Positions 1-64,000 of a DNA stretch of 64,000 bases are shown here, piece by piece. Where the stretch lies: assembly GCA_002269645.1 (NCBI GenBank), contig NIVC01003372.1, positions 37,308-101,307 on the forward strand. The letters are read 5' to 3'. Position 1 is the first letter of the stretch. Every line of letters starts with the position of its first letter. The DNA comes from Macrostomum lignano. Taxonomy: Eukaryota. A model generated the notes under the pieces. The model made no database searches. It saw only the letters and a list, made by a program, of their open reading frames with translations, and was not told the origin of the DNA. Position numbers and translations under genes: made by a program.

Positions 1-480
1 GATTGGGGAATCATGAGGAGAATTCAGATTGGGGAATTATGAGAGAGAAATTATGAGAGAGAATCCAGTTTCGGAAATTATGGAAAAGAATTCAGATTGG
101 GGAATCATGAGGAGAATTCAGATTGGGGAATCATGAGGAGAATTCAGATTGGGGAATCATGAGGAGAATTCAGATTGGGGAATTATGAGAGAGAAATTAT
201 GAGAGAGAATCCAGTTTCGGAAATTATGGAAAAGAATTCAGATTGGGGAATCATGAGGAGAATTCAGATTGGGGAATCATGAGGAGAATTCAGATTGGGG
301 AATCATGAGGAGAATTCAGATTGGGGAATTATGAGAGAGAATCCAGTTTCGGAAATTATGGAAAAGAATTCAGATTGGGGAATCATGAGGAGAATTAAGA
401 TTGGGGAATAATGGGGAAGAATCTAGATTGGGGACTTATGGAAGAGAATTTCGACTAGATTAGGGATTAGGGAGAATTCA
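1..480. repeat. Minisatellite, ~26-bp unit (gattggggaatcatgaggagaattca), probably intronic in the HTATSF1-like gene
   Basis: Tandem copies are directly visible from base 1 and degenerate towards ~480. Confidence 0.95.
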
Positions 481-542
481 GATTAGGAAAATCCAGACTC
501 GCTCCAACAGGTCGCATTACCGGCCCGCTACCAAACCCGCAG

Positions 543-1334
543 GTGAAAGAGCAGCAAACCCGCCTGTTGGCCTGGGCGCCCGCCGATTCCGCCGCCTCAG
601 CAGACGGCGGCCTTGGCGTCAGCGCCGGCGCGAACGCCGCCCGACGCTCCGACCGGGTTTTGGTGATTTCCAACGTGTTTGACCCGTCCGAATTCGACTC
701 GGATCCGCTGCTGTTGGAGAAAATCCGCGACGATGTTGTGACCCGCTGCGCCCAGTACGGCCCGGTGCGCAAGGCCGTGGTGCACGATCGCAACCCCGAC
801 GGCGTCGTGCTGGTCACCTTCGCCGAGTCCGGCCAGTGCAGCCTGGCTCTCAGCCAGCTCGATGGTCGGATGTTCCGCGCCGGCCGGGTGCTCAAAGCCG
901 CCATCTGGGACGGCCGGACCAAGTACCACGTGGAGGAGACGGAGGAGCAGGCTGCCAGGCGACGGGCCATCTGGGAGCGGCAGATTCTTGGCGAAGATTG
1001 TCGACAGATTGGCCTCCCGACTACTGAGAGGCCGCTTGAAGGTCAGCCTGAAGGTCATCCTGGAGGTCAGCCTGAAGGTCATCCTAAAGGGCAACCTGAA
1101 GGTCATCCTGAAGGTCATCCTAAAGGGCAACCTGAAGGTCATCCTGAAGGTCATCCTAAAGGGCAACCTGAAGGTCATCCTGAAGGTCATCCTGAAGGTC
1201 ATCCTAAAGGGCAACCTGAAGCTCATCCTGGAGGCCATCCTGGAGGTCAACCTGAAGGTCAACCTGAAGTCGAAGCTGAATCAACCACAGACGAAGAAGA
1301 GCCAATAGCTTCGTCGTCAGATGACGATAATTAA
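543..1334 (+). CDS. HTATSF1: HIV Tat-specific factor 1 / Cus2 homologue, 3' coding exon (second RRM/UHM domain, repeat region and acidic tail); 5' exons lie upstream of the window
   Basis: RVLVISNVFDPSEFDSDPLLLEKIRDDV...HDRNPDGVVLVTF...LDGRMF...AIWDGRTKYHVEETEEQAARRRAIW matches the Tat-SF1 RRM2 as I know it (NMFHP.DF..DP..L.EIREDL...FDRHPDG...LDGRWF...WDG.T.Y.VEET). Candidate AG acceptors at 509-510 and 541-542; stop TAA at 1332-1334. Confidence 0.9.
   Translation: MKEQQTRLLAWAPADSAASADGGLGVSAGANAARRSDRVLVISNVFDPSEFDSDPLLLEKIRDDVVTRCAQYGPVRKAVVHDRNPDGVVLVTFAESGQCSLALSQLDGRMFRAGRVLKAAIWDGRTKYHVEETEEQAARRRAIWERQILGEDCRQIGLPTTERPLEGQPEGHPGGQPEGHPKGQPEGHPEGHPKGQPEGHPEGHPKGQPEGHPEGHPEGHPKGQPEAHPGGHPGGQPEGQPEVEAESTTDEEEPIASSSDDDN
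1038..1266 (+). repeat. Coding 12-bp tandem repeat encoding (E/K/G)G(Q/H)P tetrapeptides in the HTATSF1 tail
   Basis: gaaggtca(g/t)cct and aaagggcaacct units, in frame. Confidence 0.9.
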
Positions 1335-2149
1335 AATGCAAACAAAAATATGTATTATATGACTTATAAACACTACTTGAATGAAAAGTAGTAGCAGTAG
1401 TAAATATGAGTGCATTTTTTGCTATAATTTTTTTCATTTATTCCGCATGTGTTCAAAAACTAATGCTTTATTCTATATTAATTTGTAAGCAATTCTATTT
1501 CTTATCTGTTGTCTGTAAAATATATGAAATTCAATATGGAATGCACAGACCAGTGGTGTGTGCCATCATGTGTGTGTGTGTTAATTAAATCTTTGACTTT
1601 ATCGAATCTTTGTTATTTTATTTCGATTTAGGTTCAATGATGAAGTTTCAGAGAATCTGATTCGCCCACTTGCACAAGCTCAAAGTAACAGTCGGAAAAA
1701 TTACTCAATCGATGTTTTGGGAGTCTGGACTGTTGTTGACCAAGAGATGAAGGGCTGAGATGAGCAGGATTGCGCAATCAGGGCTGAATCAACAGTCAGA
1801 ATGGAAGGCTTCCGGGGGTTGGTCAGGGCTCTGTGTAAACACGGCCCCGGACTGTTAAGAGGGCTCCTCTTCAATTATTTCATTTTACTGTTTATTAACT
1901 CCTTCAAAGTAATCCGGGAATTGGCGATGCCTGAGGGCTCCGCTGGGGTTTGAGAAGGAATTTGGGAAATCAGTGTGCAAGAGAATGTCGCAGGCGGGCT
2001 GTTGAGATTAATGGCTGAGATTGACTGGGATGGATTGAATCGGGTTGCCTGTTAGACGTGTGAAGTCTAGAGACAGTTGAAATTCGTGAATAAATATATT
2101 CATAGTTCCTGCCTGTAGGACTCTGAATGGGTTCTAAGGGCATGTATAG

Positions 2150-2865
2150 CAGTGTACACTGTTAGACACTGAAAGGGATCTACCTGTGCCTGTTAGACAC
2201 TGTCAATGGGATCTACCTGTGCCTGTTAGACACTGTCAATGGGATCTACCTGTACCTGTTAGACATTGAAAGGGATCTACCTGTACCTGTTAGACACTGA
2301 AAGGGATCTACCTGTGCCTGTTAGACACTGAAAAGGATCTACCTGTGCCTGTTAGACACTGAAAAGGATCTACCTGTGCCTGTTAGACACTGAAAGGGAT
2401 CTACCTGTGCCTGTTAGACACTGTAGATTAGATCTACCTATGCCTGTTAGACACTGAAAGGGATCTACCTGTGCCTGTTAGACACTGTAAATAAGATCTA
2501 CCTGTGCCTGTTAGACACTGAAAGGGATCTACCTGTGCCTGTTAGACACTGAAAGGGATCTACCTGTGCCTGTTAGACACTGTAGATTAGATCTACCTAT
2601 GCCTGTTAGACACTGTAATTAGATCTACCTGTGCCTGTTAGACACTGTAAATAAGATCTACCTGTGCCTGTTAGACACTGAAAGGGATCTACCTGTGCCT
2701 GTTAGACACTGAAAGGGATCTACCTGTGCCTGTTAGACACTGAAAATAAGATCTACCTGTGCCTGTTAGACACTGAAAGGTATCTACCTGTGCCTGTTAG
2801 ACACTAAATAAGATCTACCTGTTAGACACTAAATGGGTTCTGCATGTACCTGTTAGACACAATTA
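2150..2865. repeat. Minisatellite, ~31-32-bp unit (cctgttagacactgaaagggatctacctgtg)
   Basis: About 22 visible tandem copies. Confidence 0.95.
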
Positions 2866-3617
2866 AGCCTAAGTGTCCCTGTTAGCACAATGACGCAAAT
2901 CGCTGAAAAAGTGGTTGACAAAGACATTTATTTCGGCTGCTCTTTCACCATTAAGCGCCACCCACCAAGCAGTGAAAACAAAGAGTTACCCAGAGAAGAT
3001 TTCTCGTGTCCGCAAACAAAGCCAAAATGAAAAGCAACTTTCGCAACAGGCGCAGTCTCACGAGAGATGGGAGCAAGAAGTTGCGGGGATTGGGAATTGC
3101 GATAAAAATTCTGGAATTCTCGGGTCTACAGATGTGTGTGCCGAGGCTGATAACCGCTTCCATCACTGTAGCCTTCCCCACTTCCCACCCGCTGAGCAGC
3201 TGAAGGTCGAACTTATCCGAGACACTTCGAGTTTCCCCGCTCGCTTCCGTATTGTATTGTCAATCATCAGGTTAATCGCTGATAATGTAAGGGAAGAATT
3301 CTTTTTGGTGCCAAACAAACTTGGAAAACGAAATTGTAACTATAGACAGTTATATATGCATAGTGGGATCTGTTTAACTGACTGGGAAGTGTGTTTAGGC
3401 ATCCCGCTGAGTGTCTGTGTCGGGGCTTATCTCCCTATTCTTCAAGGCCAACCCGGCCCTGGCAGTCGGTCATGCAGCACCTCGGAACTTTTAACAAGGT
3501 TAATAAGTAGCTGAAACTTAAGATAAGAAGTTTTTCATGTTGCATTTTGTGCCGCATCATCTTAGTTTACTTCGGTGGTAATTATGGAGTTTGAATAGAT
3601 AAAATATCATTGCAGAG

Positions 3618-4000
3618 GCGTCCCTTGGTGCTGGCGCCCCTTGGTGCTGGCGTCCCTTGGTGCTGGCGCCCCTTGGTGCTTGGCGCCCCTTGGTACTTGG
3701 CGCCCCTTGGTGCTTGGCGAAGTTGGGGCCATTTGGTGCTGGCGCCCCTTGGTGCTGGCGCCCCTTGGTGCTTGGCGCCCCTTGGTACTTGGCGCCCCTT
3801 GGTGCTTGGCGAAGTTGGGGCCATTTGGTGCTGGCGCCCCTTGGTGCTGGCGCCCCTTGGTGCTGGCGCCCCTTGGTGCTGGCGCCCCTTGGTGCTGGCG
3901 CCCCTTGGTGCTGGCGCCCCTTGGTGCTGGCGCCCCTTGGTGCTGGCGCCCCTTGGTGCTGGCGCCCCTTGGTGCTGGCGCCCCTTGGTGCTGGCGCCCC
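3618..4000. repeat. GC-rich minisatellite, 16-bp unit (ggcgccccttggtgct)
   Basis: Tandem copies; explains the five overlapping repetitive ORFs at 3582-4093. Confidence 0.95.
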
Positions 4001-4217
4001 TCAAAAGTGGAAATGTTCCTCTTGAATGAAACAGAGCCATATAAAAATAGACACAAAATTAATGCTGTTGCCTGTTACCATGCAATTTTATAAACCTTTC
4101 CTAATAACCCCTGCAGTCAAAACAACATTTTGACTCCATATACTGCAATAAGCGCCCCAGTACACTGCACATTTACCCAGCCTGCAGCTCAATCAAAAAG
4201 CAACCCCCCAAGCCCTC

Positions 4218-4475
4218 CTACATGACAGCAACAAAATTTCTAAGATCGGCTCTGCAGCTATCTGTGAATCGGAATAAATTGATGACTAGCAGCTGGTGAC
4301 GCTTGTCCAGGGTTTCTACTGGCGATTTTTTTAGTAGTCCATGCGCGAACGATGGCACATGGAGCACGAACTGCTGCTCTGTGTATTTTCTACTTGCTTT
4401 TTCCGGCTGCTGCTTGGCGGCGTCCTTGTTGGCATCGGCGGCCTTCTTGTCGGCGGCGGCTTTCTTGGCAGGCAT
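4218..4475 (-). CDS. Possible first coding exon of an unidentified minus-strand gene (MPAKKAAADKKAADANKDAAKQQPEK...); exon end uncertain
   Basis: On the minus strand, cctaatctcaacag|acaaacATG gives a branch-like CTAAT, an AG acceptor (4483-4482) and an A-rich context just before the ATG. The N-terminus is K/A-rich and GC-rich. No family recognised. Confidence 0.35.
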   Translation of the reverse strand: MPAKKAAADKKAADANKDAAKQQPEKASRKYTEQQFVLHVPSFAHGLLKKSPVETLDKRHQLLVINLFRFTDSCRADLRNFVAVM

Positions 4476-4574
4476 GTTTGTCTGTTGAGATTAGGAAGCT
4501 GATGCTACCTTTATTTTTTAGGACTTTGAAAGTCTCACCTGCTCCCTTCATGAAATCTGTCGCCTCCTCAGAAG

Positions 4575-4792
4575 TAATGGCGCCCCCTCAGACACAAATG
4601 GCGCCTCCTCAGATGTAAATGGCGCCTCCTCAGATGTAAATGGCGCCTCCTCAGATGTAAATGGCGCCTCCTCAGATGAAATGGCGCCTCCACAGATGAA
4701 ATGGCGCCTCCACAGATGAAATGGCGCCTCCACAGATGAAATGGCGCCTCCACAGATGAAATGGCGCCTCCACAGATGAAATTGCGCCTCCA
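4575..4792. repeat. Minisatellite, 20-21-bp unit (atggcgcctcc(t/a)cagatg(t)aa)
   Basis: About 10 tandem copies. Confidence 0.9.
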
Positions 4793-5159
4793 TCAGAAAG
4801 AAAAAAGTAATGCTAACTGAGGTCCAACTGCTTGATTTGATAAAGTTTTTCACACTTTTCAATTTCAATCTACTGTCAATATATTTTATTTAATCCTTTC
4901 TTCAATTCCGGACTGAGACTCCCCGCTGCTGCAGGTGCGGAGTGCAGGAGCTGTGTGGATTTCCTTGTTGTCAAGGCCGGTCTCTGGCTTCCTAAATCAT
5001 AGCGACAAGATTCTAACAATCTTTGTCTGTCTGTCAAATTGCAGTTTTTTTGCGTTCGTTTCGAACCCTGCTGAGGGCATGACGTGCTGTTTACATTGCT
5101 TCCTAGGGTTTTCGGACGGGATCGCTCAGCATGGGTTCTCCTGCTAGTTATAAAATAGG

Positions 5160-5858
5160 TGGGTAGATAGAAGAGTGAGAGGAGAGTTGATAGGATGGTA
5201 GATAGGAGGGTAGATAGGAGGGTAGATAAGAGAGTAGATAGGAGGGTAGATAGGAGAGTAGATAAGAGGGTAGATAGGAAAGTAGATAAGAGGGTAGATA
5301 GCGAAGTAGATAGGGAAGTAGACAGGAGAGTACATAGGAGAGTAGATAGGACGGGTAAAATAGGACAGGTAAGATAAGACAGGTAAGATTGGACAGGTAA
5401 GATAGGACAGGTAAAATAGGACAGGTAAAATAGGACAGGTAAAATAGGACAGGTAAAATAGGACAGGTAAAATAGGACAGGTAAAATAGGACAGGTAAAA
5501 TAGGACAGGTAAGATTGGACAGGGAAGATAGGACAGGTAAAATAGGACAGGTAAAATAGGACAGGTAAGATTGGACAGGGAAGATAGGACAGGTAAAATA
5601 GGACAGGTAAAATAGGACAGGTAAAATAGGACAGGTAAAATAGGACAGGTAAGATAGGACAGGTAAGATAAGACAGGTAAGATTTGACAGGGAAGATAGG
5701 ACAGGTAAAATAGGACAGGTAAGATTGGACAGGGAAGATAGGACAGGTAAAATAGGACAGGTAAGATAGGACAGGTAAGATTGGACAGGTAAGATAGGAC
5801 AGGTAAGATTGGACAGGTAAGATAGGACAGGTAAGATTGGACAGGTAAGATAGGACAA
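5160..5858. repeat. Compound minisatellite: 12-bp gatagga(g)ggta-type units followed by 15-bp ggacaggtaa(a/g)ata units
   Basis: Visible tandem copies; explains the ORFs at 4876-5922. Confidence 0.95.
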
Positions 5859-6461
5859 TTATGGTGGAAAAAGACAGAAAGAAGCCAAAATAAGCAAAGC
5901 AGCATTGATATCCCAGACGCATGAATGGTTTTCGCAGATCCCTTAATCCGCGTGGGAGGGAGGAATTACGCTCACAGTTTAAATCCCGTTCGACTGCAGG
6001 ACAGAGCGCGCACTTGTCAATTCCACAGCCGAGTTTAATTGGCCTCTAAAACCAATGATGGCGGCCCTCGCGTTGCCCTAACAACTGCGGGGCCAATCTG
6101 GCAAGCATGCTATAGCTTGGCAATGCTTCTTATGCAACCACTGGCTGCAGCGCCGGTGGGCAGTGACCCCATGCTGAGCAGGAGGTCCCGGTCTGCTAAT
6201 TAGCCGCATGCTTCAGGCTGCCTGCAAGCTGGAATGCTTCATCCAGCGTTTCCACGTGCCAGTTGCAGTCCAGCTAGGATGCAGCATGTGGGATCAAGCG
6301 GGAAGCACGCGGGGGAACTTATTACGTGAGCAGTGTAAGTTTGGAACTGCGCTTAATATGCTGCCACCGCTCTATATAGTGGCCCAGGGACCTCCATGAA
6401 GACTTGGACTGGAACCAAACATTACGGAACTAATGTGGCCTGGATTCTCGAGAATTCTCGT

Positions 6462-6786
6462 CCCTCATCTGCTGTATCCACCTCATCTGCAATGTCCACC
6501 TCATCTGCAATGTCCACCTCATCTGCAATGTCCACCTCATCTGCAATGTCCACCTCATCTGCAATGTCCACCTCATCTGCTATATCCACCTCATCTGCAA
6601 TGTCCACCACATCTATGTCCACAAAATCTAAAATGTCCACCTCATCTGCAGTGTCCACTGCATCCACCTCATCTACAATGTCCACCTCATCTGCAGTGTC
6701 CACTGCATCCACCTCATCTACAATGTCCACCTCATCTACAATGTCCACCTCATCTACAATGTCCACCTCATCTACTATGTCCACCA
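6462..6786. repeat. Minisatellite, 18-bp unit (tccacctcatctgcaatg)
   Basis: About 17 copies; open in several frames (STSSAM, DEVDIA, PPHLQC). Confidence 0.9.
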
Positions 6787-7214
6787 AGCCTTGAAAAGAG
6801 TTGTTTCTTAGAATCGAAACGTCTGATCTAAAGGTCTAAAATTAATCGAAAAGTTCATTTTCATTATCTTGGATTTCCAGCCTCCAGTCCAAGGTATGTA
6901 AAGGTCCTTGGTCAACAGCCATGCGACCCACTTAGCATAGTAATTTAGTTATATAGCTTTCTTTTGAAGAATTTTTAAAGTTAGTTAGGAAAGAGCGTAG
7001 CTCTAAAGCAATACAATGTTAATTGAAGGTGACACCAGATGTAAACAGTCTATGTGGTTTGCGAGTGCTGCGCCCCATAATGTTGATTATCCTGCTATGG
7101 GATCTGCCTGAAATATTGATATTGGTTCTGGGGAACATTAGAGTAATGTGCGCACGCGTTTCGAGCGTCCTCGACCCACTTTTTAAGTTGTGATTCTCGA
7201 TAAAAGCTGTGATT

Positions 7215-9140
7215 CCTGACCCATTTTTAGAACTGAGATTCCTGACCCATTTCTAAATTTGGGATTTTTGACCCATTTCAAAATTTCGGATTCTTGACCC
7301 CTTTCTAAATTTGGGATTCTTGACCCATTTCAAAATTTCGGATTCTTGACCTATTTTTAAATTTGGGATTCTTGGCCAATTTTAAATTTGGGGTTCTGGA
7401 CCTATTTCTACTTCTAAGTATTTTTGACCCATGTCTAATTCTTGGGATTCTTGACCCATTTCTAAATTTGGGATTCTTGACCTATTTCTAAACTTAGGAT
7501 TCCTGATTTCCTGACCCATTTCTGAATTTTGGATTTTTGACCCTTTAAATTTGGGATTCTTGACCCATTTCAAAATTTGGGATTCTTGACCTATTTCTAA
7601 TTATTGGGCTTCTTGACCCATTTCTAATTATTGGGATTCTTGACCCATTTCTAAATTTGGGATTCTTGACCCATTTTAAAATTTGGGATTCTTGACCCAT
7701 TTTAAAATTTGGGATTCTTGACCCATTTTAAAATTTGGGATTCTTGACCCATTTTAAAATTTGGGATTCTTGACCCATTTTAAAATTTGGGATTCTTGAC
7801 CCATTTTAAAATTTGGGATTCTTGACCTATTTCTAATTATTGGGCTTCTTGACCCATTTCTAATTATTGGGATTCTTGACCCATTTCTAAATTTGGGATT
7901 CTTGACCCATTTTAAAATTTGGGATTCTTGACCTATTTCTAATTATTGGGCTTCTTGACCCATTTCTAAAAATCGGATTCTTGACCCATTTTTAAATTTG
8001 GGATTCTTGGCCCATTTATAATTCTTGGAATTCCTGACCCATTTCTAAACTTGGGATTCTGAACCTATTTCTACTTCTAGGTATTCTTGACCTATGTCTA
8101 TTTCTTGGGATTCTTGACCCATTTCTTAATTTAGGGTTCTTGACCCATTTCAAAATTTGGGATTCTTGAACCATTTTAAAATTTGGGATTCTTGACCCAT
8201 TTTAAAATTTGGGATTCTTGACCCATTTTAAAATTTGGGATTCTTGACCTATTTCTAATAATTGGGCTTCTTGACCCATTTCTAAAAATCGGATTCTTGA
8301 CCCATTTTTAAATTTGGGATTCTTGGCCCATTTATAATTCTTGGAATTCCTGACCCATTTCTAAACTTGGGATTCTGAACCTATTTCTACTTCTAGGTAT
8401 TCTTGACCTATGTCTATTTCTTGGGATTCTTGACCCATTTCTTAATTTAGGGTTCTTGACCCATTTCAAAATTTGGGATTCTTGAACCATTTTAAAATTT
8501 GGGATTCTTGACCCATTTTAAAATTTGGGATTCTTGACCCATTTTAAAATTTGGGATTCTTGACCTATTTCTAATTATTGGGCTTCTTGACCCATTTCTA
8601 ATTATTGGGATTCTTGACCCATTTCTAAATTTGGGATTCTTGACCCATTTTAAAATTTGGGATTCTTGACCTATTTCTAATTATTGGGCTTCTTGACCCA
8701 TTTCTAAAAATCGGATTCTTGACCCATTTTTAAATTTGGGATTCTTGGCCCATTTATAATTCTTGGAATTCCTGACCCATTTCTAAACTTGGGATTCTGA
8801 ACCTATTTCTACTTCTAGGTATTCTTGACCTATGTCTATTTCTTGGGATTCTTGACCCATTTCTTAATTTAGGGTTCTTGACCCATTTCAAAATTTTGGA
8901 TTCTTGAACCATTTCTAAATTTGGGATTCTTGACCCATTTCTAATTATTGGGATTCTTGGCCCATTTCTAATTATTGGGATTCTTGACCCATTTCTAATT
9001 ATTGGGATTCTTGACCCATTTCTAATTATTGGGATTCTTGGCCCATTTCAAAATTTGGGATTTTAAACCCATTTTTAAATGTGGGATTCAGGACCCATTT
9101 ATAAATCAAGGATTATAGACCCATTTTGAAACTTAGGATT
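7215..9140. repeat. AT-rich minisatellite, ~27-bp unit (ttgggattcttgacccatttctaaat), with higher-order blocks
   Basis: About 70 copies; a diagnostic variant (aatcggattc) recurs at 7971, 8287 and 8709. Confidence 0.95.
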
Positions 9141-9812
9141 TGGTACATGATTTGAGCGACTTGTAGAGGCAGAGGTAGAACCTCCACCCCCCTCCCCGGC
9201 AATTATCCCTCAGTCTACAACCCCCCCCCGAGTAATCTCTCTAAGATTCACAAACAAAAGGCATTAACAGATTGAAGTTCCGCAGTTGTCTCTGGACTCT
9301 TAGGAATGCTTTCGGCCCATCCTATAAACTATCTGAAAAGACATGCAGTTTCTGCGGCCAGAAACCAACCAACGACTGACAGGAAATTTTAATGGGTTTC
9401 CCTGAAATTGGAAATTTTCAACAACGAAAATGAGAATTTCTCGTTACGTTGGTTTGCTTGCGAATGAAATTTTTCGATAATTTTCGGAAGGCTACCCCCG
9501 GCGGCTCGGGGCACCTGCCCTCGCTGTCCGAGTTTCCGTTGGCCGGGGGGGGATGGGGCACTCCGCTCTGGAATGTCCGGCCCTGTCCGGCCGGGGTTTC
9601 GAAAATCCCAGCGTGCGCCTCAAGAATGCGGCGTCGAATACCTTCGTGGGAGTATCCGGGTAGAGGGGGTGCAGTCAGGAATGGGTGACGCGGGATGAGT
9701 GACGTCCGCGGGAAATCACTACCGAGATTGGAGGGAGGACCAAGCCTCCCTATCGTCCCTATAGAGCTGAAAAATTACTTCGTGAAAATTTTGCCCCAAA
9801 ATTGCGTCGGGT

Positions 9813-10127
9813 AGAACTTAAATTAGTGTCAGGTAGAACATAAATTAGTGTCAGGTAGAACATAAATTAGTGTCAGGTAGAACATAAATTAGTGTCAGGT
9901 AGAACATAAATTAGTGTCAGGTAGAACTTAAATTAGTGTCAGGTGGAACATAAATTAGTGTCAGGTAGAACATAAATTAGTGTCAGGTAAAACATAAATT
10001 AGTGTCAGGTGGAACATAAACTAGTGTCACGTAAAACTAATTAAGTGTCAGGTAGAATAGAACTTAAATTAGTGTCAGGTAGAACTTAAATTAGTGTCAG
10101 GTAGAACTTAAATTAGTGTCAGGTAGA
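9813..10127. repeat. Minisatellite, 22-bp unit (aggtagaacataaattagtgtc)
   Basis: About 13 copies. Confidence 0.95.
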
Positions 10128-10689
10128 GTTGCCCTTGGACAAACCTAGGCTACGTTGTTTACTGAAGTCTGATAGAGGTGAGAAATGTGTTTAAAAGTTT
10201 TTTGCAAGCAACAGAAAGTTCGACATTGGAATTTCGGGAAAAAACACTGCGTTAGAATTTCGGAGTTAGAGGTGGTAGTTCTTGGGAAGCTTGCTTGAAT
10301 CTGCTTCACACACCCCTCCTCTAGCTTCATTTGCTGCAATGGCGCGAAAAAAAGTTTTGCATTGCTTCTTTTCTCTCTCCTTCACCGGTGTTTGTTCCCT
10401 GTGAACAGCCGGTTCGACCTGTGTACGAGTACGAGTATAAGACGTTTTAGGCAGTAGCCATGGAGATTCAAAACTAGAATTCGGTCGCGACTCGCGATAT
10501 ATTTAGTCTACGCCAAATTGACTGCGGAACCTCTAACTCTTAACGTAACTGTAACCAAAAACCTAAAACCCTAAACTCTAACACCAACCAAAAACCTTAC
10601 ACCGATTCCTAAACCATAAACCAGAGGTCGGAAAACTTTTTACACCCAGGGCCAGATAAAGCATTCAGCTAATGGATGCGTAGAAATGG

Positions 10690-11665
10690 GAGGGAATAGA
10701 ATATTAGAGATGAGAGAGGAGAGGCGAGAGACGGGATGAGATAAAAGATAAGATAGAAGATAAGATGAGAGAGGGGAGATTGAAGAGGGGATAGGGGAGA
10801 GAGAAGAGAAGAGAGAGAAGTGGGGAGAGACAAGAGGGGAAAGAGAAGAGGAGAGAGAGAAGAGAGGAGAGAGAAGAGGGAAGAGAGAAGAGAGGAGAGA
10901 GAAGTGGGGAGAGACAAGAGGGGAAAGAGAAGAGGAGAGAGAGAAGAGAGGAGAGAGAAGAGGGAAGAGAGAAGAGAGGAGAGAGAAGAGGGGAGAGAGA
11001 AGAGAGGAGAGAGAAGAGAGGAGAGAGAAGAGAGGAGAGAGAAGAGAGGAGAGAGAAGAGAGGAGAGAGAAGAGAGGAGAGAGAAGAGAAAAGAGAGAAG
11101 AGAGGAGAGAGAAGAGAGGAGAGAGAAGAGAGGAGAGAGAAGAGAGGAGAGAGAAGAGAGGAGAGAGAAGAGAGGAGAGAGAAGAGGGGAGAGAGAAGAG
11201 AGGAGAGAGAAGAGAGGAGAGAGAAGAGAGGAGAGAGAAGAGAGGAGAGAGAAGAGAGGAGAGAGAAGAGGGGAGAGACGAGGGAAGAGAGAAGTGGGGA
11301 GAGAGAAGAGAGGAGAGAGAAGAGAGGAGAGAGAAGAGGGGGAGAGAAGAGGGGAGAGAGAAGAGGGAAGAGAGAAGAGGGAAGAGAGAAGTGGGGAGAG
11401 AGAAGAGAGGAGAGAGAAGAGAGGAGAGAGAAGAGAGGAGAGAGAAGAGAGGAGAGAGAAGAGAGGAGAGAGAAGAGAGGAGAGAGAAGAGAGGAGAGAG
11501 AAGAGAGGAGAGAGAAGAGAAGAGAGAAGAGAGGAGAGAGAGAGGGGAGAGAGAAGAGAAAAGAGAGAAGAGAGGAGAGAGAAGAGGGGAGAGAGAAGAG
11601 AGGAGAGAGAAGAGGGGAGAGAGGAGGGAAGAGAGAGAAGAGTGGGAAGACGAGACAGGAGAGAA
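10690..11665. repeat. Polypurine (GA-rich) simple repeat, ~14-bp unit gagagaagagagga
   Basis: About 1 kb of nearly pure purines on the + strand. Confidence 0.95.
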
Positions 11666-12504
11666 GAGCAAGAGAGCTAAGAAGAGACGTGAGTCATAGG
11701 CCTTGAGCGAGGCAGGGTGCTATTGTGAAGTTTCAAAAAACCCCGCGGCCCGGATCGAGTTTGCCGACGCCTGCCCTAAACCTACAAGTACAATCCTAAA
11801 CCTATGGAGACGAACTGGCTCGAGATAATCCTTTAAAAAATAAACTTGCTTAAATTTAAAATTAAACTAATATTAAACTACAAACCGAATCTATGTACCA
11901 GTCATTGATTTCAAATGTACTTTATATAGCTCTATGATTATTAATATTATTATTATTATTATATTATTAATAAAGTGTGATTATTTGGTGGTAGAGCCAC
12001 AGGCAGGGGACCCATATAGCAGTGGGACAGTCAGTGGGACAGGATCCCGGATGCCCCGCCCAACAGCTGACATCGAAGGGTTTTGCGAGGCCGGGCAGCA
12101 GCAGCTGTCACCGAAGGAGGCCTGGCACTGCAATCAGAGGCGGGGGTCATACATAAGCTGCTTTGCCTTCAATTCAACGGAGACACCAACTGGCGCTCCG
12201 TCTCTCTTAAGTCCCGTCTTTTTTTCTGGTCTCGGGTTGCTTGGGTCTCTGCTTCTTTTGCATCCCGCAATTTTTCGTGTTACCCCAAGGTTCGGCTCCC
12301 GCCCGCCCCCGGAGGTTCGATCTCGGAGTTTTTAGTGCTTCTTTTTTGCTGTTTTTCCTCTTGTCTGACACCGACTGGAGACACTGCGGGACTGGACTGT
12401 GCGGCGGGAGATTCGGGAATATGGGAAGTGGGCGGAGCCGCTGTTGCTGCTTTTGACTGACTGTTAACAGGGCTGTGTTCTTGATTCTACGTTTGAGACT
12501 CTCA

Positions 12505-12990
12505 GGGTGAGATCTTCTTTCAGGATCAAGAGAGATTTCCAGGGTAAGATTTTCTATAGGAGGAGAGGTTTTCAGGGTGAGATTTTTTATATGAGGAGAG
12601 ATTCTCAGGGTGAGATTTTCTATAGGAGGAGAGATTTTCAATGTGAGATTTCATTTAGAAGGAGAGATTCTAGGGTGAGATTTTCTATAAGAGAAGAGAT
12701 TCTCAGGGTGAGATTTTCTATTGGAGGAGAGATTTTCAGGGTGAGATTTTCTATTGGAGGAGAGATTCTCAGGGTGAGATTTTCTATTGGAGGAGAGATT
12801 TTCAGGGTGAGATTTTCTATTGGAGGAGAGATTCTCAGGGTGAGATTTTCTATATGAGTAGAGGTTCACAGGGTGAGATTTTCTATAGGAGGAGAGATTT
12901 TCAGGGTGAGATTTTCTATTGGGGGAGAGATTCTCAGAGTGAGATTTTATATAAGAGAAAAGATTCTCGGTGAGATTCTAAAGGTTGAGA
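12505..12990. repeat. Minisatellite, ~33-bp unit (gagattctcagggtgagattttctattggagga)
   Basis: Visible tandem copies. Confidence 0.9.
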
Positions 12991-13864
12991 TTTAGTCAGG
13001 AAGGCTGGATTATCTGGGCGAGATTCTATCTATGGGGTGATATTTTGTCTAGGAAGGCTTAGATTCTCAGGATGAGATTCTCAGGGGTGAGACTTCTAGA
13101 TGAATTATCCCGTTTTGCATGCCCACCAGTCTGTTGGTATCCCCAGCTACTTTTGTCGGCAAGGGGCAAAGCAGTCTGCACAGATCTGCAGTGAGTTATG
13201 ATGCACAGCCGCCCTTTTCATTCAATCCCAGATCGTCATTGCTTTTTTGTACAGAGTTATACTATATCAGATTTAGTAAATTGCCTATATACACATCTAC
13301 ACCGCGTCTTTGTGTACCGCATGGGCGCAGCGGGTGGTATCAGGGGATATCACCCCCCCCCACTGGCTTCTTGTCCTTGGGCTGCCTTAACAATACTGCA
13401 AGTTGGTCGTGTCTCGTTTTATTGGTTAGCTATGGGTACAAAGACCACCGACAACTGTGGCTTGCACGTGGCCGCATATCTCCCCAACAGGGATATTGTG
13501 TGGGAGGGGAAGGCCGCCCTGTCAGGTCTGGCGTCACCTGCTGTCATTCCGTTAAAAATCCCCTCCTGTAAGAAAGATGGGAACAGGATATCGGCGACCC
13601 CATAACAGACAGGATATCTTACAGATTCATAGAAGGCCAACAAAAACAGTAAAACAGGGGGTGGTGGCCGCCAACCACCAATCCAAGGGCACCTGTTGAA
13701 TTCTGTAATGCTCTGAGTGCCCGACTGTCTGCTTTCGTCTATGTTCCATTATTTGTAGGGCCACTGCTTCAGGACACGCGCGTAATGGATCAATCACAGA
13801 TAGACACTTGCCGCGGAGGCCCGGCCTGCATGCACGATCTGTATGTTGGGGTTGTGTATCACTT

Positions 13865-16800
13865 AGTCTATTCCCCATCTATCTAATCCATTCCCAATAT
13901 ATCTAATCTGTTCCAAATCTCTACAGTATATTCCCAATATATTTAATCTAATCCCTATCTATCTATAGTCTATTCCTAATTCTATTTAATCTATTCTCAA
14001 TCTATCTGTAATCTGTAGTCTATACCAAATCTATTTAGTCTATTCCCAACTCTATCTAGTCTATTCCCAACTCTATCTAGTCTATTCCCAACTCTATCTA
14101 GTCTATTCCCAATCTTATTTACGGTTGTAGTTTATCCCCAATCTATCTAGTTCATCTCAACTCTATTCTATTCCCAATCTATCTAGTCTATTCCCAATCT
14201 ATCTAGTCTACTCCCAATCTTATCTAGTCTATTCCCAACTCTATCTAGTCTATTCCCAATCTATCTAGTCTATTCCCAATCTATATAGTCTATTCCCAAC
14301 TCTATCTAGTCTACTCCCAATCTTATCTAGTCTATTCCCAACTCTATCTAGTCTATTCCCAACTCTATCTAGTCTATTCCCAATCTATCTAGTCTATTCC
14401 CAATCTATCTAGTCTATTCCCAACTCTATATCTAGTCTATTCCCAACTCTATATCTAGTCTATTCCCAACTCTATCTAGTCTATTCCCAACTCTATATCT
14501 AGTCTATTCCCAACTCTATCTAGTCTATTCCCAATCTATCTAGTCTATTCCCAACTCTATATCTAGTCTATTCCCAATCTATCTAGTCTATTCCCAATCT
14601 ATCTAGTCTATTCCCAACTCTATATCTAGTCTATTCCCAACTCTATCTAGTCTATTCCCAACTCTATATCTAGTCTATTCCCAACTCTATATCTAGTCTA
14701 TTCCCAACTCTATCTAGTCTATTCCCAACTCTATATCTAGTCTATTCCCAACTCTATCTAGTCTATTCCCAACTCTGTCTAGTCTATTCCCAACTCTATC
14801 TAGTCTATTCCCAACTCTATCTAGTCTATTCCCAACTCTATCTAGTCTATTCCCAACTCTATCTAGTCTATTCCCAATCTATCTAGTCTATTCCCAACTC
14901 TGTCTAGTCTATTCCCAACTCTATCTAGTCTATTCCCAACTCTATATCTAGTCTATTCCCAACTCTATATCTAGTCTATTCCCAACTCTGTCTAGTCTAT
15001 TCCCAACTCTATATCTAGTCTATTCCCAACTCTGTCTAGTCTATTCCCAACTCTATCTAGTCTATTCCCAATCTATCTAGTCTATTTCCAATCTATCTAG
15101 TCTATTCCCAACTCTGTCTAGTCTATTCCCAACTCTATCTAGTCTATTCCCAACTCTATATCTAGTCTATTCCCAACTCTATATCTAGTCTATTCCCAAC
15201 TCTGTCTAGTCTATTCCCAACTCTATATCTAGTCTATTCCCAACTCTGTCTAGTCTATTCCCAACTCTATCTAGTCTATTCCCAATCTATCTAGTCTATT
15301 TCCAATCTATCTAGTCTATTCCCAATCTATCTAGTTTATTTCCAATCTATCTAGTCTATTTCCAATCTATCTAGTCTATTTCCAATCTATCTAGTCTATT
15401 TCCAATCTATCTAGTCTATTTCCAATCTATCTAGTCTATTTCCAATCTATCTAGTCTATTCCCAATCTATCTAGTCTACTCCCAATCTTATCTAGTCTAT
15501 TCCCAATCTATCTAGTCTATTCCCAATCTATCTAGTCTATTTCCAATCTATCTAGTCTATTCCTAATCTATCTAGTCTACTCCCAATCTTATCTAGTCTA
15601 TTCCCAATCTATCTAGTCTATTCCCAATCTATCTAGTCTATTCCCAATCTATCTAGTCTATTCTCAATCTATCTAGTCTATTCCCAACTCTATCTAGTCT
15701 ATTCCCAACTCTATCTAGTCTATTCCCAACTCTATCTAGTCTATTCCCAACTCTATCTAGTCTATTCCCAACTCTATCTAGTTTATTCTCAATCTATCTA
15801 GTCTATTCCCAATCTATCTAGTCTATTCCCAACTCTATCTAGTCTATTCCCAATCTATCTAGTCTATTCCCAATCTATCTAGTCTATTCCCAATCTATCT
15901 AGTCTATTCCCAATCTATCTAGTCTATTCCCAATCTATCTAGTCTATTCCCAATCTATCTAGTCTATTCCCAATCTATCTAGTCTACTCCCAATCTTATC
16001 TAGTCTATTCCCAACTCTATCTAGTCTATTCCCAACTCTATCTAGTCTATTCCCAACTCTATCTAGTCTATTCCCAACTCTATCTAGTCTATTCCCAACT
16101 CTATCTAGTCTATTCCCAATCTATCTAGTCTATTCCCAATCTATCTAGTCTACTCCCAATCTTATCTAGTCTATTCCCAACTCTATCTAGTCTATTCCCA
16201 ACTCTATCTAGTCTATTCCCAACTCTATCTAGTCTATTCCCAATCTATCTAGTCTATTCCCAATCTATCTAGTCTACTCCCAATCTTATCTAGTCTATTC
16301 CCAACTCTATCTAGTCTATTCCCAACTCTATCTAGTCTATTCCCAACTCTATCTAGTCTATTCCCAACTCTATCTAGTCTATTCCCAACTCTATCTAGTC
16401 TATTCCCAACTCTATCTAGTTTATTCTCAATCTATCTAGTCTATTCCCAACTCTATCTAGTCTATTCCCAACTCTATCTAGTCTATTCCCAACTCTATCT
16501 AGTCTATTCCCAACTCTATCTAGTCTATTCCCAACTCTATCTAGTTTATTCTCAATCTATCTAGTCTATTCCCAACTCTATCTAGTTTATTCTCAATCTA
16601 TCTAGTCTATTCCCAACTCTATCTAGTCTATTCCCAACTCTATCTAGTCTATTCCCAACTCTATCTAGTCTATTCCCAACTCTATCTAGTTTATTCTCAA
16701 TCTATCTAGTCTATTCCCAACTCTATCTAGTCTATTCCCAACTCTATATCTAGTCTATTCCCAACTCTATCTAGTCTATTCCCAACTCTATATCTAGTCT

Positions 16801-18570
16801 ATTCCCAACTCTATCTAGTTTATTCTCAATCTATCTAGTCTATTCCCAACTCTATCTAGTCTATTCCCAACTCTATCTAGTTTATTCTCAATCTATCTAG
16901 TCTATTCCCAACTCTATCTAGTCTATTCCCAACTCTATCTAGTCTATTCCCAATCTATCTAGTCTACTCCCAATCTTATCTAGTCTATTCCCAACTCTAT
17001 CTAGTCTATTCCCAACTCTATATCTAGTCTATTCCCAACTCTATCTAGTCTATTCCCAACTCTATCTAGTTTATTCTCAATCTATCTAGTCTATTCCCAA
17101 CTCTATCTAGTCTATTCCCAACTCTATCTAGTCTATTCCCAATCTATCTAGTCTATTCCCAATCTATCTAGTCTATTCCCAATCTATCTAGTCTACTCCC
17201 AATCTTATCTAGTCTATTCCCAACTCTATCTAGTCTATTCCCAACTCTATCTAGTCTATTCCCAACTCTATCTAGTCTATTCCCAACTCTATCTAGTCTA
17301 TTCCCAACTCTATCTAGTCTATTCCCAATCTATCTAGTCTATTCCCAATCTATCTAGTCTACTCCCAATCTTATCTAGTCTATTCCCAACTCTATCTAGT
17401 CTATTCCCAACTCTATCTAGTCTATTCCCAACTCTATCTAGTCTATTCCCAATCTATCTAGTCTATTCCCAATCTATCTAGTCTACTCCCAATCTTATCT
17501 AGTCTATTCCCAACTCTATCTAGTCTATTCCCAACTCTATCTAGTCTATTCCCAACTCTATCTAGTCTATTCCCAACTCTATCTAGTCTATTCCCAACTC
17601 TATCTAGTCTATTCCCAACTCTATCTAGTTTATTCTCAATCTATCTAGTCTATTCCCAACTCTATCTAGTCTATTCCCAACTCTATCTAGTCTATTCCCA
17701 ACTCTATCTAGTCTATTCCCAACTCTATCTAGTCTATTCCCAACTCTATCTAGTTTATTCTCAATCTATCTAGTCTATTCCCAACTCTATCTAGTTTATT
17801 CTCAATCTATCTAGTCTATTCCCAACTCTATCTAGTCTATTCCCAACTCTATCTAGTCTATTCCCAACTCTATCTAGTCTATTCCCAACTCTATCTAGTT
17901 TATTCTCAATCTATCTAGTCTATTCCCAACTCTATCTAGTCTATTCCCAACTCTATATCTAGTCTATTCCCAACTCTATCTAGTCTATTCCCAACTCTAT
18001 ATCTAGTCTATTCCCAACTCTATCTAGTTTATTCTCAATCTATCTAGTCTATTCCCAACTCTATCTAGTCTATTCCTAACTCTATCTAGTTTATTCTCAA
18101 TCTATCTAGTCTATTCCCAACTCTATCTAGTTTATTCTCAATCTATCTAGTCTATTCCCAACTCTATCTAGTCTATTCCTAACTCTATCTAGTTTATTCT
18201 CAATCTATCTAGTCTATTCCCAACTCTATCTAGTCTATTCCCAACTCTATCTAGTCTATTCCCAATCTATCTAGTCTACTCCCAATCTTATCTAGTCTAT
18301 TCCCAACTCTATCTAGTCTATTCCCAACTCTATATCTAGTCTATTCCCAACTCTATCTAGTCTATTCCCAACTCTATCTAGTTTATTCTCAATCTATCTA
18401 GTCTATTCCCAACTCTATCTAGTCTATTCCCAATCTATCTAGTCTATTCCCAATCTATCTAGTCTACTCCCAATCTTATCTAGTCTATTCCCAACTCTAT
18501 CTAGTCTATTCCCAACTCTACCTATAGTTTATCCCCAATCTATCTAATCTATTCCTAATCTATCTAGTCT
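13865..18570. repeat. Large minisatellite (~4.7 kb), 20-23-bp units (ctagtctattcccaa(c)tctat)
   Basis: More than 200 tandem copies with a few recurring variants. Confidence 0.97.
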
Positions 18571-19674
18571 AGTCCAACTGAAATCTTGTTAACGAAGAAA
18601 TGCATGAAAAAAGCAAATAATTTTCGATTCTGGTCTCCTTAAGCATGAAGGGCAAGAGGAGGCCGTTTGCAGTTCCACCTTCCAGTGCAGATCTGCAGCA
18701 CTGAGCAGGCAAGGTTTTGCTGCACCACAAGCTGAGTACTGAACAGCTCAATCAAGAGCAAAATCTCTCTTATAGTCTGTTTTCGTCTTCCAAAGAAGCA
18801 GAATAATTTCATTTTTTTACGAATAGCAGCCTTTCCGTTTTTGCCCTGTATACTGTCTTTCGCAACTGCGCCAGAAGCAGCAAGCAGAAAGCTCGAAGAG
18901 ACAGAGAGAGCGGCAAAATGCAGGTAAAAAGAACCCCACACAGTATCAATTTCGTCTCAAACGACAAAAACGATCGAACTGCGCAAGGAAGGAATGAAAG
19001 CAATATCTTAAATATGAGACAGGCAGTGCAGAACTGCATGTAGCCATTTGCAATCGAAAATCGAGTTTGAAAACTGATTGATCATTTATTGTATAGATAG
19101 GGCCAAAGTCTGATATATAGCTTGAACGGGTATATAGTAAACTTTTAAACACACAAGAAAATGCGTTAATTTATTAACGCTAGCGAGTTGCTTTCTTTTA
19201 GCAAAGCAAATTTGTCTTAAGTGTTGTTCTCAGCATGTTGTTCCTTAATCCTATCATAGATCCTCTGTAGTCTTCTGTGTTTTATTTGCAATCACTTTAC
19301 TAAATCTCGCTTCCGCCATACCTGTGCATTCTTGCTTCAATTGGTTCAGTTCCTTCTCTTTAGACGAGGATAAACAAACAATAATGAGTGATGAAGCATG
19401 CTCAATGCGCCTATATAGTCTCACTTCGTACTTTTAGATACTTTTAAAAGAAAGAAAATAAAAGGACAGCTAAAACCGGCTATACTGTGGATTGGGCATC
19501 AAAGAGGTCATCTGACCCTCCAGACTGACCAATAAAAAGGGCCTCATGTCATGGCCTGCAGTGGTCGGCTACTCGTCCAGCGAAGCCTCTTTATCCGCCC
19601 TCTTGGGTCCTTGAAACTTCACAATTGGCAATCCGACCTGCTCTCAACGTTTGTCTATTCTCAGATGTCTTCTT

Positions 19675-19975
19675 AGCTCTCTCCTCTCTTTCCTCTCTTT
19701 CCTTCCTCTCCTCTCCTCTCCTCTCCTCTCCTCTCCTCTCCTCTCCTCTCCTCTCGTCTCCTCTCCTCTCCTCTTCTCTCCTCTCCTCTCCTCTCCTCTC
19801 CTCTCCTCTCCTCTCCTCTCCTCTCCTCTCCTCTCCTCTCCTCTCCTCTCCTCTCCTCTCCTCTCCTCTCGTCTCCTCTCCTCTCGTCTCCTCTCCTCTC
19901 GTCTCCTCTCCTCTCCTCTCCTCTCCTCTCCTCTCCTTTCCTCTTCTCTCCTTTCCTCTTCTCTCCTCTAATCCT
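19675..19975. repeat. (CTCCT)n pentanucleotide microsatellite
   Basis: Directly visible. Confidence 0.95.
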
Positions 19976-20267
19976 CTCCTAATCTAATCTAAGAGGAAGG
20001 ATCGAGCGCCAATAAACTAATTCAGAATTTGCTCGAGATTTCCCAAGCCAGACTATGGCTGATCCCTCATTGGTTGCCGCAAAAATGCCCGCAAAGACAA
20101 TCCCGCCAGCCAACCAGACAAAGCTGGAATCCCCCCCCCCAGCAGAGTTCCCATTCTCGCATTCGGGCCCCACCTCGAGCGGCACGCCATTCTCTTCACC
20201 TGAAATTCTCTTCACCCTCCTCAGTAAATAACTTGCCGGCGAGCCCCCAGACCCAGGCAGTTCAGGA

Positions 20268-20351
20268 ATGACGCTTGGCACTCCAAGAATGAACCTCAAC
20301 ATTCAGACTCCGCCACTGACGCAGCTCTACACCAGCTACGGGCAGTATCCG
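20268..20351 (+). CDS. vgll: Vestigial-like gene, probable coding exon 1 (MTLGTPRMNLNIQTPPLTQLYTSYGQYP)
   Basis: ATG at 20268 or 20289, donor CCG|GTAAGA at 20352 (phase 0) compatible with the phase-0 acceptor at 23227. LYTSYGQYP loosely resembles the Tyr-rich N-termini of Vg/VGLL proteins. Confidence 0.55.
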
Positions 20352-20544
20352 GTAAGAAAGGAATTCTCTTCTCTGTATAGAGTGTAATTGACCACCATTG
20401 CAATTTTTGCCATTTTGGCATTCCATCGACCCCTGGCGCAGTGATAGAGACACTGCTGCGATTGTGTGCGCACGTAGCCTGTAGCTGCGCTGGGACTCAC
20501 GATGTCAAGGATTTGAGGGCTGCATAGCAACCATTTCTGTTGGT

Positions 20545-22084
<1,540 letters not shown>

Positions 22085-22606
22085 CCTTCACCCTGTGCGA
22101 ATCTGTGATTTTTCAGAATCAACAAATTCACCAATTGACTTTTGTCAAGGCTTCAAACCTATTAAATAATGAGTTTCTATATGCCCGATCTGATGGGTGT
22201 TTGACAGACTGTTAAAATCAGCACTGGTTGAAAACGAACAGCCGTGTGCATTTGATCTGCTGGAGACTGACTTTAAAATAACATTAACGGGAGTTTGTAA
22301 CTATACCCCTCTTTGAATACCAGCAACCTGATGAAAACTAGGAACAGCTTTGTGTAGGGTAAACCGCATGATAGCTACACGTCAGTGGCTGCTAATATTC
22401 TATATGCATGATGCAATTGACTTAAATGGCAAAAATGCTTTCATATTTAACTAGTTTGGACAGCGTGTTTATATTTTTTTGGGGGAAAGAGTAATTTTTG
22501 GGATTTTTCATTCCATCCCATCATTGCCTGTTGCTTCAGCTGAAAGCATAGTCAGAATGCGGTCGGTACTTATTATTCCTAACATGTATACGTAGGTCTG
22601 TCAACT

Positions 22607-23210
22607 CCCCTATTCAGTCAAGGCTTGATGGAATCCGCCCCCTATTCAGTCAAGGTTAAGATGGAATCCGCCCCCTATTCAGTCAAGGTTAAGATTGTCA
22701 AGTCGCGCCCAGTAAACGATGACAAGGCCGCCCGTGGGCTTGGTTTGAGTCAAGTACGAGGTTGTGTATTTGAGACAAGCGAGATATTGCAACGACAGTG
22801 AGTTACGAGGTGGTAGGTGGCAAGACCAACATATAGGCTTAAAAGACAAACAAGTAAGTGAGCTTAAAACTCAGAATCGATCACTACTGAATATTATCAT
22901 GTCAAGGGGGGAGAGAGAGAAAGTATGCAGAGCAGCGTACACCGGAGTAGGCCGGTTTGGTTAGTTAGGCTGGCTGGCTAGTTAGAGTTACTCAATATTG
23001 GACTCAGGTGAGTCAGGTGCAGTACAGTACATCAAAACACGCCCGGCACCTCAAAGATGGAATCCGCCCCCTATTCAGTCAAGTTTAAGATGGAATCCGC
23101 CCCCTATTCAGTCAAGTTTAAGATGGAATCCGCCCCCTATTCAGTCAAGGTTAAGATGGAATCCGCCCCCTATTCAGTCAAGTTTAAGATGGAATCCGCC
23201 CCCTATTCAG
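22607..23210. repeat. 33-bp minisatellite (gatggaatccgccccctattcagtcaag(g/t)ttaa) in two clusters, 22607-22695 and 23054-23210
   Basis: The same unit occurs in both clusters, separated by a 358-bp unique insert. Confidence 0.9.
22696..23053. mobile_element. Candidate solo LTR (358 bp, TG...CA, 5-bp TSD AAGAT)
   Basis: Insert begins TGTC at 22696 and ends CTCA at 23053. AAGAT occurs at 22691-22695 and 23054-23058, whereas the uninterrupted repeat unit has it once. Confidence 0.55.
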
Positions 23211-23227
23211 CCTTGATTCCCTCTAAG

Positions 23228-24336
23228 CCACCCCATAAGCTTCTCAAAGAAATCGAATTTCCAAATTCGCAATTCCCGCAGCTGCACGGCCCGCATCATC
23301 ACGGTTCCGCCGGCAGCGCCTTCGATCACTGCATCCCGCATGCCGCTGTGGCCGCAGCAGCTGCTGCAGCTGCAGCCGCCGCAACGGCTGATGATCCATT
23401 CGAGGCAAATTATCAGCAGCCACCGCCGCCGCCACTGCTGCAGCATCAGCAGCAGCAGCAGCCAATTCAAGTCGCCTGCCCGTCAAAGTCGGAGCAGAGG
23501 TCTCCACAGCACTTCAGCTACACTGAGTCCCTGGCGTTGCAGCCGGGCGCCGACAACACGCCGTGCTTGAGAACTAACCGACGACACAGCGGCGCGGACG
23601 ACAGAGCTAAAGATGACGATACTCGAGAGGCTGAGGACTCGGAGGACTCGGTGGGCGCGCCTCCAACAGTGATGTACCTGAGCGCCAACTGCCTGCTGCT
23701 GTCCTACATCGGGCAGTCAAGCGCGGAGCAGGCCGTGCAGGAGCATTTCACCCGGGCGCTGAGTCAGCCGTCCAGCTTCTCCCGCGAGCATCCGGGAAGT
23801 CGGCCTAGTTGGCCGAATGACTATGTCACCGAATCGCAGGTGCACAGGCAGCATCAGCAGCAGCATCAGCAGCTGCATCAGCATCAACACCAGCACCATC
23901 ACGGTCATACCTACAGCCAGCTTCATCAGCAAGTCGAACTTGCTCATCAGTTTCCTCAAGAGCCTCAGCAACAACAGCAGCAGCCTCAGCCGCATCAGTT
24001 TCATTCTCAGCAGTATCAACACCTGATGGAGTCGTTGCATAATCCCCAGCTTCACCAGCAGCCTCATCCTGGAGGAGTCCGACCTCCCACGGCCGCTTCG
24101 AACTGGTCGTCGGCCTACCAGATGGCCTACCACAACCCTCTGTCGCACTACTACCAGCCCATGGCGTGCCAGAACCCCTACCCGACCTACTATCCGAGGT
24201 ACGACTCCACCACAGCGGCTGCGGCTGCGGCTTACAACTCCCTGGCTGCTGGGGCGGCGGCTTACAATAAGATTGATCCCTCACCGCTAGATGCCTGGAC
24301 AAGTCAAGCCTTCAGGCACTTCGCTGCGTCCGATAA
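23228..24336 (+). CDS. vgll: Vestigial-like transcriptional cofactor, main exon containing the Vg/TDU (TEAD/Scalloped-binding) motif; Q/H/A-rich
   Basis: MYLSANCLLLSYIGQSSAEQAVQEHFTRALSQ matches the Tondu motif (Y..S.CV.FTY..GD....VDEHFSRAL). Acceptor ctctaag| at 23227; donor AA|GTGAGT at 24337 (phase 2). Confidence 0.85.
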
Positions 24337-24535
24337 GTGAGTGCATGGCTTTTGGTGCTGAAAGAGGTCAGGAGAGGTCAGGAGAGAGTCAGAGGGCTTA
24401 GAGTAGGTCAGTGGTCAGGTACATTGTGGTATTGTGAAGTCATTAGGCGATTTTTTATATATTCATGCATTGCTACTCGCACCGCTCCCACATCAGTAGT
24501 CTAACAAGCAATCCAAATTTATTAATTTTTGTCAG

Positions 24536-24710
24536 CGTATTGAGCAGCTACGGCTATCATCAGCCAACTATGGCGGACAAGAAGCTGCCAGAGGATCCGT
24601 GGAAGGCGCTGTACCAGCAGCATCAGCACCACAGCGGGCAGTCGGCTCTCACGGCGCCTTACTCAGCCTCACCTTACTCAAGTCGAAGAGACTCGCTCTG
24701 GCTGCAATGA
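24536..24710 (+). CDS. vgll: Vestigial-like gene, last coding exon (...PYSSRRDSLWLQ*)
   Basis: Acceptor tttgtcag| at 24535 is phase-compatible with the 24337 donor and joins the 24465-24710 frame. The C-terminal DSLWL resembles the aromatic C-terminal motif of Vg (DLYWF). Confidence 0.75.
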
Positions 24711-25169
24711 GCTCTGCTTACTCTCGACTCGTCACTTGAAAACATTTTGATCATTCTCTGTTTCAGTTATAAAAATGATAAATAAAAGTAACATTTTCTC
24801 TCTGATGCTACTACTTCCTGACGTGTTTGAGTTAGTAGTATGGTAGCAACTTTAGGCAAACTATTTCCTTCTGAGCCGTAGTTTTATAAATTTTATTTTT
24901 AAATGGACACTGTTTGGCAGAAATACTCTTGACAGCTGTTATAATCTGTATTTTACTGTTTTACTGTCGCGGCTCTCGATCCTGTTCAGTCTCAAATTTT
25001 CTCCCCCCGAGAAAAAAACCTGCCTGCTGCAATAATTTGCTTACTGCTTTGTAACTGTTCTCTTCTGGATTTTTTCTCTTGTTGTTGAGGTGCGGCCAGT
25101 AGGTGATCGTTTCTTGTGTATAGATTGATTAGATTCATGCCTTTGCTGCGGTCTGTCATGCCCTGCTCT

Positions 25170-25216
25170 GTCTTAGTGTCTGTCTGTCTGTCTGTCTGTC
25201 TGTGTGTCTGTCTGTG

Positions 25217-25251
<35 letters not shown>

Positions 25252-25300
25252 GTGTCTGTCTGTCTGTCTGTCTGTGTGTCTGTCTGTCTGTCTGTGTGTG

Positions 25301-25375
<75 letters not shown>

Positions 25376-25466
25376 GTGTCTGTCTGTGTGTCTGTCTGTC
25401 TGTCTTTCTGTCTGTCTGTCTGTCTTTCTATGTGTCTGTCTGTCTGTCTGTCTGTCTATCTGTCTA

Positions 25467-25507
<41 letters not shown>

Positions 25508-25598
25508 GTGTCTGTCTGTGTGTCTGTCTGTCTGTCTTTCTGTCTGTCTGTCTGTCTTTCTATGTGTCTGTCTGTCTGTCTGTCTGTCTATCTGTCTA

Positions 25599-25629
<31 letters not shown>

Positions 25630-25656
25630 TAGTGTCTGTCAATCTGTCTGTCTGTG

Positions 25657-25693
<37 letters not shown>

Positions 25694-25760
25694 TAGTGTC
25701 TGTCTGTCTGTCTTAGTGTCTGTCTGTCTTTCTGTCTGTCTGTCTGTCTGTCTGTCTTAG

Positions 25761-25818
<58 letters not shown>
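25170..25818. repeat. (TCTG)n microsatellite with variants
   Basis: Directly visible. Confidence 0.95.
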
Positions 25819-25819
<1 letters not shown>

Positions 25820-26259
25820 ATCGATTCGCACTGCACTGGAATCAATCAAATCAGAGACAGTGTGCTCGCTTACAAGTTCCTTCCTTTGTTCTGTTTCTAC
25901 AGCGTTGATTTCATTCTGCGGTGCTCAGTTTTAAAATATACAAAAAAGCGATTGACTTTGAACTTAAAGGGGCAAATTTAGCGACTTCTGTGGCTCTCGT
26001 TGCATTGTTGCCAAGGAGAATGGCTGCCCGCATACGCAGTGCCACAAATGGGTCACGGTATTGGTTTCGAATGCCAGCCAATCAGGACAAAATTTAAAAT
26101 AAATTTTTAAAGGCAAAGGGGAAGTGCAGTAGTACTTATTGCGGTGGCTAATCTCTGCTGGGCTGTGAATCCATTTTACGAGCGTATACCGCCTGCTTTG
26201 AGTCAAGGTGAGTTTGCGTCTGGTTAAAATCTGGTACTGCCCTGGCTCAGGGAAGTCAG

Positions 26260-27670
26260 GAGAGTCAGGCGGGTCTGGCGAGTCAGAGTAGTCAAAGCAG
26301 TTAGGGGAGTGAAAAGAGTCAGTGGAGTCAAGAATTTAAAGGAGTCAGCGGGGTCAGCGGAGTCAAGGGGGTCAGGGGAGTCAGGGAAGTCGGAGGGGTC
26401 AGGGGAGTCAGGGGAGTCAGGGGAGTCAGGGAAGTCAGGGGAGTAAGGGGAGTCAGGGAATCAAGGGGGTTAGGGAATCAGGGGAGTCAGGGGAGTCAGC
26501 GGAGTCAGGGGAGTCAGGGGAGTCAGGGGAGTCAGCAGAGTCAGGGGAGTCAGGGGAGTCAGGGGAGTCAAGGGACTCATGAGAGTCAGGGGAGTAAGTG
26601 TGGTCAGAGGAGTCAGGGTGGTCAGGGGAGTCAGGGTGGTCAGGGGAGTCAGGGTGGTCAGGGGAGTCAGGGTGGTCAGGGGAGTCAGGGTAGTCAGGGG
26701 AGTCAGAGTGGTCAGGGAGTCAGGGTGGTCAGGGTGGTCAGGGGAGTCAGCGTGGTCAGGGGAGTCAGGGTGGTCAGGGGATTCAGGGTGGTCAGGGGAG
26801 TCAGGGTGGTCAGGGGAGTCAGGGTGGTCAGGGTATTCAGGGTAGTCAGGGGAGTCAGGGTGGTCAGGGGAGTCAGGGTGGTCAGGGGAGTCAGGGTGGT
26901 CAGGGGAGTTAGGGTGGTCAGGGGAGTTAGGGTGGTCAGGGGAGTCAGGGTGGTCAGGGGAGTCAGGGTGGTCAGGGGAGTCAGGGTGGTCAGGGGAGTC
27001 AGGGTGGTCAGGGGAGTCAGGGTGGTCAGGGGAGTCAGGGTGGTCAGGGGAGTCAGGGTGTTCAGGGGAGTCAGGGTGGTCAGGGGAGTCAGGGTAGTCA
27101 GGGGAGTCAGAGTGGTCAGGGAGTCAGGGTGGTCAGGGTGGTCAGGGGAGTCAGCGTGGTCAGGGGAGTCAGGGTGGTCAGGGGAGTCAGGGAATAAGGG
27201 GAGTCAGCTTGGTCAGGGGAGTCAGGGTGGTCAGGGGATTCAGGGTGGTCAGGGGAGTCAGGGTGGTCAGGGGAGTCAGGGTGGTCAGGGTATTCAGGGT
27301 AGTCAGGGGAGTCAGGGTGGTCAGGGGAGTCAGGGTGGTCAGGGGAGTCAGGGTGGTCAGGGGATTTAGGGTGGTCAGGGGAGTTAGGGTGGTCAGGGGA
27401 GTCAGGGTGGTCAGGGGAGTCAGGGTGGTCAGGGGAGTCAGGGTGGTCAGGGGAGTCAGGGTGGTCAGGGGAGTCAGGGTAGTCAGGGGAGTCAGGGTGG
27501 TCAGGGGAGTCAGGGTGGTCAGGGGAGTCAGGGTGGTCAGGGGAGTTAGGGTGGTCAGGGGAGTCAGGGTGGTCAGGGGAGTCAGGGTGGTCAGGGGAGT
27601 CAGGGTGGTCAGGGGAGTCAGGGTGGTCAGGGGAGTCAGGGGAGTCAGGGGGTCAGGGGGTCAGAGGAGT
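26260..27670. repeat. G-rich minisatellite, 18-bp unit (gtcaggggagtcagggtg), preceded by a 10-bp gtcaggggag version
   Basis: Directly visible; ends immediately before the GPCR ORF. Confidence 0.95.
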
Positions 27671-27741
27671 CAATGAGGCTCAGGGTGTCCAGCTGTAATG
27701 AAAGTATATTGATTGTCCCACACCGCCGCAGCATCTTGGGG

Positions 27742-28127
27742 ATGAATGACTCCAGCCCGAACTCCAGCTCCATCAATAGCAGCAGTCCGTGGCTGCAGAC
27801 CTGCCCGGAGCTGGAGCCGCACTACGACTGGACCTTGAGCCGCCCGGAGCTGTTCTTCGCCTTCTACGCCGCCGTCTCGCTGGTGGCCATCGTCGGCAAC
27901 TCGGCGATTCTCGCTGTCACCCGCCGACGCCCGGAGGTGATTCAGCGGCGAACTTATCGACTGTTGACGCAGACTCTGTCCGCCTGTGAGCTGCTGCTGG
28001 CCGCTGACCTTATCGCGCTGCTGTTCCGGATGGGGGTGGGATTCTGGAACCGGACTGCGCCTCATCAGCAGCAGATGCTGATCAGCCAGGCGTGGAATAG
28101 CGAGGACGAGAATCCGTTCTATCGCAG
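27742..28127 (+). CDS. Class A (rhodopsin-like) GPCR, exon 1 (N-terminus, TM1, TM2); the ORF is open from an ATG at 27673
   Basis: N-glycosylation sequons (NDS, NSS), TM1 ending IVGN, hydrophobic TM2, and donor cgcAG|GTGAGA at 28128 (phase 2). Confidence 0.8.
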
Positions 28128-28960
28128 GTGAGATTGGGGAATTCCCTCTATCTGTCACAGGTGAGATTGGGGAATTCCCTCTATCTGTCACAGGTGAGAT
28201 TGGGGAATTCCCTCTATCTGTCACAGGTGAGATTGGGGAATTCCCTCTATCTGTCACAGGTGAGATTGGGGAATTCCCTCTATCTGTCACAGGTGAGATT
28301 GGGGAATTCCCTCTATCTGTCACAGGTGAGATTGGGGAATCCTGTCTTTCTGTCACTGGTGACATTTGGGAATCCCTTCTATCACAGGTGAGATTGGGGA
28401 ATCCCTTCTATCACAGGTGAGATTGGGGAATCCCTTCTATCACAGATGAGATTGGGGAATCCCTTCTTCCCAAGTCAGATTGGGGAATCTCCTCTATCAC
28501 TGATGAGATTTATCAGCTCTCACTCACTATGAATCACAGCAGAGATTGGGAGTAGAAATAGTACGAATGATATTCTAAGTATCGCAGGTGAGAGTCAGAG
28601 AATCGCAGGTGAGAGTCAGAGAATCGCAGGTGAGAGTCAAAAAATCGCAAGTGAGAGTCCGTGAATATCACAGGTGAGAGTCCGTGAGAATCGCAGGTGA
28701 GAGTCTGAGAATCAGAACAGAGATTTTTAGAATCGCAGGTGAGATTTTGAGAATTGCAGATGAGATTTTGAGAATCGCAGGTGAGATTCTGAGAATCACA
28801 GTTGAGAATCTTAGAATCACAGGTGAGAATCTTAGAATCGTAGGTGAGAGTCTGAGAATCACAGCTAAGATTTTTAGAATCGCAGGTGAGATCCTAACAA
28901 TCGCAGGTAGGATTCTGAGAATCACAGGTGGGATTCTGAGAATCGCAGGAGAGATAATAG
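28128..28960 (+). repeat. Two intronic minisatellites (33-bp gtgagattggggaattccctctatctgtcacag, then ~21-bp gagaatcgcaggtgagagtc); most units contain CAG|GTGAG
   Basis: The array starts exactly at the GPCR intron donor. Confidence 0.9.
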
Positions 28961-28993
28961 TCACACCCCGAACTTGGCCTCTTTCCACCTCAG

Positions 28994-29690
28994 AGGCATC
29001 ACCACCCGCAAGCTAATTCTCAGCATCCGGGATGTGTCCATCGGCTGCGAGGTGTTCGTCTACAGCCTGCTCGCTCTGGATCGTGTCTTGGCCATCGCCA
29101 AGCCTCTCAGCTCGACTTGGTCCACTCGCCTAGTGGGGCTCATAATTCTAATTGGCTTCGTCTCCATGGCAACAATTGAAGCGATCCTACAAGTCTGGCT
29201 AATAACCTCCGTAGCGGCGGCCGATGAGGCCAACGATGACGGCACCGTGTGCCATCTGCTGGTTCGAGTCGCTTCGAAAAGTTTGCTAGCAAAGTCCGGC
29301 GTTATGATCTGCTTCTACGTGCTCTCGTTGGCAGCATATTTCGCCACTGCCTGCCTGCTGCTGAAGTTGCGATGGAAACAAAACCGACGCATTGTGGTGG
29401 TTCAACCGCAGAAGCCGGCGACGCCCCAGCAACAGCTGGGCAAACCTCTGGCTGCTTTGATCCTGGGAAATCTGCTGCACTTTGTCAGCATCCTGCCCCT
29501 GGCTGTGCATAGCAGCGGCTTGGCCAGGGTGGACTGGGTCAGCTTCTACGCTTTCTTCTGCAACTGCGCTGTGATCCCCTGCTTGGCGATCGCCTTCAAC
29601 GGCTCCATGCGACTGCAGCTGCTGAGAATGATGAAGAATGCCGCGACCTTCTGCTGCAGGAAACAGGACCGAGACAGACAGCCGCTCTGA
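28994..29690 (+). CDS. Class A GPCR, exon 2 (TM3-TM7, helix 8)
   Basis: Acceptor ctttccacctcag| at 28993 gives AG+A = Arg, in frame. LALDRVLAIAKP is the DRY-equivalent; four further hydrophobic segments, ECL2 Cys (DGTVC), TM6 ILP and TM7 NCAVIP follow. Confidence 0.85.
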
Positions 29691-29784
29691 ACATATATTG
29701 TAGCATGTAATGCCTGCAGTAAAAAATTGGGGGATAACAACTGTTGTGAGGCCTTGAGAAATTTCTGTGGATCCTATATCTTGA

Positions 29785-30305
29785 CAGGTTGGGTCATAGA
29801 CAGGCTGGATCATAGACAGGATGGGTCATAGCCAGGCTGGGTCACAGACATGTTGGGTCAGAGACAGGTTGGGTCATAGATAGGTTGGGTCATAGACAGG
29901 TTGGGTCATAGACAGGTTGGGTCATAGACAGGTATGGTCAGAGACAGATAATTTGGTCATAGACAGTATGGGTCGTAGACAAGTTAAGTCAATGCGTCAT
30001 AGATAGGCTGGGTCACAGACGGGCTGTGTCATAGACAGGTTGGGTCATAAACAACTTGGTTGAAAAACAGGTTGGGTCATAAAATACTTGGTTTACAAAC
30101 AGGTTGGGTCATAGACAGCTTGAGTCATAGACAAGTTGGGTTATAGACAGGTTGGGTTATAGACAGGTTGGGTTATAGACAGGTTGGGTTATAGACAGGT
30201 TGGGTTATAGACAGGTTGGGTTATAGACAGGTTCGGTCATAGACAGGTTGGGTTATAGACAGGTTGGGTTATAGACAAGATTTAGTTCATAGACGAAATC
30301 AGACT
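29785..30305. repeat. Minisatellite, 16-bp unit (gacaggttgggt(c/t)ata)
   Basis: Directly visible. Confidence 0.9.
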
Positions 30306-30972
30306 GGTCATAATAAAAAAGCTGAGTCATAATATTATTGTCATACTACCAATTATAAACTGAAATTACTCGGAAATAGAGACGTCTCAATAGAATAATT
30401 TCAAACAAAATTTCTTTACAAATTTTTCCATACAGTTCGCGCAAACGTGAGTACTTCGAACTCAAAAAGTGCATCTATATTTCACCAAGACGAACCCACT
30501 AGATTTTATTTGAACGAGTTGGCGATTGCTGAAACAAATGCAAATTGAACTTGCATAACATTACACGCAATTCTATGGGAAAGCGCCTGTTTAGAGTATT
30601 TGCTCAGAAACTTTGCTCTAATCAGCCGAAGCTGGTAAAAAGCAACATCTGCAGCATCTGCAGTGTTTGCTCAGCTTTCTGTCCCACCAGCTTTGACTGA
30701 CAGACTCAAGGGTTTAGAAGTGTCTCCGTTAAGCGGATTTGTTAAAAAGATAGTCGAGTTGGATGCAGATGGATGTTCAATCGGGTAGCGTAGGAGATTC
30801 TATCTGTACTTCGGTCGGTTTCTTCAAATGATGAATATTTGGCTCGTGGCTGACAGGCCCTGTCCATGCATCCCTATTTTATAGGGGTTCAAAAGTTAAA
30901 GCAAGCGAGGACAGGGAAGGCAAAGAGAACAGAGGCAAGGACAACTAAAGCAGCGTGTATACCGGTATACAG

Positions 30973-31262
30973 GACGCGACATTCACGTTTCTTGGAAAAA
31001 GTTTTGAAGGCCACTTTTGATTCTACGTACATTTCCTGTACCTAAAAATCATTCAAATGCATGGCACAACTTCAGCAATATCAATAGAGCAATAATAAAG
31101 GCACAGCATATCAAAAATCAAAAGATAAACATTGGATCTGTCTTCTATCGAAAGCAATAACAATTTTTGTGCTGATAAAATGATAACTTCCTATCTCCGT
31201 AGTGTATTTTTCGGCGAAAAATGGCCTTCAAAACATTTTCCATAGATTTCGAGTGTCGCGTC
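30973..31262. mobile_element. MITE-like element, ~290 bp, with ~46-bp imperfect terminal inverted repeats
   Basis: Left gacgcgacattcacgtttcttggaaaaagttttgaaggccac versus reverse complement of right gacgcgacactcgaaatctatggaaaatgttttgaaggccat. No clear TSD. Confidence 0.55.
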
Positions 31263-31597
31263 ATTCTACTTTAGTAGTCCTTGGGCAGGGGGAGCGGAAG
31301 GGGGGTCGAGAGAGGAAAGAACTGGTGTGACTTTTGGGACTAAAGCAAGTGAGAGAACTGAAGGAAATTATTACAGGCTATTTGCTACGCAAAGAAGCTG
31401 TTCCAATCTTTCCGTATTGGTCGCTACTAATTAGTAATAGTTCGATAGAAATATGATTATACAAGCTAGTTAAAATACACTGCAGCATCAAAAGCTTTAT
31501 ACCCATGGATTTTATGGTTGGGGAACCAAACCAAGACATTCTACATGGCTAAATTTCTACATGTACATAATTTTGAGAATCGGTGTTGCAGGCACTC

Positions 31598-31872
31598 ATT
31601 GTGGCGCCACAGGCACTCATTTGGCGCCGCAGGCACTCATTTTAGCACCGCAGGCACTCAATTTGGCGCCGCAGGCACTCATTTTGGCGCCGCAGGCACT
31701 CATTTTAGCACCGCAGGCACTCAATTTGGCGCCGCAGGCACTCATTTTGGCGCCGCAGGCACTCAATTTGGCGCCGCAGGCACTCATTTTGGCGCCGCAG
31801 GCACTCATTTTAGCGCCGCAGGCACTCATTTTGGCGCCGCAAGCACTCATTTTAGCGCCGCAGGCACTCATT
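31598..31872. repeat. Minisatellite, 21-bp unit (ggcgccgcaggcactcatttt)
   Basis: About 13 copies. Confidence 0.95.
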
Positions 31873-32737
31873 TTTTTGGTGGCGACGCCACGCCCCTACA
31901 ACTAAGCTATCATGAGAAGCATTTATGATTTTATTCTAATTGATGACTCGAATAGTCGATAAGGTGCATGGATGCTGAAAATTTTTGGCCAAAGTGAAAT
32001 TAAGGCTACATGTACGTGAAAGCGCCCTAGCAGATTGCATAGTGTCCCAGTTTTTTCTCTTTATTCATTATTAAATTTTATATTTAAGACGATATCCCCA
32101 TGCAAATTCATTGTTACAATTGTAAAGAAAGCATGCATTGATGAGATGAAATAGTCCTGTCTAGTTGGGCCCACATATCCTAGATTCTACAATGACAAGA
32201 TAGGCCACTCAACACATTTGCGTGTAAGCTACTTTCAGGTTAGTAGTAAGTTAAACAGAATTAAGCTTGTTAATGTGTTTTTAAAGCCAAGGCTCATTTA
32301 TTGGCTCTTACCCTAGCTTCAACCCCGCAACCGGCGTACCTCTCATGACCCGCCCCAATTTTATTGCCTTTCTCTGTCTAAATTCCAGCCTAAAGCTGCA
32401 ATATATGTACATTTCAGTGGACTGGCCAATGTACATTATTGCTGAAACAATTGAGGCTTGTTCACACCGCCATCAAATGAGGCCAATTTTCGAGTGATCA
32501 CACAAAGTCAAAATTACAGCTGATTATTAACGAATTTTTGACAATCACCTCAGTTTTTCACGTCATCAACTGATTTTTTGCGAGTGATGGCAAGTATCAA
32601 CTGACTGATCTGATAGTGAGGAGAATGACTGGACTGGGGTTTACATGTATAAGAGGGTGATGAAGTTTTCCAATTAGTTGCGCGAGCAATACTTGTGCGC
32701 ACATAATGTACATTATCTTCAGCCTGAGCATGCTTGG

Positions 32738-32903
32738 GCGCAACCTAGGGATTCACCCGGCCGTTTCTATTGGCAACACAGACATAGAAGTCGCTATTGG
32801 ATGGAATAGTAGTCACGTGACTTGCTGCTCTCAGCCAATACCGACTTACATGTACATGTGTGTGTTGCCAATAGAAACGGCCGAGTGATTCCCAAGGTTG
32901 CGC
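32738..32903. mobile_element. Short palindromic MITE-like element (166 bp, ~43-bp arms)
   Basis: gcgcaacctagggattcacccggccgtttctattggcaacac pairs with gtgttgccaatagaaacggccgagtgattcccaaggttgcgc with 3 mismatches. Confidence 0.6.
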
Positions 32904-33973
32904 ATGTATCTGCCTGAGCATAAATCGTACATATATTTCTTTCAGCAGATTTGAGAAAACTATTTTGTGCTTTGGCCTTTGAATTCAATACCAGCTAGTG
33001 TACAGTCTGTATCAAAGTACAAAGGCCAGCGCTCTTATTGATATGATATGACTTTGTAGATGAAAAACAGCATTATCTTGTGATGTATTTAAGTAAGTAT
33101 TACAAAAGAACTAATTAGTAGTAATAGAATAATAGTAGTCAAGAAGCAAAAAACATATCAAAATTTATATTGGAATAAATTTCACATTAAATCTGTGATG
33201 CGGGGTTTAAAAAGGCGCCACGCGACGTGAGGCAATTAGTCGGAAATTAGCGCAGTATAATAAACTTGTGGGCCCAAATATGTTCATATTACAACACTTT
33301 ATGTAAAACTAATAACAAAAAATAGTCCCGGGATTCGAGACCCCAAATCCCGGGATTTCGGGATCCCGGGATTGCAATCCCTAATTTGGTCTCTCATTTG
33401 GTTGCAGTGTGAATGAGCCTAGTTGCAAGTTGTTTACGCCTGCAAGCTTGGGCTTCTAAAAACTTATCAAAAATCAAAACCTATCAAAACCAACTTTATT
33501 CTTAACTTTCTTCTTATTCTTTGCAACTAAACTGAAAGCAGAAAGCCGCTTTACAAAGTATATACTCAGCAACATTGAAAAGTCGCCACCCTTTGCCCTA
33601 GTGTCCACTGTACAGTGAGCAGTTGTTTTTCGACCAGCGTCTATCTATCATCTGGCCATTGGCAAAATATTTTGATATTAAAAGCTTGAAAAAAGCAATG
33701 AAAACCGGGCAGAAGCTTCAATCCATTCAATCTTCGCAAGTTGCGTCACTTAAAAGTCAATTATACTGTGAGGTAGAATTTACTGTGTACTCTCAAAAGT
33801 TGAGACTTTTTAATGTAGTTGAGATATACCTCGTATGTCTGAGTGTGAGTATCTGTAATTTGTTGGGCCAAAGAACCTAGGAGAACCTTCCTCAATACTC
33901 TGATTAACACTGGCGGAGAGGGGAGGGCCGAGGGGTATCGCTCTCACGCTGAGGCCTGAGGGTTGAACTGGAA

Positions 33974-35760
33974 CACCCGACGACAACCGGCTAGCCGGGC
34001 CAAAAGCTTACAAAATCATCGGGCTAACCGGCAGGAAAGCGCGCTCTCGAGCTCTCGCTTTTCCCGGCTAGACGGGCCCAAAGCGCGCTCCCATACAATC
34101 AAATGGGAGTGTATCAATTGAAAGCTTTCACGGGTGTTTAATAACAATTTGCAGTAGAAAAATCGACGTTTGTTAATATTAATTCGCTTGCATGTAATTT
34201 GAAAACAAAATTTACAGGAATGAGCTAAGGTTCCTGTGTTCAACGTTCAACAAAAGCTTTTAAGGCATATTTGTTGTGCTACTGTGCATTGCTGTGCTGG
34301 CCTATGCACTAGACTGAACAAGTGAAGGCTTCGTGTACAAGATAAATGAAAGGAGCTTTTCTTAAATTTCTTGTACATTATTATGTGATTGCTTGAGTAA
34401 TTTTTTTCTATAGTTTTAAAGCCTGTCACGTGTCAGTTAATTAATAATACAGGCATTTGAAATATAAATGTAGGTCTAATATTATGAGAAGTAACTTATA
34501 AGCTGCTTTTATTCAATTATAAAAAGGCTTCAATTCAATTAAATTCTATTATTTAGCTATAGCCCTATGTGTACGAAAGCCTATTGAGCACTAAGCCTAG
34601 GCCTAGCTTATTGACTTGGCCTTAATGAATAGATTTAGCTAACTTACTAGATAAGAGCCTTAAAATTTTGTTTTTTTATCTATCTACTTTAATCTTTATG
34701 TATACCAATAGGCCTTTGACTAAATAACAAACTATAAAACTAAGCCTACAATATTTTATATCAAATACCTGATGTTTGACTTATTTTCCTTTCCTTAGTT
34801 CCCCTCTCCCCTAACCTTGGATTTCCTCCCTCTAAACCTAGCTTCTCTCCCCTTACCCTGGCTTCCTTCCTCTGACCCTGGCTTCTCTCCCCCTGACCCT
34901 GGCTTCCCTCCCCTGACCCTGGCTTCTCTCCCCTGACCCTGGCTTCCCTCCCTTGACCCTGGCTTCCCTCCCTTGACCCTGGCTTCTCTCCCCTGACTCT
35001 GGCTTCTCCCCCTGACCCTGGCTTCCTTCCCCTGACCCTGTCTTCCCTCCCCTGACCCTGGCTTCCATCCCCTGACCCTGGCTTCTCTCCCTTACCCTGG
35101 CTTCCTTCCTCTGACCCTGGCTTCTCTCCCCTGACCCTGGCTTCCCTCCCCTGATCCTGGCTTCTCTCCCCTGACCCTGGCTTCTCTCTGCCTGGCCCTG
35201 GCTTTTCTCCTTACTGACCCCTGGCTTCTCTCCCCCTGACCCTGGCTTCCTTCCCCTGACCGTGGCTTCTCTCCCCCTGACCCCTGGCTTCCCTCCTCCT
35301 GACCCGTGGCTTCCCTCCCTCCTGACCCCTGGCTTCCCTCCTCCTGACCCGTGGCTTCCCTCCCTCCTGACCCCTGGCTTCCCTCCTCCTGACCCGTGGC
35401 TTCCCTCCCTCCTGACCCGTGGCTTCCCTCCCTCCTGACCTTATCTTCCTTACCCGTATCTTCTGCCCTGCTCTGCCCTCTTGCTCTGACGTCTGCTGTC
35501 TGCTCTACCTTGCTCCTTTGCCCCCTGCTCTTCTGTCCTCTGGTTTTCTGCCCCCTGCTCTGCCCCCGCTGCTTTGCTCCCTGCTGTCTGCTCTACCCTG
35601 CTTCTCCGCCCTCTGCTAAAGTATTAGTACCAAGCAGCACAGCCTTTTTAATAAAAAAATCAAATTTTTTTTGTCAATTTATTGAAAGCACATTCTTCCT
35701 TCAGAAAAAGCTACCGGTGAAGCCCAGCTGCTGTCCCATTGGCACCTTTGCTTTTGCCTC
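33974..35760 (+). repeat. Left terminal inverted repeat of the giant element
   Basis: Near-identical to the reverse complement of 56726-57402 and 53520-53706; weaker homology to 51240-51420, possibly extending to ~35980/51170. Confidence 0.8.
34845..35445 (-). repeat. G-rich (minus strand) ~21-23-bp tandem repeat inside the left TIR (ctgaccctggcttc(t/c)ctccc)
   Basis: Reverse complement of the 51540-53510 array. Confidence 0.9.
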
Positions 35761-38274
35761 TGGTGCGATTGGCCTAGCAACAAACAAGCAGCTGTTCACC
35801 CACAAAAGCTATCCAAGCGCGAGCTTTCTTACTATATATGTACACACTGAGCTGAAATTAGTTTGTACGTACCGCCACTATGAGTTCTGATACACTGACA
35901 TCTGGTGCAACCGTTACGGCCGGGTCTGCCGCTGGTTCCACTTAAGCAGCCGCCTCAAACATCGCTGCTGCAGCCGAAACTGAAGCTGGCTCCGCCAAAG
36001 CTATTTTTTAATTCTTTAATATATGTCGACAATTCTTTTAACATTTAGATCACCGAATTCTGTTAATACATGTTCAGATCTTGTAAAGCTCAACAAAAGC
36101 ACCCATTTGTCATCGCCCTTTTCCAATATTGCTACTCGCATTACTCCCTGTGCAATGGGAGCCACACTCGACGTTTTTGGTGTCGTGTTTTTAGGTTGTT
36201 TATGGGTGAATTTTCCATTTTTAAAAGCATTTTTCGAGTCAATGCAGTTTGTAACATCGGAGCTTCATATATTAAATTGCTGTGATTTCTGGGAGACATT
36301 TTTTCGAGACGATACTGCTCTGTGACAGGGCGGTGTTCAACGTGTGCCATTTTAATTCAATCCTTGATCACAAAGCTTGGAGCAAGTGCCACTAGACTTC
36401 AGTGTCAGGCTTTCAGTTTAAGCAAATAATCCAAAATAATTTTGGCTGTACCATTTTGGACAAACAATGACCAACCCTGTCGAAATCCTGTTGTTTTTAC
36501 AGGTTCTTATATATCTACAAGGAACTGACAGGTGTTTTTTGTTGTTACCGCCAGTTAATTTTTTAAACTACTGCTCTTCATGAAGACGCGTGCAAAAAAT
36601 ACAGATATAAACTTTCATGTTACATACAATTATGACCAGGAGCTTTCCGATTTTAGTTGGTCATATAATTTTGTCGAATACTTGGTTTTGTGTTTCTGGA
36701 GTTATTTCTTAAATAGCATGCGCTCCGCAAAATTTTGTTGATTTAGCTTTACACTCCAGAAGTAAATTTTTCTCAGTGAACTCACATTTTAGTTCGCTCT
36801 TAGTGGTGCAGCTTAAGCATGTTTCGAATGCTCCCAGCAAGCTGCCGAGAGTTCCTGCACTGGCAAGAAAGGACGCTGCCTTGGTGTAGGGCGCTGAAGT
36901 GAACAAAAGTGCGCTCGATCGTCAGCGGTGCACATTTGCTGCATGGGCATTCCGTTTTGTGCTGAGCGGTGACGTACGCTTTTTTGAGGGGTCTGCAGTC
37001 CAGGCGGCGTCATGAAGGAGGGAGTGGGTGCTCCTGCTTCTGAGAAGCCCTCAGAGTACTCTGGAGTGAGAGTTCTGCTTCTCACGTTCGATGTAGTTGA
37101 AAAGTCCCCGAATGCTAGAATATGCACTGTGCCCTTTGACAACCATTGTTATATAAGGTCTTGGTTGCAAGCTTGGTGCTCCTGAATATAGACCAGGAAA
37201 TGTCTGTTAATGGTGTCTTGGTAAAAGTGCTCAAGAGAGAAATCTTCATGCGATTCTGATGAGCGCTCACCAGCTGGTGGGCCATGGGTATTCCGGCTAT
37301 AGTGGTTGCATGGAGCAAACCTGAGGCAGGGGTCTAGCAAGGAAGACTCACTTATTGTGTATTAAAAATTTACGCATATTCATACATGTAGGGTCTAATT
37401 GGGCTTTCAGCAACGCAGGGGAAGCGGCAAAATAAGGGCGGGGGCTCGCAGCAGTCTACTGATTCAGTCGGACTGCTAGTCTGGGGAGCTGTCAAAACAG
37501 CCGATGCGCGGTGCACCAGCTGCCGATGCTGCTTCAACCGCCTACCAACCTGTTCGCGCTGCCAGGAGCGAACTACAAATTAAGTTTTTCCGCTAGATCC
37601 AAGTCATGTGACGAAACCCGGGGGCTGCCTGAGAATATCTGTGTAAACCTCCGGGCTCTAGCGCTGAAAATTACCAGCCGCCATGCATGCCTCACAAGCA
37701 CTTTTCCACCTCTGGATGCTGTTTTGTAGCTGACGTTGCGGTCAAGTTTCAATTATCTCGACAGCGCGGGCCCGGGTTTTTGTTTGTTTGCCGAAGGGCG
37801 TGGCCGCCTCTGCAGTCACCTGTGCAGGAGTACACCCGAAAAACTCGACACTACTAGAAATGGCACGTACATGTAACACTCTAATGGACTCTATGCGAGG
37901 AGGCATACAAGGGATCGGTTTACTTGTAGTCAGTGCTGGAAATGAGGAATGTAAAGACTTTAGCATAAGGGGGATCTTTAGTTGGTGGGCGACTCTATAG
38001 GAAATGAAGGGGTTCCCGGCGGGGACCGGTGGTTCGGCCTCTCGGGAAAACAATAATAAAACAAAGCAACACGCGTTCAAAAACGGGTTCCTTTTTATAA
38101 TTCTCTGAGACACGCGATCACGTGAGCGTGTGATGTGTGACATTGAAGGCCGTGACCTGTCCTTGACCTCCGGTACCAAGCAATCCTGATGAACCCTCCT
38201 GGTGAACTTATCGCAGGTGCCTGCATGGTACGTGAGGAAATAAGGCGAGGCGAAGGCGACCTATGGTAAGATAT

Positions 38275-39144
38275 TGTAGTGCATGCGCCCTTGTCAGTTG
38301 GCAGGGCGCGTTGCACTTTGGGGCTGGTTGGGGGGGTTGGCGGGCGTGGCAGGGTCTGGCCCCGGCCGGGCTTTGCGCGTGCCCCTCCCCAGCCGTGCCC
38401 CTGCCCCGTGCTCAGGGCTGGTTGGCTGCGGCCGGGCCAGCTTTGGCGCGGGTGCAGCCCCTCCCCCCTTAGGCGGGGTTTTGATTGGCTGGGCCGGCGT
38501 GGTTTGTTTTGGTGAGCTTAGCCGGTGGGGCCGTCTGCCCCAGGGTTTGGGTGCTATTTATGGTGCGACTCTGGCTCTTGCCCACCACCTGCGTGCTTTT
38601 TGGTGTTTTGGTGTGCTCCGAGAGTGCAAGCGCGAGACCTGATAAAAGAAACAGCAACATTAGCTACTTGGATAAAAGAAACACAATAGCCTAATTGAGA
38701 AGAGTCTTGGAGAATTAAGAAGAAGTCGGAAACTGCGCTTGAGACCTGCGAATAATAAACGGTGAACAGTCATCTGGCCACTGGTAAGCCGCCTGCTGTT
38801 TGAGTCCTTTCTTTCCGGGAAGCTTGCTAGGCCGAATTCTTGCCAGAGCGTCATAACGCCGGGAGACCATATAGCTTCTGTAGTACGGTACCGTTTACCA
38901 TATATATTGCGTACGCCTTACGGTATAGAGAATAGAAGCACTCGAGAGTGTCACCACACCTCAAGCCGCAGCGTGAACTCTGAGTGTCACAACACCAGAG
39001 GGATCGAATTATTATCGCAGAGCGTCGCCACGCCTGCTCGTCGTATTCATAAAAGTACAGACAGAGCGTCACAACGCCTGTTATTTCACATATAATATAT
39101 ATTGTACTCGGGACTGGGCACCCAAGCCGACCCGGGTTACAACA
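38275..39144 (+). repeat. 5' LTR (870 bp)
   Basis: TGTAGT...TACAACA; AATAAA at 38754-38759; matches 47249-48118 at a constant offset of 8974. Confidence 0.95.
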
Positions 39145-39147
39145 AAT

Positions 39148-39165
39148 TGGCGCCCGAACAGGGAC
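39148..39165 (+). promoter_or_regulatory. Primer-binding site complementary to the 3' end of tRNA-Lys(UUU)
   Basis: TGGCGCCCGAACAGGGAC, 3 nt after the LTR. Confidence 0.92.
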
Positions 39166-39389
39166 CCTGTCCCCAAAGATTGAAAGTCGGCTCAGTTGCT
39201 TTCTATGAAAATTGCTGTCATATTGTGAGCGTTTTTTCTTATTAAAACGACTGTTGCTTATCGCTTGCGGCTATTGCCCTACCGCAAAAGACATTGATCA
39301 CGGTGACAGACAACTGATTGGTTATCAGAGATCGATAGCTATCACCACCTCAGAGTAAAGAGTAGCAACGGTATTCAGTGACTTCGGCC

Positions 39390-40310
39390 ATGGGTGATCA
39401 AGCTATGGACCAACTGATCGATGCGCTGGCTGCGCGCCTCAGAGCCAACGCCGACCGAGCAGCGCCACGACTCTCGAAGCCGCCCAAGTACATACCAACG
39501 ATGAATTTCAGCCTATGGCTGCAGAGTTTCAACGAGTACTGCGAGGCTGTCGGTATAGAAGAAGAAGCCAGGCGGCCGCACCTGATCGGCCTACTCGACC
39601 TCACAACAGCCTACGCTGCCGTTGATAAGCTGGACTTGGCAGACGACATCGAGTACGGGGAATTCACGGATGCACTACTGGCGCGGTTCACCATGAACAG
39701 AACAGCCCAGGACTACCGTTTTGAATTATCGAATCGAGATCAGCTAGACAAGGAGTCTGTGGAGACCTACGGGGACGAGCTGCTGGAGTTGGTGCGCAAT
39801 GCCTTCCCCACCGCGGATGCCGACACCAGGACAGAGCTGGCGAAAGACAGATTTCTAAAAGGCGTTCGAGTAACCGACACTGTCCGAGAAAGACTGTACC
39901 TGCAGCAGCCGGCCAACCTCACCGATGCCATTCGAACAGTAAGACAACTTGAAGCAGCCCAGAAGGCGTCTTCGACCCAGTCCAAAGCCAGACCCAGGGC
40001 TGGGCTGAATGCCTTTGCCACCGAAACGTCGACAGGTGACACCGGCAAAGACGAGGAGCTACGCCAACTGCGTCAAAAAGTAAAGGAAATGGAAGAAAAG
40101 ATCCGACGGATGGAGCAGATGCAGCAGGGCCAGCAGGAGCCGCCCGAACCCGGCCTTCAAGACAAGCAACAATCCAAGCAGGCGGCTCCGTCCAGCTCGA
40201 AGCAGCGTAGCGGTGTCAAGTGCTACAACTGCGGGGAGATAGGCCATCTCTCATTCCAGTGCCCAAAGCCGGGAAAAGGCAAGAGGGGCCCACCAGCTGG
40301 AGGCAAGTGA
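39390..40310 (+). CDS. gag: Gypsy Gag with CCHC zinc knuckle
   Basis: gccATGg start, capsid-like region, and CYNCGEIGHLSFQC. Confidence 0.92.
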   Translation: MGDQAMDQLIDALAARLRANADRAAPRLSKPPKYIPTMNFSLWLQSFNEYCEAVGIEEEARRPHLIGLLDLTTAYAAVDKLDLADDIEYGEFTDALLARFTMNRTAQDYRFELSNRDQLDKESVETYGDELLELVRNAFPTADADTRTELAKDRFLKGVRVTDTVRERLYLQQPANLTDAIRTVRQLEAAQKASSTQSKARPRAGLNAFATETSTGDTGKDEELRQLRQKVKEMEEKIRRMEQMQQGQQEPPEPGLQDKQQSKQAAPSSSKQRSGVKCYNCGEIGHLSFQCPKPGKGKRGPPAGGK

Positions 40311-43300
40311 GCCCCTGCAATTCGTCAGCCTCCGAACAAGCCGTCATCTCATCTCATCATCATCAAACGCCCGGTACCGCATCTCATCAGCCTCCAGTGT
40401 CCGGTACTGCGCCTCATCAGAATCCAGTGTCCGGTACTGCGTCTCATCAGCCTCCAGTGTCCGGTACAGTACCTCATCAGCATCCAGTGTCCGGTACTGC
40501 GGCTCATCAGCATCCAGTGTCCGGTACTGCGCCTCATCAGCATCCAGTGTCCGGTACAGCGTCTCATCAGCCTCCAGTGTCCGGTACTGCGTCTCATCAG
40601 CATCCAGTGTTCGGTACAGTACCTCATCAGCATCCAGTGTCCGGTACTGCGTCTCATCAGCCTCCAGTGTCCGGTACAGTACCTCATCAGCATCCAGTGT
40701 CCGGTACTGCGGCTCATCAGCATCCAGTGTCCGGTACTGCGCCTCATCAGCATCCAGTGTCCGGTACAGCGTCTCATCAGCCTCCAGTGTCCGGTACTGC
40801 GTCTCATCAGCATCCAGTGTTCGGTACAGTACCTCATCAGCATCCAGTGTCCGGTACTGCGTCTCATCAGCCTCCAGTGTCCGGTACAGTATCTCATCAG
40901 CATCCAGTGTCCGGTACTGCGTCTCATCAGCATCCAGTGTCCGGTACTGCGCCTCATCAGCATCCAGTGTCCGGTACTGCGTCTCATCAGCCTCTAGTGT
41001 CCGGTACTGCGTCTCATCAGCCTCCAGTGTCCGGTACTGCGTCTCATCAGCATCCAGTGTCCGGTACAGTGCCTCATCAGCCTCCAGCGTCCGGTACTGC
41101 ACCTCACCATCAACTAGCCGGTTTTGCACAGTCGCAGCGCCCAATCACCGTCAACGCACCTCAGTCAATTCAAATCAATCCTGCGTCGATATATGTTACG
41201 GCCTCAATCGCAGGGCGGAGGGTGAACGCGCTAGTGGACTCGGGAGCTTCCTGCACCATTATCTCACGGGAAGCTTACCAAAGTATGCCGAAACAGAGCG
41301 TCAGAGATTTGGCCGGTGCTGAAGGCTACGTTAGCTTAGCAAACGGCAGCCCGATCGAAATCGAGAGAACAGTCCTGTTGCGACTGTCAATCGCTGATAA
41401 AGTAATAGATACTCCAGCCTTGGTAGTCAGCGGAGTGAAGTACCAACTGGTATTGGGATCCGACTTCTGCAGGGACAACAGTTGCGTCATCGACTACAAG
41501 ACAGCTGTCTTTTCAGTGCAGGACACTGCAATCCCGTTCCGATGGCAAGCTGAGCGCCCGATCGTTTGCAGAATTTTGGCGACAAGGTCCAGCACAATAC
41601 CGCCAGGTCATCAAGCAGTTCTGTCAGCAAGGCTGGAGAGCAAAGGACGACGGAACAGAGGGTGTGTCGGCCTAACTGAGAATCTCGGGGCGAACGATTT
41701 GGCAGCTGGCCGCTGGCTTGCTAAGGCCTTAGTGATCCCAAATAGCGGCAGCCGTCTGCCGACTCGACTCATCAATATCACGGAGGAGCCAGTCAGAATT
41801 CGCCAAGGTTGTACGCTCGGGTGGTTCTGCCCCCTAGAATCCACCGAACCGTTGAACACCATCAAGCTCTTAGCCGTAGAGTCAGGAGACGATCCACAGG
41901 AAGAGCCGAAGGTCCAAGGCAGCAACAGCCCTTCGGAAGCAGACTTGCTACCAAACTCGTACGGCGACTGTGGACTGTCGACGAAAGAAGACGAAGAATT
42001 TAGAATCCTTGTCCGGAGTTACAGCGATGTGTTCACGACCAAGCAGACTTCAAGCAAGTTAACTACCGTGGTGGAGCATGAAATTAACACCGAGAATGCG
42101 CGCCCAATCAAGATCCCACCGCGTCGTCTGCCTCCCCACTTACAGCCAGAAGTAGATCGTCAAGTCAACGAGTTGCTGGAAAAGGGGCAGATCGAAGAAG
42201 CACAGTCACCATGGTGCTTTCCTTTGGTGTGTGTAAAGAAGAAATCAGGGGAAATGAGGATGTGCGTCGATTATCGGAAGTTGAATGAGGTCACCGTCAA
42301 GGATGCAGTGCCGATGCCGAGGGTCGATGATGCGCTGGAGGCAGTACACGGCGCCAAGATCTTCTCGACAATGGACCTTCACAGCGGGTTTTGGCAAGTA
42401 GGGGTGAGACCTCAGGATCAGGACAAGACGGCGTTTGCAGTGCCGCATCGCGGACCATTTCGATGGAAGGTTATGCCGTTCGGCTTAGTGAACAGCCCAG
42501 CAACATTCACCAGGTTGATGGCAGCCGTTCTGGACAAGCAGATATGGAAAACCTGTCTCGTCTACATCGACGATCTACTGGTTTGGTCAACCGACGTGGA
42601 TGAACACCTGAGAAGACTGGAGGAAATATTCAGCAAGTTGCGGCAAGCAAATTTGTGCCTGAAGCCCCAGAAGTGTCACTTTTTGCAAAAGCAAGTGAAA
42701 TTTCTCGGTCACACGCTGTCGGCTGCTGGCATCAGTACCGATGAGGAGAAAGTTCAAGAAGTGAAGAACTGGCCAACACCGCGATCCTCGACGGAGCTGC
42801 ATTCATTCTTGGGCCTGTGTGGCTATTACAGAAAGTTTATTAAAGATTTCGCCGCAATAGCAGCGCCTCTAACTCGATTGACAACAAAAGACGCAAAGTT
42901 TGAATGGAAAACGGAACAGCAGCTGGCGTTCGAAACATTGAAGGAACGAATGACAAGTTCAGAGGTTATGGCTCATCCGGATTTCTCCCCGGATGCCGGA
43001 GAGTTTATCCTCGATACTGATGGCAGTTCGAAGATGGGCATAGGAGCGGTACTTTCTCAAGTCCAGCCAGATGGAGCAGAACGAGTGATCGCCTATGGGT
43101 CCAAGACACTAAATCAAGCCGAACGCAACTATTGTACGACTCGTTTAGAACTACTAGCGGTTGTGACTTTCATCATGAAGTTCAGATACTATCTGCTTGG
43201 AAAAGCGTTCTGTCTGCGAACGGACCACAGCAGCCTGCAATGGTTAAAAAACTTCAGTGACGCCGAGGGACAGGTTGCTCGCTGGTTGGAGAAGTTGGCT

Positions 43301-45007
43301 CCATTTCAGTACCGCATCGTTCACAGACCAGGTCGATCGCATGGCAACGCGGACGCAATGTCGAGGAAGCCAGTACGGAGACATTTCGGAGCGGAGACAT
43401 GCCCGGCATGTGCGCAGCATCCAGAAGGACTAAATGCAGTCGAATTTGAACGATTCTCAGCCGGCAATCTGGCAAGCGAGCAGGATCAAGACGACGATTT
43501 GAGAACAGTAAAGGAAGCGCTTGGCTCAAACCCAGTTCCAGATAAAAGCGAGACAGCTTGGAGTCCACTGGCTAGAGCCGTCTGGACTCGAAAAGACGAC
43601 CTGGTGCTGCAAGAGAACGTGCTCCTTGTGAGAAACAAAGACAGGCGCGATGAGTATCAAATGGTGCTGCCACGAAAGGCATTGGATCGTATCTTGAAAA
43701 CCCTACACGAGGGAGTGGGAGGTGGCCACATGGGCTTTGCGAAGACAAAATTTAAAGTGCTTCAGCGCTACTGGCGTCCAGGATTGTCTCGTGCCATTGA
43801 AGAATATATTCGCGGTTGTGCCACCTGCTGCAAGTCAAAGCCGGGCAAGCGAAACCGAGCACCCCTGCAACCGTTGACATTCGCAGCACCATTCGATTGC
43901 GTCATGATGGACATTGTCGGGCCGCTACCGCGGAGTAAGGCTGGAAACATTTATCTCCTGACAGTCCAAGATTCGTTTACGAAGTGGCCTGACGCGTACC
44001 CGCTTCGCAACCAGAAGGCAAGGACGGTGGCAAGGGCGCTTTTCAATCGATGGATTAGCCAGCATGGGTGTCCGAGTACTTTGCACAGCGACCAAGGAAG
44101 AAACTTCGAATCGCAAGTGATGCGCGAAATGTGCAGGATACTCGAGATCCGCAAGTCCAGAACAACAGCTTATCATCCGAGCGGAAATGGACAAGTAGAA
44201 AACTTCAATAAAAGTTTAAAATCCATCCTCAAGTGCTGCCTAGAGGACTCAGGACGAAACGACTGGGAAGAATTCGTCAGCTCTGCGTTAATGGCGTACC
44301 GATCAAGCGTGCATCGAGCAACGGGTTATACTCCCCACTACATGGTCTATGGCACGGAGATGCGCCTACCGATAGACTTGACTGACCAGCCGCCACAGCC
44401 TGTCGATTCGCATGTAAATTTCGTCAAGGAGCTAGAAGACAAATTGCAGACAGCTCATCGCGCTGCTCGACAGCAGTTGAATACTTATCAGCGGCGACAG
44501 AAGGACCAGTACGATAAAAGAACCCGAGGATCCGATATTCAGGAGGGTGACCATGTCTTCGTCTACAGCCCCGCCCTGAAACCAGACGAAGCCGCAAAGT
44601 TTCACGTAAGCTGGCTCGGCCCAGTGAAGGTGCTCGAAAGAAGATCCGAGGTGCTCTTCAAAGTGGAAAACCCGTCAAATCGTAAAAAGTCGAAGTTCGT
44701 CCACTTCAACAACCTCCGGAAGTTCGCTCGACCGGCCGCCCTGGAAACACCAGTTAGGACCGCGGCACCGCCGGAGGTGGTCGACGAGACGGACTCGGAG
44801 ACAGAGGCGGAATGCGAGACTTGGACTCGGCCTCAACTGATGCCGCCACAGGACGCCGAGGAAGTCGCCGAGGTGCTGGAAGAGCAGATGGAGTTGGTTG
44901 ACGACCCGCAGCCTACTCATAACCCGGTGGAAGCTGCACCTGAGCCTCGAAGGTCCGGAAGGTTGCGACGGCCGCCGGATCGCTACGGCCAGCCAGTGAC
45001 ATTCTAA
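40220..45007 (+). CDS. pol: Gypsy Pol (10-aa repeat tract, aspartic protease, RT, RNase H, integrase); -1 frame relative to gag
   Basis: LVDSGASC (PR); PFGL..SP and YIDD (RT); ILDTDGS, YCTTRLELLAV (RH); H..GGH...C..C, DIVGP, HSDQG, ENFN (IN). Uninterrupted 1595-codon ORF. Confidence 0.97.
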   Translation: MLQLRGDRPSLIPVPKAGKRQEGPTSWRQVSPCNSSASEQAVISSHHHQTPGTASHQPPVSGTAPHQNPVSGTASHQPPVSGTVPHQHPVSGTAAHQHPVSGTAPHQHPVSGTASHQPPVSGTASHQHPVFGTVPHQHPVSGTASHQPPVSGTVPHQHPVSGTAAHQHPVSGTAPHQHPVSGTASHQPPVSGTASHQHPVFGTVPHQHPVSGTASHQPPVSGTVSHQHPVSGTASHQHPVSGTAPHQHPVSGTASHQPLVSGTASHQPPVSGTASHQHPVSGTVPHQPPASGTAPHHQLAGFAQSQRPITVNAPQSIQINPASIYVTASIAGRRVNALVDSGASCTIISREAYQSMPKQSVRDLAGAEGYVSLANGSPIEIERTVLLRLSIADKVIDTPALVVSGVKYQLVLGSDFCRDNSCVIDYKTAVFSVQDTAIPFRWQAERPIVCRILATRSSTIPPGHQAVLSARLESKGRRNRGCVGLTENLGANDLAAGRWLAKALVIPNSGSRLPTRLINITEEPVRIRQGCTLGWFCPLESTEPLNTIKLLAVESGDDPQEEPKVQGSNSPSEADLLPNSYGDCGLSTKEDEEFRILVRSYSDVFTTKQTSSKLTTVVEHEINTENARPIKIPPRRLPPHLQPEVDRQVNELLEKGQIEEAQSPWCFPLVCVKKKSGEMRMCVDYRKLNEVTVKDAVPMPRVDDALEAVHGAKIFSTMDLHSGFWQVGVRPQDQDKTAFAVPHRGPFRWKVMPFGLVNSPATFTRLMAAVLDKQIWKTCLVYIDDLLVWSTDVDEHLRRLEEIFSKLRQANLCLKPQKCHFLQKQVKFLGHTLSAAGISTDEEKVQEVKNWPTPRSSTELHSFLGLCGYYRKFIKDFAAIAAPLTRLTTKDAKFEWKTEQQLAFETLKERMTSSEVMAHPDFSPDAGEFILDTDGSSKMGIGAVLSQVQPDGAERVIAYGSKTLNQAERNYCTTRLELLAVVTFIMKFRYYLLGKAFCLRTDHSSLQWLKNFSDAEGQVARWLEKLAPFQYRIVHRPGRSHGNADAMSRKPVRRHFGAETCPACAQHPEGLNAVEFERFSAGNLASEQDQDDDLRTVKEALGSNPVPDKSETAWSPLARAVWTRKDDLVLQENVLLVRNKDRRDEYQMVLPRKALDRILKTLHEGVGGGHMGFAKTKFKVLQRYWRPGLSRAIEEYIRGCATCCKSKPGKRNRAPLQPLTFAAPFDCVMMDIVGPLPRSKAGNIYLLTVQDSFTKWPDAYPLRNQKARTVARALFNRWISQHGCPSTLHSDQGRNFESQVMREMCRILEIRKSRTTAYHPSGNGQVENFNKSLKSILKCCLEDSGRNDWEEFVSSALMAYRSSVHRATGYTPHYMVYGTEMRLPIDLTDQPPQPVDSHVNFVKELEDKLQTAHRAARQQLNTYQRRQKDQYDKRTRGSDIQEGDHVFVYSPALKPDEAAKFHVSWLGPVKVLERRSEVLFKVENPSNRKKSKFVHFNNLRKFARPAALETPVRTAAPPEVVDETDSETEAECETWTRPQLMPPQDAEEVAEVLEEQMELVDDPQPTHNPVEAAPEPRRSGRLRRPPDRYGQPVTF
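40271..40316 (+). promoter_or_regulatory. Putative -1 ribosomal frameshift signal (G GGA AAA plus downstream stem-loop)
   Basis: In-phase X XXY YYZ heptamer at 40271-40277 in the gag/pol overlap; aggggc-c-cac (40284-40293) pairs with gtg-a-gcccct (40307-40316). Confidence 0.65.
40372..41110 (+). repeat. Coding 30-bp minisatellite (~24 x SGT(A/V)(S/P/A)HQ(P/H)PV) at the start of the Pol frame
   Basis: Directly visible; includes a 210-bp block duplication (40441 versus 40651). Confidence 0.95.
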
Positions 45008-45421
45008 TGGGTTACTCGTCATCGTGAAGTCTCATCAGTTTCATATGCGATTATCGTTAAAAGCCAGAAAAATATTTCGCGAATGCGTCATTCATCATAA
45101 ATACGAGTACTTCATCAATGCATCATTCATCATGAGTACGAGCAGTTCGCCAATGCGTCATTCAAGAAATTCGTTAATGCGTCATTAAGTCATTTTAATC
45201 GCATCTTCATCGAAGTTTTGACGAGAATCAAATTTTGCCTACAAAATCTATGCATCGGTGGAGGGTATTCGGACTGGCATCCGGTGAAAACTCGAATTGG
45301 CGCTGGGACTTTACGATGCAGGGCCACGGTCCGAGGAGATGACGCTCTGGCAAGAGGGGAGCAGGAGTAAAATCTGGAGTCAGGGACAGTGTGTCGCAGG
45401 TTTGAGTACGTTGCTTTGCAG

Positions 45422-46369
45422 ATGGATTTGTACGCTGTCCTCCAAGTCGGACACACAGCCGAACGTGCCGAGATCAGGCGAGTCTATCGACAGCTAGCGC
45501 TCTTCTGGCACCCGGACAAGCACCCGGACAAGGAACTCGCAGGACGCCGTTTCCAAGAAATTGAGACTGCTGGTAGAATTCTATCGTGTCCATATCGCCG
45601 AGCGATGTACGACCAGTTGGGCGATAAATCAATCCCGTATGACGAGGCTGTAACCTTCGCAATGACGTTCATACCTCCTACTGGTGTAAGAATGCCGGCG
45701 GACATCGAAGAGGGAGTACAGCAAAGGCGAGAAGTTGAAGAAGCTCAGCGCAAGGAAGCTGGTCTCAGGCAGGGGAGACAGGGACAGAGGAACGATTACG
45801 AAGCGGATGGCTACATTCTAATCTCGGACGACGATGAGAGCGAGGAGTCGGATGAGTGTAGCATCGACACAGAAGAAGAAGACGAGTTGCTGGCATCGGA
45901 TGGCTCCTCCGGAAGTAGTGAGTCAGAAGCTATGGAGATCGATGTACCGGAAAGCAAGGAGGTTGTCTCACATCGCGCGTCGGGAGCAATATGGGATGAT
46001 GAAAAGCTGTCGTTATCGGCAGCTGCGCGTCAGCTCCGCCATCGTTTGATGAAGCATATTTTGGCTGGACAGTCGGACGGAATCGTGTCAGTGCTCACGG
46101 CTATGAGACGGCTGTTTCGAGACTCACAGCGAGAACCGAGGAGCGCACTGTCAGTGGTCCTGCTGCAGGCGTTGTTCTTCATCCGCAGAGATATCGCTCC
46201 GGTAAAGCGTCAGAGAGCAGGCCGCCGTTACTGGTCTAGGCAGAGTTTTGATTGTTTCGTCCGACAGCTCTGTCACGAGCTCATCCCGCTGTTCGGTTTG
46301 CGCCGGCCCGGCAGGCTGCTCGAGGTCCTGAAAAGCTGCGTCGGTCTCCCTGGACTTCGGGTTCGCTAG
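45422..46369 (+). CDS. Retrotransposon ORF3: N-terminal DnaJ/Hsp40 J-domain (HPD), acidic Ser/Glu/Asp linker, basic helical C-terminal region
   Basis: DLYAVLQV...AEIRRVYRQLALFWHPDKHPDKELAGRRFQEIETAGRILS...RRAMYD matches the J-domain consensus (DYY.ILGV...EIKKAYRKLAL..HPDKNP...A...F.EI..AY.VLSD...R..YD). It lies between the pol stop and the PPT. Confidence 0.88.
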   Translation: MDLYAVLQVGHTAERAEIRRVYRQLALFWHPDKHPDKELAGRRFQEIETAGRILSCPYRRAMYDQLGDKSIPYDEAVTFAMTFIPPTGVRMPADIEEGVQQRREVEEAQRKEAGLRQGRQGQRNDYEADGYILISDDDESEESDECSIDTEEEDELLASDGSSGSSESEAMEIDVPESKEVVSHRASGAIWDDEKLSLSAAARQLRHRLMKHILAGQSDGIVSVLTAMRRLFRDSQREPRSALSVVLLQALFFIRRDIAPVKRQRAGRRYWSRQSFDCFVRQLCHELIPLFGLRRPGRLLEVLKSCVGLPGLRVR

Positions 46370-46489
46370 GGTGCCCAGTTCCGATTCATACTGTATTTTC
46401 TGCTTACTTGTATGTATGTTGTTACGCTCGTACTGTATGGGTTTATTTGCATGCTAGTGGGGTCAAGCTTCCTGGGGGAATGGCTCAGC

Positions 46490-46990
46490 AGCTGTGCGGC
46501 GGCCACGTGCGCTTCCTGCCGGCTTCTGCGGCGGCCACGTGCGCTTCCTGCCGGCTTCTGCGGCGGCCACCTGCGCTTCCTGCCGGCTTCTGCGGCGGCC
46601 ACCTGCGCTTCCTGCCGGCTTCTGCGGCGGCCACCTGCGCTTCCTGCCGGCTTCTGCGGCGGCCACCTGCGCTTCCTGCCGGCTTCTGCGGCGGCCACGT
46701 GCGCTTCCCGCCCGGCCATCTGCGCGCCTCGCCCGGCCGCCTTCGCGTCTTGCCGGCCACCTGCGTGCCCTGCTGGCCATCTGCGCGTCCTGTCGGCAAC
46801 CTGCGCTTCCTGCCCGGCCATCTGCGCGTCCTGTCGGCAACCTGCGCTTCCCGCCCGGCCATCTGCGCTTCCTGTCGGCAACCTGCGCTTCCCGCCCGGC
46901 CATCTGCGCTTCCTGCCGGCCACCTGCGTGTCCTGTCGGCAACTTGCGCGTCCCGCCCGGCCATCTGCTCGTCCTGCCGGCCGCCTGCGA
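46490..46990. repeat. GC-rich tandem repeats (~33-bp cttcctgccggcttctgcggcggccacctgcg and related units) in the retroelement 3' region
   Basis: Directly visible. Confidence 0.85.
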
Positions 46991-47236
46991 TGGTTTTCTG
47001 TGCCGCCAGCTTTGAAAGCCTATTCCGTGCCCCGTGGTTGCTCCTGACGAACTCGCGTGCAGAATACTAGTACCTTTTTCATATTTCTCTTGCGGCAACC
47101 TTTTTTTTGCTTTTCCCTGTTGCATTAGTTTGTTCCCAATTTTTTTGTTGTTTTTGATAGTTTATTTCGCTTTGTTATTTCAAAATTTTTTGTCCCAGTC
47201 GCCGTGGTTCGAGCTCCGCCCTGTTTTTTTTTTTGT

Positions 47237-47248
47237 AGGAGGGGAGGG
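47237..47248 (+). promoter_or_regulatory. Polypurine tract
   Basis: AGGAGGGGAGGG immediately before the 3' LTR TG, preceded by a T-run. Confidence 0.9.
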
Positions 47249-48118
47249 TGTAGTGCATGCGCCCTTGTCAGTTGGCAGGGCGCGTTGCACTTTGGGGCTG
47301 GTTGGGGGGGTTGGCGGGCGTGGCAGGGTCTGGCCCCGGCCGGGCTTTGCGCGTGCCCCTCCCCAGCCGTGCCCCTGCCCCGTGCTCAGGGCTGGTTGGC
47401 TGCGGCCGGGCCAGCTTTGGCGCGGGTGCAGCCCCTCCCCCCTTAGGCGGGGTTTTGATTGGCTGGGCCGGCGTGGTTTGTTTTGGTGAGCTTAGCCGGT
47501 GGGGCCGTCTGCCCCAGGGTTTGGGTGCTATTTATGGTGCGACTCTGGCTCTTGCCCACCACCTGCGTGCTTTTTGGTGTTTTGGTGTGCTCCGAGAGTG
47601 CAAGCGCGAGACCTGATAAAAGAAACAGCAACATTAGCTACTTGGATAAAAGAAACACAATAGCCTAATTGAGAAGAGTCTTGGAGAATTAAGAAGAAGT
47701 CGGAAACTGCGCTTGAGACCTGCGAATAATAAACGGTGAACAGTCATCTGGCCACTGGTAAGCCGCCTGCTGTTTGAGTCCTTTCTTTCCGGGAAGCTTG
47801 CTAGGCCGAATTCTTGCCAGAGCGTCATAACGCCGGGAGACCATATAGCTTCTGTAGTACGGTACCGTTTACCATATATATTGCGTACGCCTTACGGTAT
47901 AGAGAATAGAAGCACTCGAGAGTGTCACCACACCTCAAGCCGCAGCGTGAACTCTGAGTGTCACAACACCAGAGGGATCGAATTATTATCGCAGAGCGTC
48001 GCCACGCCTGCTCGTCGTATTCATAAAAGTACAGACAGAGCGTCACAACGCCTGTTATTTCACATATAATATATATTGTACTCGGGACTGGGCACCCAAG
48101 CCGACCCGGGTTACAACA
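47249..48118 (+). repeat. 3' LTR (870 bp)
   Basis: Matches the 5' LTR; followed by TSD ATAT. Confidence 0.95.
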
Positions 48119-49946
48119 ATATCAACGAGTGGACTGGCGTGTATCACCGCGCCGGCCTACTGGTGCGTCCAAGCGACCTGTTGCGCTGTCGGCGACTCCA
48201 GCTGGCAGGTCATATCATCCGTGCTGAATCGTACTGGCCATAGCCGGTGCAGGAGGTCCTGCTGCTGATGCTGCAGGCACCGGCCCTACCGGCGGGGACA
48301 GGCGCGCACTCGGCGTTTCGTCGACTGCCTGCTGGCTGACGCCGGCGCCCCGGACTCTGCCGCCGGAGCGGCCTATGTTCGCACTCTGGCCTTGAGACGC
48401 GCCCTGTGACACTAGAGACTATCCAGTGTACTTTTGTTGTTTGTTGTTGTTGGCCTTGAGGCGCGCCGTGTGACGCTAACTGCGTATTCTGTTGTTGTTG
48501 TTCTGGTTATGCTATCTGTTATCTGGTTCTGGCTATGCCGTTTGGCGTGTACCTATAAAAAACCCGGATCAGCCGCTAGTTTTGTTCAGGGGAGCTCGAC
48601 CATGCACTAATCAAGCATACACTATCAACAGCCGAGAGTGTTCAGCTAAATTACAGCAGGATGCATACTATAGAGAGCGAGTTCTAGGGAGTCTTCACTG
48701 GAATCTGTTGTTTATAGTATATAGCTCGTACTTTTAGTACTTTATATAGTAATTGTCAGATACATAATATTGATTAATATTGTTAATGCAAATAGCTGTG
48801 CGTATCCCTTTCTAGAGAGTTCAATAAATATCCAATACAGTATCGTACCGATATATCTATGGTTGTTAGTTCATATCGCAAATACGCTAATACTTTAAGT
48901 GCCCCCCAAACTGCTCAATTTTTCATATTGTGTATTTCTTTTTGTTCAAACTGATAAAATATACTTAATTAAAAGAAGCAAATTTCAACAGAATGAATGT
49001 GTAATCGCTTGTACTTCGTACGTACGTATGGTCAAGTCACTTGGCTATATCCTGTTACATGTAATTTCTAGCTCATGTAACTGTAATATGATGTATGGGA
49101 TGTACGTATATGATAAATGTGTAGATCACAGTTTGTGAGTTCCACAAGTCATAAATAATGTTACCAATATGGCATGATAAACATGGCAATGTACATGTAT
49201 GCGCCTTATTGTAGGTAGAAACTGTGGTTCAGGTATATTCTATTGTATGTCAATACATTTTGCACTTACATGTATAGTCGGAGTTCACGTCCTGGAAAGC
49301 AATTACTCGTAGCACATGTGCATGAAGCTGTGATTCTTATTTTAAAGAAGATTCTTAACCAAATTTCTAAACAGTCCAGAGGTGCACGCACTAAATTCAG
49401 GGAACGGCAGGAGTCGCATGCGGACGTCCGTTCTGTCTTCCGTGTACTTCTACATGTACGATTAATATAAGAAATTCCATTGAAGCCATTCAGAATCGCT
49501 TCCGTACTTTATTGGTGCCCTCTCAAGTGCTAATGACCCCTCCTCGCTACGCCCCAACATTGGCACCTACACAGAACACACTAACACCTAACCTCATCTT
49601 TTAATGAGTTGCATAGCGCTATGCGTGATGAAGTACTGTACGAGTAACGCAGGTTACTATCGAAAATAATCTCAAAATTCTATCCCTTTTCTAACAGCCC
49701 GAAATACATTAACTCGATCCACGTATCGATCCACGTACTCGATATACGTAATTGTATGTGGCGCTTTCATCAATAAGGCTTTTTAGCATGTCCTAGTTTT
49801 TTTAACAAACGAACTAAATTAAGTTTATTAGAACATACTTAAGGTCTTAAAAATAGCGTTATACAGCTATATTCCCCTAGTACAGGAAGTTCCCAAAGCA
49901 CTTCTCTGGCTAGAGTTGGCGCCAGAGGAACTCGCTAAGATGAGAC

Positions 49947-50310
49947 TCAAAAAAGGTCGTCACTAGCGCCATGCTGGCTGCAAAACTTCGCCTTCACGAG
50001 TGCCCAGGTGCCTTCGATGTTGTTTGTGGGCACAGTTGGATCGTTTGGATCAACGAAATGCAGACGGTGATTGACAAACACCTGGGGAAGCGCACTATAT
50101 ACATGCCAGCCGTCAGTTAAAATGCGTGTCCCAGGCAACACATCTGCTGAATAATCTGACTCAGCAGACCGGTTGGGTACTTGTACCATCATGCATTTGC
50201 GTGTACCTTGCTCGACCATCCCAAGCACCCAGTGGCCCTCGCGGTAAGCTCCCTGGTAATATTTGCGATGAAAAAATTGGACTCATCCACTTCAACTTCT
50301 CTTCCTTTTA
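49947..50310 (-). pseudogene. Decayed Merlin / IS1595 (ISXO2-like) DDE transposase fragment
   Basis: Across frameshifts: VEVDES, then HRKYYQGAYREGHWVLGMVEQGTRKCMMVQVPNRSAE, then VLPGTRILTDGW..Y...VNHRLHFVDP...TNNIEGTWALVK. These are the IS1595/Merlin catalytic motifs. Confidence 0.85.
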
Positions 50311-50695
50311 TTGGCTTTTTTATTGCAAACAAAAAAGAACAATTATTTCTGTTTTCGTACAACATATCCTTTATTTTTTTCTCGCTTATCGCACATTCCA
50401 TTGTCAGCTGCTAGTATTTTCTATTTGTCGTTCTTTTTAAAAAAAAATGGCACAATTCAGGTACACTAAATGGCACACTATAATAAAAAACGAGAAAAGA
50501 ACACGGACAATTCGATTTAACAATTCCACAAGACTTAGCAACAGCCGCAAAAACGAACGTACCACGACGTGAACACCTACAAGTCAACTTATGATTTTTT
50601 GACCAAAATATAAAATATGCAGAAGGTACAAGTGGTCAGTTCAGCCACACTGTTAGAGCGCGACGACAGTCCTTTGGTCAAACCTCTCAGCTCTC

Positions 50696-50812
50696 AACTT
50701 CCACCACCTTCCCGCTCTCAGCTCCCGCCACCTTCCCGCTCTCAGCTCCCGCCACCTTCCCGCTCTCAGCTCCCGCCACCTTCCCGCTCTCAGCTCCCGC
50801 CACCTTACCGCT
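50696..50812. repeat. 24-bp tandem repeat (ccaccttcccgctctcagctcccg), about 5 copies
   Basis: Directly visible. Confidence 0.9.
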
Positions 50813-51539
50813 CTCCTCGCCTCTGCCAAAATTAGATATGGCTTGTCAATGCATGGCTTTTGTGTTATGGCTATTGGTGACTTGTGAAACCTCACTAACG
50901 GTGATCGGTACTAATGCGTGTATATGTGCATGCATAGAGTACATGAGCAAGAAACTAACAAGTTATGGATAAAAGTAGAGCAAGGGTAAAAGGTACGGAT
51001 AAACAAAGTTAAAAAATTGACTGTAAATAAAGCTAACAGGAACTGTCAATGATACGAATTTCCATTTGCTGACAGCTCAAGACAAAATCCTTTCAACGAC
51101 CGTTCCATTCTGAGCTAACTTTGATACGATCACCGCATTGCTGAAGGTTATGGTACGCTTTGCACCGACTGTAGCGTTGTTCGAGGCGGCTGCTTAGGCA
51201 GAACCAGCGGCAGTCCCGGCCGCAGCAGCGTTCTTCGAGGCGGAGACCAAAGCAAAGGTGCCAATAGGACAGCAGCTGGGCTTCACCGGTAGCTATTTCT
51301 GAAGGAAGAATGTGCTTTCAATAAGCTGTGCTGCTTGGTACTAATACGAGACTAGTTTTAGCAGAGGGCGGAGAAGCAGGGTACAGCAGATAGCAGAGAG
51401 GGCAGAGCAGGAAGCAAAGCCGTGCGGACAGAGCAGAAGGCAGAAAACCAGGAGGCAGAGCAGGAGAGAAAGAGCAAGGAGGCAGAGCCACTGGTCAAGA
51501 GTGAGGGAAGCCATGGGTCAGTAGAGGAAGCCATGGGTC

Positions 51540-53510
51540 AGGAGAGAGGGAAACAAGGGTCAGGAGTGAGGGAATCCAGGGTTCAGGAGAGAGGGAGCCA
51601 TGGGTCAGGAGGGAGGGAAGCCAGGGGGTCAGGAGGGAGGGAAACAAGGGTCAGGAGGGAGAGAAGCCAGGGTCAGGGGAGGGAAGCCAGGGTCAGGGGG
51701 AGAGAAGCCAGGGTCAGGGGAAGGAAGCCAGGGTCAGTAAGGAGAAAAGCCAGGGTCAGGGGGAGAGAAGCCAGAGTCAGGGGAAGGAAGCCAGGGTCAG
51801 GATAGGGAAGCCAGGGTCGGGGGAGAGAAGCCAGGGTCAGGGGAGAGAAGCCAGGGTCGGGGGAGAGAAGCTAGGGTCAGGGGAGGGAAGCCAAGGTCTG
51901 GGGAAGGAAGCCAGGGTCAGGGCAGGGAAGCTAGGGTCAGGGGAAGAAAGAAGCCAGGGTCAAGGGAGGGAAGCCAGGGTCAGGACAGGGAAGCCAGGGT
52001 CAGGGGAGAGAAGCCAGGGGTTAGTAAGGAGAAAAGCCAGGCCAGGCAGAGAGAAGCCAGGGTCAGGGGAGAGAAGCCAGGGTCAGGGGAGAGAAGCTAG
52101 GGTCAAGGGAGGGAAGCCAGGGTCAGGGGAGGAGAGAAGCCAGGGTCAGGGGAGGGAAGCCAGGGTCACGGGAGGGAAGCCAGGGTCAGGGGGGAGAAGC
52201 CAGGGTCAGGGGAGGGAAGCCAGGGTCAGGGGGAGAAGCCAGGGTCAGGGGAGGGAAGCCAGGGTCAGGGGAGGGAAGCCAGGGTCGAGGAGGGAAGCCA
52301 GGGTCAGGGGGGAGAAGCCAGGGTCAGGGGAGGGAAGCCAGGGTCAGGGGGGAGAAGCCAGGGTCAGGGGAAGGAAGCCAGGGTCAGGGGAGAGAAGCCA
52401 GGGTCAGGGGAGGGAAGCCAGGGTCAGGGGAGGGAAGCCAGGGTCAGGGGAGGGAAGCCAGGGTCAAGGGAGGGAAGCCAGGGTCAGGGGAGGAGAGAAG
52501 CCAGGGTCAGGGGAGGGAAGCCAGGGTCACGGGAGGGAAGCCAGGGTCAGGGGGGAGAAGCCAGGGTCAGGGGAGGGAAGCCAGGGTCAGGGGGGAGAAC
52601 CCAGGGTCAGGGGAGGGAAGCCAGGGTCAGGGGAGGGAAGCCAAGGTCGAGGAGGGAAGCCAGGGTCAGGGGGAGAGAAGCCAGGGTCAGGGGAGAGAAG
52701 CCAGGGTCAGGGGAGGGAAGCCAGGGTCGGGGAGGGAAGCTAGGGTCAGGGGGAGAGAAGCTAGGGTCAAGGGGAGAGAAGTCAGGGTCAGGGGAAGGAA
52801 GCCAGGGTCAGGGGAGGGAAGCCAGGGTCAAGGGAGGGAAGCCAGGGTCAGGAGAGGGAAGCCAGGGTCAGGGGAGGGAAGCCAGGGTCAGGGGAGAGAA
52901 GCCAGGGCCAAGTGGAGAGAAGCCAGGGTCGAGGGTTGTGAAGCCAGGGTCAGGGGAAGGAAGCCAGGGTCAGAGAGGAGAGAAGCCAGGGTCAGGGGAG
53001 GAGAAAAGCCAGGGTCAGGGAAGGGAAGCCAGGGTCAGGGGAGTGAAGCCAGGGTCAGGGAGGAGAGAAGCCAGGGGTCAGTAAGGAGAGAAGCCAGGGT
53101 CAGGGGGAGGGAAGCCAAGGTCAGGAGAGGGAAGCCAAGGATTAGGAAGGAGGGAAGCCAGGGGTCAGGGGGAGAGAAGCCAGGGTCAGGGGAGGGAAGC
53201 CAGGGTCAGGGGAGGGAAGCTAGGGTCAGGGGGAGAAGCCAGGGTCAGGGGGAGAAGCCAGGGTCAGGGGAGGGAAGCCGGGGCCAAGTAGAGAGAAGCC
53301 AGGGTCAGGGGAAGGAAGCCAGGGTCAGGGGAAGGAAGCCAGGGTCAGGGGAGGGAAGCCAGGGTCAGGGGAAGGAAGCCAGGGTCAGGGAGGAGAGAAG
53401 CCAGGGGTCAGGGGAGGAGAAAAGCCAGGGTCAGGGAAGGGAAGCCAGGGTCAGGGGAGTGAAGCCAGGGTCAGGGAGGAGAGAAGCCAGGGGTCAGTAA
53501 GGAGAGAAGC
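51540..53510 (+). repeat. G-rich ~21-23-bp tandem repeat (agccagggtcaggggagggaag) inside the right TIR
   Basis: About 2 kb, versus about 0.6 kb for the homologous array in the left TIR. Confidence 0.95.
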
Positions 53511-54394
53511 TAGGGTTAGAGGGAGGAAATCCAAGGTTAGGGGAGAGGGGAACTAAGGAAAGGAAAATAAGTCAAACATCAGGTATTTGATATAAAATAT
53601 TGTAGGCTTAGTTTTATAGTTTGTTATTTAGTCAAAGGCCTATTGGTATACATAAAGATTAAAGTAGATAGATAAAAAAAACAAAATTTTAAGGCTCTTA
53701 TCTAGTCCAATATACTAAAAATGGTCTGTCGGTATGTGTGTGTGTGTATGTGTGTGTGTGTGATCGATTTTAGCAAAAACGGCTCAACCGATTTTCTTCG
53801 AACTTGCACTGTTCGATCAGAAATTTTCCCGTGACAGTACATGCATCGTGGCTAAGAAATTGCTTGATGCTAAAGGGATTAAATATTCGAAAAACATGCT
53901 TTTTTGCAAAGGTCAAGCAGCTCTTTCGACTTGAAATGCATCGTAAGAATGCTAGCAGAAAAACTGACTGGTTGAATTCTGATTCTGAAATAGATTGCAT
54001 CACAATACACTTTATTTATCGTCTGTGTACTGGCTGAATTTGACACTCAATTGAATTGCGTCACAGCTTTGAGTGTGAAAGCATAGCGCAGTACTGAATT
54101 TATATTACGTAACCATATTGTAAACTTTCATAGACACTGGTACTGACTTGCCTAAGAAATTGATTATGTCATAACTGCTTCGTGAGACTTTTTACTCTAC
54201 CTGACTTGGTGTGAGTGTTGAATTATATAAGTGGTACAACATCACTGATAACTTCGATGAGAGCTAGCCTAGAGCTGAACAGACCAGACTGCTAATGCAG
54301 CGACCTAGGTTCGAATCTAAGTAGTTTAAAAGTAGTAGTGTAAAATTTTTTATTAAAAGGTTTTATTAAAGGACTAAATAAAAACACTTAGATT

Positions 54395-55935
54395 ACTGCA
54401 CTCGATAAGCCAAGGATTATTGCTATTAATAAACCAAGGACTACTGCACTCGATAAACCAAGGACTATTGCTCTTGGCAAACCAAAGATTACTGCACTTG
54501 ATTAATCAAGGATTATTGCTATTAATAAACCAAGGATTACGGCACTTGGAAAACCAAGGATTACTGCACTCGATAAACCAAGGACTATTGCTCTTGGCAA
54601 ACCAAGGATTACTGCACTCAAGAAGCCAAGAATTATTGCACTTGGAAAACCAAGGATTAATGCACTCGATAAACCAAGGACTATTGCTCTTGGCAAACCA
54701 AGGATTACTGCACTCAAGAAGCCAAGGATTATTGCTATTAATAAACCAAGGATTACTGCACTTGGAAAACCAAGGATTACTGCACTCGATAAACCAAGGA
54801 CTATTGCTCTTGGCAAACCAAGGATTACTGCACTCAAGAAGCCAAGGATTATTGCACTTGGAAAACCAAGGATTACTGCACTCGATAAACCAAGGACTAT
54901 TGCACTTGATAAACCAAGGAATATTGCACTTGATAGGCCAAGGATTACTGCACTTGATAAACCAAGGATTATTGCACTTGATAAACCAAGGATTATTGCT
55001 CTTGGCAAACCAAGGATTACTGCACTCGATAAGCCAAGGATTATTGCTCTTAATAAACCAAGGATTACTGCACTTGGAAAACTAAGGATTACTGCACTCG
55101 ATAAACTAAGGATTATTGCTCTTGGCAAACCAAGGATTATTGCACTTGATAGGCCAAGGATTACTGCACTTGATAAACCAAGGATTATTGCACTTGATAA
55201 ACCAAGGATTATTGCACTTGATAAGCCAAGGATTATTGCACTTGATAGGCCAAGGATTACTGCGCTTGATAAACCAAGGACTATTGCACTTGATAAACCA
55301 AGGATTATTGCAGTTGATAAGCCAAGGATTATTGCACTTGATAAACCAAGGATTATTGCACTTGATAAACCAAGGATTATTGCACTTGATAAACCAAGGA
55401 TTATTGCACTTGATAGGCCAAGGATTACTGCACTTGATAAACCAAGGATTATTGCACTTGATAGGCCAAAGATTACTGCGCTTGATAAACCAAGGATTAT
55501 TGCAGTTGATAAGCCAAGGATTATTGCACTTGATAAACCAAGGATTATTGCACTTGATAAACCAAGGATTATTTCACTTGATAAACCAAGGATTATTGCA
55601 CTTGATAAACAAATATTGCACTTGATAAACCAAGGATTATTGCACCTGATAAGCCAAGGATTACTGCGCTAGATAAACCAAGGATTATTGCACTTGATAA
55701 ACCAAGGATTATTGCACTTAATAAACCAAGGATTATTGCACTTGATAAACCAAGGATTATTGCACTTGATAAACAAAGGATTATTGCACTTGATAAACCA
55801 AGGATTATTGCACTTGATAAGCCAAAGATTACTGCACTTGATAAACCAAGGATTATTGCACTTGATAAACCAAGGATTATTGCACTTGATTAATCAAGGA
55901 TTATTGCTATTAATAAACCAAGGATTATTGCACTA
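54395..55935. repeat. 24-bp minisatellite (aaccaaggattattgcacttgata) inside the Helitron-like element
   Basis: About 60 copies; source of the LHLINQGL ORFs. Confidence 0.95.
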
Positions 55936-56069
55936 GCTGAGAAGCTGATTACTGCGCTGTCTAAAAAAGAGATTATTGCGCTCGCTGAGACGTGGATTGT
56001 TGCACAACCTGAGAAAGCGATTATTGCATTAGCGGAAGTAACATTTGCACTAGCTACTTGCTGTCTCGT

Positions 56070-56455
56070 GGATGCTTGCTCTCGAGGGGGGATACTTGCT
56101 ATTTGGGAGAGGGGGTACTGCCTACATGCATGGGATTCTTTCTATCCAGGGATGCTTGCTATTCAGGGATTCTTGCTATCTGCAGGATGCTTGCTATTTA
56201 GGGATTCTTGCTATCTGCAGGATGCTTGCTATCTGGGTGGATGCTTCTATAATATCTGGGGGGTGCTTGCTATCTGCAGGATGCTTCTATAATATCTGGG
56301 GGTGCTTGATATCTGCATGATTGCTTGCTATCTGAGTGGATGCTTGCTATCTGGGTGGATGCTTCTATAATATCTGGGGGGTGCTTGCTAATCTGCAGAT
56401 GCTTGCTATCTGTGGTGATTCTTGCTATGAGCATTAGAGGATGCTTGCTATCTGC
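56070..56455. repeat. Degenerate ggatgcttgctatct-type repeats inside the Helitron-like element
   Basis: Visible imperfect copies. Confidence 0.75.
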
Positions 56456-59400
56456 GATTGTTCACTTTTGGAGGGGGTTGCTTGCTGTCTTGGGAATATT
56501 TTCTATTTAGTGAAACGATATTTTGTTGACTGTTTGTTAATTTTAGAGAAAAAGTGATTTTTAATTTTGCAAACATCTTAGTCTGTGACAATTTTACACG
56601 AATAAGGTGATTTTTAAAATGTGAAGAAGGAATTAATGTTTAAGAAAATGTGTTTTTTTATTGTTTTCCATGAACTATTTTTGCTCCTTTCTTATTGGGC
56701 GCCCGAAGGGGGCCGCACTAGATTGCTAGTAAGTTAGCTAAATCTATTCATTAAGGCCAAGTCAATAAGCTAGGCCTAGGCTTAGTGCTCAATAGGCTTT
56801 CGTACACACAGGGCTATAGCTAAATAATAGAATTTAATTGAATTGAAGCCTTTTTATAATTGAATAAAAGCAGCTTATAAGTTACTTCTCATAATATTAG
56901 ACCTACATTTATATTTCAAATGCCTGTATTATTAATTAACTGACACGTGACAGGCTTTAAAACTATAGAAAAAAATTACTCAAGCAATCACATAATAATG
57001 CACAAGAAATTTAAGAAAAGCTCCTTTCATTTATCTTGTACACGAAGCCTTCACTTGTTCAGTCTAGTGCATAGGCCAGCACAGCAATGCACAGTAGCAC
57101 AACAAATATGCCTTAAAAGCTTTTGTTGAACGTTGAACACAGGAACCTTAGCTCATTCCTGTAAATTTTGTTTTCAAATTACATGCAAGCGAATTAATAT
57201 TAACAAACGTCGATTTTTCTACTGCAAATTGTTATTAAACACCCGTGAAAGCTTTCAATTGATACACTCCCATTTGATTGTATGGGAGCGCGCTTTGGGC
57301 CCGTCTAGCCGGGAAAAGCGAGAGCTCGAGAGCGCGCTTTCCTGCCGGTTAGCCCGATGATTTTGTAAGCTTTTGGCCCGGCTAGCCGGTTGTCGTCGGG
57401 TGACTGGAAAGGCGGGCGTCTGGGCTTTGTCTATCGATTTTTTAAGAGACACAGAAGAGCGCGGAGGGCGGGAGTGTACTTAGCCCAGTGTACACTTGGG
57501 TGGGAGGGGGGCTTTCAACTTTTCACTCACCCAACCGAGGCTGAGGGAGGGCGAAGGAGACGAGAGAGGGAAGCTCTGGTCGTCTAGAAAAGAAGTTATA
57601 TACATTTTAAAAGCTTCTTGCGCACGGCAGCAACGAAACAGACTTTGTCTCATATACACAGGTCCCTAGTACAGCTACTAGAGCAAATCATTAGGTAAGT
57701 GGCGATTGCAGATGCAGCTAAACGTTTTATAATGCTTACATTATATTAAGAGTTGTATTCTCGAATACAACTAATGAATTTAGGTAATTCACAGATAAAG
57801 TCAGTGGAATGATTGACAGCTAGAGATTCCAATCTCGGGATCCTAGGATTTGGCCTCTAAAGCCAGGATTTCAGTCCTAGGATTTTTCATCAATAGAATA
57901 AGAAATCCTGGGATTGCAAATGCAATTTATCATAAAAAATATTTTTTCATTGTGTCTAATGAAATGTATGCCATCCAGATAATGTTGGCTGCATGCCAAA
58001 TTGTGAAAAAATTGTTTGCACGCCAAGGATGCAGAGTTTTTTGAAATTGCACACCAAAATTGCCAATGAAGGGGCAGCGTGATAGAGAATGTAGCCAATT
58101 GTCAATTACTTTGCTGACATTGTATTGCGTAGCTCTCGGGTCAGAAAAAATGGTATCCGATGCCCTTTGTATAAAAAAGACAACATATTTTTCACTTTAA
58201 AGAGACAAACTTGCTTCCATTTTTGTATTTACCAAAAAGCAATATTAAACAGAATAATTTATTTATTTATATTATTTACAGTCTAATTTACAAAACTTAA
58301 AATTTTTTTACAGATTAACAGAACAGAAAATTCTGTTTTAGTCATTCAAAGTCCATTATATAATTGATTAATATTTATAATTGTAAATACAGATACATAA
58401 AACACACATTTGATCTCTTTTTAAATGCAATGTACGATGGCACGCTAAACCATCGCCATCCACCCATAGTCCGGATTGTGCTGGCTGCACGCCCGAAAAA
58501 AATTTCTAGGCCATAGTGCATGCAAAAAAAAATAGTTTTGCACGCCAAAAAAATGCATTGAGAAAAAACAAGTGTCAAGCCCGTCAAAAGCTGCCGATGT
58601 ATGGATAGCGGAGAGCCCTTGCTTCCGCTTGTCCATGGCCTTGCTGACATTGTAGTGTGTTGCCTGCGCATCGACAAAAAATGGCGTACGATGTTTGCGC
58701 AGCCGCCTGTCAGCGTCACCGCTGTAGTAAAGCTACACGCACTTGTCTAGGAAGTGCTCACGCGATTGGCTTCCTAAAGGTGGCAGCATCCACTGCAGCT
58801 TTGTCCTAAGCTAAAGTGTGTTGTTGCTCTGACTGCCCTGCTGCTGCTGGGAACACATAGTAAAGTAAAATGACTCCACTATGGCTTTTAAAAGGTTAGA
58901 TAAAATTGAATTTCTGTTATTGGATATAGAAAAAATGTATAAAATAAAAGAAAATTTACCAGAACCACCACAACACAGTGCGAAGTCCAGCAGTGCGCAA
59001 GCTTTCTGCCTAGCCAGATTGAAGATGCGTGGGTCATTATAAAATGACCGGTAGATGCCACATTCATCTACTGTGGTGACAAAACGATTGCCATCTTGCA
59101 TTTCAACTGCCAAGTGCAGAGCCAGATCTGCTAGACGTTGCGATGGGGCGCGCTTTAGACTGACAATCTCGCCACTGATAGCTGGGTTTAACTAGCCCTC
59201 GCGGCCATCGCCAGATAGCAATGTCTTGTGAATGGCATTCATGTACAAAGCAACGTAGAGTCGAGACAGATGCTTGTCCAAGTTCTGCAGGTGCTTAAAC
59301 TGCAAGGCCTGTTTGACCAGTCGGAAGGACGAAGCGGACAATGTCAGCTCCTCAACTTTGAGGCTGACTTTGTTGGCCGACTCGGACACCAAGATGCTAA

Positions 59401-59795
59401 TGACGTTAGTGGCATCTAGAACTAAGCAGTCAACCTGGTGCTCATTTAGACCGCGTTTGATATGTGAGATGAGGCTGCAATGCAGAGCACCGGCAAGGCT
59501 GGAAATATCGGTCTCGATATCCTGTGCAGTATCAATTGTATATATAGTTTGTATAGTTTATAAGTTTTGATGGGCGAAGTTGAATACTTATAATTTAAAT
59601 ACATTGAATATTTAAATTGAAGTCTACCATGGTATAATATTTTTTAATATAATATAATATTAATATATAATTATAATATTTAATATATAATTATAATATA
59701 AAAATTTTTATACTTATACTAAAGAAAGGTGTGGAGTGTACTTACAGACTGCTCACGCAATTTCCAATTGACAGGACCACCAGGACAATGCCACT

Positions 59796-62700
59796 CAGTG
59801 GCGGATCCAGGATTTCTTAAGTGGGGTGGCGGATATGCGAGTACAGAAACTAGAAACTAAGTAATCCCAATCCATCTATCTTTCATCTATGCTCAATACA
59901 AGATCTTGAGAGGATATATCAATTTTTGCATACATTTTAATGCCTAGAGTGGTGCAAATGACTCTGACAAATGAGGGTAGTAGTAGAAGTTGGCTCGGGT
60001 CTCGGGAAGAACTAACCCATTTTGGCCAATATTGACAATTATATTTAGTGAGTTATCAAGGCTTCATTTAAAAGAAAGTCAATGACAATGTGAGAAGACC
60101 AACACTATAATATTTTAATTTGAAATTTGAATAGAATGTACGTGTTGCAGTGAGACGCGAATAAGCAATTGTTAGTAGCAAATAGAGCGTAGAAGAATGG
60201 AAATTGGAATTAACGAATTGGAATCACTTAATTGAAGCAGGCACGGCGATTGACATCCTTTGACAGAAACTTCTCCACAGTTGCATATATTGTACTTGCA
60301 GTATTACAAATCATGTCCTTGTGGATGAAGGCCAATGCCAGTCCATTCAGCCGCTCTTCTCCCATGGTGCTGCGCAAGTAATTCTTTAGGAACTTCAGCG
60401 AAGAGAAGGATCTTTCTCCAGTGGCAGTGGAGACAGGCAGCGTTGCGTAAATGTTCAAGAGAGTGCTGATGTTGGGAAACAGGCTATGGTCGCACTCCAA
60501 GATTGTCTTAGTCAAAGTTGTGGGCCATTTCTGTGGATCCTCCCTTTGCCAGAGTCGCATCCACTGGTTAAATTCTGCTTCAACCTCCTCTTGCTCCTGG
60601 CTTGGCAGAACTGAAGCAAAGTGCTGCATTGATGGCTTGAGCTGAATGAATGGATTTGCATGCTTCTTGGCTGTTGCTGGGATAAGGGCACTGAGTCCAG
60701 AAGCAACGTCAGAAAGGCGTGCAAATCGGTCTTGCAGGTTGACCAGTAGTCCATCCAAGAAGGGAACAAAGATTGTCAAACGCCAGTAGTCCTTGGGATC
60801 AGTAGTAGGAAGATTGGCACGATTCGTTTGACGCGCAACTCGCCTAGGAGGAGTCAAGTCGATTTCAATTGCCTCTGCAGTCTCTAGAATCTTCTCCCAG
60901 AGCTCACTGAACTTCTCTGCAGACTCTTCCCGCCACTTCTGCAGTTGCTCTTGCACATCCGCAATTAGAAACCTGGCGCTTAGCAAATCTATTGCACACT
61001 TCTGGAGAGCTTCTGCCAATCCCTTGGTGAGAGTCAAAGTTACATCCAGAACCACGATTGATACCAGAAACTCTGCGTCCATCGAATTAAGCAGAGCTTT
61101 TGCATTTCTGGATGCTTCTGGGTTGGAATGCTCGCGAACTTCTTCAAGAGCTTGCACGATTGGTATCAGTAGATGTCTTGTTGTTAGAACCGCATCGTGT
61201 CTTTCAATCCAGCGAGTGTCGCATAGGTTCTTCACTCGACGGGTATTGGCCTGATGGTTCTGTGACTTCACTATGTCCTCCAGACACTTCACTCTCTGAG
61301 CAGAACTGTTGAAGAACTTCGCCAGCTCTTGGATGTTTCCCCACGTATTTCTGATGCCAGGGACTTCGCTGCTCTTGCTGATGACCAGATTGAGTTGATG
61401 CGCAGCACAATGAATGTAGATGGCGATGGGGTGCTCTTCTCTGATTATTGCTTGAGCTCCCTTGAACTTGCCGCTCATCGCACTGGCACAATCAAATCCC
61501 AATCCCACCAGCCGCCCTTCCAAGAGAATGCCGAGAGTGACGAACTGGGACAGAATGTTCCTCGCAAGTCCCGCTCCAGTCATGTCCTCTGCAATGGTGA
61601 ATCCCAGAAAGTCTTCACAAATTGCTCCATCAAACACATAGCGAACACATACTGTCAGCTGCTCCTTTGTGGCCTGGTCTGTTGTTTCATCAGCCAGGAT
61701 GGACACAAACTGTGCATTGTTTATCCGCTCCTTCAGGCGGTCCAGAATCACTTCTCCAATGCACTCGATCAGCTCATTCTGAATCGTCTTGCTGGTGTAC
61801 TTAGCGTTGCCGGGTCCAGAGCGCAGATGCTCCTCTAGCCTCTTGTCTCCTGTGTCCACCATTGCTCGCAGGATCTCTCGAAAGAGACCATCATTCTGGC
61901 CAGGTCGGTCGGCAGTCTCTAGCACACCATGATCGTCTCGGTGTCCCCTGAGAGCAGAGCCACTCCTTCCACAGACTAGGATGGCACGCACAATGGAGCT
62001 GAGGATATGCCTGTTCTTTGCAATCTGCTCCTGCCTCTGTGTTGCCAATCGACTGTCAATGTGCTGTTCTGGCACCATTCGCTTGAACTCCTGTGCTCTC
62101 AGTACATTGTCTTTGTGGTAGTTGGTATGCTCGTGAGCGCAGAGATAGCCATCTGCTCCCAAGAGTCTTGCGTACTTTTGCAACGGCTCATGAACTAGTC
62201 TTCCCAATTGGTGACCTTGTTGCCCTTGCTGAGTACCAAATAGCACACAAACTTTGCAGAACAAGCCACTCTTTACATGTGAGTATGCTAACCAGGGTTT
62301 GTCGGCTAGATGACTGTGCCTCAGGAATCTCTTTTCTATTTTGCCCTTTGTCTTTCGCTCTTCAAATGGCATTGGGTAGGAACTGGGGGGCTCCCACGTT
62401 TGCGTCAGGAAGGCTATCTTAGTGGCACTGTCAGCAGCAGGATCGAATAGACCTATGTCAAAGTCAGACAACTTGCTCACTTGTACTTCATTGGCTTCTC
62501 TGGTATCTCCATTGAACTCGGCATCGCATTCAGAGGTGCCGGCTTCAGCTTCGTCTGAATTACGAGTACAAGTTGTAGCAAATTGTTCCGAAACAGCAAC
62601 AGCAGAAGAACTAGGTCTCTCAGCAGTGGCAGCAGCAGCAGGAGCAGCAGAAGAAGAAATGAATCGGATCTCAGCAGCAGTAGAAGCAGCAGATAACTTT

Positions 62701-63614
62701 GCAGCAGCAGTGGCAGGACCAGGTGGTGTAACAAAAAAGTGCGTTAGCAATTTTTGTCGCTTTGCGTCACGCTCTAATGGAGAAGATGCTCGCTTCATTC
62801 TTCGTGATTGTGAATTTGTGCATCATATGTTAAGACTTGCCAAATGGATTTTACGGACTTCAAGTTCAATTGGTGTTGAGTGTAGACAGATAGCCGGGAC
62901 TGGCTCAAACTATTTGTCCTTTGTAGCAGGCTGTTAAGCTTTCGCTGGTTTTCGCAAGACGCATTGACGCAATGTACATTGCTCTCAAGTCTGAACCCCA
63001 AAATGGGGGAGGAAAAGCCTTTCAACCCCTTTTCATTCCATTCCCCCACCCCAAGTCTCTCTCAGAGTCTCAGTGTCTCTCTCACCCACAGACCAAGAAA
63101 TATAACTAGACTGCGCATGAGGGTAAAAAAAGTTGTGCCTTTTTCCTAGTAGGAAAAGTGGCACCCCAGCGCCCACTCCCCACGATCGATAATTGTGCCC
63201 GGCCTTTCTTCTTACCCTCAGCCAACTCAGCTTGTCGGGGTCTCTTTTTTTCCACTGTCATTTGGTCAAAAACAAGCCCAAGCAAGAAATGCGGGATGCG
63301 CAGTCTAGTTATATTTCTTTTCTTGTCTGTGCTCTCACCCTACTCTTACTATCATAACTTAACTTAGCTTCTCTCTTGCCAATGGTTTGGCTAGAAATAA
63401 ATAAAACCGAACCGACAATGTTCCATGGGATGCAATTCCATTCCAAGGAAAAGCAGACAGACCATAGAAGCAATGGAAATATAATGAAGAACTTGACTTT
63501 GGCTTGGGTGAGGAGCCCAAAATTAAAATATCTCCCTTCCATGCAAGTCCAGCCACGGCGAAAGTGGGGGGGCGGCCGCCCCCCCCGCCCCCCCCCCCCC
63601 TGGATCCGCCACTG
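59796..63614 (-). mobile_element. Intact autonomous-type hAT transposon (3819 bp; Tip100-like by terminus and protein type, inferred)
   Basis: 16-bp TIRs CAGTGGCGGATCCAGG / CCTGGATCCGCCACTG; 8-bp TSD ATGCCACT at 59788-59795 and 63615-63622. Confidence 0.95.
60228..62798 (-). CDS. hAT transposase (TTF-type zinc finger, DUF4371, RNase H-like DDE core, hATC dimerisation domain; THAP12/ZMYM1-like)
   Basis: WLAYS..KSGLFCKVC; KYTSKTIQNELI; SILADETTD; FDCASAMSG; HCAAHQLNL; TRW; LPVSTATGERSFS.LK..K.YLRSTM.EERLNGLAL. Uninterrupted 856 aa. Confidence 0.95.
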   Translation of the reverse strand: MKRASSPLERDAKRQKLLTHFFVTPPGPATAAAKLSAASTAAEIRFISSSAAPAAAATAERPSSSAVAVSEQFATTCTRNSDEAEAGTSECDAEFNGDTREANEVQVSKLSDFDIGLFDPAADSATKIAFLTQTWEPPSSYPMPFEERKTKGKIEKRFLRHSHLADKPWLAYSHVKSGLFCKVCVLFGTQQGQQGHQLGRLVHEPLQKYARLLGADGYLCAHEHTNYHKDNVLRAQEFKRMVPEQHIDSRLATQRQEQIAKNRHILSSIVRAILVCGRSGSALRGHRDDHGVLETADRPGQNDGLFREILRAMVDTGDKRLEEHLRSGPGNAKYTSKTIQNELIECIGEVILDRLKERINNAQFVSILADETTDQATKEQLTVCVRYVFDGAICEDFLGFTIAEDMTGAGLARNILSQFVTLGILLEGRLVGLGFDCASAMSGKFKGAQAIIREEHPIAIYIHCAAHQLNLVISKSSEVPGIRNTWGNIQELAKFFNSSAQRVKCLEDIVKSQNHQANTRRVKNLCDTRWIERHDAVLTTRHLLIPIVQALEEVREHSNPEASRNAKALLNSMDAEFLVSIVVLDVTLTLTKGLAEALQKCAIDLLSARFLIADVQEQLQKWREESAEKFSELWEKILETAEAIEIDLTPPRRVARQTNRANLPTTDPKDYWRLTIFVPFLDGLLVNLQDRFARLSDVASGLSALIPATAKKHANPFIQLKPSMQHFASVLPSQEQEEVEAEFNQWMRLWQREDPQKWPTTLTKTILECDHSLFPNISTLLNIYATLPVSTATGERSFSSLKFLKNYLRSTMGEERLNGLALAFIHKDMICNTASTIYATVEKFLSKDVNRRACFN

Positions 63615-64000
63615 ATGCCACTGACCAGCAGGGGGAGCCGGAGCCATATCGTCTGGAGCAACTTCGACAAGCCAGCCTTCTAGCAAGGTGACACCATCAA
63701 ACTCACTGTCCGGTACGATGTTCTTAGCGACTTTGTGATACCGGGTAGTGCGAACTGTGAAATGTTGATTTGAAGTACAGAGTATTTATTGTACTCAGCA
63801 GATGAAGTGAAGTCACGAAGTCTCGAAGTCATATTAAACGAATACATTAGCATAAGAAAAAAGGCTTCCTAACAAACCTTTCAAAACCCTTGCCTCGAAG
63901 CTCAAGAAACTCGGCAACAGTCACTCCAGGTAGTGACCACCTTCCAATGCGGCGCACTGCTGTCCTGGAGAAGCGCCATGAAGGCCCGCAATGGCTCAAA

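What the first reader, a model, noticed from the sequence alone, without database searches (positions are those of the whole stretch)
33967..57409. 23.4-kb element bounded by kb-long inverted repeats and an exact 7-bp TSD
Seen: the inverted homology ends sharply at 33974 (CACCCGACGAC...) and 57402, and both ends are flanked by ACTGGAA. In the outer ~680 bp of the TIRs I noticed only one substitution (the Y/H difference between the twin ORFs at 34247 and 56947). Without the nested Gypsy and Helitron, the element is about 10.5 kb with ~5 kb of unique interior and no intact transposase. Established: long TIRs with internal tandem repeats and 7-bp TSDs characterise Galileo-type foldback elements of the P superfamily, which also generate inversions. 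Inference: this is a young, large, cargo-carrying foldback/P-like element, or a composite of two inverted copies that moved as one unit. It is easily missed because it looks like two unrelated repeats.
Basis: partly seen in the sequence, partly recalled or inferred. Interest (0 to 1): 0.85.

Follow-up and report, generated by a model that had tools for sequence, protein, structure and literature searches.

The report
Long-TIR foldback-type DNA transposon insertion
This is a real, recently inserted "foldback-type" DNA transposon with kilobase-long inverted ends and a clean 7-bp target duplication, later invaded by two other mobile elements; it belongs to a known structural kind, carries no genes, and cannot be assigned to a transposon superfamily from this one copy.

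Summary
Inverted homology starts exactly at 33974 and 57402, and both ends abut the same 7-mer, ACTGGAA. The outer ~830 bp of the arms differ by two substitutions (not one) and one T-run indel.

Each arm is modular:
- a GC-rich 115-bp tip with three copies of a 21-bp motif;
- an AT-rich outer domain;
- a 20-bp minisatellite (about 30 copies on the left, about 100 on the right);
- a CT-rich inner domain.

Two later insertions are precisely delimited. One is a Ty3/Gypsy element with identical LTRs and a 4-bp TSD. The other is a 3-kb Helitron-like element inside the right arm. Without them the element is 10,557 bp with about 5.6 kb of unique interior.

A single foldback-type TIR-transposon insertion is well supported. 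"P-like" rests only on TSD length and architecture. No THAP or P transposase trace exists. However, Merlin's hallmarks (GG termini, 8-9-bp TSD) are not met either. No cargo gene was found. The arms have no inner ends of their own, so it is not a composite. No second copy could be found, so the superfamily stays unresolved. Interest is modest.

The parts
33967..33973 (.). Left copy of the 7-bp target-site duplication, ACTGGAA
   Evidence: Read directly. It is identical to 57403-57409.
33974..34088 (+). Left terminus. A GC-rich (63%) 115-bp tip that starts CACCCGACGAC and carries three copies of the 21-bp motif CCGGCTAG(C/A)CGGGCC(C)AAAGC at 33987, 34020 and 34064. These are candidate transposase-binding sites (inferred).
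   Evidence: The mirror-image copies lie at 57369-57389, 57336-57356 and 57292-57312.
34089..34803 (+). Left TIR outer domain. AT-rich (GC 31%) and non-coding.
   Evidence: Its ORFs of 75 aa or less have no homologues.
34804..35455 (+). Left TIR middle domain. A 20-bp minisatellite (TCCCCTGACCCTGGCTTCCT), about 30 copies.
35456..35760 (+). Left TIR inner domain. CT-rich, about 90% identical to the right arm, with indels.
35761..38270 (.). Unique interior, left part. No recognisable coding content.
   Evidence: The six-frame Pfam scan was empty, the ORF segment scan was empty, and the homology search found nothing.
38275..48118 (+). Nested Ty3/Gypsy LTR retrotransposon. LTRs are 38275-39144 and 47249-48118 at 100% identity. 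The 4-bp TSD ATAT lies at 38271-38274 and 48119-48122. It has gag, an intact 1595-aa pol and an extra J-domain ORF.
48123..51242 (.). Unique interior, right part. Non-coding apart from the transposase remnant. It contains a 24-bp x5 array at 50690-50815.
49880..50452 (-). Frameshifted remnant of an IS1595/Merlin-type DDE transposase. It matches residues ~112-308 of 316-aa relatives and includes all three catalytic positions. It has at least 2 frameshifts and 1 in-frame stop, and the N-terminal ~110 aa are missing.
   Evidence: Pfam PF12762 E=4.3e-7. Homologues at about 60% identity. tblastn mapping.
51243..51502 (-). Right TIR inner domain.
51503..53547 (-). Right TIR middle domain. The same 20-bp minisatellite in reverse-complement orientation, expanded to about 100 copies.
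53548..53705 (-). Right TIR outer domain, inner piece. It matches 34651-34803 apart from one T-run indel.
53706..56729 (+). Nested 3-kb non-autonomous Helitron-like insertion in the right arm. It reads 5'-TC...GC hairpin...CTAG-3'. The alternative reading is a 3,019-bp insert with a 5-bp duplication CTAGT. It carries a 24-bp x64 array and a 17/18-bp array.
56730..57402 (-). Right TIR outer domain and terminus. It ends ...GTCGTCGGGTG.
57403..57409 (.). Right copy of the 7-bp target-site duplication, ACTGGAA

Best explanation
The region is one insertion of a non-autonomous, foldback-type (very long TIR) cut-and-paste DNA transposon, 10.56 kb long when it landed.

Inferred mechanism: a DDE transposase supplied in trans binds the GC-rich 115-bp tips, probably at the thrice-repeated 21-bp motif. 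It excises the element and integrates it across a 7-bp staggered cut at ACTGGAA. Gap repair then produces the flanking duplication.

Shown by the sequence: the arms are modular (tip, AT-rich outer domain, 20-bp minisatellite, inner domain). The minisatellite has since changed in length independently in the two arms, most simply by slippage or unequal exchange.

After insertion, a Helitron-like element entered the right arm. A Ty3/Gypsy retrotransposon then entered the unique interior very recently, as its LTRs are identical.

The element has no working gene of its own. Its only transposase vestige is a decayed IS1595/Merlin-type DDE gene. The superfamily is therefore unresolved. My estimates are: derived from an IS1595/Merlin-like lineage about 0.4, P/Galileo-like about 0.25, other about 0.35.
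For: - Sharp ends of inverted homology with an exact 7-bp direct repeat on both sides.
- The outer 830 bp differ by only 2 substitutions and 1 indel.
- The terminal 23-mer occurs only at the two ends of the window.
- A 21-bp subterminal motif is repeated three times in each tip.
- The same 20-bp array sits in both arms at different copy numbers.
- Both nested elements are precisely delimited with their own junction signatures. One arm is interrupted and the other is not, which rules out a simple assembly palindrome.
- The interior is non-coding apart from a PF12762 remnant.
- An intact hAT element 2.4 kb away shows a clean 8-bp TSD. This genome therefore holds young DNA transposons, and TSDs can be read reliably here.
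Against: - Only one copy is available. No second copy, empty site or autonomous partner was found in the window or in any searchable collection. Mobility is inferred from structure alone.
- The 7-bp TSD and CAC terminus fit neither the Merlin rules (GG termini, 8-9 bp; PMC8101967) nor any coding evidence for P.
- The transposase-binding role of the 21-bp motif is inferred.
Confidence: 0.78

Rival explanations
1. One reading: a Galileo-like foldback member of the P superfamily, mobilised by a THAP-domain P-type transposase encoded elsewhere in the genome.
For: The TSD is 7 bp, as in Galileo, and P-superfamily TSDs are 7-8 bp. Very long TIRs with internal tandem repeats and TE insertions are documented for Galileo (PMC4168063, read). 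The terminus starts with CA.
Against: There is no THAP or P-transposase similarity anywhere in the interior, by six-frame Pfam scans and ORF scans, or among the longer ORFs of the rest of the window scanned against Pfam. The TSD ACTGGAA does not fit the palindromic GTANTAC consensus, although that is one instance only. TSD length alone does not define a superfamily. The only transposase vestige present is of another superfamily.
Confidence: 0.25
2. A long-TIR, non-autonomous derivative of an IS1595/Merlin-type transposon lineage. On this view the decayed DDE gene at 49880-50452 is the element's own former transposase. The lineage would differ from canonical Merlin in making 7-bp TSDs and having CAC rather than GG termini.
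For: It is the only transposase-like sequence in the element, and no other IS1595-like fragment exists in the 64-kb window. Its 5' end points toward the nearby inner edge of the right arm, as expected for an element's own gene. The closest intact relative recovered (L006, a 1.6-kb element with 98-bp TIRs) also lacks GG termini; its TIRs start ATCACGTGAC. From memory of ISfinder, bacterial IS1016-group elements make 7-9-bp duplications.
Against: Merlin is defined by 8-9-bp TSDs, GG termini and TIRs of 24-462 bp (PMC8101967), and none of these is met. TIR similarity to L006 is not significant: local alignment scores fall within the shuffle range, and the anchored match is 10-11 of 20. The remnant is truncated and frameshifted and could equally be an old nested fragment. 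About 4 kb of unrelated non-coding DNA lies downstream of it.
Confidence: 0.4
3. A composite unit: two independent ~1.8-kb elements in inverted orientation captured 5.6 kb of host DNA and moved together, using their outer ends.
For: The arms are long and similar, and the interior is anonymous non-coding DNA.
Against: Neither arm has an inner copy of the terminal sequence. The 11-mer allowing 1 mismatch was searched across the window, and the 9-mer allowing 2 mismatches at the arms' inner boundaries. Arm homology fades gradually through a CT-rich region rather than ending at a defined inner terminus. No solo arm-like copy exists in the window.
Confidence: 0.05
4. Not a transposon: an inverted segmental duplication or a fold-back assembly artefact.
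For: Near-identical kilobase inverted repeats can arise from chimeric long reads or from template switching during replication.
Against: There is an exact 7-bp direct repeat at the two outer junctions. The arms are asymmetric, with 30 vs 100 array copies and a 3-kb insertion in one arm only. The 5.6-kb interior is non-palindromic and holds an independently inserted Gypsy element.
Confidence: 0.03

Closest known systems
Galileo (P superfamily, Drosophila)
   Same: Both have 7-bp TSDs and kilobase-long TIRs that contain tandem repeats and nested TEs. TIR length varies between arms, many copies lack a transposase, and the structure can drive ectopic recombination (PMC4168063).
   Different: There is no THAP or P-type transposase trace here. 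The TSD is not GTANTAC-like. The host is not a drosophilid; it is a eukaryote, probably an animal, judging from weak rhodopsin-type GPCR and Vestigial/Tondu domain hits. The only internal transposase vestige is IS1595-type.
Classical foldback elements (Drosophila FB, sea-urchin TU elements, Tetris, nematode Tm1)
   Same: The inverted arms are modular (unique outer domain, short-unit tandem array, inner domain), there is little or no coding capacity, and arm lengths are unequal. TU and FB details are from memory; Tetris and Tm1 are known to me only from search listings (PMC4079207, PMC3169594).
   Different: From memory, FB-type and Mutator-type foldback elements make 9-bp TSDs and TU elements 8-bp. 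Here the TSD is 7 bp. No sequence similarity was tested, because no reference sequences were available.
Merlin / IS1595-type transposons
   Same: The interior contains a DDE_Tnp_IS1595 transposase remnant about 60% identical to intact 314-326-aa proteins.
   Different: Merlin has GG termini, 8-9-bp TSDs, TIRs of 462 bp or less, and compact size (PMC8101967). This element has CAC termini, a 7-bp TSD, TIRs of 1.8 kb or more, and a 10.6-kb body.
Dada transposons
   Same: TSDs of 6-7 bp (PMC3706591).
   Different: Dada elements lack TIRs and insert into snRNA or tRNA genes. This element has long TIRs, and no small-RNA gene lies at or near the target.

Membership tests
P superfamily / Galileo | Encodes, or derives from an element encoding, a THAP-domain P-type transposase | tested here: not met
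   Six-frame Pfam scans of 35400-38280 and 48120-49960, plus ORF scans of 49950-51317, gave no THAP or Tnp_P_element hit at E<=0.1. A non-autonomous copy could have lost all trace, so this weakens the claim but does not exclude it.
P superfamily / Galileo | 7-8-bp target-site duplication | tested here: met
   Exact 7-bp ACTGGAA on both sides.
P superfamily / Galileo | Palindromic target consensus GTANTAC (Galileo) | tested here: inconclusive
   ACTGGAA does not match, but this is a single insertion. The consensus is taken from PMC4168063.
P superfamily / Galileo | Conserved terminal nucleotides shared with P, 1360 and Galileo TIRs | not tested
   No reference terminal sequences were available in the tools. 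Only the initial CA can be noted.
Foldback-type elements (structural class) | Very long TIRs built of an outer unique domain, a short-unit tandem array and an inner domain, with little coding capacity | tested here: met
Merlin / IS1595 superfamily | DDE_Tnp_IS1595 transposase belonging to the element | tested here: inconclusive
   A remnant is present at 49880-50452 on the minus strand. Whether the element owns it cannot be shown from one copy.
Merlin / IS1595 superfamily | 8-9-bp TSD | tested here: not met
   The TSD is exactly 7 bp. The rule is from PMC8101967.
Merlin / IS1595 superfamily | TIRs begin with 5'-GG | tested here: not met
   The TIR begins CACCCGACG. The rule is from PMC8101967. 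The nearest intact relative, L006, also lacks GG.
Dada | Insertion inside multicopy small-RNA genes, and no TIRs | tested here: not met
   Rfam and ARAGORN find no RNA gene in the window. Long TIRs are present.
hAT | 8-bp TSD and short TIRs | tested here: not met
   The TSD here is 7 bp. By contrast, the neighbouring genuine hAT element (59796-63614) has an 8-bp TSD and 16-bp TIRs.
Composite transposon | Each arm is a complete element with both of its own termini | tested here: not met
   No inner copy of the terminal motif was found.

The most novel reading that the evidence does not exclude
The decayed IS1595-type gene is the element's own former transposase. The element would then represent an undescribed animal lineage of IS1595/Merlin-related transposons that has evolved foldback-style kilobase TIRs with minisatellites, CAC termini and 7-bp rather than 8-9-bp target duplications.
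Probability: 0.3. Interest if true: 0.5.

Novelty: new member of a known kind. Interest (0 to 1): 0.33.

Why it matters
This is a cleanly resolved example of a young foldback-type DNA transposon with a readable insertion history: host element, then a Helitron-like insert, then a Gypsy element.

Elements of this kind matter for three reasons. Their long inverted arms can form hairpins. They can promote inversions and deletions by ectopic recombination. They are also routinely mis-annotated as two unrelated repeats, or broken in assemblies.

If genome-wide copies link these termini to an IS1595/Merlin-type transposase, the known TSD and terminus rules of that superfamily would widen. If they link to a P-type enzyme, Galileo-like architecture would extend beyond drosophilids. 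On present evidence it adds a family, not a principle.

Tried and rejected
Searches for other copies:
- The terminal 23-mer, 11-mer and 9-mer in the window match only the two ends, plus chance near-matches.
- A sensitive BLAST of the outer and inner domains against the window found nothing.
- Exact-pattern scans of metagenome and viral contig collections with the terminus and with the 21-bp motif gave zero hits.
- A protein-level search with concatenated TIR-encoded ORFs gave zero hits.

Finding the source genome:
- Exact look-ups of eight window ORFs and of the hAT transposase were not on record, so the organism could not be named.

Cargo or a hidden transposase:
- Pfam scans on ORF segments and on full six-frame translations of both interior halves found only the IS1595 remnant.
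- A homology search with 2,384 aa of concatenated interior ORFs found nothing.

Linking the TIRs to the IS1595 family:
- Five long contigs with related but decayed transposases (L001-L005) share only the coding part.
- An intact 1.6-kb relative (L006) has 98-bp TIRs with no significant similarity to ours. Its contig is too short to read a TSD.
- Further contigs (L007-L010) lack the ends.

An empty-site paralogue is not present in the window.

A second 'foldback' at 10.7-11.7 kb and 19.6-20.0 kb was rejected: it is only GA-rich against CT-rich low-complexity arrays.

The near-match CACCCGCCGAC at 27918 was rejected as chance: its orientation is wrong relative to the nearby array, and 0.43 such hits are expected.


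Full report
**Observation**

The window is a minisatellite-rich eukaryotic sequence of about 47% GC. A self-comparison shows a 677-bp inverted repeat, 33974-34650 against 57402-56726, at 99.7% identity. The sequences read directly are ...gagggttga-ACTGGAA-CACCCGACGAC... on the left and ...GTCGTCGGGTG-ACTGGAA-aggcgggcg... on the right. The inverted homology therefore stops exactly at 33974 and 57402, and both ends abut the same 7-mer. The base outside each arm breaks complementarity. No 8- or 9-bp reading gives a direct repeat, so the duplication is exactly 7 bp, with a chance of about 6e-5 at fixed positions.

The 'twin ORFs' are 60-aa chance ORFs without homologues.

**Anatomy of the arms**

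Each arm is modular.
- (i) A GC-rich (63%) 115-bp tip carries three copies of a 21-bp motif, CCGGCTAG(C/A)CGGGCC(C)AAAGC.
- (ii) An AT-rich (31% GC) outer domain extends to 34803. The stretch 34651-34803 is identical to 53706-53548 apart from one T-run indel.
- (iii) A 20-bp minisatellite follows, with about 30 copies on the left (34804-35455) and about 100 on the right (51503-53547).
- (iv) A CT-rich inner domain is about 90% identical with indels, fading at about 35760 / 51243.

The left arm is about 1.8 kb. The right arm is about 3.1 kb plus a 3-kb insertion.

**Nested elements**

The right arm is interrupted exactly between the positions matching 34650 and 34651. The insert, 53706-56729, reads 5'-TC...CTAG-3'. 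A GC-rich imperfect hairpin lies 11 nt before its 3' end. Alternatively it is 3,019 bp flanked by a 5-bp duplication, CTAGT. It has no coding capacity and carries a 24-bp x64 array and a 17/18-bp array. The hairpin alone is not statistically remarkable (z = -1.1). 'Helitron-like' is therefore plausible but not proven.

The interior is split by a Ty3/Gypsy element at 38275-48118.
- Its 870-bp LTRs are 100% identical and end TG...CA.
- It has a 4-bp TSD, ATAT, and the primer-binding site TGGCGCCCGAACAGGGAC.
- It has gag with a zinc knuckle.
- Its intact 1595-aa pol has the order protease, RT, RNase H, integrase.

**What the interior encodes**

Stop-free segments and complete six-frame translations were scanned against Pfam. 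These covered both interior halves. They gave a single hit: DDE_Tnp_IS1595 (PF12762, E = 4.3e-7) at 49950-50282 on the minus strand.

tblastn with intact 316-326-aa relatives maps the remnant to 49880-50452. That corresponds to residues ~112-308 and includes the three catalytic positions (VEVDES, TDGW, NNIEG). The remnant has at least two frameshifts and one in-frame stop, and the N-terminal ~110 aa are undetectable. It is a pseudogene.

No THAP, P-transposase, hAT or MULE signal is present. A homology search with 2,384 aa of concatenated interior ORFs found nothing. There is thus no evidence for cargo genes. The 'cargo' is nested TEs plus anonymous DNA.

**Is it one element?**

The terminal 23-mer occurs only at the two ends. 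The terminal 9- and 11-mers have no inverted partner at the inner edges of the arms. The arms are therefore not complete elements in their own right, and the composite model is disfavoured.

The asymmetry of the arms, the non-palindromic interior and the exact TSD also argue against an inverted duplication or a fold-back assembly artefact.

A genuine, intact hAT element lies 2.4 kb to the right, at 59796-63614. It has 16-bp TIRs (CAGTGGCGGATCCAGG), an 8-bp TSD (ATGCCACT) and an 856-aa transposase with DUF4371 and the hAT dimerisation domain. This is a useful internal control. Young DNA transposons and clean TSDs exist in this genome, and the 7-bp duplication of the long-TIR element is distinct from hAT's 8 bp.

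**Which superfamily?**

This could not be settled.

[quoted passage not shown] Galileo has 7-bp TSDs with consensus GTANTAC, TIRs up to 4.7 kb with tandem repeats and nested TEs, and a THAP-type transposase (PMC4168063). Here no P-type coding trace exists, and the TSD does not resemble GTANTAC.

For Merlin/IS1595, the support is the internal remnant. It is the only transposase-like sequence in the element and the only IS1595-like fragment in the window. However, Merlin is defined by GG termini, 8-9-bp TSDs and TIRs of 24-462 bp (PMC8101967), and none of these is met.

The closest intact relative I could recover is a 1.6-kb element on a metagenome contig (L006). It has 98-bp TIRs beginning ATCACGTGAC, so it is not GG-type either. 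Its TIRs show no significant similarity to ours, and the contig is too short to read a TSD. Older copies in another assembly (L001-L005) share only the coding region.

Dada makes 6-7-bp TSDs but lacks TIRs and targets small-RNA genes (PMC3706591). No RNA gene is present in the window.

My estimates are: IS1595/Merlin-derived lineage about 0.4, P-like about 0.25, other or unknown about 0.35.

**Mechanism**

The structure and the order of events are shown. An element with long TIRs inserted at ACTGGAA. The Helitron-like element entered one arm. The Gypsy element inserted last, as its LTRs are identical.

The following steps are inferred:
- cut-and-paste transposition by a DDE transposase supplied in trans;
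- recognition of the repeated 21-bp motif in the tips;
- a 7-bp staggered target cut;
- independent slippage or unequal exchange in the two minisatellites;
- the near-identity of the outer domains reflecting recent insertion, gene conversion between arms, or both.

**What could not be done**

The decisive test needs other copies of these termini, with their TSDs and any intact ORF. That requires the source genome, which is in none of the searchable collections.
- Exact look-ups failed.
- Protein searches with TIR ORFs found nothing.
- DNA pattern scans of the metagenome and viral collections were empty.
The organism is probably an animal, judging from weak rhodopsin-type GPCR and Vestigial/Tondu hits, but it could not be named.

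**Verdict**

It is a new member of a known structural kind. The most novel reading still open is a long-TIR, 7-bp-TSD offshoot of the IS1595/Merlin group.

Noticed in passing
window 59796-63614: An apparently intact, autonomous hAT transposon. It has 16-bp perfect TIRs (CAGTGGCGGATCCAGG), an exact 8-bp TSD (ATGCCACT at 59788-59795 and 63615-63622) and an uninterrupted 856-aa transposase ORF (60231-62798, minus strand) with DUF4371 and the hAT dimerisation domain.
   Followed up: yes
window 38275-48118 (ORF 45389-46366; array 40352-41100): The nested Ty3/Gypsy element carries an extra 326-aa ORF downstream of pol with a clear DnaJ/J domain (Pfam E=5.8e-18). It also has 25 in-frame copies of a 30-bp repeat at the N-terminus of the pol ORF and a 20/32-bp array before the 3' LTR. 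A J-domain ORF in an LTR retrotransposon is unusual.
   Followed up: partly
window 53706-56729: A non-autonomous Helitron-like insert with TC...CTAG ends at a CTAG|T site rather than the canonical A|T site. About half of it is a 24-bp x64 satellite (54391-55934), plus a 17/18-bp array (56132-56455). It resembles satellite-carrying Helitron/Helentron derivatives (comparison from memory).
   Followed up: partly
window 1-32000: Minisatellite density is extraordinary. There are at least 15 arrays with units of 4-146 bp. They include a 4.7-kb array of a 21-bp unit (13864-18579, ~226 copies), a 26-bp x73 array (7211-9140) and an 8-bp x193 array (20543-22084).
   Followed up: no
window 26341-27689: An 18-bp minisatellite (GGAGTCAGGGTGGTCAGG, ~75 copies) is about 64% similar over its whole length to the TIR minisatellite of the element, sharing a CAGGGT..CAGGGG core. 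No TIR outer domain lies next to it. It could be a relic of a related element or a coincidence of G-rich units.
   Followed up: partly
window 10770-11668 and 19679-19969: A GA-rich 14-bp array and a (CTCTC)n array appear as an 8-kb-spaced inverted repeat in dot-plots. This is low-complexity complementarity only, with no unique outer domains, so it is not a second foldback element.
   Followed up: yes
L006 1-1607 (ENA ERZ27264358 k141_419422); L008 and L009 starts: L006 looks like a complete 1.6-kb IS1595/Merlin-type element. It has an intact 314-aa transposase and 98-bp TIRs (87% identity) that begin ATCACGTGAC rather than the GG said to be universal for Merlin. Related contigs L008 and L009 begin with irregular TG-rich repeats (TGGGTGTGTTTGG...). 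In L008 this is the point where homology to L006 stops. That looks like telomere-style healing or some other unexplained junction.
   Followed up: partly
window 28974-29687 and 23057-24337: Two possible host-gene fragments: a rhodopsin-family GPCR-like ORF (7tm_1, E=1.2e-5) and a 427-aa ORF with a weak Vestigial/Tondu motif (E=4e-4). Both score below Pfam's gathering thresholds. They are the only hints that the genome is from an animal.
   Followed up: no

What the first reader, a model, noticed from the sequence alone, without database searches (positions are those of the whole stretch)
45422..46369. Gypsy retrotransposon carrying a DnaJ/Hsp40 J-domain gene in the env position
Seen: an intact ~315-aa ORF between the pol stop (45007) and the PPT, inside a complete element with matching LTRs and TSD. 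Its first ~65 aa form a textbook J-domain with the HPD tripeptide, followed by an acidic S/E/D linker and a basic helical region, with no signal peptide or TM segment, so it is not an env. Established: J-domains stimulate Hsp70 ATPase through HPD, and some viruses use their own (polyomavirus T antigens) or captured ones (pestivirus Jiv/DNAJC14 inserts). I am not aware of J-domain ORFs being a recognised Ty3/Gypsy accessory gene, but I could not search. Inference: the element encodes its own Hsp70 co-chaperone, perhaps for Gag/VLP assembly or uncoating, or to interfere with chaperone-dependent Piwi/Argonaute loading.
Basis: partly seen in the sequence, partly recalled or inferred. Interest (0 to 1): 0.92.

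Follow-up and report, generated by a model that had tools for sequence, protein, structure and literature searches.

The report
Flatworm retrotransposon encodes its own J-domain co-chaperone
A young, complete Ty3/gypsy retrotransposon of the flatworm Macrostomum lignano carries, where an envelope gene would sit, a conserved third gene for an Hsp40-type J-domain protein, and a whole clade of related elements shares it, which I did not find described for any retrotransposon.

Summary
Window 38275-48118 is a complete 9.8-kb Ty3/gypsy element with identical 870-bp LTRs, a 4-bp duplication, and intact gag, pol and ORF3. The host is Macrostomum lignano (pol 99% identical to an annotated protein). 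ORF3 (45422-46369, 315 aa) has four regions:
- a full-length J domain with HPD (PF00226, E=5.5e-18; modelled fold matches solved J domains at 1-2 Å);
- a disordered acidic linker;
- a basic five-helix C-terminal domain with no match in Pfam or to any natural PDB protein;
- no membrane segment, so it is not an env.

ORF3 is present in all five copies examined and intact in three. Homologous J-domain ORF3s follow pol in at least seven other lineages. The five lineages with near-full-length pol are monophyletic (200/200 bootstraps). A related element outside that group has no ORF3. Between lineages dN/dS is 0.18-0.48 or less.

A YAG acceptor-like site lies directly before the ATG in 5 of 8 lineages, which suggests a spliced or trans-spliced mRNA. 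One lineage adds an HP1-like chromodomain and one has lost HPD.

The best reading is an element-encoded adaptor that recruits host Hsp70, possibly to a nuclear or chromatin target. That target is inferred only. I found no report of this in the searchable literature.

The parts
38271..38274 (+). 5' copy of the 4-bp target-site duplication (ATAT)
   Evidence: Read directly from the sequence. The same 4 bases follow the 3' LTR at 48119-48122.
38275..39144 (+). 5' LTR (870 bp, TG...CA)
   Evidence: Identical to the 3' LTR base for base. No canonical heat-shock element in it.
39148..39165 (+). Primer-binding-site-like 18-mer, 3 nt after the LTR
   Evidence: Read directly. The tRNA partner was not tested: no tRNA gene was found in the window or in loci L001-L006.
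39390..40310 (+). gag, taken from the first ATG of ORF 39378-40310; has a CCHC zinc knuckle
   Evidence: Pfam zf-CCHC 7.7e-8, with weak Retrotrans_gag and PNMA matches. Intact.
40271..40277 (+). GGGAAAA slippery heptamer in the gag/pol overlap, in phase for a -1 frameshift
   Evidence: pol is in the -1 frame relative to gag and the two overlap by 91 nt. Frameshifting itself is inferred.
40220..45007 (+). pol. An in-frame 10-aa tandem repeat (40352-41100) is followed by protease (41195-41467), RT (42233-42718), RNase H (42905-43306), integrase (43670-44179) and the integrase C-terminal domain (44618-44719)
   Evidence: Pfam matches in gypsy order. Repeat. Intact. 99% identical to M. lignano PAA55822.1.
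45008..45421 (+). pol-ORF3 spacer, ending in a pyrimidine-rich CAG (45419-45421) directly before the ORF3 ATG; a candidate 3' splice or trans-splice acceptor
   Evidence: AG abuts the ATG in 5 of 8 lineages and lies within 2 nt in 7 of 8. The background for ATGs in these elements is 10% and 25%. The spacer has 3 in-frame stops, so read-through from pol is unlikely.
45422..46369 (+). ORF3, a 315-aa J-domain protein. J domain 45425-45613, HPD 45509-45517, acidic disordered linker about 45782-46006, SUMO-interaction-like ILISDDD 45815-45835, conserved basic five-helix C-terminal domain about 46007-46339
   Evidence: C-terminal domain homology. It has no match in Pfam or to any natural PDB protein.
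46495..46989 (+). GC-rich tandem repeats (32-bp and about 20-bp units) in the 3' untranslated part. The ORFs listed here on both strands are repeat artefacts
   Evidence: Length varies between copies.
47237..47248 (+). Polypurine tract abutting the 3' LTR
   Evidence: Read directly.
47249..48118 (+). 3' LTR
48119..48122 (+). 3' copy of the target-site duplication (ATAT)

Best explanation
ORF3 is a real, selectively maintained accessory gene of a Macrostomum-associated clade of Ty3/gypsy retrotransposons. It was acquired once at the base of that clade.

It encodes a class-C (type III) J-domain protein. Its parts are an N-terminal J domain with an HPD loop and a basic helix II, a disordered acidic linker, and a family-specific basic five-helix C-terminal domain.

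By the established logic of J-domain proteins, the C-terminal domain and the linker motifs bind a particular target. The J domain then docks host Hsp70 and triggers its ATPase, so that Hsp70 is loaded onto that target and remodels it. That logic is established knowledge and was not tested here.

The protein is most likely made from a subgenomic mRNA, by cis-splicing or spliced-leader trans-splicing at a YAG acceptor directly in front of its ATG (inferred).

I think the most likely target is a nuclear, chromatin-associated step. It could be the element's own integration complex or the host's heterochromatin-type silencing. I give that part of the statement only about 0.35-0.4.
For: Shown here:
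- The J domain is complete and canonical.
- ORF3 is present in 5 of 5 insertions of the family. They lie at different genomic sites and three are fully intact.
- Within the family, ORF3 diverges as slowly as pol (0.2-0.5%). The non-repetitive non-coding DNA next to it differs by up to about 8%.
- Homologous ORF3s with a J domain, an acidic linker and the same C-terminal domain sit directly after pol in L005, L006 (both M. lignano), L007, L008 (a JGI metagenome), L009 and L011. They are also found on L010 and in P0155 and P0157.
- HPD is kept in 7 of the 8 lineages whose J region is known.
- dN is 0.42-0.84 with dS saturated, so dN/dS is at most 0.18-0.48.
- The J-carrying elements are monophyletic in a pol tree (200/200 bootstraps). 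The outgroup element L092 has only about 47 nt between pol and its 3' LTR.
- The C-terminal domain has only five relatives among 1.84 billion representative proteins, and all five are ORF3s.
- The YAG-before-ATG enrichment has a binomial P of about 5e-4.
- In M. lignano 38.8% of genes are trans-spliced and about 7% of transcription units are polycistronic precursors (PMC5730564).

Pointers to a nuclear or chromatin target:
- The L006 lineage has an HP1-type chromodomain inside ORF3 (Pfam 9e-9; best PDB matches CBX5, Swi6, HP1 and Rhino).
- A hydrophobic-core-plus-acidic motif occurs in 5 of 9 sequences, against 0.48 expected from shuffles.
- The C-terminal domain has pI 11.6.
Against: - No expression, protein or interaction data were available. 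Splicing is inferred from sequence alone, and no strong consensus donor (G|GTRAG) was found in the leader or the start of gag of five elements.
- The L005 lineage keeps a long intact ORF3 but has lost HPD, and its J domain is only marginal in Pfam (E=2e-3). Hsp70 stimulation is therefore dispensable in at least one lineage, unless that copy is decaying.
- Within the family the few substitutions are 1 synonymous to 6 non-synonymous. That is what neutral decay after insertion gives, but it adds no support.
- The SUMO-interaction reading rests on a pattern chosen after seeing the sequences and on my memory of such motifs.
- The chromodomain keeps only two of the three usual cage aromatics, and it occurs in one lineage only.
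- The hosts of the Logan and JGI contigs are unknown, so the taxonomic breadth is uncertain.
Confidence: 0.62

Rival explanations
1. ORF3 uses the same Hsp70-recruiting mechanism, but the client is the element's own machinery in the cytoplasm. It would help Gag or particle assembly or disassembly, or the folding and priming competence of reverse transcriptase.
For: - The J domain is canonical.
- The C-terminal domain co-diverges with pol and is found only in these elements. That fits a partner encoded by the element itself.
- From my own knowledge, not tested here: hepadnaviral reverse transcriptase needs host Hsc70 and Hsp40, and polyomavirus assembly and uncoating use J proteins.
Against: - Nothing in the sequence points to Gag or RT binding.
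- The chromodomain in the L006 lineage and the very basic C-terminal domain fit a chromatin or nucleic-acid setting better.
- The close outgroup relative L092 has a similar gag and pol and manages without ORF3, so the function is not a core replication need.
Confidence: 0.22
2. The conserved C-terminal domain carries the main function, for example nucleic-acid binding, RNA export or packaging, or targeting. The J domain would be an accessory or regulatory module that is not required, so the protein is not primarily an Hsp70 co-chaperone.
For: - The L005 lineage keeps a 507-aa intact ORF3 in a young element (LTRs 99.85% identical) although HPD is gone.
- The C-terminal domain has seven invariant positions across eight lineages and pI 11.6.
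- Another LTR retrotransposon, Cer1, is reported to use an extra protein for genomic RNA export (PMC10309623, title and abstract listed).
Against: - The J domain is the best conserved part of ORF3. Mean pairwise identity is 49%, against 32% for the C-terminal domain and 23% for the linker.
- HPD and the basic helix II are kept in 7 of 8 lineages.
Confidence: 0.1
3. ORF3 interferes with chaperone-dependent small-RNA loading of Argonaute or Piwi proteins.
For: Only general knowledge that Argonaute and Piwi loading uses Hsp70/Hsp90 with co-chaperones, recalled from memory. No result obtained here speaks for it specifically.
Against: No domain or motif of ORF3 relates to Argonaute or Piwi. The chromodomain variant points to chromatin rather than to cytoplasmic loading complexes.
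Confidence: 0.04
4. ORF3 is a passenger: a host DNAJ fragment transduced by chance, with no function for the element.
For: LTR retrotransposons do pick up host sequences. The M. lignano annotation in NCBI calls no gene at ORF3.
Against: - ORF3 is conserved in position, architecture and reading frame across at least eight lineages whose synonymous sites are saturated.
- The carriers are monophyletic.
- No close host paralogue was found: the best non-element J domains are 40-50% identical over 21% of the protein.
- Constraint equals that on pol within the family.
Confidence: 0.02

Closest known systems
Polyomavirus large and small T antigens (virus-encoded N-terminal J domain)
   Same: Both are selfish genetic elements that encode their own N-terminal J domain with HPD, joined to target-binding modules. 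That arrangement directs host Hsc70 onto chosen complexes. This is the closest analogue for how ORF3 probably works (established knowledge, from memory).
   Different: There is no homology beyond the J domain. T antigens belong to a DNA virus, not a retroelement, and carry helicase and Rb-binding modules. ORF3 has an orphan helical domain. No polyomavirus protein appeared among the listed structural matches.
J-domain proteins of large DNA viruses, phages and baculoviruses
   Same: These are element-encoded stand-alone J proteins. They are the only viral structural matches to the ORF3 model, and the match is over the J domain alone (BFVD: mimivirus-like viruses, Cafeteria roenbergensis virus, tailed phages, a baculovirus J domain protein).
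   Different: All listed hits whose virus is named are large DNA viruses or phages, and none is a reverse-transcribing element. The regions outside the J domain are unrelated.
Env-carrying Ty3/gypsy elements (errantiviruses) and their spliced ORF3
   Same: Both have a third ORF after pol and before the polypurine tract. In errantiviruses it is expressed from a spliced subgenomic RNA. The acceptor-like YAG in front of ORF3 suggests the same expression logic.
   Different: ORF3 has no signal peptide, no membrane segment and no glycoprotein fold. The flatworm errantiviruses described in PMC13524379 carry gB-type env in gag-env-pol order.
Additional ORFs of LTR retrotransposons (plant aORFs, bdelloid rotifer ORF3s, orchid AlkB demethylase domain, C. 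elegans Cer1 CERV)
   Same: This is the same general phenomenon: a lineage of LTR elements fixes an extra host-derived gene or domain that serves its life cycle (PMC7264820, PMC5408684, PMC9289625, PMC10309623; listed).
   Different: None of these is a J-domain protein. 'DnaJ', 'J-domain' and 'chaperone' do not occur in PMC5408684 or PMC6338049.
Chromoviruses (chromodomain at the integrase C-terminus)
   Same: These are gypsy elements that use an HP1-like chromodomain to reach heterochromatin. The L006-lineage ORF3 carries such a domain.
   Different: Here the chromodomain sits in the J-domain accessory protein, not in integrase, and only in one lineage. The window's pol has no chromodomain hit.
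Heat-responsive LTR retrotransposons of M. lignano (Ustyantsev et al. 2025, PMC12801592)
   Same: The host and the superfamily are the same. Both are links between LTR elements and the heat-shock system.
   Different: Those families carry heat-shock elements in their LTRs. This family has none. That paper does not mention a DnaJ or J-domain ORF.

Membership tests
J-domain protein (Hsp40/DnaJ superfamily, PF00226) | J-domain sequence signature over its full length | tested here: met
   PF00226 E=5.5e-18, profile positions 1-63 of 63. 50 solved J domains match.
J-domain protein (Hsp40/DnaJ superfamily, PF00226) | HPD tripeptide in the loop between helices II and III, and a basic helix II | tested here: met
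   HPD is at aa 30-32 and helix II reads IRRVYRQ. HPD is kept in 7 of 8 lineages and lost in L005.
J-domain protein (Hsp40/DnaJ superfamily, PF00226) | Four-helix J fold | tested here: met
   The model has pLDDT about 85. Foldseek gives rmsd 1.0-1.8 Å and TM (target) 0.7-0.9 to solved J domains, including 5nro_B bound to DnaK.
J-domain protein (Hsp40/DnaJ superfamily, PF00226) | Stimulates the ATPase of an Hsp70 partner | not testable with these tools
   This is a biochemical property, inferred from the conserved HPD and helix II only.
Class A or class B Hsp40 (DnaJA/DnaJB) | G/F-rich region, with or without a zinc-finger domain, and the DnaJ C-terminal client-binding domains after the J domain | tested here: not met
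   No Pfam hit other than PF00226 in ORF3, even at E<=1 for aa 67-315. By exclusion ORF3 is class C (type III).
Ty3/gypsy (Metaviridae) LTR retrotransposon | Paired LTRs with TG...CA ends, a target-site duplication, a primer-binding site and a polypurine tract | tested here: met
   The tRNA that would pair with the primer-binding site was not identified.
Ty3/gypsy (Metaviridae) LTR retrotransposon | gag with a CCHC knuckle and pol in the order protease, RT, RNase H, integrase | tested here: met
   The nearest relatives are gypsy-type pol proteins of flatworms, cnidarians, sponges and arthropods.
Mag clade of Ty3/gypsy (the commonest clade in M. lignano according to PMC12801592) | Placement with Mag reference elements in an RT or pol tree | not tested
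   The tools hold no reference sequences of the named clades. A canonical CCHC knuckle argues against CsRN1, and the normal domain order argues against Gmr1. Both arguments rest on my memory of those clades.
Errantivirus-type env ORF3 | Signal peptide, transmembrane anchor and a fusion-glycoprotein domain | tested here: not met
   The highest 19-residue hydropathy is 1.45. No glycoprotein family matches. The model is all-helical plus disorder.
Chromovirus | Chromodomain at the C-terminus of integrase | tested here: not met
   No Chromo hit in the window's pol. A chromodomain occurs only inside ORF3 of the L006 lineage.

The most novel reading that the evidence does not exclude
The ORF3 protein is a transposon-encoded counter-silencing factor. 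Its chromodomain or SUMO-interaction-like motifs and its basic C-terminal domain would bring it to H3K9-methylated, SUMO-dependent heterochromatin at the element's own copies. Its J domain would then load host Hsp70 there to take repressive complexes apart. This would be a retroelement analogue of the way polyomavirus T antigen uses Hsc70 to dismantle Rb-E2F complexes. It would be the first chaperone-based anti-silencing gene of a retrotransposon.
Probability: 0.13. Interest if true: 0.92.

Novelty: new variant of a known kind. Interest (0 to 1): 0.72.

Why it matters
Ty3/gypsy elements are usually described as gag-pol machines that take all their chaperoning from the host. The extra genes known so far are envelopes and a handful of enzymes or orphan ORFs.

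This case is a clade that has kept its own J-domain protein through enough time to saturate synonymous sites. That shows control over where host Hsp70 acts can be a selectable trait for a retroelement, as it is for some DNA viruses.

It also offers a compact natural example of the 'J domain plus targeting module' design. The targeting module is an orphan domain that evolves alongside an identifiable genetic parasite. One variant carries an HP1-like chromodomain that hints at the site of action.

M. lignano is a laboratory model with genome, transcriptome and trans-splicing data, so the expression and localisation questions can be answered with existing or routine descriptive data.

There is also a practical point for annotation. 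The NCBI annotation calls no gene at ORF3 in the loci examined, and UniProt holds it only inside chimeric models auto-named 'J domain-containing protein'. Such entries should not be counted as host DNAJ genes.

Tried and rejected
- Protein search with ORF3 alone and with a five-lineage profile against 5.8 billion proteins. Only weak J-domain hits came back, plus one chimeric M. lignano model. The known ORF3 relatives were not returned, so these searches say little about distribution.
- Metagenome scan with an ORF3 profile. All 80 loci were ordinary J proteins matching aa 1-95 (two up to aa 160), and none had gag or pol nearby. This was a dead end.
- Structure prediction from the single sequence was too poor to use (pLDDT 51).
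- Fold searches were dominated by the J domain. No domain-only model could be made, so the fold of the C-terminal domain remains uncompared. Profile searches of that domain gave nothing meaningful: PDB sequences returned only designed helical bundles, and Pfam returned only inconsistent weak hits.
- Heat-shock elements in the LTR, which would have tied the element to the heat-inducible families of PMC12801592. There are none. The only match in the window lies inside pol and is at chance level.
- Read-through or fusion with pol. This is rejected: there are at least 3 in-frame stops wherever the frames coincide, and the frames differ in two lineages.
- A consensus cis-splice donor in the leader or the start of gag was not found with a strict pattern. 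Trans-splicing, or a weak or distant donor, remains open.
- Within-family dN/dS. There are too few substitutions (7), and they look like post-insertion decay, so it is uninformative.
- tRNA partner of the primer-binding site. No tRNA genes are in the available DNA.
- Rfam scan of the window gave no hits.
- Identity of the sequencing runs behind the Logan contigs was not found in the literature library.
Full report
**1. What is in the window**

- Two 870-bp direct repeats, 38275-39144 and 47249-48118, are identical base for base. They begin with TG and end with CA, and are flanked by the same four bases, ATAT.
- Three bases after the 5' repeat lies an 18-nt primer-binding-site-like sequence. 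A purine run abuts the 3' repeat.
- Three uninterrupted reading frames lie between the repeats:
  - gag, 39390-40310, with a CCHC knuckle.
  - pol, 40220-45007, in the -1 frame. A GGGAAAA heptamer sits in the right phase in the 91-nt overlap. Pfam finds protease, RT, RNase H and integrase in gypsy order.
  - ORF3, 45422-46369.
- The element is therefore a complete, very young Ty3/gypsy retrotransposon of 9,844 bp.
- Its pol is 99% identical to a Macrostomum lignano protein, PAA55822.1. The window is therefore flatworm DNA. It is rich in minisatellites and also carries an intact hAT transposase gene.

**2.

- PF00226 matches residues 2-64 over the whole profile (E=5.5e-18), and HPD is at residues 30-32.
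- Fifty solved J domains match by sequence. The closest are DNAJB2, DNAJB6, DNAJB8 and bacterial DnaJ, and nothing else in the PDB matches.
- A model built from a five-sequence alignment has pLDDT about 85 over the J domain. It superposes on solved J domains at 1.0-1.8 Å, including one bound to DnaK.
- Residues 120-193 are predicted disordered, and residues 126-190 are very acidic (pI 4.1).
- Residues 191-315 are very basic (pI 11.6). Residues 200-306 form five helices at pLDDT 74-94.
- There is no hydrophobic segment and no second Pfam domain. ORF3 is therefore not an env, and it is a class-C J protein by exclusion.

**3. Is the gene real? Copies of the same family**

- Four further insertions of the family were retrieved from the M. 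lignano assembly GCA_002269645.1 (L001-L004). Their flanks do not match the window's, so they are separate insertions.
- All four carry ORF3 at 99.6-99.8% nucleotide identity.
- Of the five copies, ORF3 is intact in three. One copy has a single frameshift and one has lost its stop codon. Two copies also have a pol broken by frameshift, and one of those has a frameshifted gag that is also cut by the contig end.
- Against the three more diverged copies, ORF3 differs at 0.2-0.5% of sites, the same as pol (0.2-0.5%).
- In the same comparisons the spacer differs at 0.7-1.2%, and the non-repetitive stretch before the 3' LTR differs at 3.6-8.4%.
- The seven variable ORF3 sites are mostly non-synonymous. 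This is expected for decay after insertion and is uninformative.

**4. Is the gene real? Other lineages**

This is the decisive evidence. The two next-closest M. lignano families and two contigs of one JGI metagenome each have an ORF that starts with a J domain 75-468 nt after pol.

| Locus | pol identity to window | ORF3 length | Pfam DnaJ E-value | Note |
|---|---|---|---|---|
| L006 | 55% | 325 aa | 4.7e-16 | also has a chromodomain |
| L007 | 57% | 264 aa | 4.7e-19 | |
| L008 | 51% | more than 364 aa | 7.8e-16 | cut by the contig end |
| L005 | 50% | 507 aa | 2e-3 (marginal) | HPD lost |

- L005 and L006 are themselves young elements, with LTRs 99.85% and 99.76% identical.
- The similarity is not limited to the J domain. 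The C-terminal region aligns significantly (L008 against the window, E=2.7e-6; L007 against the window, 29% identity over 275 residues).
- An exhaustive HMMER search with the C-terminal 131 residues against 1.84 billion representative proteins found five relatives, and all are ORF3s:
  - a chimeric M. lignano gene model, UniProt A0A1I8G8I7, auto-named 'J domain-containing protein';
  - four proteins from Logan and JGI assemblies.
- Two of the four are full-length J-linker-C-terminal proteins, P0154 and P0156. A cluster mate of a third, P0157, is an intact 336-aa sister of the window's ORF3.
- Where the contigs reach far enough upstream, the integrase end of a related pol lies in front of the gene (L009, L011).
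- Across lineages the J domain is the best conserved part (49% mean pairwise identity). The C-terminal domain follows at 32%, with seven invariant positions, and the linker is at 23%.
- Synonymous sites are saturated while dN is 0.42-0.84, so dN/dS is at most 0.18-0.48.

**5. One acquisition**

- A neighbour-joining tree was built from 1,041 pol columns. The five elements with near-full-length pol and a J-domain ORF3 form one clade in 200 of 200 bootstraps.
- Its sister group includes L092 and a sea-anemone element.
- L092 has 46-47% pol identity and an unknown host. It has LTRs at 4637-4762 and 10218-10343, and only about 47 nt between its pol stop and the 3' LTR, so it has no ORF3.
- The simplest history is a single capture at the base of the Macrostomum-associated clade, followed by vertical descent with the element.
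- The capture is old. The best J domains outside the elements are only 40-50% identical.

**6. How ORF3 is probably expressed (inference)**

- ORF3 cannot be a read-through product. At least three stops separate it from pol wherever the frames agree, and the frames differ in two lineages.
- In all eight lineages with known upstream sequence, an AG preceded by a moderately pyrimidine-rich stretch (47-80% pyrimidines) lies within 4 nt of the ATG. It abuts the ATG as YAG|ATG in five lineages and lies within 2 nt in seven.
- For all ATGs inside these elements the corresponding frequencies are 10% and 25%, giving a binomial P of about 5e-4.
- The pyrimidine at -3 is not a Kozak-type context. It is what a 3' splice site looks like.
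- I found no strong consensus donor in the leaders.
- M. lignano trans-splices 38.8% of its genes and resolves polycistronic precursors this way (PMC5730564). Either cis-splicing from a weak donor or spliced-leader trans-splicing of the full-length RNA would fit.

**7. What it probably does (inference)**

- It is established knowledge that a J domain with HPD and a basic helix II docks on Hsp70 and triggers ATP hydrolysis. The remainder of a J protein decides where this happens.
- ORF3 has exactly that layout, so the most likely mechanism is targeted recruitment of host Hsp70.
- Three observations hint at the target:
  - The L006 lineage has an HP1-type chromodomain between the J domain and the C-terminal domain (Pfam 9e-9). 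Its best solved relatives are CBX5, Swi6, HP1 and Rhino, and two of the three cage aromatics are kept.
  - At about the same place, five of nine sequences have a short hydrophobic core followed by an acidic, serine-rich run, for example ILISDDDESEES in the window. Composition-preserving shuffles give 0.48 such sequences on average and never five. From memory this resembles phospho-regulated SUMO-interaction motifs. The pattern was defined after looking at the sequences and is only a lead.
  - The C-terminal domain is strongly basic.
- Together these favour a nuclear, chromatin-linked site of action: either the integration complex or heterochromatin-type silencing. I give this about 0.35-0.4.
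- The alternative is that the client is the element's own particle or polymerase. That remains plausible.
- The L005 lineage, intact but without HPD, warns that the C-terminal domain may have a function of its own.

**8. Comparison with what is known**

- Stand-alone or N-terminal J domains are known in DNA viruses. The structural search against viral models returned only giant-virus, phage and baculovirus J proteins. Polyomavirus T antigens are the classical case (from memory).
- Extra ORFs in LTR retrotransposons are known too (env, plant aORFs, rotifer ORF3s, an orchid demethylase domain, Cer1 CERV).
- I found no paper that reports a J-domain gene in an LTR retrotransposon.
- The term is absent from each of the following:
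  - the 2025 survey of M. lignano LTR retrotransposons;
  - the DARTS paper;
  - the rotifer ORF3 paper;
  - the accessory-domain review;
  - the 2026 metazoan errantivirus survey.
- Repbase and GyDB could not be consulted, so an unpublished database annotation cannot be excluded.
- I therefore class the finding as a new variant of known kinds, not a new kind of system.

**9. Limits**

- There are no expression, protein or interaction data.
- The hosts of the non-M. lignano contigs are unknown.
- The tree is a distance tree.
- The fold of the C-terminal domain could not be searched on its own.
- Membership of the Mag clade was not tested.

Noticed in passing
L006:12953-13930 (chromodomain about 13400-13550): In a sister family in M. 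lignano the J-domain ORF3 also contains an HP1-type chromodomain (Pfam PF00385, 9e-9). Its closest solved relatives are CBX5, Swi6, HP1 and Rhino.
   Followed up: partly
L005:13979-15502: The most basal J-ORF3 lineage has grown to 507 aa and lost the HPD tripeptide, with only a marginal Pfam DnaJ match. It nevertheless sits intact in a young element whose LTRs are 99.85% identical.
   Followed up: partly
window 40352-41100: The N-terminal part of pol, before the protease, holds 25 in-frame copies of a 30-bp unit, giving a 10-aa proline- and histidine-rich repeat. The copy number differs between insertions of the family.
   Followed up: partly
window 46495-46989: GC-rich tandem repeats (32-bp and about 20-bp units) fill much of the stretch between ORF3 and the polypurine tract and vary in length between copies. 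They create several spurious long ORFs on both strands.
   Followed up: partly
window 60228-62798 (- strand): An intact 856-aa ORF has hAT-transposase hallmarks (DUF4371 and the hAT C-terminal dimerisation domain). It may be a second, unrelated and potentially active transposon in the window.
   Followed up: no
window 34803-35455 and 51503-53547: Two minisatellite arrays have 20-bp units that are reverse complements of each other. They lie about 3 kb on either side of the retrotransposon. The whole window is unusually dense in minisatellites, for example 226 copies of a 21-bp unit at 13864-18579.
   Followed up: no
window 28974-29690 (+ strand): A 238-aa ORF has a sub-threshold rhodopsin-family GPCR match (7tm_1, E=1.2e-5). 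It is probably a host exon or a pseudogene fragment.
   Followed up: no
P0149 (Logan contig of 6.2 kb, not in the window): This 653-aa protein joins an N-terminal J domain to D5-type primase-helicase domains (PF19263, PF08706). The J-domain-plus-replicative-helicase layout recalls polyomavirus large T antigen, but it sits in an unrelated mobile element or virus.
   Followed up: no
UniProt A0A1I8G8I7 (P0152) and A0A1I8HEH7 (P0151): These M. lignano gene models are auto-named 'J domain-containing protein'. They are chimeras that contain retrotransposon ORF3 pieces, joined to integrase or LTR-derived sequence. In the loci examined, the NCBI annotation of the genome calls no gene at ORF3.
   Followed up: partly
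window 40271-40277: A GGGAAAA heptamer lies in the gag/pol overlap, in the correct phase for -1 ribosomal frameshifting.
   Followed up: no
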